A program made the translations under genes and the position numbers. DNA of 61,370 nt, filler included, from Jimgerdemannia flammicorona (Eukaryota): the NCBI GenBank assembly GCA_003990765.1. It is 3 parts of 3 records of this genome, joined end to end, with 100 filler letters (N's around TTAATTAATTAA, not from the genome) between each part and the next. Parts side by side here need not be neighbours in the genome. Positions count along the whole stretch, not along the records: positions 1 to 20,396 come from RBNJ01001693.1; positions 20,497 to 40,887 come from RBNJ01001694.1; positions 40,988 to 61,370 come from RBNJ01001695.1. One strand, written 5' to 3'. Within the stretch, counting starts at the first letter, position 1. Every line of letters starts with the position of its first letter. Below the pieces are notes generated by a model that ran no database searches, was not told the origin of the DNA, and saw only the letters and a list, made by a program, of their open reading frames with translations. Positions 1 to 61,370 of this stretch are shown piece after piece.

Positions 1-294
1 GCCATCCACTCCCCTTCACCTTGTCAGCAAAGCTGGAGGGGCCAGCCCTTCCCCTGTTACCACCTGACACCGGTCCTCCTCCAGAGCCCTCCCCGCCCTT
101 CGATCCTCCAAAGGCCCCCATCCCCAGGCCAAAACCCCTCCCCACCTCCTGCCAGCCGAAAGCCCCAGCTCCCCCCGACCCAGTACGCCCGTCGGAACTC
201 TTGTTCGAAGACATGTTGATAGTACCTTTTCTCCTAGTAGTGTCGAAAACTGTTGCCTGAAGTCTTGTGTAACGTGAATTGTACCGGAGAAAGG
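1..294 (-). mobile_element. 5' end of L1/Tx1-clade LINE, family C (young, CpG-retaining); ORF1 starts MSSNKSSDGRTG at ~214; inserted into S1 copy 1
   Basis: The minus strand begins CCTTTCTCCGGTACAATTCACGTTACAC, matching the LINE-B 5' ends at 23962 and 54306 (CCTTTCTCAGCTA.CATTCACGTTACAC). The ORF1 N-terminus is similar (GAFGWQEVGRG vs SAFNWQQVERG). Confidence 0.75.
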
Positions 295-296
295 TG

Positions 297-1353
297 TGCT
301 CCAGCTATGCCTGTCAAACACTGGCTATATCGACTCCCACAACATAGACTAGACTTGTCTGCTCACCAGGGCTGGATCATCATTTACATGCAAGAGCACA
401 CCTATGCATCAGATCTAGCAGTGCCAGGACTGAATAAAGAATAGCCCCCTAAACTACAAAGAAAGCCTAAGGCAAAGAAAAAAACCCCCCAACCAACCAA
501 CAGAGAGCAAAGTAGATTCAAAGTGAGTAAGTAAAGGACTTATACACAGTACCTTCCTCAAAGGACTTACATATGGGCTAGGGCCTGAAAAGACCCCACT
601 CCCACTCCCCGAGCCTGTAGGCCTCAATCACATTGCCATATCAGCTCCTGGTTCCAGTCAGGTACTGCCAAATGAGGAAGGCCCCACTCCTTAAGCCTAC
701 AGGCCTTGATTGTATTGCCATATCAGCTCTCAGTTCTAGTTGAGTACAGCCAGGATGCCAGCCCCTGCACCACTCCACCCCCCACCAGCTAATCGAATGG
801 CTCTACTGAAATACTGTCCACTCCAGCCCCAATAACTGCCCCCAGCCTAGCACCCTACTGGTTCACTGTAATCGCTCTTCCTCCTATCTGTGATGGCCAT
901 CTCCCCTCCTATCCCAACATCACCTGAAAAACAATTTACCTATATCAAAACCATGCTTGCTGGGAAGCTCACCAAAGCCAGAGGGCCCCACCACAGGTAC
1001 CAAGGACCTGCAGGTAATCTACACTGAGCACTTGATGTCTAAGGTCGGTTGACTCCCTATATAGTCTGAGACACACTGAGACAGTACCTTATTGATGACA
1101 GCAAAAGGAAGAAGGCACCACACCAAAATGAATGCACTCCAGATGTAGCCAAAGATACCAGAAACCGTGAAAAAGTGAAGAAGATACTGATTTGATACCG
1201 ATAAAGGGGCAACTCATCACCATTGCCCTTCTCCCACTATGCCCATGTAGGTATAGCAAACCAACCTGAGATAGAGGGGGTAATAATAGGGGAAAGGGGA
1301 CTCAGAAGGTTGTCTACCAAATCTTATAACTGGTAAGATAGCGGAGAAAGGGG
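297..1353 (-). mobile_element. S1 non-autonomous poly(A) retroposon, copy 1 (subfamily a; 3' end cut off by the LINE-C insertion)
   Basis: Colinear with 3400-4445. Its 5' end CCCCTTTCTCCGCTATCTTACC interrupts the LINE-A RT at ...RKLVSKILA. Confidence 0.85.
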
Positions 1354-3229
1354 CAGCTAGAATCTTTGACACCAACTTTCTATCCACATTCAGCAGCATG
1401 ATAGGTTGCCAATTACACTACACCCATTGATCTCCCTTTTCCTTGTATAGAAGAGAAACTGGCCCTAAGGAACCATTGCCAATCCAGCAACTCTCCTTCA
1501 GAACAGCATTGGCCATCTCCATCAACCAGTCACCAAACTCAGTCTTGAACTCCTTCCAGAATTCCCAGAGCAATCCATCCTCCCCAGGAGATAAACCAGT
1601 CTACATCTTCCTCAGTACTTCTAATACTTCATCTAGAGATATCTCCCTCATGACCACTTCTCCTATCTCAGATATCACTATCACTGGCCAATTGGTCACC
1701 ATATTGTAGTTATCCTCCCCAAGCCTAGTACCCTCAGCATGCTTCCCACCATCTTGCCAAAGAGCTTACTATTGACCAGAAACCTCCCCTAACATGTCAG
1801 CAATCCCAGAGACCTCTACTCCATCTTTGTACAATACTGAGGCCCAACTATGTCATACTCTCCTGACCTTCAAGATACCAGACAAATATCTTGTCAGCCT
1901 CTCTCCTTCTTTCAACCATTTGGCTCATAGCCTGGCCAGCAGACCATCTACCACCCTAGTCTCAGACACCCTTAAATCCACCTGTAGCTCTGCCACCTCT
2001 AATGTCAACTAGTGGCATACCTCTCCAGATAAGTTCCCCCTTTCCAAAAGCTTCAATCACCATTACAGCCCCTTCTCTACTCTCCTTTCCTTGTCCTTCT
2101 GTTCTTTCCCAGCCACTTCTCCAACATCATGCCAGTAAGCACCAGCCAAATGTTTGAATTTACCCCACCATTTTGCTATCAACTGCCCTTCATTCCCCCA
2201 TTGCATAACTTCCTGTTTCATAACTATCACAAAATTGTCCCTCTCCTTCTTCCTCCTGAGTAAGACCACATTGAGGTGCCAGTACCCTCCACCACTGCCT
2301 GCTGCTTGGAATCTACCACAAACCTCCACTCTCCAGTGATCAGACCAAGGACACCAGTACACCTCAGCAGTGTCCAGTACATTGCCCCAGCACTCTGCCA
2401 CTAGCACTCAATTAATTCATATCCCAACCAATGCTGTTCCAACTGGATGCCACCAGGTAAAAGGTCCCAACCTATCCCCCTGTTATTGATGAATGCTATC
2501 CACCAAACCCATGTCATGCTCCACCTGAAGCCATTGAGAAAGTCCAGAGGATACCATAACTCCTACTCTACTATCAGATCTATCCAGTGTTCGATCATAC
2601 ACCATATTGAAGTCCTCCCCCAGAATGTCCAAAGCAACTACCTCTCAACCATCTCATGCCTGCCATCTCTCAACCCATTGCTTTTGCTCTCTGTCAACTG
2701 CAGGGAGGTAAACTGAGCCAACTGTCAAACCATCACCTGCCCCTCCTTTTAGTCTTCCCCAAATCAGTCTGTCACTATAGATCTCTATCTCCACCAGCTT
2801 GCTCTTGCCTATACCAACCAAGATACCCACCTACATATTCCAACCTGCTCCACCATACCATTCTTTACTCCAAATCTCATAGTCTGACTCACCATAAGCC
2901 CAAACATCCTGAAGAAACATAACATTATACCTCCTGACTTTAAGTCATCTGAAAAGCCACCATCTTTTAACACCATCCCACAATCTATTGACATTGATCA
3001 ATAAAATATGTAAATTGTAAGGAAATTGTTTAAAGTTCAGCTAGGACCACCACTACCTTCTCAGCCCTTCCTCTAATTATTTCTTGCTGGTCCTCGCAAA
3101 TTGCCCTCCAGATTCAATCACCATTTGTACTGCTGCAGAAAAGGTCCACTCTTTCTGTTGCCACCTTCCTGATGTTGGCCATTCTGCTCTCGTCAACATC
3201 ATATCTTTCATCATCCAGAAGGACAGCTA

Positions 3230-3268
<39 letters not shown>

Positions 3269-6200
3269 GAACTCATAGTCTCGCGGATTTTTATTGGAAG
3301 GGAACCTAGAATATAGGCCAAAACTCTCCCCCACCACCCACCAAACAATATCCCCCTATTAACCTAGGCTACTAAATTGTCCAGCAGTCCCACCACTCTA
3401 GCTATGCCTGTCGAACACTGGCTATGTCGACCCCCACAACATAGACTAGACTTGTCTGCTCCCCAGGACTGGATCATCATTTACACATGAGAGCACACCT
3501 ATGTGTTGGATCTAGCAGTGCTGGGACTGAATAAAGAATAGCCCCCCAAACCCCAAAAGAAAGCCCAAGGTAAAGAAAAAACCCCCCAACCAATCAACAG
3601 GGAGCAAAGTAGATTCAAAGCAGGTGAGTAAAGAACTTAAATACAGTACCTTCTACAAAGGACTTATACATAGGCTAGGGCCTAAAGAGACCCCACTCCC
3701 ACTTCTCGAGCCTGCAGGCCTCAATCATGTTGCCATGTCAGCTCCTGGTTCTAGTCAGGTACTGCCAAATGAGGAAGATCCCACTCCCCAAGCCTGTGGG
3801 CCTTGATCATGTTGCTATGTCAGCTCTCGGTTCTAGTTGGGTATAGCCAGGATGCCAGCCCCTGCACCACCCCACCCCCCACCAGCTAATCAAAAGACCC
3901 TACCAAAATATTATCCACCCCTGCCCCAATGACTGCCCCCAGCCTGGCACCCTACTGGTTCACCATAATCACCCTTCCTCTTATCTGTGACAGCCATCTC
4001 TCCTCCCATCCTGACATCACCAAATAACAGTCACCTACACCAGAACTGTGCTTGCTGGGAAGCTTGCCAAAGCCAGAGGGCCCCACCACAGACACCGAGG
4101 ACCTACAGGTAACTTACACTGAGCACTTGATGCCCAAGGTTGGCCGACTCTCTATGTAGCCCAAGACACACTGAGATAGCACCTTGTTGGCGATGGCAAA
4201 AGGAAGAAGATGCTGCACCAAAACGGATGCACTCTAGATGCAGCCGAAGACACCAGAAACTATGAAAAAGTGGAGAAGACACTGATCCAACACTGATAAA
4301 GGGGCAACTCATCACTATTGCCCTCCTCCCACTATGCCCATACAGGCACAGCAAACCAACCTGAGGTAGAGGGGGTAATAATAGGGGAAAGGGAACTCAG
4401 AAGGTTGCCTACCAAACCTTGTGACTGGTAAGGTAGCAGAGAAAGATTTCAAAGAGCAGCTACCATTGCTATCACCAACTTAGACTCCTGTATTGCTACA
4501 TTGAGAAATCCTTCCCATACCTCCTGAGCTCCATGAAACACATCCACTTCCTTGATATCTTCTTTAGCTAGCTCCTCAAGTACCACCTGATACCAGCTCT
4601 CCACCATCATCACCAGGAGCCCAGGAGTCGAAGGCCTGGGGGTCCTACTCAGCTCTTGCAATTGTTCCCTATCTGCCAACACATCAGAAGCCATATCCAC
4701 TAGCTCATCCTCCTCTACCACTTTCTCCAAATGAATTACCTCACCAGCTTCTGGGCACTCCTAATGAACATTCACCACCCCAGCCATATGGGTGTCCTCC
4801 ACCTGAGTCTCCAGTACCACTTCAACATCAACCTCAAAGCCTCCTTCACCAACCTCCTCCTTATCCACCCACTTTCCTCTCACCGGCACATGTGCTGAGT
4901 TCTCTACACCATCCAGCTGGGAGAAGGACACCTCTGCCACCTCTACTCCTTCCATCTGATTCTTGGCTGCCTCTACTCTTACCTCCTCTTCCACTGCTAC
5001 CCCTTGAAGGACCACCTGCAGATGCTCCCAGTTTCCTTTCCTCCACCTCTTCCACTTGCCATCTGCCTAGATCCAGACCCAATCCTTGGTGTACTCCTCC
5101 CACTTCCTCTTTCATAGCTCCTTGGCAGCCTCTCTCTCCTCCAGAGCAATTGCCAACTCTTCCTCCTCCTGTTCTGCTCCCTTCCTCCTCCACACCTTGC
5201 ACTCTTGCCCCCCAATTCTAATCCCCTCAGGCCAATCATAGTCCAGCCCAGTTGCCTTCTTGTCTTTCAGTCACAGCATCATCTTGCAGTTGTCATTTCT
5301 CTACTTGGTGCCCTCCCAGAACATAAACCCAAAGTCCACCATCTCACTATATCCACTCAGTACCTCTACCACCATCTCCTTGGTCTCCTGTCTGCCCAGG
5401 GTTGGCAGTCCTTCTACCATCAGCTGAACAGCATATAGATCCCACCTCAGACATCTTGCCATCTCAATCCAGACACTCTTGACTGTCATCCCTTTCTCCA
5501 GTGCCTTCACCATTACATTCTCCTCCACAAATCCAATCTCCACAGCCTCTGCTGAAGGGATGAACTTCAGAGATTCTGCCCCAGCCACTTCCTCCCCCAT
5601 CAGTCTCAGAACCTCCCTCACTGACATCACCAATCCCAGGAAGTTTGCTGAGATTGTCCATATCAATACCAATTTGTGGAAGCAGGGCCTCACCACCAAC
5701 TCACCTATCCCAGCTGCCAGCATCATCTTTCTCTTGGTCCCTGAAACATCTGTAGTTGTCCCATCAGACAGAGCTATGCCACCTGCAGTCCTCTCCCCAG
5801 TCACCTGCCCAGCCACAGAAGAATCAGTCCCTAGCATCATACCACCAGACCCCTATCTCCTACCAGCCACCTGACCTGTCACCTGACTTGTCACCTGACC
5901 CCTCCCCCTGTCAACACTATACCCCCCCTGTCCTACCCCTATGGGCCTAGCTGCAGCCCTCCTATTCTCATCCACCATATACTAGGCCTCAATTCCACCA
6001 GTTCTCCCATGCCTACCAGCCCCTCCTGCAGTCACACTAGCCCCTGCAGTAGCTGCAAAGCTCTTGGGAATATCCAGACCAGACCTCCTCCTCTCTAGAT
6101 GCTCAGAGCTAGAGGAATCTTGACTAGCCATATCGCCAAAACTTGACAGTTTTCCTTGAAACTTGTTGTGCCTTATAGATAGACTCCTGCCACATGATGT

Positions 6201-6301
6201 ATACCAGTATGTTCGAAATAAAAACTTGAAAACATGTTGTCTTTCACTGAAAGATGCCTGTGTGGCTTAGCTCGCTCCAAGTAGTTTGAGCAAAAGAAGT
6301 C
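1354..6301 (-). mobile_element. L1/Tx1-clade LINE family A, degenerate; 5'UTR, ORF1 (~6131-3030, split by S1 copy 2), ORF2 APE endonuclease and N-part of RT (~3020-1354)
   Basis: Motifs include WCPWSDHW, GGYWHLN, PGEDGL and NWQPIMLLNVDRKLVSKILA. ORF1 is homologous to 9432-11290. The 5' end is GACTTCTTTTGCTCAAAC. Confidence 0.9.
3233..4445 (-). mobile_element. S1 retroposon copy 2, full length (~1.2 kb)
   Basis: Poly(T) at 3233-3265 with AATAAA upstream of the tail. TSD core CAGCTACCATT at 3224 and 4457. Defined 5' end CTTTCTCTGCTACCTTACC. Confidence 0.9.
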
Positions 6302-6302
6302 C

Positions 6303-9255
6303 TAATATCATATATCCTGACTTTAAGCCATCTGAATAGCTGCCACCTCTTAATGCCATCTTGCAATCTATTGACATTGATCGATAAAATATGTAAACTG
6401 TTCATCATCATCAAAGAAATTGTTTAAAGCTCAGTAGGGATTGCCACAACCTTCTCAGCCCTTCCTCTAATGATCTCTTACTGGTTCTCACAAATTGCCC
6501 TTCAGATTTGATCTTTATTTGCACTGCTACAGAACAGGTCTACTCTTTCTGCCACCACCTTCCTGATGTTGGCCATTCTGCTCTCATCAACATCATATCC
6601 TTCATTATTCAGAAGAGCTGCTATCATTGCTGTCACCAGCTTAGGCAAGAAATATTCGACACAGCTGGTCTTCAGTTTTGCAAGAAGATGGTGTTGAGGT
6701 TACTAGTGTAGCAGATATGTTGGAGGAGATTTCGGGACAATAGTGGACCCTCTGGAGTGATGATAATATGGGAGGGGGTGCTGGAGTAGGGGATGTTGTG
6801 GAGGCACCTCTTGTATATAACTGGCCAGTGGTGCCACTACTAGAGATAGGAGCTTTAGTATTAGGCAGAGTGTCTTTGGAGGAGGTGTTGGAGGTTCTGC
6901 AGAAGACATCAAGTGGTTTATCACCTGGGGAGAATGGACTTCCTTGGGAGTTTTGGAAGGAGTTTCAGGTGTAATTTGGGGCTTAGCTTGTTGAAATGGT
7001 TAATTTTGTACTGGAAGAAGGACAGTAGATTGGGAATGAAAGCTTAGGTCTGGTGTCTTTGCTGTATAAGGAGAAAGGTGACAGGAGGAAGTAGCATAAC
7101 TGGCGGCCAATCATGCTGTTGAATGTGGACAGAAAGCTAGTCTCCAAAATCTTGGTAGAGAGATTGTAGCAGTGGATTGGAAGACTGGTAGGAGAGGAGC
7201 AGAGGGGCTTTGTGAAGGGTTGGCAGATTAGGAACAGTACTGCCTGGGTGCAAAATATTTTGGAAGACTGTAGGAGTCAGAAGGTTGATGGGAGAATAGT
7301 CTTCTTGGATCAAGAGAAGGCTTATGATAGAGTATGGTGGAATTATCTAGATGCAATACTCTAGAAAGTAGAATTTGATCTTGGAGAGATTGGAAGATTG
7401 ATGGGGCTAGTGTGAGGCTATTGAGGGGTAGTACTGATGAATGGCTGGAGCAGTCTGGAGTTTGCCTTAGGAAGAGGGGTTCCACAAGGGGACCCTCTTT
7501 CTCTGCTCCTTTACATCCTCTCACTAGAACTGGTGCTGGCCTGGCTAAGAGGACAGCTGAATAGATTGCATATAGGTGAGGTAGTATGGAAGCTGGGGGC
7601 CTTTGCAGACAACATGGTGGTGGGACTCAGCAGTGTGGTGGATGTGGATATTTTAAGAGATAGAATAGAACAGTATGAGGGGTTGGCAGGTGCAAAGTTG
7701 AATTGGGGAAAGTGTGAAACCTTAGAGCTTGGTGCAGGCTTAGGGGTAGTGGGGTTTGGATGAGTGGTGCCTAAGGGGGAGGCAGTATGGTACTTAGGGA
7801 TATGGTTTTCAGTATTCAGGACCATTTTGTCAAGGGAGTGGTAGAGTTCTATGGTATAAAAATGGGAAGGTGTGCTGATGGGCTGGGCTGGTCAAAACAT
7901 TTCTCTGGTGGGAAGGGTGGTGGTCCTGAATATATACTGGCTGCCGAAGCTGTGGTACCTGGATTATCACCTAGATTTCCCTGGATAGGTGGTGCAGTGT
8001 CTCAAAAAGGCTATTGAAGGGTGGCTCTAGAGGGGTAGATGGCTACAGATTGGATGGGAAGCATTGATGCTACCAATTACTGATAGCAGTTTGGGGTTGG
8101 TGGACTTTTGGTGAAGGTTGAAGGCACTTAGGGGCTGGTGGGGTCGCCGACTAGTAGAGTTAGGGGAAGAAAGCTGGGGCAGATTAGCGATGGACAATTG
8201 GGAGATCAGATTCTGCCCCCAGAGTGCAGAGAGAAAGGATTTGCGAGGGCTACTTCAGGTTGGATCCATGGGGAGGATGAGGTTCAAAGGGTTCTGGTGG
8301 GGCATTGTTGAGGCCTGGCTTATGATGGGCCTAATGGGGTCAGAGGTGGAGGCAATAGAGAAGGGGGTGGACCCTAAGTAGCAGTGATGGCAACTTAGAC
8401 TACTAAGGGTAGGAGGGAAGAAGCTGAAGGGCTATTCTTTGGTTGAGATAATAAAATGGGCCAGATCAGGCCCTCTTGAGTGGTGGTCAGTAGGATGGCA
8501 GACAACTGGTATTGGCGAGATATGGGAATGGGGTAGAATTTAGTAATAGACAGCTACTTTGAATAAGGTGGTACCTGTAATCCATCTCAGGAAGATAGTG
8601 TCATCCTTGTGCAGGGGCTATGCTAATCTTCTCTGTATCATTCCAATTTTTTCAGGTGTCAGAGGTCCCGAAGAACTTGACAGAATAAGGTGGTATCTCC
8701 TTGATATTGGATAGTTTGGTGGAGGTTCCTGAGAAGGAATGTCATATTGAACTATTAGACAGGATGGATGGTGGCTGATGGAAGCAAGAATTGTGAATAG
8801 TATGCTGAGTTCTCTGGAGAAGTGGTTCAGACCCCAGAGTATATCATAGAGGCCTGCCCAGGAGTGGAGGGTTATTGGCAGATGCTGGAGGAATACTGGG
8901 GTTCTGATCGAAGGAGGCTGGGAGAGTCTATCAGTGTTGTCACTTGGAGGAGACTGATGGGGGATGTTAGGGACATTTGGGGAGATATTGGGCAGATTTT
9001 GGGAGTGTGGATCTTAATGGTGATACACTGGCAATGGGTCTTTGAAGGCCAATGTTGGATGGGAATTAGAGACCTAGTAGAGCAATAGCATTGGCTAGTA
9101 TGAGAAGTAGTACAGAGTTGGTGGTACCAGGGGAGGCAGCAGGAGTTGGGGGCAGTAAAGAAGGTATAAGACATTGTATTGGAGAGTCAGGGTTATTTGA
9201 CACTAGGTAAGGATGGGGTACAGTGAAAAATTGGGGCGAGTTGATAGGATCTGTT
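6303..9255 (+). mobile_element. LINE-A copy with inverted 5' segment (6303-6645 minus: ORF1 end/EN start; ~6650-9255 plus: RT and C-terminus), degenerate
   Basis: The plus strand encodes SPGENGLPWEFW, NWRPIMLLNVD, LDQEKAYD, GRGVPQGDPLS, AFADNM and WYLG. The minus fragment matches 2930-3230. Confidence 0.85.
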
Positions 9256-9261
9256 AGGGGA

Positions 9262-12183
9262 GACTTCTTTTGCTCAAACCATTTAGAGTGATCTAAGTCA
9301 CACAGACATCTTTTCATAAAAAGCAATATGTTTTTAAGTTTTCACTTCATTTATACTGGTGTGCAAGGTATGGCAGAAGTCTGGCAACAACTCAAAACAA
9401 GTTTTGTCAAAATCCATCAAGTTTTCATGGTATGGCAACCCAAGACTCATCAAGCTTGGAGTGTCTAGAGAGGAGGAGGCCTGGCCTGGGCCTCCCCAAG
9501 AGTTTTGTGGCAGCAGCAGGTCAAGGTGGAGCTGGAGGGCAGGCTGGAGGTTGTAGACCAGTGGTAGGATTGGATGGTTGGCACACAGTGGTTAAGAGTA
9601 AGTGGGCAGCTACTAGGTCTATAGTTAGGGAGCAGTAGGAGCATAGTATTGACAGAAGTAAATGTCAGATGACTGGTCAGCTGACTGGCCAAGGACCCAG
9701 CAGGGGTCAGAGATCCAGAGGTATGATGGCTGGGACTGGCTTTCCTGGGGCTGGGCTGGTGGCTGGGAGTGGGACTGCTGGTAGTGCAGTGACTCCTAGT
9801 GAGATAGTAGCTAGCATATCTGGTAGTAAGAACAAGGCAACTCTGGTGGCAGGAACTGGGGAGCTAGTGGTATGACCATTCTTCCATAAGTTGGTATCAT
9901 TATGGGCAGTCTCCACCAACTTCTTGGGCCTTGGTCTATCAGCCAAGGAAGTTCTATGACTGGTGGGTAAGGAGGTTGCAGGGGCTGAGTCACTGAGGTT
10001 TATCCCCTCAGCAGAGGCAGTGGAGGTTGGATTTGTTGAGGAGGAGGCTATGGTGAAGGCCTTGGAGAAGGGATTGATGATCAAGAATATTAAGGTGGAG
10101 ATGGTGAGGTGCCTGAGATGGGACCCACATGTAGTGAGGTTAGTGGTGGAAGGACTGCCAATACTGAGTAGGCAGGAGACTAAGATGGTGATCACTAAGG
10201 CTCTAGAAGGCTTTGGTGAGGTGGTGGATTTTGGATTTATGTTTTGGGAGAGCACAAAGTTGAGGAATGACAATTGTGAGACAATGGTGTAGCTGGAGGG
10301 GAAGGAGGCAACAGGCCTGAGGCAGGACTAGCCAGAGATTATTTGTGTTGAGGAGCAGGATTGTTGGGTCTGAAGGAGGAAAGACTCTGAGCAGGAAGAG
10401 GAGGAGCTGCTGATAGCCCTTGAGGAGCATGATGTGGCAAAGGCTTTGTGGAAAAGGAAATGGGAGAAATTTGCAAAAGATTGGATCTGGATTGAGATGG
10501 ATGGTAAGAGGAAGCATTGGCATAAGGCAAACTGGGAGTGGCTGCAGGCAGTGCTGCAAGTGTCTGCAGAGGAAGAGGTTGAAAGGGTAGCATCTGACAG
10601 GAATCAAATAGAAGGGGTTGAGGTGGCTGAGGTGTCCTTCTCACAGCTGGGGAGAGTGGAAGAATCTGTGCATACACTGGTAATAGAGAAGTGGGCAGAT
10701 GGTGAGGAAGAGTGAGGAGCAGACTTCGAAGAAAATATTGAGATGGTTCCAGAAACTCAGATGGAAGACATAGTGATGGCTAGGTCAGCGAATATACACT
10801 GGGAGTATCCAGAAGCAGGGGAGGTGGTGAGGTTGGATAAGGTCTCTGAAGAGGATGAGTTGGTGGATGTCACTTCGGATGTATCTGCAGACAGAGAATT
10901 GCTTCAGGAGCTGTGCAGGACTCCCAGGCCTGTAACTCTGGAGCTGTTGGTGATGGTGGCAGATGGCTGGTTCTGGAGGAACTGGCAGAGGATGACATTA
11001 AGGAAGTGGATGTATTTCAGAGTTCTCCAGAGGCATGAGAAGGATTTCTCAAGATGACATTGTAGGGACCAAAGCTGGTAATGGCAATAGTGGTAGCCCT
11101 TCTGGAGGATGAAGGGTATAAGGTGGATGATGACTGAATTGCAGATATCTATAAGGTGGCATCTGAGTGAGTAGACTTCTTCTGTGGCGGTGACAATGAT
11201 AAGAGAATTTGGCAGGCAGTCTATGAGGAGCATCGAGACATCATTAAGGGCTGAGCTGAGAAGGTGGCAGCAGTGGCAGCTGATATCTAAACTCCAAATT
11301 TTTCATGATGAAGTACAACCTACAAATTCTGTCTATCAATGTCAATGGTTTGTGAGATGGTGTGAAGTGGTGGTGTCTCTTTTGATGGTTGAAAGTCCGG
11401 AGGTATGATGTAGTGTTCCTTCAAGATATTTGGGTCTATGGTGAGGAGGACTATGAGTCATGGAGTAAGAAATAATTTGGAGATACTAGTTGGAGTAAGC
11501 AAGTTGGTATTCTGATTAGGGTTAGAAAGGGGAAGTTAGTTGATGTGGAAAGTTTTGGTGATCAACTAGTATGGAGAAGGCTGAAGAGAGGAAAAGGAGA
11601 TGGACTCTTGGTGGGCTCTGTATATCTGCCAGCAGTTGGCAGAGAGCAAAAGCAATGGGTGGAGGAGTGGCTGGCTTGGGAGAATTGGGTGGCTCTAGGG
11701 TTGGATATTTTGCGGGTGATTTTAATATGATTAGGGACCATGTACTAGACCAGTCTGATGGCAGGGCTAGTGAAGCAGTTTCTCCGGGGCTATCTCAGTG
11801 GCTTCAGGTGGAAAAGGGCATGAGATTGATAGATGGTATACGAATGAGGGCAGGAGATGAGTCAGGCCCCTTTACCAGATGGCATTCTATAGACAATGAG
11901 ATGGTTGATACATGGATTGATTGGGTACTGGTAGCTGAACATTGGGGTAATGTTTTCAATACAGTCAGGATATAGTGGTACCTATGGTCAGACTATTGGG
12001 GAGTTGAGGTGAGTGGAAGATTCTAGGCTATTAATGGGAGAGGTGGGTGCTGGCATCTTAATGTAGCTCTGCTCTGGCATCCAGTAGAACAAGAGCAATT
12101 CATATACTTGGCCTGATAGGAAGTAGAGCAATAGATGGCTGGTGGTCTATCTATTGCTGATTGGTGGGGCAGATTCAAACACT
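9262..12183 (+). mobile_element. LINE-A copy: 5'UTR, ORF1 (9432-~11290), ORF2 endonuclease (~11310-12183), truncated at the S2 insertion
   Basis: Starts GACTTCTTTTGCTCAAACC. ORF1 begins MATQDSSSL. Endonuclease motifs are LSINVNG, GSVYLP, AGDFN and WSD. Confidence 0.9.
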
Positions 12184-12540
12184 TTTTTTTTTTTTTTTTC
12201 TACACTCATTTATTCCAAACATAGTTACATAGTGAACAGTGGGAAAACATCCCCCGGATTACCTGACAAGAAAGTAAGTGGGGTCAGGCCCTGAAAAGAG
12301 TAGCCTTGGGCTACCTGATACCTAATCTTAGCAAAGCTAAGGTGGCCGGGGCCTGGTTCTCTCTGCTCTGAGCTGCTTCCACCTCCCTCTCCCTGCCAAT
12401 AACAATGCACCACCAAGGCCACAACCGGCCCTCTCATTCAAATAATATATATAATGAAGAAAAATAAAATGGTATGCAGGCCTGATAAACCACAACTATA
12501 AGTTACTCCACTCCACCTTGACTGCCCAGCACCAGCCTAC
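12184..12540 (-). mobile_element. S2 poly(A) retroposon, 3' part (cut by the Gypsy LTR at 12541)
   Basis: Poly(T) at 12184 and AATAAA. Reverse-complement homologous to ~35915-36260. Confidence 0.8.
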
Positions 12541-13348
12541 TGTAATAACTCTCACTTCTATCCCTCTCTTATCCTTTGGATAATTAGGGAAGTAGACTAT
12601 TACTTAGGGACTTAGTACACAATGTGTACCAAGAAGCCTTCAGTTTGAGGAAGTGCTCACTTAAAGTAGTTGTAGCAGCAGTGCCTTATCTTTCAAAGGT
12701 CTTTTTCTGGTTCGCCTTCTGTTTCAAAGGTCTTTCTCTTGTGCCCTATTTCGAGGGTCTTGTTCTTTGCTGTGCACAGACTAAATTCGCCTTGGAATTC
12801 AGGTTCAATGGGTTTACTTAAGTCTTTGGGAATTTATATACCGGTCTCAGTTCTGGCAGAAGTTAGCTAGGCTTCTGGAGTTTAGTCAGAAACACTAGAG
12901 TCACTTAGATGTCATTACTAAGACTCAGGGGAATGTGTGTGTGTGGGGGGGGACTTGATTCTTGTATCAAGGACTGAACTAAAACTACTTTATTTCGGAT
13001 GAAAAACTGGGGGGTATTTATACAAGTTGGTCCGCGATTTCTGACTAAGTATGAGTGACTAATTTGGTAACTATAATGAGGTTTGTGTTCGCGACCTTTG
13101 TCAGGTGGTTTTTGGCAAAAACAACTTTATGATCAGCACCTCAATTACTAGGCAATGATCAGCTGCTGTGGTAACTATTGCTGTGGTGCCAATTGTTGGG
13201 GATAAGCTGGATATCGTTTTCCACATCATTTTGCATCATTCGTTTGTTACTTGCTATTCATATGTCGTGCTTGATCATATGATGATGTCATCACTGAGTC
13301 ATGTGATCACTCGTCGTCCATTACATCCCATCTGTTCGTCCTATTACA
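12541..13348 (-). repeat. 3' LTR (outer copy, ~810 bp) of chromovirus Gypsy-1
   Basis: TGTAATA...TATTACA termini. PPT AGGGGGGAAGGA at 13349-13360 (minus). Near-identical to 14697-15487. Confidence 0.9.
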
Positions 13349-13359
13349 TCCTTCCCCCC

Positions 13360-14250
13360 TTAGAAATCAACATCCTCGTTGATTGAGAAATTGAGAACCA
13401 GGGGAGAAAAAGGTGGAGAATCTTCCTCAGGGGCAGGGGGGGTGGTTGTTGCTGATGGCTCGCTGTCCAGGATGGAGAAGTCGATGAGGTCTGCAAATGG
13501 TTCCTATACTGGGATAGGTGCTGGTATAAGGGTTCTCTATCTGATGCAGTTGTGGCCATCCAAGTAGGGCTCTTGATCTTCATGTCTGGAAATATCCATT
13601 CAAATAGGTGGTCCTTCAAAGAGGTCAGAGAGGCCTTGGAGCCATTGGTCAGAGTTGTCATTCAGGAGGGGGCTCCAGTAGGGTTCGCAGTCAGTAGACT
13701 TGAGGGTAATCCAGGAGTTGGCTTCTTAGGTGACCTTGACTTCTAGGGCATTGACCTCAGGGAAAGAGAGGTTCTAGAAGTCCTTCAGTTGTATGTAGTT
13801 GAGGTTGGGGATCATGAAGGGTGCATGGTACATGATTTGATGGACCTTCTTGGCAAGTCTTTGCTTGTACCTGTCTAGGTGAGTCCAGTCAGAGACTTGG
13901 TCCATGGGCAGGTCCTTTGCACATTGGAGGAGTTGATGGCCAATCTTGTATTCGTACCAGATTTCTAGGCAGCTGGTAGCAAGGTAGGCCCTTTCAATGA
14001 GTTCACAGCAGTCAAGGACATACTGTCCTAGGTCTGGGCTGGAGAGGTTAAGGGCCTCAGAGCAGTGGTTCCTTCTTTGGATGGCAACCTGGATGTGTCC
14101 AAAGAGGTGGTCAACCTGGCTAGGGAGGGGCTGGCTATGGTGGGCAGTTTGGCGGTGGGTGGCAGGTATTCTTGTCTTGTCTTTTCTTTGTGAGGAAAGG
14201 GGGATGAGAGTTGCAGGGTATTCTTGCCTTGGGTATTTATACTTATTCAC
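13360..14250 (-). pseudogene. Extra ORF3 (~290 aa, unknown function) between pol and PPT, duplicated copy
   Basis: Frame NKYKYPRQEYP...LNYIQLKDF continues through decay stops to ...LNFSINEDVDF*, ending at the PPT. Paralogous to 15499-16409. Confidence 0.6.
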
Positions 14251-14696
14251 CCATCTGATGTGATCTTCCTTTGGTCATGCTTTCTGGCAAAATGCATGAC
14301 CTATGCTATAAGTGGAGCATATGCTGGTCACATGAGGAAATCTTGATTTCAAAGATCTTGTCACCTATAGTTGTGGTTACACAGGGTTAACAGGTCTTGG
14401 TCCACTTTTTTTTTTGTCTGGTTGGCGCATTTGTGAGGACTGGCCATCCTTGTCTAGGGCGAGGGCTCCTATTGTCATGGCTGGGGGTTCAAACCTCTCG
14501 GAAATAGACTTTCTTGTAATCCGAGGCAATTCTTAGTAACAATATCTGTCACGTGGATAGACTTAGACTGGTTTCGACATTGTCAGCTTTCCTAAGTTTC
14601 ACATGAAGTGTCCATCATCATCCAGCAGAGATGACACAGATGGTGTGAAATGGAGTTGTTCAAATGCATTTTGCTGTACTGTACTAGATTGTTCTT

Positions 14697-15487
14697 GTAA
14701 TAACTCTCACTTCTATCCCTCTCTTATCCTTAGGATAATTAGGGAAGTGGACTATTACTTAGGGACTTAGTATACAATGTATACCAAGAAGCCTTCAGTT
14801 GAGGAAGCGCTTGCTTAAAGTAGTTGTAGTGGCAGTGCCTTATCTTTCAAAGGTCTTTCTGGTTTGTCTTCTGTTTCAAAGGTCTTTCTCTTGTGCCCTA
14901 TTTCGAGGGTCTTGTTCTTTGCTATGCACAGACTGAATTTGCCTTGGAATTCAGGTTCAATGGGTTTACTTAAGTCTTTAGGGATTTATATACTGGTCTC
15001 AGTTCTGGCAGAAGTTAGCTAGGCTTCTGGAGTTTAGTCAGAAATACTAGAGTTACTTAGATGTCATTACTAAGACTCAGGAGAATGTGTGTGTGTGTGG
15101 GGGACTTGATTCTTGTATCAAGGACTGAACTAAAACTCCTTTATTTCAGATGGAAACTGGGGGGTATTTATACAAGTTGGTCCGTGATTTCTGACTAAGT
15201 ATGAGTGACTAATTTGGTAACTATAATGAGGTTTGTGATCGCGACCTTTGTCAGGTGGTTTTTGGCAAAAACAACTTTGTGATCAGGACCTCAATTACTA
15301 GGCAATGATCAGCAACTGTGGCAACTGTTGCTGCGGCGCCGATTGTTGGGGATAAGCTGGATATCGTTTTCCACATTGTTTCGCATCATTTGTTTGTTCG
15401 TTATTCATATGCCATGCTCGATCGTATGATGAGATCATCGCTGGGTCACATGATTGCTTGTCATTTGTCATTCGTTGTTCTATTACA
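14697..15487 (-). repeat. 3' LTR (inner copy) of Gypsy-1
   Basis: Same TG...CA termini, with PPT at 15488-15499. Confidence 0.9.
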
Positions 15488-15498
15488 TCCTTCCCCCC

Positions 15499-16409
15499 TT
15501 AGAAATCAATGTCCTCGTTGATTGAGAAATTGAGAACCAGGGGAGAGAAAGGTGGGGAATCCTCCTCATGGTCATTACCATCTTCTTCAAGGGCAGGGGG
15601 GGTGGTGGTTGCAGATGGCTCACTGTCCAGGGTGGAGAAGTCAATGAGGTCTGCAAATGGTTCTTGCATTGGGATAGGTGCTGGTGTAGGGGTTCTCCAT
15701 CTGATGCAGTTGGGGCCATCCAAGTAGGGCTCTTGATCTTCATGTCTGGGAATATCCATTCAAATAGGTGGTCCTTCAAAGAGGTCAGAGAGACCTTGGA
15801 GCCATTGGTCAGGGTTGTCATTCAGGAGGGGGCTCCAGTAGGGTTTGCAGTCAGTAGACTTGAGGGTAATCCAGGAGTTGGCTTCTTGGGCGACCTTGAC
15901 TTCTAGGGCATCGACCTCGGGGAAAGAGAGGTTCTGGAAGTTCTTTAGTTGTATGTAGTTGAGGTTGGGAATTGCGAAGGGTGCATGGCATATAATTTGA
16001 TAGACCTTCTTGGCAAGTCTTTGCTCGTGCCTGTCTAGTTGAGTCCAGTCAGAGACTTGGTCTGTGGGCAGGTCCTTTGCACATTGGAGGAGTTGATGGC
16101 CAATCTTGTATTCATGCCAGATTTCTAGGTAGCTGGTAGCAAGGTAGGCCCTTTCAATGAGTTCATGGCAGTCAAGGATATACTGTCCTAGGTCTGGGCT
16201 AGAGAGGTTAAGGACCTCTGAGTGGCAGTTCCTTCCTTGGATGGCAACCTAGATGTGTCCAAAGAGGTGGTCAACCTGGCTAGGGAGGGGCTGGCTATGC
16301 TGGGCAGTTTGGCGGCGGGTGGCAGGCATTCTTGTCTTGTCTTTTCTTTGTGAGGAAAGGGGGATGAGAGTTGCGGGATATTCTTGCCTTGGGTATTTAT
16401 ACTTATTCA
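15499..16409 (-). pseudogene. Extra ORF3 of Gypsy-1 (original copy)
   Basis: Ends ...EEDSPPFSPLVLNFSINEDIDF* abutting the PPT. Sense to pol. Confidence 0.6.
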
Positions 16410-16974
16410 CCTGTCTGATGTGACCTTTCTTTGGTCATGCTTTCTGGCAAAATGCATGACCTGTGCTGTAAGCGGAGTATATGCTGGTCACATGAGGAAA
16501 TCCTGATTTCAAAGATCTCATCACCTGTAGTTGTGGTTACACAGGGTTAACAGGTCTTGGTCCACTTGTTTTTTTTTCTGGTTGGCGCATTTGTGAGGAC
16601 TGGCCATCCTTGTCTAGGGCGAGGGCTCTCATTGTCAATGCTGGGGGTTTGAACCTCTTGGAAATAGACTTTCTTATAATCTGAGGCAATTCTTTAGTAA
16701 CAATATCTGTCACGTGGATGGACTTAGACTGGTTTCGACATTGTCAGCTTTCCTAAGTTTCACATGAAGCGTCCGTCATCATCCAGCAGAGATGATACAG
16801 ATGATGTAAAATGGAGTTATTCGAATGCGTTTTGCTGTACTGTACTAGATTGTTCTTTTGCTCAGGTATCTTCTTGTTGGTTATCCATAGTATTCCTTTT
16901 TTCACAATGTTTGGTATTATATGTTTCCAGTTAAAAATGTGTGGTATCTTTCTGTTCGCGGTGTGCTCCTATAC

Positions 16975-19900
16975 TTAGAGCTGTAGTTCCTTCCTTTGCT
17001 GGGGGGTGAGTGTTTCCATATAGTCCTGGAGGGCTTGGCATGCATTCTTCTGGACTTCTTCTTTTTCCCAGGTGGCATCATGGGTGGGGTAACTCTTCCA
17101 CTTAATCAGGAAAAAGCGCTTGACTGTTTTGGGATATTTGTGGACCTTGTGGTCAAGTACTTCCTCAATTTCAAATTCCTCATGATCATTGATCCTAATT
17201 GGGGGTGGTGGTGGAACTGTATGCTCAGGGAATGGGTTCTCACAGTAGTCCACCAATTGGCTGATATGGAATACTGGGTATACCCAGATATTGTGGGGAA
17301 GTTGCAACTTGTAGTTGACTTCGCTGATTCTTTCCACTATCTTGTATGGTCCAATTCTTCTAGCACAGAGTTTCTTGGCTGGTTGTTGTACTAGGGTGTC
17401 AGGGTGGAGATAGTCTGTTCTAAGCATGACCTTGTCACCAATATTGTAGGAGGCTTCTCTTCGCTTCAAGTTCGCGTACTTGGTCTGGTAGTCTTGTACT
17501 TCTATGAGAGCATCTCTTGTCATTCATGTAAGGTCAGAAATGGTCTCGGCCAGATCTTGGGCTGCTGGGACTACTGATTTTGCAGTAGTACTTAGGGTCC
17601 TTGGATGTTGACCATGGTTCAGGAAGAATGGAGTCTTCTTTGTGGAGGTTTGCTGACTGTTATTGTAGGCAAACTCGGCATGGGCTAGGTACTTGTCCCA
17701 ATCATTTTGCTTGTAACAGCAGAAGATGCTAAGCATCTGTTTGAGAGTCCTGTTTGTTCGCTCAGTTTGACTGTCAGTCTGAGGGTGGTAGGCAGTAGAG
17801 AACTTCAGCTTGGTTCCATGGAGGGAGAAAAATGCCTTCCAGAAGTTGCTTGTGAACTTGGCATCTTAGTCAGATACAATGGTGCTAGGCATGCCATGTA
17901 GCCTGAATACTTGGTTGAGGAAGATCTCGGCAATCTCTGATGCTGTAGCAGTGGTCTTGGTGGGTGCAAAATGGGCTTGTTTACTTAGGTGGTCCATGAA
18001 TACCATTATGGCATCCCATCCTGCCTTGGTCTTGGGGAGTTGGACAATGAAGTCCATCGCAATCTGGTCCCAATTGTGACTTGGGATAGGCAAGGGTTGC
18101 AGGAGTCCTACTGGTAGCTTGTTATCACTTTTGAACCTTTGGCACATCTTGCATGAGGCCACAAAGTCTTTGATATCCTTGGTCATCTTTGGCTAGTAGA
18201 ACTCTCTTGAGAGGAGGTTGTAGGTCTTTTCAAAACCAAAGTGTCCTGCTGCAGGAGTATCATGGAGTTCCTGCATGATTTTGAGTTGCAGAGTATCATT
18301 GTTGGGTACAACCACTCTGTTGTGGTCCCTGTAGATAAGTCCATCATGGTAGGTGAATCTCTTGGCCATTTGCCTCATGGGTTCTGGAACCTTGGCCTCT
18401 GGGTCTTGGCAGAACTGAAGGAAATTCATCAGGGGGCTGTCTTGCTGATAGCCATCCTTGATCATTTGGGTAAGATCTCCAATTACTTCGACCATGAAGA
18501 CAAGTTCATCTTCCATGTACCTGGAGAAACCATCAGTCACATGGTTGGTTTTGCCTGGGATGTACTTGATTTCCATATCAAAGTTGGCAATGACTTCCAT
18601 CCAGCGGGCTTGTCTGTGGGTCAGCATGGGCTGTGTGTGAATATACCTCAGTATATAGTGATCAGTGTAGGCCACAAATGGCTGTCCTAGGAGGAAATGG
18701 CACCATTCCTGGAGTGCAGTGATAATAGCCAGGAGTTCCTTCTCATGGGTGGTATACCGAGTCTCAGCTGGCTTGAGCTTTTGGGAAAGGTAGGCCATGG
18801 GGTGGTCTTCTTGACTGAGCACTGCTCCAATAGCAATGTCAGAGGCATCTGTGGTCAGAGTGAATGGTCTGGTAGGGTCAGGTGTAATTAGCACTGGGGC
18901 CTTAGTTAGGAGTCTCTTGAGATGGTCCATAGCCAGGGTGCATTCAGGGGTCCATTCAGCTTTGATGTTTACTCCTTTATGGGCCAGGCTAGTCAATGGG
19001 GCTGCAATAGCAGAGTATCCTTGGATAAACCTTCGGTAATAACCGGTAATACCCAGGAAGCATTGGAGTAGCTTGAAGGTAGTGGGGATAGGGATATCCT
19101 TAAGAGCTGATACTTTTCAGGGGTCCACGTTGATACCTTCAGCAGAGATGATGTGTCCTAAGTACTCGATCTGGTCTTGGTAAAACTTGCACTTACTCAT
19201 CTTGGCATAGAGCTGGTGTTCTCGCAGAAGAGTCAGTACTTGTCTAAGGTGGGTGTAGTGTAGCTCTACTGTCTCGCTGTAGATTAGTATATCATCAATA
19301 TATACAAGAACACAGATGTTGAGGAGTGGTCCAAAGATGTCATTCATCAGGTACTGGAATGTTGCTGGTGCATTGGTCAATCTAAAAGGCATGACTCAGA
19401 ACTGGTAGTGTCCAAACCGTGTTCAGAAAGCTGTCTTCTTAATGTCCTTCTCATCAATGAGAATCTGGTGATAGCCATTTCGCAAATCCAACAGAGAAAA
19501 GGTCTTGGCCTTGAAGATTTGCTGTAGAAACTCATCAATCCTGGGCAAGGCATACCGATTCTTGATAGTGATCTTGTTGAGGGCTCTGTAGTCAATACAC
19601 ATTCACAGAGAGCCATCCTTCTTCTTGACAAATAGAATGGGGGCTCCAAATGGGGAGCGGTTGGGTTCAATGTATCTTTGGGCCAGTAGTTTGGTCAATT
19701 CATCCTTGAGGGTCTTGAGCTCGGGTTGGGCTAGTTGATAGATACTCTTGTATGGGGGTTCAGATCCTGGAATAAGATCAATTCCATGTTAGATTTGGTG
19801 CTTGGGTGGGAGTCCTTGAGGATCTTGGAATACATCTTGGAATTCTTCGAATAGTTCTTGAGCTTCTGTTGGAATTGGGCTACTTGTGGCTTCAGTGACT

Positions 19901-20396
19901 TCTTGTACTGTACAGATGAAGTAGGTCTTTCCCTTTTTTTGAGAGAGTCTCTTCATTTAAATGGCAGAGATGATTTCGATTCCTTGGTAGTTGGTACCTT
20001 CCTGGGGTATCAGGGTGATCTTTCTGCCTTCATGGGTCAGGTTAACCTCGTTGGTTCTCCAGTTGATGTCTGGGTTGTGCTGGGTCAACCAGGCTTTTCC
20101 TAAGATAATGTCTTGTCCTGGGAGGTCTACAATGCTGAAGTCCAACTTCTCTTGATATTTGCCAATCTTGAGCCAAAGGTCTTCACAGATCTTAGGCAAT
20201 GGTGCAGTCTTTCCATCACTGAAGGTAACACTTCTTTTCTCAGTAGTTGGTCTGCTTTGGGCTCCAATTCTCTTGGTGGTCTTAGTGCTGATGTAGTTTC
20301 CAGTAGCACCACTATCAAGCAAGATATTGACATTTTGTCTGTGGACTTGGCCTGTGAACTTGATGCAACTATCCTCCTTCTTGATGGTATTGAGCT
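16975..20396 (-). mobile_element. pol: Gypsy-1 chromovirus pol (protease-RT-RNaseH-integrase-chromodomain), degenerate; 5' part lost at the gap
   Basis: [62 protein letters not shown], and chromodomain FEIEEVLDH...FLIKWKSYPTHDATWE. Confidence 0.95.
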
Positions 20397-20496
20397 NNNN
20401 NNNNNNNNNNNNNNNNNNNNNNNNNNNNNNNNNNNNNNNNTTAATTAATTAANNNNNNNNNNNNNNNNNNNNNNNNNNNNNNNNNNNNNNNNNNNN
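20397..20496. other. Artificial assembly spacer (N44-TTAATTAATTAA-N44)
   Basis: Exactly 100 bp with a six-frame stop linker; repeated at 40888-40987. Confidence 0.97.
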
Positions 20497-20527
<31 letters not shown>

Positions 20528-20529
20528 CT

Positions 20530-23170
20530 ATAACCTCTATCAGTACAATAAGTCTACCAATTAAGTACTAGCCAGTTTACTATAACTACTGCTAATTCTA
20601 ATCAAAAAATTTGAGTAAGTTATAATAGACTTTATAACTTAACTACTATGAACTCAGTCTGGTGCTAATACTATTATCATATTTATTAACTGCTTAACTA
20701 AGACTATGATTGTTAAATCCACTACTATCAATACTACTATATCTAAGATTGTAAGAATCTTCTTCAAGTCTATCTTCTATGTATCACTATGGTCTATTAT
20801 GAGTAATTAGTAGTAACTGTGACTCTAAGTTCATCAGTTACTTCTGGCAAACTCTCTTTAAGACTCTGGAAATTTAATTGGTCATATTGACTGTCTTTTA
20901 TCTATAAACTAATAAACAAACTAAATACATGAACAGAACCTTAGAGAAAATGCTCAGAAACTATATTTTTTATAAGTAAGATAATTGAGACTACTATTTA
21001 ACTTATACAGAATTTATATATAATAATGTTATCTAATTATCACCTTTCTCTACTATCTTACCAGTTATAAGATTTGGTAGACAATCTTCTGAGTCCACTT
21101 TCTCTAACTTTTACCCTCTCTATCTTAGATTGGTTTACTATATCTGATGCAGGGCAATAGGAGAGAGACAATAGTAATGAGTTACCTCTTTATTGGTATC
21201 TGATTAGTGTTTTCTTTACTTTTTTATAGTTTCTGATATCTCTAGTTATATTTGAGATATACTTATTTTGATATAATACTTTCTTCCTTTTATCATTATC
21301 AATAAGATATCATCTGGAGTATTATGGACTATATATAGAGTCAGCCAACCTTGAGTGTCAAGTACTAGTATAAGTTATCTGCAGATCTTCAGTATCTGTA
21401 GTAGAGCCTTCTGAGCTTTAGTGAGCTTTCTGGTAAGTACAGTTCTGGTATAAGTAACTGCTTTTCAGATGGAGTCAGAATGGAAGAAGAGATGACCATC
21501 ATAGATAAAAGGAAGAGTAATTATAGTAAATCAGTAGAGTACTAGGCTGGGGGTAGTTATTGGAGCTAGGGTGAGTACTATATTAGTAAGGTCTTCTAAT
21601 TAGTATGGAGTGGTTAGGTAGTAGATATTACTCTTAACTACTTTTAGTAATTTGTAGAGTTGGACTCTGGTTGTTGGGGATAGTCAAGGGGCCTAAGGCT
21701 ACCCAGATCAGACATCTTTGCTATACTTAACTGGAACTGGGAACTGATATGGCAATATAATTAAAGCTTACAAACTTGAGCAGTGGGATATTAGGAGTCT
21801 CCTCTCACCTAATATATAAGTTCTCTACTTATCTTATTAGGAAGAACCAGATTCTACCCACTATTCTATACTTTGAGAAGAGTTTTTCTTTACCTGTTAC
21901 TCTTATTGGGATAATAGAAGCTATGTGAATCAGCTTAGGTATGGTCTTGTATATATATTGGAATTTCAGATATATACCTAAAAGTATATATTTATTACTC
22001 TCTGGTAATAGAAAGAGTATAGTATACAGATTGAGATATAGGCAATTTTGCCCTACTATATCTAATATAGTTATATAAGCTACTGGACAATAGCTAGTCT
22101 AGGTTTAATAGAGGTATAGTGCTCAGTGGGTAGTGGGGGAGGGTTTCAGCCTATATAGTCTAGATTCTCTTCTAATAAAATCTATGAGACTTCAGATCTA
22201 TTAAAAAAAAAAACAAAAAAAAAATTCTATCTAATTATCTACTGGTCTTTTTCCCTTTTAGCTACTTTATAGTCAAGACTTTAAGATCTCTACAAATCTC
22301 TACTGCCAAGAACCTCATAGACAAGATGGATAAACTACTCAAGATTACTATTATAAATCTTCAGAAAGCTCAACAGCACTAAGTTAAATATGCTAATATA
22401 CTATAATATTATATATATTATTAGAGATTAAGTTCTACTGTCTACTGAGAGTCTCAAGATATAATCTCAAGTCAACTGCCTATCAAATAAATTTTAACTC
22501 AAGTTATTAGACTCTTTAAGATTACTAAATAAGTTTTAGCATCTTTCTATTATCTTAAGTTATCTGAAACTATGAGAATATATTTAGTCTTTTATATATT
22601 ACATCTTAAGACCTGAAACTAGTTACCATTCTATCTTGATCAAATTTCCAAGCTATCTATCTCTATAATTATCAAAGATTATATTAAATACAAAGTTGAG
22701 AAAATTTTGATAAATGAATCCACTACCATAGTCCTAAATATCTGATTAAGTAAATAGGCTACTTTAAATATGATACTATCTGAGAACTACTGGTTAATCT
22801 CAAAAACTCTCAAGATCTAGTTTAAGACTTTGAGGCAAAATATATTATCTAATCTCTATAGTAACTTTCTTAGATTATTGATAATCTATAGTAATAACTA
22901 GTGTTTTATATATCAGAAGTATACTTTGGGACCCTGAAATTAGCAGAATATCTAGTGAATAAGAAGTATATTAAAATAAAGCTACTAGCTAGATTTGAGC
23001 CTCTTTCAGATAGTTAGTCTAGTAATAGGTTCTCTGCTCTATATAAGAATAGCTAGTTCTTACTAATATATTAATATAAGTTTAAGAAATTTTAGTTAAG
23101 TATATTTAGTCTTATGTAACTTAAGAACTCAATAAGAATATTGATTCTTAAAGAGAAAGAGATATAATAA
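20530..23170 (+). mobile_element. Heavily mutated chromovirus relic (integrase, chromodomain, 3' region/PPT), interrupted by S1 copy 3
   Basis: Residual KKFE.V..DF..QL, EF.YNN.IQ.STGL.PF across the S1 insertion, and YKVEKIL...YLIK.IGY..YD.IWE. The end at ~23130-23165 resembles the Gypsy-1 ORF3 stop/PPT junction. Confidence 0.7.
21042..22224 (+). mobile_element. S1 retroposon copy 3 (old, subfamily b), full length
   Basis: Starts CCTTTCTCTACTATCTTACC. Poly(A) at 22203-22224. TSD TATCTAATTATC at 21030 and 22228. Confidence 0.85.
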
Positions 23171-23961
23171 TTTTATAGTTATATTTTAGCCTTAGTACTT
23201 TTTCATATCTTTCTGCTAGTCTTTTCTTATTTTTTTCTCAATACTAAGTAGTACTAAGTATCTAGTTATAAAATCTTTTAGAATATTATAGAATTCTATT
23301 AGTCATCTTTACTGAGAACTTATTTTTTGATCTTTCTTTTCTTTTCCAAAGATCCTTTTTTTAGATCTTATATAAATATCCTTATTCTCTACTTAAATAA
23401 AGCTCAGAATAGTTTCTCTCAGAATTTCTTTAAGAATACTTGAATCTATAAGTATCTCTTCAAGCTACTTTAGACTTACTAGAACTATTAGATTTAGTTA
23501 CTTCTTCTTAAATTTTTTTTTATTTTTAACTTTGCTATTTATTATCCATCTATCATATATAATTACAATATCTCCTTATACTACCCAATGTTACTTCTTC
23601 TTAAAGAAACTAGAACTATTACACAATATATAAAATATTTTATTTTATATTATATATATCTATATTAAAATATAAAATATTACTATTAATCTATTAATAA
23701 GAATAGTAATTACTATTTCTTTCTATAATATAATATATATATAATTAGTTATACTATACTATATAGATAATATTCTAATAATTATTTAATTACTTAAGAA
23801 ATATCTTATATAAAATATCTTACTAAAATCTGTTAAGACTGATCTATATATATATTACTAGAATAATGACTTATCTCTGACAAACTTCAGAATATTAAAT
23901 CTATATATCGGAAATAAAATATAGATATAGTTATATATATAGAGTATAGATATGAGAGATA

Positions 23962-26900
23962 CCTTTCTCAGCTATCATTCATGTTACACACACTTTTACA
24001 ACATACTTTCAAGTTATTTATTGGAGAAAGATACTAAGACAATGGCAAACAGCAAGTAATCTGGGGTGTATACTGAGCAGAGCAGCCCTAGTGCATTCAA
24101 CTGGCAGCAGGTGGAGAGAGGTTCTGGTCTGGGGGGAGGCATGAGGGGGCTGTTGACAGGAGGATGAGGAGGAGGAGGAGGCAGTGGTGGAGGACAGGGG
24201 TCTGAGAGAGTGAGCTTTGCGGAGACAGTGGAGGGGAGGCAGCAGACATCTGAGCTGGAGGGTTGGCTGAAAAAAGGCAAGGAGATGGAAAAGACAGTAG
24301 TTCGCAGGAGAGTAGTCCTTGGTGGTGAGGGCAGTGGAGCTGGAGGAGTAGTGGCTGGGGGGAGTGTGATGGCTGATGGTAACGGGACTGCCAATCTGGA
24401 AAAAAAATTCAGATATGACTGCTGATAGCATGGCTGAGCAACTGAGGCTTGGAAGGCAAGGAGATTTGGCAGATGGTATAATGGGCCTGGCAGTGGCTCT
24501 GTTACTCAAGAAATCAATCTCAGTATTTGCAGTAATGTTGTACTTCTGGGGCCTGACAGTGATGGTGAAAATAGTGCTGGGGCTTATCACTAAACAGGTG
24601 GCTGGAGCAGCATCCATAAAGTTTCTGAAGGGATTGGAGGGAGTAGAGGTGGGCTTTGAGAAGGCTGAGCCTCTGGAGGAAGTACTGAAGGTTGGATTGA
24701 TAGTTGGAGAGGTGTGTATTCCAATAGCACACTGCCTGAAATGAGACTCCAGGGTGGTCCAACTGCTGGTGAAAGGAGTGTCCATGGTGATAGTGGTGGA
24801 GATGAGAAGGAGAGTTGAGGAGATCATAGCAGAGTATAGAGAGATAGTGGATATCAGATTCAGAGTCTAAGAAGGGACGTTGCTCAGGACTGGAGATGTG
24901 GATGTGAGGATTCAGCTGGTAGGAAAAGAAGCTACTGAGAAGGCAAGGGACTGGCCTTCAGAAATGATCTGGGGGGTAATCTTGTGTAAGGTAACGAGGG
25001 TGAAGGGGAGTGAGAAGGAGGAAGAGAACTTGCTAGAGATATTGAAAGAGCTGAGTGGAGTGGTGGAGCAGTGGGCAAAGACTTAGAAGGCTTTTGTGGA
25101 GTCAACACACTTAGAGGTGGTAGATGGGAAGCAGATTTGAGTAGATAAGAGATAATGGGAAAAAGCTCAGAGATGTAAGTGTCAGAAGGAGCTACTGGCT
25201 AAGATGGAATATCAACCACAGAAGGAGACAGGTGGAATGGTAGAAACAGGGGGTACTAAGGCAAGTGTCTGGGCCAACGAAGATAGTAAGAGTACAGGGA
25301 AGAGAACAGGAGAAGACAGGAAAGCAGCTGGCAATGACCTGTATGCTGATGGTATGTTTGAGGTCTGAGAAGGAGACTGGGAGAGATCACCTACCCCTAC
25401 TCCTCTTATTAGATGAGGTCAGGCTTCCCAGAGTAGGGTGGGAGAGGATGTGCCAATGAAGGGAGCCCAGCAAGTGCAATTTGGAGTTCCTGAGGTGGCA
25501 AATAGGAGACAGATGGTGGCAGTTGGAGAGGAGGAACTGGTGGATATCCTGGAGATGTGGGATGAGGCTGCAAGTGCCAGAGCTGACACCATGATGTTGG
25601 ACAGCAGGAGACCAGTAACTCCTGAGGGGAAGGAGGTAGGAAACCTACTTTGGATATACAGGATGATAAATAACCTGGTAGCTGAAGAGTTGAGAGAGGT
25701 GGACTTGAGAGTAATGAGCGATGAGCATTGGGCACAGATTCTGCAGGGAGATGGTGTAGAGTTGGCATTGAAGGCAGAGATTCTTGCAGTGTATCTGGAG
25801 GAGGAAGGATATGAGGTGGATAAGAAGCAGGAGGCAGAGCTAGCAGAGGTTGCTGGTGAGAGGGCCAAATACTATTGGGCCAAGCAATATGGATTGCAGC
25901 TCTGGCAGGAGGCTTGCCTGGAGTACTGAGAGGAGTTTGAGGAGAAGGCAGATAGAGAGATGAATAAGCTATTGGCTGAATTGGAGGCTCAGAGGGCTGA
26001 AGAGGAGACAGTGACTGTGAAACATAATCTGGACATGGCACAAGAAGAGATGAATATGGAGCAGTAGAGATGGACTGGATAAACACACCATACTTCATTA
26101 TAAAGTATACAATCAATATTTTTTCTTTAAATGTGAATGGGTTACAGGGTGCTTTTTGATGTAGAAACATTTTTACTTAGCTGAAGGGATTGGAGGCCAA
26201 TCTTTTTCTCTTGCAGGATGTCAGGTGTAAAGATGATTTGGATAGACTAGAATAGATGAAAGAATGGAGAGGTGAGGCAGTTTGGAAGAGAAAGGTTGGA
26301 ATTCTGGTATGGAAAGGCAGAGGGGAGATAAGAGATATACAGAGCTGGGGGGATAGATTGGTCTGGAGTGAGTGAATATATATAGGATGGGAGCTGGTTA
26401 CAGTGGGCTCCTGTTACTGCCCTGCTGTATGGGGTGAGTATGTGGATTGGGTGAAGGACCTTCAGGAGAGTGGGATCCTTATAGAGGCTGGGGTGGATAT
26501 ACTTGGTGGAGACTACAATATGGTTTGAGATATACTATTGGATAAAACAGATGGAAGATGGGGAGCTGAGGGTCAGAGTGGAGGACTGACAGCATGGGAG
26601 GAAGTAGAAAGGCTGAGTGCTCTGGTAGATGTGAGTAGGGAGTGCTGGGGGGATAAGAGGATATACATGCATTGGGCAGGAGGCTTGGGGATGAGAATTG
26701 ATTGGATTCTAATGGCCAGCTGCTGGGGCTTGGATATTTAGAAGTCACTAGAGGTGGAATGGTGTCCTTGGTCGGATCATTGGGGGCTTTTAGGGCAGAG
26801 GCATTTTGGGGGAAGTGGGGATGGGCCTGGACATTGGTGCCTCAATTCCTCCTTATTAGATAATAAGATCTGGTAGGATGAGTGGGCTGTGGACATTCAA

Positions 26901-29813
26901 CTGAAGATAGAGTGTTGGAGACAGAAAGGTGCCCTAGTTGGTATTTGGTGGATGTAGATGAAAGAGATAGCCAGGACCTACTGGAGGGAGACTGGCAAGG
27001 AGGCTGGGAAACAGAGGAGGCAATGGGTGAGATGGGCTTCTAGTAGACTGTCTAGACTCTTGGAGGATTGGGTGAGACTGGTGACATTGAAGGGGGAGGA
27101 GAATTAGAGATCAATGAGGGTGAAAAGAGAGGTTGGCAAACTACAACAAGTATTGCAGGAGGAGGAAGAGACGAAGGTACAGAGCTTGGCAGCATGGCTC
27201 TATTGACAGGGTTTGAAAGAAGAGGAGAGACTCTCAAAGTATCTCACAAGAGTCCTTTAGGTAAAAAGGGTGCAGCAAAGGTGAGAGGGAGTGCTTGACT
27301 CTGATGGTGTACTGGTGCATAGTATATAAGACATTCTTGGATCTTTAAAGGAGCATTGGAGTGGACTGTGGAGTGAGAAGAAGGGTGGGGTGGATGCTGA
27401 TGCTATTGACCAAGTATTAGAGGATTGGTACCTTCTGTGAGTAGATGGGTTAGGAGACTTGGTGTTGCCAGTACAAGAAGAGGAGATCCACCAGATCCTT
27501 GTCATGATGACATCAGGTATGATACCTAGGGAGGATGGTTTGCCCTAGGACTTCTGGAAGAAGATAGTGAGAATCCCGGGAGTACTGAGTGAGATAACAG
27601 TACTGTGTGATTTGATTCTACAGACAGAGAGATGGGTGGGGGAACAGGATCTGGGATTGGTGACATTATATTATAAGAACAAAGGAAGGTGAGAGAACTG
27701 GAAGAACTGGAGGCTAATTATACTACTGGATATAGACAGAAAGTTGGTTACTAAGATAGTGATCATGAGGCTACAAAAGGTGGCTAAGTAAGTCTTGGGC
27801 ATCAAGCAGAGGGGCTTTATAGAAGGCTGGCTCATTAGAGATGGTACAGTCTGGGTATATGGAGTTATTGAAGGGGTATGAGCTAGTGGATTGGATGGAT
27901 GCCTGGTCTTTTTGGACTAGAAGAAGGCTTATGACTAGGTGAGGTGAGTCTGGCTGGTGAAAGTATTAGATAGGACTGGGGTTCTATACCAGTTCAGGTC
28001 AGCAATAGTCAGTCTACTGGAAGAGAGTAGGGCTGTGCTCATATATAATGGACATAGAGGGGTAGTATTTCCCTTAAGTAGGGGGGTACCCAGGGGGACC
28101 CACTGTCTCCCATTCTATATGTCCTTTCACTGGAACTCTTAATGAATAGAATCAGACAGAAGATAGTGGGGCTCTCTATCTTTGGCATTGGGTGGAAAGT
28201 AGGGGTCTTTGCAGATGATATAGTGGTTGGACTGGGATCCATTACTGATGTGGAGGAGCTTAAGGTAACAGTGGAGTAGTATGAGGAGAACTCTGGGGCT
28301 AAACTTAATTAGCATAAGTGCAAAACAATGGTATTAGGCAATGGTCTGGTGGGAGGGGAGGTTATTGGAACAATCGTCTCTGCTGGTGAGGCAGTACAGT
28401 ACTTGGGTATCTATCTATCAGTATATGGATTGTTTCTACCCAGGCTTTGGTGAGAGCAGTAGGTTGGAATCTGGGAGAGGCCCTGCAGAGTTGGGGGGGT
28501 CACCAATTGTTGCTGGCAGGGTGTATCTCAATTTTGAATGTCTACTGACTACTGAAGTTATAGTATCTGACTTATCATCTGGACTTCTCAGCCTGGGTGG
28601 TAAAGAGATTGATGAAGCTGGCCAAGGAATGGATCTGGGCTGAAAGAAGGAGTCAGATCAGCTAGGAGGTCTTGTCCTTACCAGTGGTAAGTGGTGGACT
28701 TGGGCTAATTGACTTTCCAAAGAGGCTATACTGCTTGAGAGTATGGTGGCTGAAGAGAGCTATAGAGTTGAGAGGGGAAGGTTGGGTTTTCCTATTGCAG
28801 AAGGTCTGAGAGATAAGGTCCTCACCAAGAGGCTTGACTGGAGATCTCCTATCTTTGGTTGGCCTTCAGAACACTGAACAATTATGATACAAAGGCTTCT
28901 GGTGGGGGGTGGCAGAGGGGGTGCACCATATTGGAATTCATTGGCAGAGAAATAAAGGAGAGATGGCTTGGGACCCGGCAATATGGAGATGAGACCAGAT
29001 GTTACTGGGCAGTATTCCCTTACTCAAGTTTGACATTAGTGATGGGATAGAATGCCAAAGGAGACCAGACCAGAATCTGTGACCAGTGGATGGCAAGGGG
29101 TAGGAATTGGAGAAGAGTGGAACTGATGTAGTATTTGGGCCTAGAGTGCTGAGATGCAAAGATAGATGCCACTGAAGTACTGGGTAACTTGGTGGTACAT
29201 GTTGAAGAGGAATGTAATGCTCAACTACTGCTCAGGTCATCTTATTGAGGGAGGTTACTTTGACTATGAGGAGTGCCATAATGTAGAGCAGGAAGGGAGA
29301 TATGTGCAGATATCTGAACATTGACTAGGAGAGTATAAGGTACTTAGTGACTTTTGGTAAACTGTTAGAGATCATTTGGGGGTAGAGTGTAGGGGAGTTA
29401 GCATGTAGGGGCAGTGGGAGGATTTGAGGGATAGACTGGTGGGGGGGGTGGGAAAGGAATAGCTCACATTAGGCTGGGCTCTGGTCATTTAGGTGGGGTT
29501 GGCCAGTCACTGGCTATTTGTTTTTGAGGATAGGAAGAGACTGGGCTTGGGGGTCTGGCTGCTATAGTGATATAGCCTTATGGAAGACACCTTGACAGAC
29601 TGGTGGCTTGGTTGGAGATTGCAGAGTAGTCAGAAGCATCGATTGGTGGAGAAAATCTATAGGCAGAGTGGGGGAAGGATTGGAGTAGTGGGTGAGAAAG
29701 TGGTCTTTGTTCAGGAGAGAGTAGGGAGAGGCTCCCCTATAGGGATCAGATAGTGGGAGGAAATACTGTAAACTTATTAATAGACTGGTAATAAATGGCA
29801 GAGTCTAAGTGAC

Positions 29814-29885
<72 letters not shown>

Positions 29886-29974
29886 TAAAAAAAAAAAAAA
29901 AAAACCAAAAAATTTATTTTATATTTTAAAAAAATTTAAAAAAAAAAAAAAAAAACTATTTGAAAAAAAAAAAA

Positions 29975-30048
<74 letters not shown>
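23962..30048 (+). mobile_element. Full-length L1/Tx1-clade LINE family B, degenerate; ORF1 24042-~26080, ORF2 ~26098-29752 (EN-RT)
   Basis: FSLNVNG, LQDV, GGDYN, WSDHW, NWRLI.LLDIDRK, RGVPQG, FADD. AATAAA and a long poly(A). 15-bp TSD TATAGAGTATAGATA at 23938 and 30049. Confidence 0.93.
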
Positions 30049-30052
<4 letters not shown>

Positions 30053-30519
30053 GAGTATAGATACTAAAAATAAACCTATATACTTATTCTATATATCTAT
30101 AAAGTTTAGAAAAGAAAAGAAAAGACTCTTTGAGAATAATAAAAATTAGATAAAAAATAAACAAAAGAGTAAAAAAGTATCTATTATCTATTACTTATAT
30201 CAGTTTATCTACTCTATAATACTGATATCTCAATCTTCTTTTTTAATTTCTTTTATTTTATCTTTCTATTTCTGATATATAACTAATTTCTATCTAGTTT
30301 AAATAACTACTATATTCTAGATAACTCTTAATATTTAGATAATATATAAAAGATACTAAATGACAAAATAGCATAAAAGATATCTAATGATAAAATAGAA
30401 CTATAAAATATTATAAAAGATATAAAATAGTATAAAAAATATAAAAAATATAGAATATTGTAAAAAATATATATAATAGATATAAAGTAGCATAAGAGAT
30501 ATATAATAACATAATATAA

Positions 30520-31340
30520 AATAGTAGAGAAAGAAGGCCCAGTAGAAGTTAGGAGAGTAAACTCAGAGCCATGGTTGAAGTAAACAGAAGATATATAGAA
30601 AGGTAGAATAAATAAAAAATATAACTGAAAATACATCAGCTATTTATTGCTATATAAAAGTATAGTCCTTATATATAAAATATAAGATCCCAAAAGGAAA
30701 GATATACCACAATATAGAGATAACTGAATTAGGAATCACATGACTGCTAGAGATAAGTAGAGATAAAGAGAGAACCAATCTCAGTTATAGGATAAAAATC
30801 ACAAACAATTATAAATAAAACAAATCTAAATCAAGATTAAAAAACATCCTTGTCCCCTCTAGAGTCTCATGCTCACTCCAGGGTCTTGGTCTTTACTCTA
30901 CTCACCTCTGCTATCTTCAGCCTCTTACTTTACTTAAGCTTACTACAGCTTACTCTATTTTGGCCTTACCTCTCACTCACACTCATTCTTCTGGAGTCTG
31001 CAGATATTTTTTAATCTTGATTTAGATTTATTTTGTTTGTGTTTGTTTGTGATTTTTATCCTGTAACTAGGATTAGCTCTCTCTTTATCTCTACCTATCT
31101 CCAGTAGTTATGTAATTCCTAATTTGGTTACTCTATGTTATGGTGTATCTTCTCTTTTAGAATCTTATATTTTATATATAAGGACTATATTTTTATACAG
31201 TAATAAACAGCTAATGCATTTTTGATTACATTCTTTATTTGTCTCTCTTATATATATCTTTTTATATATCTTTTATTTATTTCAACTATAGCTCTGAGTT
31301 TGCTCCCCTGGCTTCTACTGGGCCTTCTTTCTCTACTACT
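30520..31340. repeat. ~330-bp inverted repeat arms (30520-30848 / 31003-31340) around a 154-bp CpG-decayed hairpin-like spacer
   Basis: The arms are reverse complements (e.g. TCAAGATTAAAAAACATC / GATATTTTTTAATCTTGA; AGAAGGCCCAGTAGAAG / CTTCTACTGGGCCTTCT). Spacer plus right arm recur at 38409-38907. Confidence 0.9.
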
Positions 31341-31739
31341 ATTCTGTCTGCCCTCAGGGCCTCTATCTCTATTGATGAGATTATGGACAAGGTTATATCT
31401 CCTTCTCCTCTCTCTACTTTCATCTCTGCCATAGTCTTGTTTAAGACTTATATCTTATTCACTGTTCTCTTTCTCTCTCTGGACCTTTGCTCTTCTGATT
31501 ATCTGCTTCTCTCTTAGTTTTAATCAGTCTTTGCTCTCTCTGCCAAGGAGGCTCATCTCTGCTGAGATATCAATATTATTGCTCCACTTACTGTCTGCTA
31601 CTCTATCCTCTCTGAGACTTACCATCAAGTCCTCTCTAAGGAAATTCACACTATCTCTATCACCATCAAGGCTGCTACTACCAATACTATCACTATAACT
31701 GCTACTGCTATCTCTGCCTTCTTCTAACATACTTATATC

Positions 31740-32314
31740 TAGTGCTCCGAATGAGTCAATCCAGATGGGATTCAGATAGATTCGAATCCCATCTGGATCA
31801 ACTCGGATTGGATTCGAATCCCATCTGGATCAACTTGGATTGGATTCAAATCCCATCTGGATGGATTCGAATCAACCATTGTTTTGATTTCCAAATTGGA
31901 CAATTAAATATTTACATCAATAACTCAATGAATAATCATCCAAATTTGATGATCTTAGTGTCATTTGAAAGCCCTTAATAAGGCCTTTCTAATTATATCA
32001 AGAATATTAAAATCGGATTATGCGTTGCCGAGATATTAAGGAAACCGTTCTATTTGACGAAATTTCCAAAATCGGCAAATCGAAGAATTTCCAAAATCGG
32101 CGATTCAGACGGTTTCCTTCATAACTTAGCAACGCATGATCGGATTTCAATGTTCTTGGTATCATTAGATAGGTCTTATTAAGGGCTTTCAAATGACACC
32201 AAGATCATCAAATTTGGAAATCAAAACAATGGTTGATTCGAACCCATCTGGATGGGATTCAATCCGAATCAATCTGAATCCAATCCGGATTAAATTGACT
32301 CATTAGGAGCACTA
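31740..32314. mobile_element. hAT-type MITE (575 bp)
   Basis: TIR TAGTGCTCC(G/T)AATGAGTCAAT. 8-bp TSD CTTATATC at 31732 and 32315. Subterminal GGATTCGAATCC-like repeats and internal inverted repeats. Confidence 0.88.
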
Positions 32315-32390
32315 CTTATATCTCCTTTATGACCCTCATCTTCTCTCACCTTTTGGATGCTGCCCTCTTCTATAGCTTTGATGTCTATAA

Positions 32391-33584
32391 TTTTTTTTTT
32401 TTTTTTTTTTCTTTTTAACAAACTCAATGTCTCATGAAATTTTATTGGAAGGGAACCTAGACTATATAGGCCAAAACCCTCCCCCACCACCCACCAAGCA
32501 CTGCCCCCCCATTAATCTAGACTAGCAATTGTTCAGCAGCTCAACCATATCAGGTACAGCAGGGCCTATATTAGTCCGCATCTCATTCTGTGCACCATGC
32601 TCTCCCTACCACCAGAGGAAACCCAACCATATGCCAATAACCAAAAGCATACACCTGAGAACCCAATGTATGTACAAGGTCATACCTAAGCTGAATAAAA
32701 TAGCCCCTGCCACTCCAAAGAGAATGACAGGCAAAGAAAAACCTCATAAAAGCACAACATAGTGGGTAGGGTCTGGTTCTCCCAGTTGAGGTGAGTAAAG
32801 GACTTACACATGAGGCAGGAGGAGACCCCCAATACCCCACTACTCAAGTCTGTGGGCCTCAATCACGTTTCCATATCAGCCCCCAGTTCTAGTTGAGTAT
32901 AGCTAAGATGCCTGAAATGGGTAGTCTTGGGCCCCCCAACCCCCTCTGATGACTAGGGCCTAACCCGCCAACCCACCAAAAGAAGTCAAGAGTGACACCT
33001 ACCACTTAACTGCACCACACCAATCAAAAGGCCTCACCGAAGTAGTACCTGCCCCAGCCCCAACAACCACCCCCAGCCTGGCACTCTACTAGTCCACCAT
33101 TATTGCCCTTCCTCCTATCTATAATGGCCATCTTCCCTCCCATCCTGACAACACCCAAAAAGCAGTCACCTATGCCAGAACTGCACTTGCCAGGAAGCTT
33201 GCCAAAGCCAGAGGGCCCTACCACAGGCACTGAAGACCTGCAGATAACCTATACTGAGCACTTGATGCCCAAGGTCAGCCAACTCTCTATATAGCCCAAG
33301 ATATACCAAGACAATACCTTGTTGGTGACAGCAAAAGGAAGAAGGTACTGCACCAAAACAGATGTACTCCAGACACAGCTGAAGGCACCAGAAACTACGA
33401 AAAAGTGGAGAAGACACTGATCTGACACCGATAAAGGGGCAACTCATCACCATTGCCTCCCTTCCACTGCCCTGTAATAGGTACAGCAAACCAACCCAAG
33501 GTAGAGGGGGTAATAATTGTAGAAAGAGAACTCGGAAGATTGCCTACCAAACCATTGTGACCAGTAAGATAATAGAGAAAGGGG
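32391..33584 (-). mobile_element. S1 retroposon copy 4 (subfamily b), full length
   Basis: Poly(T) at 32391-32415, 5' end CCCCTTTCTCTATTATCTTAC, colinear with the other copies. Confidence 0.9.
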
Positions 33585-33594
33585 AAGATGCATG

Positions 33595-34210
33595 TTTATA
33601 GCTATTTATTACTAGTCTATATATAAATTTACATACTCTCCTCCCACTATCTAATCTCTATAGAGGAACCCCCCCCCTCTCCTACTCCTTTATACTTAAA
33701 AATTACCCTGTCTCCTACAACCCCAACCCTCTCTCTGCTCTGTCCACATATCTTCTCTACTAAATGATATTGCTAACCCTCCTGCAATCCTCACCCAAGC
33801 CTCTAACCCATCAGAGTATCCTCCATCAGCCTTTCTCATTGCAACAGTTATACCCCTAAGTCCAGACATCTCTCATCCTCAAACACATACAGCCAGTGAC
33901 CCACCAACCCTATCTATATAGCTAGTACCTACTCTAAAGTAAGCTACTCTCTCCCAACCCCTCTCACCAATCTGTCCCACAGATCCTCCCACTGACTCCA
34001 CACACCATTCTCCTCCACATAACACCCAACCTCTCCCCAACTGCTATTCAAAAGTCATTGAGCACCTCATACTTCCTTAGCCAATATTCAGATATCTGTA
34101 CTAAACCCCCTTTCTGTCCAACATTATGGCACTCTTTACAGTCAAAGGATCTCTCTTCCACCAGGTGGCCAGAGTGAAAGTTGAGCATAACATTCCTTCT
34201 CAATATACAT
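33595..34210 (-). mobile_element. 3' fragment of a LINE-B/C-like element (ORF2 C-terminus, AATAAA, no poly(A))
   Basis: Reverse complement resembles 29200-29800 (ECHNV, GIR* stop region, AGACTAGTAATAAAT). Confidence 0.75.
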
Positions 34211-34815
34211 CACCAGACCACCCAGTCATAATGTTCTCTTTGCCACTACTGACATCAATGCTGTCTATCATTTCCTTCTTATCTATACCTCCTTTGTCAC
34301 TCATCTTTATGAGTAGAAAATATCTCATACTGCTACTGCTACTTATGCCACTACTACTACTCCTGCTCCTGCCTCTTCTGAGGTCTCAGTCTCTAAGACC
34401 ATTTGTACTAAGGCCCATACTACCACTCATACTGAGGTTTGTTCCTTTACTACTTCACTACTATGTATTACTGCCAAGGTCCCCACCAAGTCAAACAAGA
34501 CTTCATCAGCCTTTTCTCAGTTGCCCTCTCCTGCTAAGGCCTCCTCAGTTCCCCTACTCTCAAGTATAACTATACTCTTAGTTCTTGCCCTATTGGGGCT
34601 TAGCCATATACTATCTGCTCTAGTCACCTCCACTATATCTACTGGCATCCAGTTAAGTCTGTATGCCCCCATGGTGGTATCTCTCACTCTGTGACTCCTT
34701 CTACTGCTTGTTCTCCCTCTATCTCCTCTATTGGTTCTTCCTCTATCTCCTCCATCTATGTCTCTAAATGTAAGGATTATATGAAAGCCTATGGTCATAA
34801 GGTCTGGTACTCTGG

Positions 34816-36259
34816 GACTTCTTTCTCTCAAACCATACCAATTAAAAGGTCTGGATGGAAATTAGATCAGGGGAAGGGAGGCCATTAGTATCCCAAGATT
34901 GGGTGTGCCAGAAGTGGCAAGAGAAGAGGAATCTATTAGTGTTGAGTTGTCCCAACCTCAAGGCTACAGTTTTCAAGAATTTAAGGTTTCCATCATTTCA
35001 TGAGCTAGACAGTGTAATGCAGGCTCTGGGAGCTACTGACAACAACTCAAGAAGATGTAGAGTCTTTCTTCTGGTGATGTAGTCAGCTTTGTAATGAGTA
35101 TCTGACTTACTGGCATACTCTGGCAGGCTGGGGGATATGGGTCAGGCCCTTAGACTTTCTTTACTCAGGGGGGGACTCTCACTACATCCTCAAGATATAG
35201 AAATATACTAGGAGATTTCAGAAGATACTTGGAGAATTTCAGAAGATATAGCTGATAATTGGTTAAGATAGATGAGGTGATTTTGATATATAGTACAATA
35301 GCAACTGGTGATTGGTAGATGTTAGATATGTAGTGTGATTCAAGATGGTAGTAATGATCAGGCCAAGTGATTGGCCAGTGATGGTATAATGATCAGCAGA
35401 GAGATCAGCAGGGTGACCACTTTGCTACTTTGGGAAGAGAGGAGCTGATAGACTGGGTGCATACTATAGAGGTACTTAAGGTACTGGGGTCACATTTAGT
35501 AGCCCTTTGGGGTAAGACTAGGTATGACAGCAGTGCCATTTGAGGTACTAGTGTCACAAGTCAGATAGTAACTTCTGACTCAGAGCTGGGCAGAGAGAGT
35601 AACAGTTAGATGGCAGACTCATTTTTTTTTTTTTTTTTTTTTTTTTTTTGTTTAACGGACTCTATGTCCCATGGATTTTTATTGGAAGGGAATCTAGACT
35701 ATATAGGCCAAAACCCTCCCCCACCACCCATCAAGCACTGCCCCCCCATTAACCTAGGCTAGCTATTGTCCAGCGGCTCAACCATGCCAGGTACAGCAGG
35801 GCAAAGTAGCCCGCACCTCATTCTGTGCACCATGCTCTCCCTACCACCAGGGGAAACCCAGCCATACGCCAACAACCAAAAGCGCATGGATGGCAGACTC
35901 ATTCATTAAGTATATATATTAGTACTGGATAGCTAAGGTGGAGTAGAGTAACTCATTGTTGGAGATTTATCAGGCCTGCATGCTATTTTATTTCTTGCTT
36001 CACTATTGTATATATTATTTATATGAGGGGACCAGCCATGGCCTTGGTAGAGTATTGTTATAGATGAGGAGGAGGAGTGGGAGCAGTTCAGGATAGAGAG
36101 AACCAGGCCCCAGCCACCTTGGCCTTATCAAGGTTAGATATCAGGTAGCCTGAGACTACTCTTTTTAGAACCTAAACCTACTTACTTTCTTGTCAGGTAA
36201 TCCAGGGAATGTTTTCCCACTGTTCACTATATAACTATATTTGGAATAAATTAGTATAG

Positions 36260-36309
<50 letters not shown>
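34816..36309 (+). mobile_element. S2 retroposon, full length (~1.2 kb after removing nested S1 copy 5)
   Basis: TSD G(G/A)TCTGGTACTCTG at 34801 and 36310. Starts GACTTCTTTCTCTCAAACC. AATAAA and poly(A) at 36260-36309. Confidence 0.82.
35622..35888 (-). mobile_element. S1 copy 5, 5'-truncated, young (CpGs retained), nested in S2
   Basis: Poly(T) at 35622. TSD GATGGCAGACTCATT at 35609 and 35889. Confidence 0.9.
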
Positions 36310-36311
<2 letters not shown>

Positions 36312-36369
36312 TCTGGTACTCTGATAGAGTATGCTCCTGCTTGTCAGACTTACTATCTTCAAAAAAAGT

Positions 36370-38400
36370 CAGAGGAAAGAGAAAGATCTCTCACTCTTAA
36401 ACTTCCTCTTAGTATAGTTCTCTTCTAGTATCTCATCTCTTTTTGGATTCCATCATCACTTCTAGTATACCCTGAGTAGTTCTTCATGCTGTCCCTCCTT
36501 CATCTTTCCCAGTTGCTTGTCCCAAATTTTCAGGTTTATTCTTCTTCTGGAGTACTTTTGTCTCCTCCTTTTTCTTCAGCTGACTGCCTTCTTTCTCCTC
36601 TTCAAGTCTTTGCCTTATTCTTGAGTTCTCACTTTGTTTTTCCTATGACTCCCTTCCAATTCTCCTTTACTGATCTAGCTCATCTTATATATTTCATCAT
36701 GCTCTTAATCTTGTCATCTTCTTTGAAGATTGCAGTGAGATGCTCTCTTGCTATTATGTCTCCAGTAATTGAGTCTCCTCTTCCAATATCTCTTCACACT
36801 GCATATTCCTTGACATAGCTTACTTGCTATTTATTCCTGAATATACTTACTCTTACTTAATTTCAGACTATACTATATATACTATACTTAAATTAGTCAA
36901 GTAATTACCTTTGTATTTACTCATAGTTACTGATAAGAATCAAGATTTTGTACTTATTTCTAAATCACTCTATCTTGATGGCCTTTCTGCCCTCCTTCAT
37001 ACCATGGCTTATAAGTTTAGTATTCTTAGATTGGATGAGATTCTCACTCTTCTTCAGATTTCTCTGGCTCATACCAGATCACTTTTGAACTTCCCATTTA
37101 TAAACCCTATTTTTAACTTCTTCCAGAACTCTTTCCTCTCATCAAACATTTATCTTTTGGTTTTATATACTCTTTCAAAAGTTTATCAGCCTCTTTTGGC
37201 TTGATATTCCATTACAGCTACTTTTAGTTTACCTACTACTGAGGTCTTGAAATAGTTATTTCACTTCTTCCTCTCCTAAATAGCACTTCTTCAACACTAT
37301 CTTGGACCTAAGTATACTATTCTTCATAATACTCAGAAGCTTGCTCTCTTTTACTCTACTATTATACCTATTCATCATTTTTCCCACTTGGTCTCTGGTA
37401 ATTTCTCTTCTTTCTATACTACTATTCATTTTGATGAGATCAATAATTATCTTCACTTCTTGGGTTTCATTGTTTTTTCTTTAGATTTCTCAGTTTTTCT
37501 GACTTCTATTATTGAGCTTACACTCCTTATCTATAGCTTTAATTATTTTGAGTCAGTTCTTGACTCCTTCTATCAGACTTCTAATATTACTATAGGAATG
37601 AATTATACTCCTACTCTTATCAATCTCATTGGTCTGACCCATGAACTTCATGTGATACATAATTTCTTTTTACCTCTTTCCATTGTATTCTGAGCTGAGA
37701 ATATCTTCTTTCACTAATACATTGATAACTTTATTATCCTTGTTATTGCTGATATCAATATTCCTAGTATATTTTGTAGTATTTACCCTCTTTATCATTC
37801 TATTACTTAGGTGTACAGTATGACTAGTATTCTCTTTTTAGACCTTTTTATTTCTCTTTCTCCTTTCTAAACTATTATTTATTCTCATTTCTCCTATTCC
37901 TAATAGTTCTTTGACTTCTGTTCCAATTATCCTCATTATACTCTTCTTGAATATATTTGTAATGAGGTTTGTCATCTTGTACTCTACTGCTCTCATCATT
38001 CTGACTAGATATCTACTGTTTAGGTTCTTGGCAATTTTGTAATCTATCACTATGCCTACTCTATTTCCATCATTTGTGATTTACTTACTTCTGTTAAATG
38101 GTCTGTTGTTTGCTCTTCCCTCCTCTCTTCTCTTTATCCCTCCTCTTTTCTCTCTCTCTCTCCTTATCTATTCTATACTCTCTCTTCTTTCCCACTTCTG
38201 ATTCTTATCATACCATTTAATTATACTCATTGGGTTGCACAATACTCTGATACTGTCCTACACTCTTCTCTTTTATACTATAGACTTTCATCTCTTCCTC
38301 AATACCTTCTAATTGTCAGATTGTATCTTCTTTCTATTTCTTCTTTAATCCATCACTTTTTTTTTACATTTTCATCACCTTTTGGTATCTTTAGTTTTTC
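36370..38400 (-). pseudogene. Array of ~3-4 co-oriented, intronless, purine-rich decayed ORFs of unknown function
   Basis: Frames stay continuous when TGA/TAA/TAG are read as CGA/CAA/TGG. Examples: ~280 codons at ~38080-37256; DERKEFWKKLKIGFING at ~37140; DIGRGDSITGDIIAREHL at ~36790. Confidence 0.5.
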
Positions 38401-38408
38401 TGGAGAAA

Positions 38409-38907
38409 ATTAAAAAACATCCTTACCCCCTCAGGGATCTCATGCTCACTCTGGGGTCTTGGCCTTCACTCTGCTCTCCTCTGTTATCTTTGGCCTCTTA
38501 CTTCACTTAGGCTCACTGCAGCTCACTCTGTTTTGGCCTCACTCCTTGCTCATGCTCACTCCTTGGGGGTCTGCAGATGTTTTTTAATCTTAATTTGAAT
38601 TTATTTTATTTGTATTTATTTATAATTTTTATCCTATAACTGAGATTGACTCTCTCTTTATCTTTGCTTATCTCTGACAGTCATGTGGTTCCTAATTCAA
38701 TTACTCCTGTGTTGTGGCATATCTTTTCTTTTTTGATCTTATATTTTATATATAAGGATCATACTTTTGTAACAATAAATAGCTGATGCATTTAGTTATA
38801 TTCTTTATTCATCTCTCTTATATATACCTTTCCATATGTCTTCTATTTACTTTGATCATAGCTCTGGGTTTACTTTCCTGGTTCTCACTGGGTCTTCTTC
38901 CTCTACT
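38409..38907. repeat. Second copy of the hairpin spacer plus arm, in direct orientation to 30838-31340
   Basis: ATTAAAAAACATC...GATGTTTTTTAAT flanks the same spacer. The arm is colinear with 31003-31335. Confidence 0.9.
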
Positions 38908-40376
38908 GTAATAGTACTGAGGCTACTAATATCTAGTTTAGAGATTTCTTCAATTATCTTCCTAGATCTAGATAATGTGGTAAGAATTTCACTAGATCTG
39001 GTAGCTTATAGTTCTTATTGATAAATTATTCTTACTTATATACAGAGAATTCAATAATAGAAGTGAGATTTCTTTTAATAGATATAGTATATCTTATAGT
39101 TTAGAAAAGTCTTAGCTTTATAGTAGAAATTATTTAGGAGTTTGTTCAGAAAGTATTTGGTTATAGCTTTAATAGATTCTTGAGTATATTTCTCATAGAA
39201 GTAATTACTAACTAGTTTGTTGAAATTCTCCTTAAGTTCAGAAGTATAGGGGACTTTTTTGTTAAGTGCAAGAAAAGTATTGAATACTTTTTAGATGATT
39301 TTGTTGTTGAGTTTATCAAACTTCTCTTAGCTGGTAAAGTTTCAGTCTACTTGATAATGATTTTATTAGTTTTTTCAGCTTATGTCTGAAGAGTATTCAG
39401 AGTAAAGATTCATCTTAATTATCATTAATAATATTAGTAATATTGATCAGTTCTAATTACTTGTTATAGATTCTTAAAGAAAGATTACTCATGGGTAGAG
39501 AGTAACTATCCACTATTACTAAATTATAATAAAACTATATACTGATAGAATTAATATATTATAGATAATCAATAGTAACTATTAGTCCTAAGTTCTGAGT
39601 TCTTAAGAAAGTACTGAGTTTCAGTTGCTTACTGTAGTAGAGTCCAAGTATTGCTTTTGATTCTAGTGCTAGAAGAAGTGGTCATACTTATATCTTAAGT
39701 TAATTAGACTCAGAATTATTAACAAGTTAGATCTGAGAAGTTCTTATAATAAGAATACTACTTTATTCTTATATTTGAGAAAAGTAGAGCTGAGGTTACA
39801 ATATACTTAGTATAGAGAGTATTTATATATATTCAAGACTATAACTAAATATAATGTACTGAATATATCTATATATAATTATACTACTTTAGATAACTAT
39901 AACTACTAGTTGAAAATTCCAGAGACTTATAATAATTTGTTATAATTATAGTGATATAGACTGATTGTTTTCCTCACTATAGCTCAAGATTTTGGGAAGT
40001 TCTATCTTTATCCCTTAGTCTGTAACTATTTGCAGACAAATTTATTTATAAAAAATTATAATTTTTGTAAATTTATATCTTTATTAATATAAAAAATATT
40101 TATCTGAAAAATTAAAATAATATTAATAATTTTTTCAGACTGTTATCTAATTTATTCAAATTTATATTTATTTTTTAACTTTAGTTCTTAGTTTGTAATA
40201 TAGGTAAATTTGTCTATAAAAATTAAACATTTTATAATATTATCAATAATAAAGATATTTACCCCTAATTATTAAATAATAATAACAAGATATATCAACT
40301 TACAAATTATCAAACATTTTCTAATTTAATAATAGAGTATTATTTTATTTTTATTTTTAAAGCTGCAAGCTGCTTC

Positions 40377-40565
40377 AAAATTCAAAATTAGATATATCAG
40401 ACATATTTGCTTATATCTCAATAAAAAGACATTCAATATTGAAGTTATTAAGCTTGTTGGAATGCCCTGAATCATAGTTTTCCAACAAGCCTACATATGT
40501 TAAGATTGGATGCCTTTTCACTGAGATATAAGTAAAAATGTCTGATATGTCAAATCGCGAATTTT
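40377..40565. repeat. Imperfect palindrome (~85-bp arms, ~17-bp centre), probable DNA-transposon relic
   Basis: ATATCAGACAT...CTTATATCTCA...GCTTGTTGGAA / TTCCAACAAGC...TGAGATATAAG...ATGTCTGATAT. Confidence 0.7.
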
Positions 40566-40887
40566 GATGATTCAGCACTACCAACATGCTCAGTTCTAGC
40601 ATTGCCAAGAACTGTAAATGCAATCACAGAGTGGATCCGAACCCTGTCCCTTTTGGGCGAAGAGAAGAGTGCTCTTTTAGAAATTTATAGATTCTTATTC
40701 TTCTGATTTTACTCCTGAATTTGCTGAAATGCATGATATCACTGTTGCTTTTTTAAGGATATAGTTAAAAATTCCCTGCTCACAGAAATGATTGGCCATG
40801 ATATCATCAAAATATTCATAAGGATACAGTTCAAAATGCATACTGCTTTTCAATACGACAGTCTTAAAAGGTTCATTTTTTTTTTTT

Positions 40888-40987
40888 NNNNNNNNNNNNN
40901 NNNNNNNNNNNNNNNNNNNNNNNNNNNNNNNTTAATTAATTAANNNNNNNNNNNNNNNNNNNNNNNNNNNNNNNNNNNNNNNNNNNN
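40888..40987. other. Artificial assembly spacer
   Basis: 100 bp of N with TTAATTAATTAA. Confidence 0.97.
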
Positions 40988-42146
40988 TTATTTTTTTTTT
41001 TTAACAGTCTCTATATCTCATAGATTTTATTGAAAAAACCTAGACTCTATAGGCCAAAACTCTTACCCACCTTTTCTCAGCATTATATCTTTATTAAACC
41101 TAGGCTAGCTATTGTCCAGCAGCTCAACTATACTAGGTAGAGCAGAACTTATACAGCCTATACCTCATTCTATATACCATGCTCTCTCTACTACTAGGAA
41201 GAAGTGACTATACCAATGACTAAAAGTATATATCCGAAACTCTATTATATATATAAGGCCATATCTGAGCTAAATAGAATAGCCTCTGCTATTTCAAATA
41301 GAATAAAAAATAAAGAAAACACTCTTCAAAAAATATAGTATAGTGAGTTGGACCAAGTTCTCTTCAATGAGATCAGTAGAGGACTTATATATAAGATAAG
41401 AGGAAATCTCCAATAGCTACTATTTAAGCCTATAGGCCTTGATTATATTGCCACATCAACTCTTAGTTCTAGTTAAATGCAGCTAAGATATCTGACTCTG
41501 GTAGCCTTCAGCCTACTAATAATACCCAAGCAATACTATAGTATACTAAGAGTAGCTGAGAGTGATATCTAATATCTAATCATTCTATAAATCAAAAGAC
41601 TCTACTAATATAGTATTTATACTAGCCCTGATAACTATCACTAGTCTGGCACTCTACCGGTCTACTGTAATTGTCCTTTCTCTTATCTGTGACAGCCATC
41701 TCCTCTTCTATAATAATATTACTCAAATAATAGTCACCTATATCAGAACTATACTCAACAGAAAGCTCACCAAAGCTCAGAGAGCTCAATAAAAATACTG
41801 AGGACCTGCTGGAATCTTCACTGGTACTTGATGCCCAAGGTTGGCCAACTCTCTATATAGACTATAATATATTATAATAATATCTTATTAATAATAACAA
41901 AAGAAAGAAAGTACTATACCAAAATAAGTATATCTCAGACATATCCAGAGATATCAGAAACTATGAAAAAGTAGAGAAGACTCTAATCTGATACTAATAA
42001 AGAGACAACTTGTCACCATTGCCTCCATCTCACTGTCTTGTAATAGATATAGTAAACTAACCCAAGATAGAGAGAGTATAAGTTGTAGAAAAAGAACTTG
42101 GAAGATTACCTACCAAACCTTATGACTGGTAAGATAGTGGAGAAAG
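40988..42146 (-). mobile_element. S1 retroposon copy 6 (old, subfamily b), full length
   Basis: Poly(T) at the contig start. 5' end CTTTCTCCACTATCTTACC. Confidence 0.85.
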
Positions 42147-44000
42147 AAGCTATTGAGCTGCATTTACTTATTCTTCAGCTCTTCTAATATCTAAGATGTG
42201 AACATACTGAGCAATATTTGGGAAAATTCCATTTATGAAGATTATTGAATCTATGATGTCCTGGTTAGTAGTATTGAACCTGACTGCATATATTCCTTTC
42301 TGGATTCTGATAAAGAATATCCTAGATAATTCTCTGAGATTTATCTTCATCTTTATGATGAATTCTTAGGCCTTATAGTGGGTTTTATTTTCTGGATATT
42401 TTTTGATAAGTTAGTAGCTCTTGGCTTTATATTCTTCTTCTTAAGATACTGCTGTCTGAATGGCTGTTCTAAGTTCTATATGTATATTATTTACTGCTTA
42501 GTTGAAAATTCCCTTATCTGGTTTCCTGAGTTAGACTTTAAAGATAGCTATGATTTCTTCAATTCTATCAAAGAATTCTCTTGGGTCTTCTTCTGGATAT
42601 CTTGCAAAGATTGGCATTTGAGTGGTCATTTAATTGTCATTGTCTTCTAGTTCTGATTTTGGTTCTAATTTACTTTCTGAGTTATTGCTAGAGCTTGAGA
42701 TACTTGAGTATCCTGAAGATAGAGTTATTGGTCTTGAGTAAGATACAGTAAGTCTGGGTATTCTTGAAGGGACTATTTCTGGTCCTTCTATGCTATAGTT
42801 ACTATTCCTAATACTGGTTCAATAGGGAAGACTAGTGGAGCTCTCAAGGGAAACCAGGCTTATACAATGAGGGTTTTTAAAAGCTTATTAAAGTTTCTGA
42901 CAGAGTTATCTATATTGTCTAATTGATCTGATTGGGTCAGGATTAATAAGTCTGCTAGTTCTGGTTAAGAATTTTATACCATACTGACCTCTTTCTGAAA
43001 TTCTTCTGATGTAGAGTAATTAGTAAGTTTTGAGGTAATTATTTCTTTTTCTATCTAAATACTAGTAATGATTAATTCTCCTATAATAGCAGAGATTAGT
43101 ATTGAATCAAATATATCCAGTTTGGCTATTGAATTCTTGTGAGCTAAAAAGTTATATAGATTTTTAAAAATCTTCTCAGTTGAGCTCTCAAATATAATAT
43201 ACTGGCTCAATAGAGATAAATTATAAGATTAGAGCTATTATATAGATTGGCTTGAGCCCCTGTTACTTTGTCAAAAGTAACAAAATGTTCAATGGTTTTT
43301 CTCAAAAATATATAAGTTCTGTTTTATATATAATATAGATAATTTTGATTATATTTCCTAATTAGGCAAATCAGTATAATATAGCAAATTTAACAGACTT
43401 CTTAAATAAAACATATATCTTAGATGGCATGTATCTTTCCTGAATTAGCAAACTTCTTAAAAATAGTGGTAAAGCTCTTTACTTGAACTTAGTAATAAAG
43501 ACTTTCTATCAGAAAGTAGACTAAAGTAGAAAAAAAAGCTCACAATCTTCTAAGTAGTAGCTATATAGAGTGAGGGTTTCACTTAAGTATTATAATCCTT
43601 TCTGGATTAAGAGACTTTTGGTAGATATATCTCTCAAAGTATATTAGGTAGACTTGTCTTTTACTTTAGAACTTTTCAGATGAAGATTTATTTACTCAAT
43701 TCTCTGAGGAATTTTATATAGTTATAATTACTATCTAGTTACTATATAGCTAACTTTAGATTGCTATTTCTGATAATATTTGACTGTTTCTATTAGAAAA
43801 ATGAATCTCAAATTCTGGTACAGTATATAGCTAAGAATACTTTGTACTCTTACATATTTGGCTATCTGGGTTATTTATATAAATTTATACAATAGAGTAG
43901 TCTTGGTAATCTAGTTTATCTAATATAATATATAGCTAAATTATAGTGACTAATTTGGATATGTTTCTCTGCTGGCTCATTATACTACTAAGAACTAAGA
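42147..44000 (-). mobile_element. Very decayed probable LTR-retrotransposon gag/protease relic
   Basis: HILDIRRAEE resembles a mutated aspartic-protease LD(S/T)GA site. The DNA is AT-rich and transition-saturated; boundaries are uncertain. Confidence 0.35.
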
Positions 44001-44725
44001 CTAAAAGATTATAAAAGCCAAAAATACTAAAAAAGACTCTAGTGAAAAAAGTAAAGATAATTGTAAAATATTTATTTATATTACTTACTAACTTGTAGAG
44101 AGAATCTTTAAAATCATTATTAATACTGGAGTAAAAGAATATCTCCTTAATAATAAGGTTATAGACTATCTAGTTTTGAAAATTAAAGAGATTTGTTAAG
44201 TTGATATTTATTATAACAGATGAGATAAGTGCCCTATTTTTAAAGAAGATCTAAGATATTTATCAAGTTTAGAAAAACAATTATCTTAGTTGATATAATT
44301 ATAATTAATACAACTGTATTTAATATTCTTATTAGCAATTAGTAGCTTTATAAGATTAGAGCAATAATTGATATATATAAATGTTTATAAGATATAAATT
44401 ATCTACTGATGATAGAAAATAGACTAGATCATTCTAAAGAAATAGTATTAGAAGATTACTGATAGTTATATCTTAAGAAATATAGGAGCAAAGGTCAGCT
44501 GGTATTAGGTGTGAGAGAAGTGCAGTAGCAGACTAGGATAGGATAGGTTATCTAGGCAGCAAAGGGAATAAAGGGCAGAGAGGAGCAAGTTAGGGATTTC
44601 AGAACTCTCTATATCTGATTTCTTCTGAGCTACTAGCTGCTGCTATAGCATGAGGACATTTTACTATATATTTTCTAAAATAAATAATAAAGTGCTCAAG
44701 CACTTGTAGAAATATATATATATAT

Positions 44726-45173
44726 TGTAACATAGCAGATGCTTAACCTTGGAAGTACATCAGATTTCTGTATCTTGAAAACTTGTTCTTCTTTGACTCT
44801 GCAGAGTCCTCAGGATATAGGGGTGGGTGAGTTCAAAGTATATCTGCCTGCAGGCTTACTAGTTCCTTTGCTTTCTCTTTTGCTTGAACTATTTTGATCT
44901 GAGGTTTATTCACTCTAAGATACTGGGTTATTTATACAAGTTTGCTAGCTATAAAGTGGCTAAGTAATGAGTCATTTTCTGTCAGTATTGAATCTTTTAA
45001 CATCTGTGAAGATTTCACCATCTCTTAAAACTTTGCCAATGGTAAAGTTTTCACCAGTAGTGAAATATGGCTGCTATTTGTAAGACTACACTATATTTGG
45101 GAATTGGATTCAGGTACCACAACAGATGTCTAATTTCTCTAATTCATATTACTAATTTGAATTGACTATCACA
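44726..45173 (-). repeat. Gypsy-2 3' LTR
   Basis: TG...CA. PPT AGGAGGAAGT at 45174-45183 (minus). Paralog of 56872-57320. Confidence 0.93.
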
Positions 45174-45181
45174 ACTTCCTC

Positions 45182-45700
45182 CTAAATAGATGACTCATCT
45201 CTGAAGTATCCTATTCACTCAAACTCCCATGCTTCTATGATTTTTATCTCCTTGTATTGTGCAATTTGTGTCATAACATTCTTCCAATGTTGTCTCTTTT
45301 TTTTTTTTTTTTTTTATACTTCCAATGTTGTCTCTTGATGCATCCAAAGTCAGTTGGGGCTACTTCTGGAAAATGGGCTAGGGCTGGCTCATTATCTCTG
45401 AATAACTTATGCACTCTCTTGGTGATTGTAATCTGAGTATAGGAGAGTTGACATTCCATGATCTAGTCTTCTTTTCCCATGTTTGGCTTTGAATTCAGTA
45501 GCTTCCCTAAGCTGAAGTATTCTTGAAGCTTGGTCTGGTTTTGGTAGGCCTTAAAATGCGAAATCCATGACAAGTGGGTCTGGACTATACTCTGGATGCT
45601 GTTGAAGGATTCCTCTATTATGGGTGGCTCAGTAGAATACCACTGACTTTCTATGGCTCATTGGGTGGCACTTGTGATCCTGAGGGCAGTTGCATTACTT
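45182..45700 (-). pseudogene. Extra ORF downstream of the Gypsy-2 integrase
   Basis: ...KLQEYFSLGKLLNS...TKRVHKLFRDNEPALAHFPEVAPTDF...HWKNVMTQ...DESSI* ends at the PPT after removing the 45299-45318 insert. Start is uncertain. Confidence 0.5.
45299..45318 (-). mobile_element. Minimal L1-type insertion: poly(A) plus ~3 nt
   Basis: 18-bp TSD CTTCCAATGTTGTCTCTT at 45281 and 45319 around T17-ATA. Confidence 0.85.
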
Positions 45701-48430
45701 TGTTAACTGTTCATGGTACTTCTTGAGTTAGTTTCAGTAGATGGTAGTGGGAATGATTGTGCCTGAGAGTTTTCATAGCTAAAAGGTGGTTCCTTTTATA
45801 TCTTGTACAAGATAAGGTCATTTCCACTTAGGCTCTAGATTTTGTGACCATGAAGCTTCTACTATATTTTGATACACCAGGACTTTGTCTCCTATCTTGA
45901 TAATCTCCAGGGGCTTGTGAATCTTTTCTGCATTATTCTGCTGTAGTATCTATACCTTGTTTATATAATCTTCAGCCTTCTTCCTGATTTGGTATAGTTT
46001 CCATATCTCCATGTCTACACATTTCCATACTGCATCTTGATTGGTCAATAGAGTTCCTTGAGAACTTTCTTCTCTGAACAGCATTTCTCAGAAAGTAAAA
46101 TGGGTACTCTGTGATTGAATATCCTGAAGAGCAGATAATACTATTAGCAGATAGTGATCCCAGTTTTTGTAGTTATCGCAGATCTTGGCAATAATATTCT
46201 TAAGAGTCTTGTTGGTCCTTTCCACTTATCCATTTCCTTGGAGATGATATGCTGTGGTCCAAATGTGCTAGATCTTATACTTTTTGTAGAGAACTGGTTC
46301 ACAAATTCTGTTCCTCTGTCTGTAGTTACTTGTGTTGAGGTCTTGAATTGGCAGATGATTTCTTTGTGAAAGAAATCAGCAATTGACTGTGCATTAGCTT
46401 TCTTGAGAGGTCCTGCCTCTATCTATTTCATAAAAAGGTCTACAATGACAATAATATATCAGTTGCCAGTTAAGGTCGGAGGTAGTGGGCTGATTATATC
46501 CATTGCTATGTGGGCAAAGGTCACTGGTTCTATGTATACTGATCCTGGGGTCTGATTTTATTGGTCTTGTTTCTGTTTTTGGCATTTGTTGCAGGTGTTG
46601 ACAAATTGTCTGATGTCCTCCTCCATTCCTGGTCACCACATTGTTCTTCTTGCTTTATCATATATGTTGGTTCCTCCAAGATGGCCAAGTTTATATACTG
46701 ATTTCATTGCTTGCTTCTTCTTGTGTTCAGGTATAACTAGTAGCTTTACTTTCTTTAGTATTTTTCCATCAGTTTTGAATTGTTTCTATGTTCTATTGAT
46801 AATCATTAGAGTCTATTTTTTCAAATGTTGGGGCATCTTTTGCTGTCCCAGGTATGTGATAATTCCATAGTAGAGCTCTTTATTCATTATTGGTTTATTG
46901 GTTGAGAGTCCTTCAGGGTATCTGTGAGAGGACATCTGTATTGGCATTGGTTCTTCCTGGGTGGTGCACAATGGATACATCATAGGCTTATAACTTCATG
47001 ATCCATCTAGCATAGATTCCTTTGGGTTATCCAGTGGTCAGTAGCCAGGTGAGGGCTGAGTGGTCTGTCTGAATGGTGAAGTGTCTTCTGGCAAGATAGT
47101 AGTGGAACTTTTCTACAGCCCAGATGACTGCAAGATACTCCAACTTATACAATTCATATTCTTTTTCAGCTCCTTGTATTCCTCAACTAAGGTATGTAAT
47201 GACATACTCTACTTTTTCTTTCTTTTGGACCAGGACAGCTCCTAGTCCTTGTATACTTACATCTGTTTGAAGAATGAATTCTTGAGTCCAGTCTGGTCTT
47301 CTAAGGATGGGTGCTTGGGTCAGTCTGACCTTGAGCTCATCAAATACTTGTTGCTGCCTGCCAGTCTATTGGAACTTGGTATCCTTCTTATTGAGTTCAT
47401 AGATTGGACCTACAATATTAGAGAATCCTCTAATAAATCTTTGGTAATATGAGATGAGTCTCATGAAGGCTTGGGCTTCAGTAATGGTAGTGGGTCTTGG
47501 GTATGCTGCTACTGCTTGTATCTTGAGGGGTTCAGTGTATGTTCTATCTCAGTTGATGACATGACCAAGGTAGGAGATCTCAATTTCTGTGAACTTGCAT
47601 TTCTTAAGCTTGATGTAAAGGCCATGCTTCCTCAACTTCTCCATCATCTGCTGGATATGCCACAGATGTTCTTCAGCTATCTTGTTGTAGATGATTATAT
47701 CATCTACATAAACCATCATCCATCTTCCTATATCATAGCAGAAGATTTTGTTCATCATTCACTAGAAGCTTGCTGGTGCATTACACATTCCAAATGGTAT
47801 TCACAGGTAGACATAGGTTCTGTCTGGGGTGATGAAAGCTGACTTTTCACTTGCTGTTTCAGTGAGACTGATTTGATCAAATCCTGAGTATACGTCCAAG
47901 GTGCTGTAATGCTGTGCTTCATCTCCTAGAGTTACAAGGATGTCACTGATAAGGAGCAGTAGTTGGCAATCTTTCTTAGTGACCAGGTTGAGTATTCTGT
48001 AATCAGTGCAGAGTCTTGGGGTGAATTCTCCTGGCTTGCTTCTTTTCTTTGGGGCCAGTACAACTGGTGAAGCCAAAGGACTACTGGCTTCTTTGATAAT
48101 ACCAGCTTCTTCCATCTGCTTGATTTCTTCCCTAAGCCATTCATGGTAGGCTGGCAGGATGGGTCTTGCCTTCTGATAAATTGGTTTGGTGTCTTCTATG
48201 GCTATATCATAGTAGTAGTGTGGGATCTTTCCTTTGATATCCTTGAAGTCTGTGGCAAGGATATTCTCAAATTTGTATAGTATCTTCTTGAGTTCCTTTT
48301 TGAGTGGAAACTCATTTCCAATGGTATAGCTATGCTTGATTGTAGTTTCCTCCTTCTTGTGGTCCAGTTCAGTGATCTTGGTACTAGTGAATACTCCTCT
48401 TCCAGTAGATCCGAATTCTTTTCTTCCTCT

Positions 48431-51400
48431 TTTTTTTTTTTTTTTTTTTTTTTATAGTCACTTAGACTCCGCCATTTATTACCAGTCTATTTGTAAGTAT
48501 ACAGTTTCCCTCCCACTATCCGATTCCCATAGGTGGGCCCCTCCCCACCCTTCCCCAGACAAAGACTACCTTCTCCCCCACTACTCCAACCCTTCCCTCA
48601 CTCTGTCTACATATTTTCTCCACCAATCGACGCCTCTGACCACTCTGCAACCCCCAACCAAGCCACCAGCCCATCAAGGTGTCTTCTATAAGACTATGCC
48701 ATTGCATCAGCTGGACCTCCAAGCCCAGTCTCCTCCCCTCCTCAAAAACGAATAGCCAGTGGCCAGCCAACCCTACCCAAATGGCTAGAGCCCAGCCTAG
48801 TGTGAGCCATTCCTTTCCCACCCCTCCCACCAGTCTGTCCCTCAGATCCTCCCACCACTCCTGCCTGCCAACTTCCCTGCACCCTACTCTCAGACGAACC
48901 CCAACAGTTTGCCAAAAGTCACAAAGTACCTCACACTCCCCTAGTCAATGTTCAGGTGTCTGCACATATCCCCCTTCCTGTTCTACATTATAGCACTCCT
49001 CGCAGTCAAAGCAACCTCCCTCAATAAGGTGACCTGAGTGGTGATTGAGCATGACATTTCTCCTCAGCATTCACCACCAAGTCACCCAGTACTTTGGTGG
49101 CATCAATCTTCTTACCTCAGCACTTCAGGCCCAGACACCATACCAGTCCCACTCCTCACCAATGCCTACTCCTTACCAACCACTGGGCCACAGATGCTGG
49201 CCTGGTCCCCACTGGCATTCTATCTCATTACTGATATCAAACTCAAGTAAGGGAACACCGCCTAGCAACATCTGGTCCCATCTCCACATCGCTGGGTCCC
49301 ACTCCACCTCTCCTTCATTTCCCTATCACTGGATTCCTATGTGGTGCGCCCCTTCCGCCACCCCGCATCAGAAAACTTTGTATCTCAATTGATTAGTGTT
49401 CCAAAGTCTAACCAAGGAAAGGAGATCGCCAGTTGAGCCTTGCAGCAAGGACCTCCTCTCCCATACCTTCTGCAATAGGGGAACCCAACCTCCCCCTTTC
49501 AACTCCACCGCTCTCTTCAGCCACTATGCCCTCAAGCAGTATAGCCTTTTAGGAAAGTCAACCAGTCCAAGTCCACCACTCACTACTGGTAAGGACAAGA
49601 CCTCCCAACTGATCTGGCTCCTTCTTCCAGCCCAGATCCAACCCTTGGCTAGCTTCATCAGCCTCTTCACCACCCAGGTTGGGAAGTTCAGATGATATGC
49701 CAGATACCACAACTTCAGCAGCCAGTAGACATTCAAAATTGAGACATGCCCTGTCAGAGACAATTGGCGGCCCCCCCAACTCCACAGGACCTCCCCCCAG
49801 ATTCCAACCTGCTGCTCTCACCAAAGCCTGGGTAGCACTGACCCATACACCAATAGATAGATACCCAAGTACCACACTGCCTCACCAGCTAGGACAATTG
49901 TTCCAATAACCTCCCCTCCCACTAGACCATTGAACACCATTGTTTCGCACTTATGCTAATTAAGTCTTTCCTCCGAGTTCTCCTCATACCACTCCACTGT
50001 CTCCTTAAGCTCCTCAATATTAGCAATTGATCCCAGTCTGACCACCATGTCATCTGTAAAGGTCCCTACCTTCCACCCAATGCCAAAGATGGAGAGCCTC
50101 ACTATCCTCTGCCTGATCCTATCTAGTAAAGGTTCCAGGGAAAGGGCATACAGAATGGGGGACAACAGGTCCCCCTGGGGCACCCCCCTATCTAAGGGAA
50201 ATACTACCCCTCAATGCCCATTACACATGACTGCAGCTCTACTCCCTTCCAGTAGACTGATCATCGCTGACCAGAACTAGTGTGGGACCCCAGTCCTATC
50301 TAAGACTTTCGCCAGCCAGACCTATCTCACCCAGTCGTAAGCCTTCTCTTGGTCCAAAAAGACCAAGCACCCATCCAATCCACATGCTCGTGTCCCTTCA
50401 ATAACTCCATGCACCCAGGCTGTACCATCTCTAATGAGCCATCCCCCTACAAAGCCCCTCTGCTCTATGCCCAAGATTTGCTGGGCCACCTTTTGTAGTC
50501 TTGCAACCACCACCTTAGTAACCAACTTTCTGTCTATATCCAGCAGCATAATTGGCCTCCAGTTCTTCCAGTCCTCTCGCCTTCCTTTGTACTTATAAAG
50601 TAATATCACCAACCCCAGATTCTGGTCTCCCACCCATCTTCCCAACTGTAGAATAAAATCACACAATTCTGTCATCTCACCCAGCACTTCAGGGATCCCG
50701 ACCATCTTCTTCCAGAAGTCCCAGGGTAAACTGTCCTCCCCTGGCACTGTACCTGGCATTGTTGTGGCAAGAACCTGATGGATCTCCTCTTCCTGGACTG
50801 GTAACACCAAGTCACCAACCCCATCTACTCGTGGGGGGTGCCAGTCTTCCAAAGCATGGCCAATGGCATCGGCATCTACCCCACCCTCCTCCTCACACCA
50901 CAATCTACTCCAGTGCATCTTTAAGGATCCCAGAATGTTCTGTATACTATGAACCAGTATACCCCCAGAGTCAAGCACTCCCTCCCACCTTTGCTGCACC
51001 CTCCTTGCCTGAAGGGCTCTCATGAGATACTTAGAGGGCCTCTCTCCTTCCTCCAAACCCTGCTAACGTAGCTGCACTGCCAAGCTCTGCACCCTTGCCT
51101 CTTCCTCCTCCCGCAGCACCTGTTGTAGTTCACCAACCTCCCTCTTTGCCCTTATTGTTCTCCAATCCTCCTCTCCCTCCAATGTCACCAGTCTCACCCA
51201 ATCCCCCAAGAGCCTAGACAGTCTACTAGAAGCCCATCTAACTCTTCACCTCCTCTGTTTCCCAGCCTCCTTGCCAGCCCCACCTCAGTAGGTCCTGGCC
51301 ATCTCTTTCATCCTTATCCACCAAACATCAACTGAGGCCCCTTTCTGCCTCCAATACTCTATCTATAGCTGAATGTCCATAGCCCACCCATCCCACCAGA

Positions 51401-54306
51401 ACTTATCATCTAACAAGGAGGAATTGAGGCACCAATGTCCAGGCCCATCCCCACTCCCCCCAAACTGCCCCTATCCTAAAAACCCCCAATGATCCGACCA
51501 AGGACACCATTCCACTTCCAGAGATTTCCAAACATCCAAGCCCCAGTAGCTGGCCATCAGAATCCAATCTATCCTTGTCCCCAAGCCCCCAGCCCAATGT
51601 GTGTAGACCCTCCTATCCCCCCAACACTTCCTGCTCGCATCTACTAGAGCACTCAGCCTTTCTACTTCCTCCCATGTTGCCAGCCCTCCACTCCAACCTT
51701 TGGCTCCCTGTCCTCTATCAGTTCTGTCTAACAGTCTATCCCGAACCATATTAAAGTCTCCTCCAAGCACATCCACCCCAGCCTCTGCAAGTATCCCACT
51801 CTCCTGAAGGCCTTTTACCCAGTCCACCCACTCACCTCTTACAGTGGGGCAGTAACAAGAGCCCACTGTGACTGGCTCCCATCCTGTACATATCCACTTG
51901 CCCCAGACCAGTCTATCTCCCCAGCTCTGCATATCCCTAATCTCCCCTCTGCCCTTCCATACCAGAATCCCAACCTTGTCCTTCCAAACTGCCTCACCTC
52001 CCCATTCCTTCATCCATTCCATTTTATCCAAGTCATCCTCACACCTGACATCCTGCAAGAGGAAGAGATCGGCCTCCAATCCCTTCAGCCAAGTAAAAAT
52101 GTTTCTACATCGATAAGCACCCCATAACTCATTTACGTTCAAAGAAAAAATGTTGGTTATACTATTCATATTGAAGTATAGTGTGTTTTTTCAGTCCATC
52201 TCTACTGCTCCATGTTCATCTCTTCCTGCACCAAGTCCAGATTATGTTCTGCAGCCACTGCCTCCTCCTCAGCTCACTGAGCCTCCAATCCAGCCAACAG
52301 CTCATTCATCTCCCCATCTGTCTTCTCCTCAAACTCCTCCCAGTACTCCAGGCAGGCCTCCTGCCAGAGCTGCAATCCATGTTGCTTGGCCCAACAGTAC
52401 TTGGCCCTCTCACCAGAAACCCCTGCTAGTTCAGCCTCCTGCTCCTTATCTACCTCATACCCTTCCTTCTCCAGATATACCGCAAGGATCTCAGCCTTCA
52501 ATGCCAACTCCACACCATCTCCCTGCAGGACTTGTGCCCAATGCTCATCACTCATCACTCATAGGTTCACCTCTTCCAACTCCTCAGCCACCAGGTTATT
52601 CATCATCCTGCACATCCAAAGTAGATTCCCTACCTCCTTCCCACCTGGAGTTGCTGGTCTTCCACCATCCAACATTGTGGTATCAGCCCCAGCACTCGCA
52701 GCCTCATCCCACACTTCTGGAACATCCACCAATTCCTCCTCTCCAACTGCCACCATCTGTCCCCCATTCACCACCTCAGGAACTCCAAATTGCACCCACT
52801 GGGCCCCCTTCATTGGCACATCCTCTCCGGACCTGCTCCAGGAGGCTGGACCATGCCTGATGAGAGGAGTAGGGGTAGGTGATCCCTCCCAGTCTTCTTC
52901 CCAGACCTCAAATGTACCATTAGCATATGAATCTCTGCCAGCTGCTTTCCTGTCCTCCTCTGTGCCCTTCTCCATACTTCCACCCTTCTCACCAGCCAAG
53001 ACACTTGCCTTGGCACCCCCTGTTTCCCCCATTCTGCCTGCCTCCTTCTGCGGTCAACCTGCCATCTTAGCCAGTAGCTCCTTCTGATGTTTACGGCCCT
53101 GAGCCCTTTCCCACTACTCCTTGTCCACTCTTATCCTCTTCCCATCAACTACCTCCAAGTGTGTCGACTCCTCAAAAGCCACCCAAGCCTTTACTCGCCA
53201 CTCCACAGCTCCACTCAACTCCTCTAGCACCTCCAGCAAGTCCTCTTCCTCCTCCTCACTCCCCTTCACCCTTGTCACCTTGCACAAGATCACCCCCCAG
53301 ACCATCACTGAAGGCCAGTCCCTCATCTTCCCAGTAGCTTCTTTCCCTGCCAGCCGAATCCTCATGTCCACATCTCCAGTCCTGAGTGAGGTCCCTTCCC
53401 AGACCCTGAACCCAATGTCCACTACCTCTCCATACTTTGCCATGACCTTCTCAACTTTCCTCCTCATCTCCACTGCCATCACCATGGGCACTCCTTTCAC
53501 CAGCAGTTGGACCACCCTGGGGTCCCATTTCAAGCAGCATGCCATCAGTACATACACTTCCCCAACAACCAATCCAACCTTCAGCGCTTCTTCCAGAGGC
53601 TCAGTCTACTCAAATCCCACCTCTACTCCCTCCAATCCCTTCAGGAACTTCACAGATGCCACTCCAGCCACCTGCTTAGCAATCAGCCCCAGCACCATTT
53701 TCACTGTCACCGCCAGGCCCCAGAAGCACAACATCACCGCGAATACCAAGATTGATTTCTTGAGTAATGGCGCCACTGCCAGTCCCATCACACTATCTGC
53801 CAAATCTCCTTGCCTTCTAAGCCTCAGTTGCTCAGCCACACCATCAGCTGTCACATCTGGATTTTTTTCCAGATTGGCAGTCCCATCTCCATCAGCCATC
53901 ACACTCCCCCCAGCCACTACTCCCCCAGCTCCACTGCCTTCACCACCAAGTGCTACTCCTCCATGAATTGCTGTCTTCTCCATCTCCTTGCCTTTCCTCA
54001 GCCAACCCTCCAGCTCAGTCGTCTGCTGTCTCTCCTTCACCATCTCTGCAAAACTCGTCCTCCTGGACCCCTGTCCTCTACCACTGCCTCTACCTCCTCT
54101 TCATCCTCCTGCCAACAGCCCCCTCATGTCGCCCCCCTGGCCAGGACCCACCCCACCTGGTGCCAGTTGAACGCGCTAGGGCCACCCTGCCCAGTACGCA
54201 CCCTAGATTGCTTGTTGTTTGCCATTGCCTTAGTACCTTTCTCCAATAAACAACTTGAAAGTGTATTGTAAGAGTGTGTGTAACGTGAATGTTAGCTGAG
54301 AAAGGG
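48431..54306 (-). mobile_element. Full-length LINE-B; ORF1 54225-~52175, ORF2 52169-48516
   Basis: EN motifs FSLNVN, LQDV, GGDFN, WSDHW. RT motifs NWRPIMLLDIDRK, FLDQEKAYD, PQGDLLSP, FTDD. Poly(T) at 48431-48452. TSD ATTCTTTTCTTCCTCTT at 48415 and 54310. Confidence 0.95.
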
Positions 54307-54309
54307 ACC

Positions 54310-54690
54310 ATTCTTTTCTTCCTCTTTCTGTTTCCTTCAGCTTCTTAACTTCTACAATCTTTGGTCATAGAATCAGAAAGATCAATATCTGCACCAATCA
54401 GTCCTTCTTCTTGATTGGGAATGGGATTGTAGGATTGTGATTTCTGGCAATGAGTAGGATTTCTCCAGTATAGTCTGAGTTGATGACTCCTCCTTCAATC
54501 ATAATTTCACTTTTAGCCAGGCTGCTTCTTGTTTTGAGGATTCTGACATAGTCTTTTGGTATGGTCATTTCCAAACCAGTTGTGAGCAAGGTAGTTGTCT
54601 GTGGCTCCAGTACAGTTTCTTCTACTGTAGTGATATCCATTCCAGTAGCATTCTCTGACTTGTATTCTGGTAGAACTGCATCAGGGTGAA
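54310..54690 (-). pseudogene. dut: Trimeric dUTPase domain in the Gypsy-2 polyprotein (motif V completed at 48399-48430)
   Basis: Motif I TGMDI, II RSSLA, III GVINSDYTGE, IV LVQ. Motif V ETERGRKEFGSTG is restored when the LINE is removed. Confidence 0.9.
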
Positions 54691-56850
54691 TCTTCCAGAT
54701 TTTGACCTTGATTTCTTCTTCATCATCACTGTCCTCCAGAAGGGCTGGTGGTTCATCATCTTCTTCCTCTTCTTCTTTGGCCTATTCCTCAAGAGCCTTC
54801 TGTCTTCTTTCATGGTAGATGTTCCTGATTCTATTAGTGCACTGGTAGCAATTATTGACATACTCTATACAGTACATCTTGATCCTATGGGGGCAGACTC
54901 CTTGTGGTGCATATCCTTCTGTGATCTTCTTGCCCCATTCTTCTTTGCTCATCTATCCAACCTTCTTCTTCTTTTTCTGAGTGATCACAATGTAAGCTTC
55001 CTTTTGTTCACTCTTTTCTTCCTCTATGTTGAGCAGAACTCCTTTGTTGACATTGATGGGAATTCGTATCTTCTGTCCTTGGTAGATGATCTGCATCTTC
55101 TGCACATTGAGATCAATTATTGCTCTGGCTTTCTGAAGCCATTGATTGCCAATGAGGATGTCATAGTTGGATGTATTAGTTACAAAATACATCAACTGGA
55201 ATGATTGCTCCTCCAAACTTGATGGCAACATCTTGGATTTTTTTCAGTGGAGTAGCTCTTATATCATCTGCTGTAATGAATACCAATTTGGTTACTTCTT
55301 CAACTTCCCAGCCTAGGCAGTCTGCTGCTTTCTTGCTGAGGAGGCATCCTTCTGCTCTAGTATTGATGATGGCTTTGAAGATTCTGTCCTCAATTTGACA
55401 GGTTGCATAGGCAGAGGTCTTGCAGTTGTCTTTGCTTTCTTCTCCTGAGTCCTCTTGAACATTATTGGCCTCAGTTATCTTCCATTCTTATTCCTTGGTT
55501 ATCTTGGTAAGTCCAAACCTCATTTGCTGTCTAAATGTTGGAATTTCTGTGAGCTGACCAAAGGTTGCATTGACCTTTTGTTGGCTGAGGTCCTTGAAAA
55601 TATCATACTTGAAGGTCTTGGTCTTACAAAGCTTCTTTTCTTTTTCTTCTTCACTGGCTAGAGTGATTCCTCAGATGATATCCTGAACTGCCTGCTCAAG
55701 TTCTATATCTTGATCCATTTCTTTAGCTTGGCTTTCTGTGGCTGTCTCCATTTGTTTTTCTACTGAGTTCTTTTTAGATCTTCCTAATGGTCTCTTGTAA
55801 GATTCCTTACAAAAATTCTTTTTGGTAGTCTGTGCAGGATAGGTCTCCCATTCTTTATCTGATTCTTCAATTTCCTCGAATATGATAATGTTGGCCTGTT
55901 CATTGTTTCTAGTAGCATTACTTGGCTAGGCCTTGTGCTTGGTTTTGCTCATACATTAATATGAGTAGTGGCCTTCTTGTATAGTAGGTACCTTTTTTTT
56001 TGTCTGTAGTGGCAGCAAACTTCTGAACTGGGTGGCAGTCTCTTCCTCTGATTTTCTTTACTACATCTCCTAGGCAGGCAGTCATTTCAGCAAACTGTTT
56101 GGAAAGCTCCTCCATAGGGTCACTGTTTCTCTGCTGCTCTATAGCTCTTGGCTGAGGTGTATTTCAATAAATCATTGTGGTTGAGATTATACTGATTGCC
56201 TTGGGTGCTTCGATTCTAACTCCAGTGACTCTTTCCATTGTGTGGTCTTATGGGTGTCTGGGTATTTAATATTGCTGAGCATAGGTGACCTTCGGTGGCA
56301 GATCCAGAACTACTGGTGATGATCAAATGGCCATTGCTATCTCTGGGTGGACTCCTTTCATGAAGGTTGCTTCAGCTACTTGATCTCAGATAGCATCAGC
56401 ATAATCTGTAATAATTATCTGATATCAGATTCTGGTGTAGAATGTATTTAAAACCTCACTCATCCCTTGGTATGTTGTGTTGAGCTAGTCCTTCAGAGCT
56501 TGCTTGATCTCATCTGTATAATAGGTGTTTTGGTGCCAGGTCTTCTGTACTGTCAGTATGGTATTGACATCATTTTCTGCATGGGTTGCAGCTGTAAATA
56601 CTGCTCTGGCAAGACCACATATGCTGAAGAACATGAGAGCTACTTGCTGTGCTGCTGTCAGGGTCCTTATAGTGGCATACTGCTCAAAATTATTGATGAA
56701 GGTGATGATTGATTCATCTGAGATATATCTATGGAATACTGGTGGTCTCATATCTATCTTGTCTAGGTATCTTGACTCAGTTTGTGTGGTTGTTCAAGTG
56801 GTAGCAGTTGTTCGTTGTTCAGCTTGAAATTGAGGGATTTGTCTTGAATT

Positions 56851-56868
56851 ACCAGCTAATAGGCACCA
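56851..56868 (-). promoter_or_regulatory. Putative primer-binding site of Gypsy-2
   Basis: TGGTGCCTATTAGCTGGT lies 3 nt inside the 5' LTR. The priming tRNA was not identified. Confidence 0.6.
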
Positions 56869-56871
56869 AGT

Positions 56872-57320
56872 TGTAATGTAGCAGATGCTTAACCTTGGAA
56901 GTATGTTGGATTTCTGTATCTTGAAAACTTGTTCTTCTTTGACTCTGCAGAGTCCTTGGGATGCAGGGGTGGGTGAGTTCAAAGTGTATCTGCCTGCAGG
57001 CTTACTAGTTCCTTTGCTTTCTCTTTTACTTGAACTATTTCAATCTGAGGTTTATTCACTCTAAGATACTGGGTTATTTATATAAGTTTGCTAGCTATAA
57101 AGTGACTAAGTAATGAGTTATTTTCTGCCAGTATTGAATCTTTTAACATCTGTGAAGATTTTGCCATCTCTCAAAACTTTGCCAATGGTAAAGTTTTTGC
57201 CAGTGGTGAAATATGACTGCCATTTGTAAGACTAAGCTATATTTGGGAATCAGATTCAGGTACCACAATCAGATGTCTAATTTCTCTAATTTATATTACT
57301 AATTCGAATTGACCATTACA
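56872..57320 (-). repeat. Gypsy-2 5' LTR
   Basis: TG...CA, flanked by (AT)n like the 3' LTR (TSD ATAT or ATATAT). Confidence 0.93.
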
Positions 57321-58014
57321 ATATATATATATATATATGTATATACATATAATACTTATTGATTTTTTATATAAATATTAACTAGTAAAATAATTTATAG
57401 AAATAAAATTATTTTTAAACTTTTACATAAACTTAATATAATTATTTATTTATAGAGGAAATAAAATTAATGATTTTAAGTTTATTTAGGTGTTTGGAAT
57501 AGGTTTAACATTAACAATTAAAATTTTTGATAGTACTGATGATTGAAGCAACTACTTGGATCTATTTTCTCTTTGTATTTTAGTATTGAACACTTATATG
57601 TTTTTCAATCTAGGAGGTCTTTTGTCGAATATTTTAGTACTCCCCTACTTTCCGACTGGTGAAATCGATTGCTGAGTTTCATCAGGCCTTCCAACATGGC
57701 CATTAAGCAAGCATTTTTGGCGTGGAAGGTGAATACCAGTTTGCATACAGTGACGAAATTTTAACTCTGTGATGCAGATTGGTTATGCCATTATAATGGC
57801 AAGTTATACACAATACTGGATAACAGTCTGAAAGGCCGAAAGGAAGTGCACAGCAGTCATGTGGGCAGCTGTCAAATTTGAATATCGGAATAATCGAAAT
57901 TACTGCTCACAAACCGACCACTCGAAACAAAGTTGAGTAAGTTACCGCAAGATCTATGAGAGCAATCTAGTTTGGTCCATATAGCACAACTAACCATATC
58001 CCGTATAACTAGAC

Positions 58015-60688
58015 ATGTCATCCCAAAGCAATAATGCAAACATCACCACCGGAACTCAGTTTGCCAGCATGATTGGCAGCCAGTTGCCAACTACCAACGA
58101 GCATGGAGACTCTGATGAAGGTTTGGTGCAAAACGTGACAAACAACGTTGATGCTGTTAGCACACATGGGGGACCAGCATTTCTCGGACCCAATAATACC
58201 ATTTTCGAATCTGGTGGAATGGTGATCTATGGTAAGGAGATGGAATTATCTGTGTATTATGTGTGCGCAAATTCTGGTATCAGACAAACTAATAACTGAA
58301 CCATTATATTTTACAACATCAGGTACCATCAATCAATACATCTCTACACCAATTGACAACGTCATCATTGAAAATAAGAAAATGTTCCTAGTTCTGCTCA
58401 AGCCTACAAACCGGTTCATAGGATGAGAAGATATCACGAAAAAGATCCTGGCAGCAATCACTGGAAACCAATCGAAAGTCGCATGCATGCCGGTAGTCCT
58501 CAAAGGCATTGGTGGAATGGGGAAAACTGAAACCATGCTGCAATTTTGTTACCTGTGCCGCGAGAACTATCATTAAGTCTTCTGGCTTTGTGTTGATGGA
58601 AGGAAGGTGACTCTCGATGCCTTCAGAAGTCTGGCAAAGAAACTTGGGATACTCACTGGGGCCAAAATATTTAGCGATGGCAATGCTTTGGCTAATTTGA
58701 TTCATGAATGGCTTGGAACGAAGACGGGCTGGTTGCTTCTCTTGGATAACTTGGACGATGCCAATGATGTAGACCATTATATTCCAGCAACAGGTGGAGA
58801 CATTGTCATGACAACTTGTAATAATGTTCTTTCTTCATAGGCCACCGTAATCGAAGTAGACAAGTTGACCAGCGAGCAGGCCCTTTCTCTCCTGATTGGT
58901 TCATGATCTCCATCTGCTGATGCAATAACCGATGCACAACACATTGTACAAAAGCTCGACCGTTTCCTGCTGGCCATAAATATTGCTCATTCTTATCTTG
59001 AACGAACTAAAACAACTTTTGAAGATTATCTGAAGTTGATTACAAAAAATCCTAAAGTGTTGCTCACTAGCGGCAATCACAGCAATCCGAGCGTCTACAA
59101 GGAGACAGTGGCTACAGTGTGGAAATTGTCATTCAATCGAATCAAGGAGCAAAATCTGTTGGCAACGCGAATTCTCCATGCCTGCGCCTTTCTCCATCCA
59201 GACGCAATACTAGCATCCATTTGCCATCGACAACACGATGCCTTAGTGCTCTTTCGGAAACCATTGCGAGGACCCCTAGAGGAGACAGCTGAACATGTCA
59301 TTCTTTTGGCGATTGGCAAATTAGTCGAATTTTCGTTTCTTCGGCGAACTACCAGAGACGATGTCAATTGCAAAAGCAATACCAACATTGAAGGGGATAC
59401 AAATATTTTCGACCCAACTAGTGACATGCTTTCCATTCACTGCATGGTGCAAATGGTCATTCGTGATGAGATGGAAAGTAGTGAGAATCCGAGGTGGCTA
59501 GGACGCATCGTTGCTTGTGCAGTGAGGAGCAGTGATCGTTTTCGGTGGTTTGAACGCATAGATATAGGCGCGGTGAAGAGCATGGAGCATCTACGATGTT
59601 TGGAAACCATCATTGTGGCACTGATTAAGGAATTCCTTTCTATAGACTATCATATTCCACATGTCCGAATAACAAACGAAGCGCATCTTCCACATGTCCG
59701 ACACATTGTTGCTCTACTTAAAAATCCAGAGAAAATGTCCACTGAGACCTATGTCCTTCTAGTCAGTCTGCTTAATCAAACCACTTGGTACTTGATAAAT
59801 GGTGGTATTTACCAAGGCACCGAGGAGCTCTCACAGATGGCCGTATCAATTTCACAAGCAAACCGTGGGATGAATAATAGCACAGCAGCATTATCTCTGA
59901 ATAATCTGGCTAGGCTCTATTACAGCCAGGGTAAATACAACAAGGCGGAGCCACTTTACAAACAGGCTCTGGCAATTGATGAAAATTTGTCAGGATCAGA
60001 GCACTCAGATACTGCAAATTCTCTAGTCCAACTGGCGATCCTTTACAATGACCAGGGAAAATACGACAAGGCGGAGCCGCTGTACGAATGGGCGCTGGTG
60101 ATCCGTGAGAAGGTGTCAGGATCAGAGCACCCAGAAACCGCAATATGTCTGAACAATCTGGGTGCACTCTACTATAATCAGGGCAAATACGACAAGGTGG
60201 GGCCGCTGTACGAACGTGCGCTGGCGATCCGTGAGAAGGTGTTGGGATCAGAGCACCCAGACACCACAAAGTATCTGAACAATCTGGGTGCGCTCTACAA
60301 TGAGCAGGGCAAAAACAACAAGGTGGAGCCACTGTACGAACGGGCACTGGGGATCCATGAGAAGGTGTTGGGAACAGAGCACCCATTCACGGCAACAACT
60401 CTGCAAAATCTGGCTAATATCTACAACAAACAGGGCAAATACGATAAGGCGGAGCCGCTCTATGACCAGGTGCTGGCAATTAAAGAGAAGGTGTTGGGAG
60501 CAGAGCATCCAGAAACGGCAAGATCTCTGTACAATCTGGCTTTGCTCTGCAAAAGACAGAATGAATATGACAAGGCGAAGCCACTGTACGAATGGGTGCT
60601 GGCAATCCAAGAGAAGGTGTTGGGATCAGAGCATCCACACACGGCCCTATCTAGGGAAGCTCTAGCTAGATGTCCTCGCACTGTTTAA
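58015..60688 (+). pseudogene. Fungal NLR (short N-terminal motif - NB-ARC-like STAND NTPase - TPR); intron 58232-58322; four in-frame stops
   Basis: GTAAG...CTAA...CAG intron restores the frame. FIG*ED, Walker A GIGGMGKT, Walker B WLLLLDNLDD, LAINIAHSYL, VATVWKLSF, AFLHPDAI, IHCMVQ, then TPRs. Stops at 58424, 58574, 58838 and 58904. Confidence 0.88.
59875..60670 (+). repeat. Six to seven 126-bp (42-aa) TPR repeats with high internal conservation
   Basis: GKYDKAEPLYE.AL.I.EKVLG.EHP.TA units start at 59930, 60056, 60182, 60308, 60434 and 60560. Confidence 0.95.
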
Positions 60689-61370
60689 TGGCATTACTAG
60701 GTATCCCTATTCATATTTATTTACATCCACCTCTCCCATTTTACGAATCGCAAGTGGATCCGTCCCTTCTCCTATAGTGTACGACATTCCGTGGAGTATC
60801 ATTATATCTACTTAATTGTATAATGGTATTTCTGTGATCCTTCCACCTTATATATTATTTTTATTTTATTTTTATATAAATATATTATTTGACTATTGGA
60901 ATTAAGTGTTGTTTGATGCATACATTTGATGACAAATTCTGGTAGCTCATCTTTGTGGTAAATTTGGGTTTGATATGCCATTGCTTCAACCCAGCCAGCA
61001 CGCGTGTGTGCTGACCCTCGCCCCAAACAACTATAAATAGAGATCTGATAACACACATCAACTGTCCCGCCGCTGCCCAACCTCACCCGACCTCTTCCAC
61101 ACTCACATCTAACTCACCTCGCGACTCGACCTCCACATCGCTCTACATCCTCTCGGCAAATGCAACAGAAGGTCTTGTGGCATCGACAATCCCTTGTGGG
61201 GGGTGGCAATGCGGCCTGATCAGGAAGTAGATGCAGCCCCGCTGCCGGGTGCGATGGCGGAAGTGAAAGACAGCATCGGCTGGATCGACAACTTGACAAA
61301 ACGCCCGACGATCCACCATATTCTGAGCCTAAATATATCTGGCATATGACGCTTGCCAAAAAAAAAAAAA

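Follow-up and report, generated by a model that had tools for sequence, protein, structure and literature searches.

A non-autonomous retroposon is usually accounted for as an RNA with a Pol III head that has borrowed its 3′ tail from a LINE. Among the described systems closest to the elements considered here, the trypanosomatid pairs L1Tc/NARTc and ingi/RIME, together with SIDER and DIRE, carry a 77–79-nt 5′ signature, Pr77, for which the published accounts describe internal Pol II promoter activity (PMC1874656, PMC8190864) and, in addition, an HDV-like ribozyme (PMC3185411). In Blumeria graminis, the non-autonomous, Pol II-transcribed Eg-R1 is one of eight non-LTR families characterized as "conserved in their 5′ region"; its published description gives no A or B boxes, internal T-runs, an AAUAAA signal and poly(A) RNA, and genomic copies without A-tails (PMC6022598). 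Published descriptions of Blumeria put "SINE-like" elements at up to a tenth of the genome, beside effector genes, and portray the fungus as having no RIP. In Magnaporthe, the LINE MGL copies WEIRD, a non-coding RNA of 1113 nt with high expression, and joins the copy to the 3′ part of MGL itself; according to the same account, 33 of these WEIRD-MGL chimeras (MINE) are flanked by 10–20-bp repeats and attributed to template switching, and WEIRD itself is not counted as a transposable element (PMC2104539). Both 5′ leaders common to autonomous and non-autonomous elements and Pol II-type SINE-like retroposons of fungi are, in other words, already in print.

The two families described here, S1 and S2, come from a single 61-kb window (the whole stretch of DNA analysed) of a genome packed with transposons. 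A very short 5′ leader is the sole piece that either family appears to have borrowed from a LINE, and two such pairs, matched by family, occur in the same genome. That S1 and S2 are non-autonomous retroposons mobilised by LINEs we hold with little doubt; that they are LINE-dependent, Pol II-type non-coding retroposons, each with the 5′ leader of its partner, we regard as probable. The evidence consists of five S1 starts, one S2 start and five LINE starts, the LINE copies within one family being non-independent data points. The mutation spectrum of the window is RIP-like, and the host is probably a filamentous fungus with RIP-like mutation.

Self-BLAST and alignment of the window, with which the S1 and S2 copies were located, agree with the original prediction in finding six copies of S1, five with the same 5′ end and one 5′-truncated. 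The family falls into two subfamilies, alpha and beta, whose first 570 nt and last 170 nt are the same and whose middle sections differ. The alpha copy S1a (299..1351, minus strand) lies within the reverse transcriptase (RT) region of the LINE copy LINE-A2; its 5′ end is intact at 1351/1350, and its 3′ part is cut off at 299 by the insertion of another LINE, LINE-B′. S1b (alpha; 3233..4446, minus strand), also inserted in LINE-A2, is full length, with an A33 tail running from 3265 to 3233 and a duplication, TGGTAGCTG(..), of 9–14 bp with 6–11 extra bases before the leader. The three beta copies are all full length: S1c (21043..22224, plus strand), which has undergone heavy transition mutation (GC 0.34) and has a duplication, TATCTAATTATC, of 12–15 bp (15/17 if extended) with one extra base; S1d (32391..33582, minus strand), which has an A-tail and whose 5′ end adjoins a LINE 3′ fragment; and S1e (40991..42147, minus strand), whose 3′ flank is uncertain because its A12 tail runs into the assembly linker N44-TTAATTAATTAA-N44. 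The truncated copy, S1f (35622..35890, minus strand), consists of the last ~240 nt and A28, nested in S2 within a perfect 11-bp duplication, TGAGTCTGCCA. Without the tail, S1 bodies measure 1145–1181 nt; AATAAA lies 29–36 nt before the tail, and T-runs recur in five of five copies, T5 at nt 178 and T4 at nt 224 and 246. S1b, S1c and S1f have target duplications of their own and S1d has one only as part of a composite, S1a and S1e standing outside this count with, respectively, a missing 3′ end and a 3′ end at an assembly gap. Transversion distances among the copies are 0.7–5.7%.

S2 is present as one full copy and one 5′-truncated copy. The full-length element (34816..36309, plus strand), already recognized at that position, comprises 795 + 355 nt around the S1f insert, with AATAAA 15 nt before an A50 tail; its duplication, GGTCTGGTACTCTG/GATCTGGTACTCTG, is 14 bp long with one mismatch, and one extra G is present. 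The second copy (12183..12519, minus strand), which had been overlooked, runs from 12519 to 12183, retains the last ~320 nt and A17, is 83% identical to S2 and is inserted in the LINE copy LINE-A1. The S2 body without tail is 1150 nt, about equal to S1 as had been claimed. A-tails of 17–50 nt are found on S1b, S1d, S1f, S2 and the truncated S2 copy, and the S1c tail reads A11-C-A10. The characterization of both families as ~1.2-kb non-coding poly(A) retroposons, with AATAAA, A-tails, target duplications and no Pfam domain, is upheld; the duplications exist, but their range is 9–17 bp instead of the 11–15 bp first given, with 1–11 extra bases before the motif.

The helper layout, an APE endonuclease and RT in ORF2 with ORF1 upstream and a poly(A) 3′ end, is present among the LINEs of the window. 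LINE-B (23962..30048, plus strand) is full length, with 5855 nt and a 232-nt A-rich tail, and contains a decayed ORF1 (ATG at nt 82), an APE endonuclease and an RT; its perfect 15-bp duplication, TATAGAGTATAGATA, is followed by nine extra bases before the leader. LINE-C (48430..54305, minus strand), with 5852 nt and A24, is also full length, has Exo_endo_phos and RVT_1 matches, and has a perfect 15-bp duplication, GAGGAAGAAAAGAAT, and four extra bases; alignment places its start at 54305, correcting the 54306 given earlier. The two are 83% identical, with a transversion distance of 2.6%, and each ends in AATAAA, 27 nt before the tail. LINE-B′ (1..294, minus strand) is a further LINE-B-type copy, the third and rich in CpG, of which the 5′ end is present; it is inserted in S1a and leaves the window. 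LINE-A1 (9262..12182, plus strand) is the 5′ 2.9 kb of an element (5′UTR, ORF1 and endonuclease) that is disrupted by an LTR element and by the S2 fragment, and LINE-A2 (1352..6301, minus strand) has its 5′ end at 6301, is interrupted by S1b at 3233–4446 and is ended in the window by S1a. LINE-A and LINE-B are alignable only as protein, and older homology may be hidden by RIP-like decay. Pfam matches on the LINEs are to Exo_endo_phos (1.1e-05) and RVT_1 (5e-08 and 7.7e-06), and the best solved relatives of the RT are human L1 ORF2p (E 1.6e-06 to 5.2e-06). The expression "L1 partner" is right only in a loose sense: the LINEs have an APE endonuclease, and an RT that among solved structures is nearest human L1 ORF2p (~1e-6), but as a clade they may belong to L1 or to the fungal Tad1 group. 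ORF1 had no Pfam match, and its atlas leads, to clusters of RRM or zf-CCHC type, were weak (scores of at most 0.89). A search for relatives of S1, S2 or the LINE ORF1 outside the window found none.

A direct connection between S1 and a LINE is seen at S1d. The LINE 3′ fragment fused to it (33583..34258, minus strand) is 5′-truncated, about 69% identical to LINE-B and LINE-C, and runs to its own poly(A) site, which at the junction 33583/33582 meets full-length S1d without A residues between. The pair is flanked by AAT(G/T)ATAGACA(G/T)CA at 34272–34259 and 32392–32379, a single target duplication, and the sole other match in the window (at most two mismatches) to the 14-mer after the S1d tail is the upstream edge of the LINE piece. 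A LINE-S1 insertion within a single duplication links the RNA of S1 to the reverse transcriptase of the LINE and indicates that template switching happens in this genome. From this composite, from the order of nesting (LINE-B′ in S1a, S1a and S1b in LINE-A2, S1f in S2, and the truncated S2 in LINE-A1) and from the similar transversion ages, we infer indirectly that S1 and S2 may be mobilised in trans by a specific LINE, most likely the family with the same leader.

The same junction, read together with the leader in common, could instead be a true LINE-then-S1 structure, S1 and S2 being internally deleted LINEs or a 3′UTR extension of a longer LINE subfamily. We find this hardly credible. Truncation of a longer element should produce scattered starts, whereas five of the six S1 copies begin at the same base; S1b, S1c and S1f, in which both flanks are readable, have their own duplications; and LINE-B and LINE-C proceed from AATAAA to the tail without any S1 part. 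Beyond the leader, local alignment of S1a, S1d and S2 against every LINE piece gave scores of 12–20, where shuffles gave means of 12.6–14.9 and maxima of 15–20. With respect to the LINEs in the window, derivation of S1 and S2 from deleted LINEs or LINE 3′UTRs, which the original prediction had named as a case to be checked, is rejected on this lack of similarity. The 3′ tails of S1 and LINE-B/C have no similarity and no common fold; S2 and LINE-A, whose 3′ end lies outside the window, may have a tail in common.

What the families and the LINEs do have in common lies at the extreme 5′ end. Over the whole window, CTTTCTCCGCTA at up to two mismatches has 16 matches against 4.24 expected, a count reached in 0 of 100 shuffles. 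Four of the 16 are S1 starts (1350, 4445, 21044 and 42146), three are LINE starts (293/294, 23963 and 54304/54305) and two are an inverted motif copy within the LINE-B/C 5′UTR; the fifth S1 start, that of S1d at 33582, has three mismatches and was found by alignment. As for the remaining matches, two are the ends of an unrelated foldback and five are scattered. For GACTTCTTTYKCTCAAAC there are three matches, at 6301(-), 9262(+) and 34816(+), against 0 expected. In an anchored, ungapped comparison of nt 1–28, the S1 copies match LINE-B, LINE-C and LINE-B′ at 16–21 of 28 positions exactly (21–22 with transitions forgiven), and S2 matches LINE-A1 at 21 and LINE-A2 at 18 (24 with transitions forgiven), versus 5–10 for the cross-pairs (S1 with LINE-A type, S2 with LINE-B type); in the control block, nt 29–56, all S-versus-LINE pairs are at background (5–13 of 28). 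The leader common to S1 and LINE-B/C/B′ covers the first ~28 nt and that of S2 and LINE-A ~22 nt, longer than the ~13–19 nt after which similarity had been thought to end, and with the rest at shuffle level against the LINE pieces present, the claim is borne out that the likeness of each family to its own LINE is confined to the extreme 5′ end. The S1 leader is matched at 18 or more of 28 positions by 12 of the 122,176 28-mers in the window, eight of which are S1 and LINE-B-type starts, and the S2 leader by 16, which include S2 itself, LINE-A1 and LINE-A2. LINE-B and LINE-B′ agree at 23 of 28 positions in the leader and at 10 of 28 in the next block (ungapped, so that indels may lower the latter figure), which suggests that, of the 80–81-nt LINE-B-type 5′UTR, the leader is the constrained part. 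We think it very likely that the leader is common to each pair by descent or capture.

Pyrimidine tracts are common near the start sites of filamentous-fungal genes, and since all four leaders are CT-rich, their likeness may be partly generic. Carried further, S1 and S2 would be retrocopies that the LINE machinery made from abundant non-coding RNAs of the host, the products of one or two strongly expressed genes, like WEIRD, and the 5′ likeness would be a generic CT-rich start-site context. The pyrimidine-rich leaders throughout would fit, as would the similar length of S1 and S2, their lack of coding capacity, the S1d composite, an insertion of the same general kind as the WEIRD chimeras, and the published precedent of a LINE-copied non-coding RNA (PMC2104539). 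We nevertheless consider such an origin quite improbable. The matches exceed the CT tract and are family-specific (CGCTAYC and GTYACA in S1/LINE-B, CTCAAACCAT in S2/LINE-A); two S1 subfamilies with the same 5′ and 3′ sections are typical of evolving master copies; and three S1 copies (S1b, S1c and S1f) are solitary insertions, each with a tail and a duplication to itself, S1a and S1e lack a LINE part, and one copy is chimeric, whereas WEIRD is mainly chimeric.

The prediction that neither family has a tRNA head or a protein also stands. At E<=1, Pfam matched none of the four longest sense frames of S1 and S2, and the one frame common to S1a, S1b and S1d gave 0.245, 0.266 and 0.211 per codon position, with no third-position excess. 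ARAGORN found 0 tRNAs, and Rfam at E<=1 gave no match within S1 and S2 or at the 5′ ends of the LINEs, so that tRNA, 5S, 7SL and ribozyme heads are absent at this threshold, as is an HDV-like ribozyme at any 5′ end. The T5/T4 runs of S1, from nt 178 onward, likewise speak against a Pol III head. A U6 elsewhere in the window was the sole match of the whole-window Rfam scan. Fold z-scores of the 5′ ends range from -1.20 to +1.70 with no common structure among the leaders; the shared block is short, and neither a ribozyme nor an RNA structure nor a downstream promoter element was detected.

These observations are consistent with a scheme drawn from sequence features. The RNAs of S1 and S2 would be polyadenylated Pol II-type transcripts, inserted through target-primed reverse transcription by APE/RT LINEs of the same genome; at the 3′ end a poly(A) tail would be enough for priming, as in L1-type "relaxed" LINEs. 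The leaders, S1 with LINE-B/C/B′ and S2 with LINE-A and nothing else in common with the partner, may have been captured from the LINE or be held in both by the same constraint. Each could be a short initiator, or a core-promoter module inside the element, that places the start of transcription at base 1 and so leaves any full-length copy able to be transcribed again. We put forward this promoter role tentatively, at a little under an even chance; the TCT/TOP-like initiator first proposed, which would tie expression or RNP capture to one helper, is a conjecture. Should the leader prove to be a minimal Pol II initiator within the element, it would show how small a self-propagating promoter can become, and an initiator of this kind would explain the recruitment of unrelated RNAs as LINE parasites in fungi. 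In five of five elements with clear duplications (LINE-B, LINE-C, S1b, S1c and S2), a spacer of 1–11 unrelated bases separates the target duplication from the leader; base 1 may not be the invariable start of transcription, or else filler is inserted, and a strict "initiator at +1" reading is weakened. Acquisition of a leader may have evolved twice, the S2 side being a single full-length copy, with a generic core-promoter style as the alternative.

A different role for the leader, which we judge unlikely, is that of an RNA tag for the proteins of the partner LINE, with the ORF1 or ORF2 protein binding the 5′ end of the template. Binding would complete reverse transcription and second-strand joining, giving family-specific capture and many full-length copies; in R2, the 5′ RNA controls second-strand cleavage. 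The family-matched leaders (16–21 of 28 within pairs against 5–10 across) would be expected of a tag, as would the frequency of intact 5′ ends (five of six in S1, five of eight in the LINEs), although short elements are often full length regardless. The LINE-S1 composite places both RNAs at one reverse transcriptase, and no common 3′ sequence or structure is present, among the LINE 3′ ends in the window, to carry specificity. The leaders, on the other side, have no common fold, the 1–11 bases upstream mean that the exact terminus has some latitude, and poly(A)-type LINEs are not known to need a 5′ signal, which counts against a tag. Should proteins recognize the leader as a tag, a poly(A)-type LINE would be shown to have 5′-end specificity. 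More broadly, we speculate, while doubting that it will prove correct, that the partner choice of poly(A)-type LINEs and their parasites is set at the 5′ rather than the 3′ end, with the leader as both start-site determinant and protein tag, which unrelated non-coding RNAs gained twice when reverse transcription switched templates at the 5′ end of the RNA.

Set beside known systems, S1 and S2 resemble classical SINE/LINE pairs such as Mg-SINE/MGL in being non-coding, in their LINE-dependent reverse transcription and in their target duplications, but they are ~1.2 kb long, lack a tRNA, 5S or 7SL head and have no 3′ tail in common with the LINEs present (the LINE-A 3′ end being outside the window). 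They differ from the half-LINE type in that there is no colinear homology at both ends and only the leader matches. As in the trypanosomatid Pr77 pairs, autonomous and non-autonomous non-LTR elements have the same extreme 5′ sequence. NARTc and RIME have further LINE body or 3′ end in common with the partner, whereas S1 and S2 have nothing from the LINE beyond the leader; the block is 22–28 nt and not 77, each of two LINE lineages has a different leader, Rfam at E<=1 detects no HDV-like ribozyme, and the host is a fungus-like genome. Judged by the published description of Eg-R1/Egh24, which are classified as SINEs, S1 and S2 are alike in lacking Pol III boxes and in having AATAAA and T-runs; unlike Eg-R1 as there described, they have genomic A-tails, and unlike Blumeria, by its published portrayal, this window has a RIP-like spectrum. 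With WEIRD and MINE, as published, they have in common a ~1.1-kb non-coding RNA copied by a fungal LINE and a bipartite insertion within repeats. The order is reversed: a MINE begins with the full-length WEIRD and continues into a 5′-truncated LINE, here the 5′-truncated LINE comes first, 5′ of a full-length S1, and S1, unlike WEIRD as described, has stand-alone copies and subfamilies.

On comparison of the sequences, the likeness between the two families of non-coding retroposons, S1 and S2, and the LINEs of the window is real, family-matched and confined to the terminus, as judged from matched and crossed pairs, from the drop in identity just downstream, and from a census of 28-mers. When nt 1-28 are compared ungapped and anchored at base 1, S1 copies agree with LINE-B, LINE-C and LINE-B', three members of one LINE lineage, at 16-21 of 28 positions (21-22 if transitions are forgiven), and S2 agrees with LINE-A1 and LINE-A2, which form a second lineage, at 21 and 18 positions (24 in both cases with transitions forgiven), whereas the crossed pairs reach 5-8 of 28 (S1 with LINE-A) and 8-10 of 28 (S2 with the LINE-B types). 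Over nt 29-56 every pairing of a retroposon with a LINE gives 5-13 of 28. In a count over every 28-mer of the window (122,176), 12 agree with the S1 leader (the leader being the first 22-28 nt) at 18 or more positions, and eight of these are the starts of S1 and LINE-B-type elements; 16 match the S2 leader at the same threshold, S2, LINE-A1 and LINE-A2 among them. The original prediction that each retroposon family shares its extreme 5' end with a different LINE family is upheld (16-21/28 and 18-21/28, against 5-10/28 in crossed pairs), but its claim that the likeness ends after ~13-19 nt is not, as the alignments carry the leader match further.

Five S1 copies have a common first base and open with (C)CTTTCTC (S1a at 1351, S1b at 4446, S1c at 21043, S1d at 33582 and S1e at 42147) and a sixth, S1f, is 5'-truncated and nested in S2, which agrees with the six copies, five with one 5' end, first described. 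The S1 bodies measure 1145-1181 nt and align as two subfamilies, S1a/b and S1c-f, which have ~570 nt at the 5' end and ~170 nt at the 3' end in common and a different middle. S2 (34816-36309) consists of 1150 nt plus A50 once S1f and the 11-bp duplication made by S1f are set aside, and a second, 5'-truncated S2 copy (12519 to 12183) is 83% identical to it. Both families bear the marks of retroposition: A-tails, AATAAA 15-36 nt upstream of the tail, and target duplications.

The LINE copies were resolved by self-BLAST and by six-frame protein mapping against the best-preserved LINE. LINE-B (23962-30048, + strand) and LINE-C (54305 to 48430, - strand) are full length, with 5855 and 5852 nt before the tail, are 83% identical to each other, and have perfect target duplications of 15 bp each; LINE-B' (294 to 1, - strand), the third copy of this type, is rich in CpG and has inserted into S1a. 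LINE-A1 (9262-12182, + strand) and LINE-A2 (6301 to 1352, - strand) can be aligned with LINE-B and LINE-C at the protein level alone (35-59% across conserved pieces). The decayed frames of LINE-B and LINE-C match Exo_endo_phos and RVT_1, and their nearest solved structures are those of human L1 ORF2p (1.6e-06 to 5.2e-06), ahead of R2 proteins. ORF1 has no Pfam match, and a search with a piece of it against longer proteins only, hence weak evidence, found no relatives; the same kind of search with the endonuclease, also of longer proteins only, gave one weak match (26% identity, E 1.8e-6). Five of the eight LINE pieces in the window have an intact 5' end, and the truncated pieces lie at 6629-9261 (+), 6303-6699 (-) and 33583-34258 (-). 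The tail of LINE-B (29817-30048) is a 232-nt A-rich tract with short non-A breaks, which may reflect tail expansion or stacked tail-only insertions.

Beyond the leader, neither retroposon family resembles a LINE of the window. Local alignments of S1a, S1d and S2 to every LINE piece in the window score 12-20, the level of shuffled controls (means 12.6-14.9, maxima 15-20), and the only terminal match places S2 nt 1-21 on LINE-A1 nt 1-21; the possibility that S1 and S2 are internal deletions or 3'UTRs of these LINEs, raised with the original prediction, is thereby set aside. They are not classical SINEs: the window holds no tRNA, Rfam searches of S1, S2 and the LINE 5' ends at E<=1 returned nothing (the whole window yields only a U6 copy, elsewhere), and T5/T4 runs beginning at nt 178 in all five full-start S1 copies would stop transcription by Pol III. 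Nor is either family detectably coding. The longest sense frames of S1 and S2 have no Pfam match; a 95-aa frame starting near nt 131 of S1d lacks any codon-position signal and is disrupted in the four other full-start copies, by loss of the start codon in S1b and S1c and by in-frame stops in all four; and the frame common to three S1 copies has no third-position excess. The observation first made, of retroposons with neither a recognisable tRNA head nor a protein, is confirmed, and the interpretation placed on it is supported in part. That S1 and S2 are processed pseudogenes, comparable to the WEIRD RNA of Magnaporthe, is less likely, given that S1 has subfamilies and that the leader matches go beyond a pyrimidine tract.

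One arrangement bears on how S1 meets the LINE machinery. A 5'-truncated LINE 3' end (34258 to 33583) lies upstream of S1d on the same strand, the whole composite spanning 32379-34272 (-). The LINE piece aligns with LINE-B and LINE-C to a point within the ~20 nt after AATAAA and then runs into base 1 of S1d with no A residue between. Just past the S1d tail comes a 14-mer for which the two strands of the window offer exactly one further match at two or fewer mismatches; it lies at 34272, where the LINE piece has its upstream edge, so the two parts most likely arrived in a single insertion, within one shared target duplication. Independent insertion of S1d into the A-tail of the LINE fragment is a weak alternative: the best private duplication is 8/9 with a 9-nt gap, and a normal S1 insertion into a LINE A-tail would leave As upstream of S1d, where none are seen. 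The simplest readings are that reverse transcription, on reaching the 5' end of S1 RNA, switched templates to LINE RNA, or retroposition of a LINE-S1 read-through transcript, and either origin would put S1 RNA with the machinery of this LINE type. Truncated LINE fragments also lie directly upstream of the two LINE-A 5' starts (6303-6699, -, beside 6301; 6629-9261, +, beside 9262). All three junctions between a truncated LINE and a 5' start (LINE-A1, LINE-A2 and S1d) are co-oriented, and those of LINE-A could be further head-to-tail composites instead of nested insertions.

Other insertions may be products of LINE activity as well. A full-length U6 snRNA copy (8561-8697; U6 at 8569-8681, -) lies antisense inside a 5'-truncated LINE; it scores 76.7 bits against Rfam RF00026 (gathering score 44, model positions 1-105), has 15-bp direct repeats GAATAAGGTGGTA(C/T)C on both sides and no A-tail, and looks like a retro-copy made by LINE machinery. 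A T19 run at 45281-45334, between perfect 16-bp direct repeats CTTCCAATGTTGTCTC, looks like a tail-only, extremely 5'-truncated retroposition on the - strand.

On the reading that we commit to, S1 and S2 would be non-autonomous retroposons of Pol II type, polyadenylated and mobilised in trans by the LINEs of the window via their A-tails, and the shared leader would act as a compact initiator or internal core promoter, such that a full-length copy could be re-transcribed from its first base. Four considerations argue for this. The LINE 5'UTRs are very short: LINE-B and LINE-B' have the ATG of ORF1 at nt 81-82, and LINE-A1 has it at about nt 111. Within the LINE-B lineage the leader is conserved: LINE-B and LINE-B' agree at 23 of 28 leader positions against 10 of 28 in the next block (ungapped, so that indels may contribute), which suggests that constraint on the 5'UTR falls on the leader. 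All 10 intact starts have the leader right at the end of the element. Finally, there is a precedent in Pr77, the 5' signature common to the trypanosomatid L1Tc/NARTc and ingi/RIME pairs. Two observations weaken this reading. Extra unrelated bases, 1-11 in number, separate the duplication from the leader in all five elements with clear duplications (9 in LINE-B, 4 in LINE-C, 6-11 in S1b, 1 in S1c and 1 in S2), and all four leaders are CT-rich, which may partly reflect the generic context of fungal start sites. According to the main rival, LINE proteins would recognise the leader as a tag, and this view would account equally well for the family matching and for the many full-length copies.

Several other ideas about the leader were tried and given up. 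The 5' octamer CCTTTCTC of each of the three LINE-B-type copies could pair with a GGAGAAAG(G) box that lies ~55 nt further downstream, immediately ahead of the ORF1 ATG (23962-24040 in LINE-B, 54305-54227 in LINE-C and 294-216 in LINE-B'), and purine boxes also come after the S1 and S2 leaders; as a structure, this pairing is indistinguishable from chance in purine-rich strands. No 5' end folds better than its shuffles, and among the 3' ends only the LINE fragment 33583-33662 reaches z = -2.16; S1 and the LINEs have no structure in common. A metagenome scan with the S1 24-mer pattern gave no matches, and one with the S2/LINE-A leader pattern gave 17 loci with no likeness to the window beyond the pattern and empty BLAST results, which we attribute to chance. 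A trans-spliced leader is disfavored, since each family has a leader of its own and the neighbourhood has a fungal look, with a gene of TPR_10/TPR_12 repeats, an LTR element that carries a chromodomain, and mutations of RIP-like spectrum.

Nested retroelements make up much of the 61-kb window and are set in AT-rich DNA, with a GC content of 24-33% between elements and 43-52% inside them. It includes a chromodomain Ty3-type LTR element (16756-20000, -; matches to RT_RNaseH, Integrase_H2C2 and Chromo), adjoined by a tandem duplication of 2.1 kb that is 91% identical (12541-16857); a second LTR-type element with a dUTPase domain match (54398-55487, -); and, from domain matches, a 593-codon open frame packed with TPR_12/TPR_10 repeats (58907-60688, +), the N-terminal part of which found no relatives in a search of longer proteins only, again weak evidence. 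The window also has a pair of 450-bp repeats, 92% identical (44725-45174 and 56871-57321). A foldback element (30522-31338) has inverted arms of ~327 nt and a 154-nt spacer, and 38406-38907 holds a related copy that has a single arm; likeness of its arm tips (30522, 31338) to the S1 motif is at chance level, with two mismatches and the wrong polarity. Two N44-TTAATTAATTAA-N44 blocks (20397-20496 and 40888-40987), both within A/T runs, are assembly linkers; they mark gaps, so contiguity across them, the 3' flank of S1e included, is not assured.

Copies of S1, S2 and the LINEs differ from one another overwhelmingly by transitions, the ts/tv ratio reaching 20. In S1c relative to S1d, C>T changes occur at 35 of 60 CpA, 10 of 14 CpG, 20 of 54 CpC and 15 of 98 CpT sites, and G>A changes mirror these; the preference for CpA and CpG and the rarity at CpT constitute a RIP-like context bias. 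TpA counts are doubled in S1c and S1e, and the sense strands of the retroposons are all G-rich and C-poor (GC skew 0.3-0.5). From the transition excess and the context bias we infer that the host is a filamentous fungus in which RIP, or a process like it, operates. LINE-B' is nested in S1a, S1a and S1b in LINE-A2, S1f in S2, and the truncated S2 copy in LINE-A1; transversion distances are 0.7-5.7% among S1 copies, 2.6% between LINE-B and LINE-C, 2.2% between S2 and its own fragment, and 11% between LINE-A1 and LINE-A2. Nesting and distances together fit an older wave of LINE-A and S2 that was overlapped by a younger one of LINE-B and S1, on the thin basis of a single window.

A search of the literature found no description of family-matched 5' leaders in LINEs and non-autonomous elements of fungi. 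As working analogues to S1 and S2 with their LINEs, the trypanosomatid pairs with Pr77 in common come closest. Among fungi, the elements nearest in kind are Eg-R1 and Egh24 of Blumeria, which are described as non-autonomous, Pol II-transcribed retroelements, with eight families having a conserved 5' region (PMC6022598). In Magnaporthe, chimeras of the MGL LINE and the 1.1-kb non-coding WEIRD RNA are documented, in which the order of the parts is reversed relative to the composite of LINE and S1d (PMC2104539). What sets the present elements apart from these known systems is the minimal size of the shared piece, the occurrence of two matched pairs side by side, the A-tails, and the RIP-like mutation of the host.
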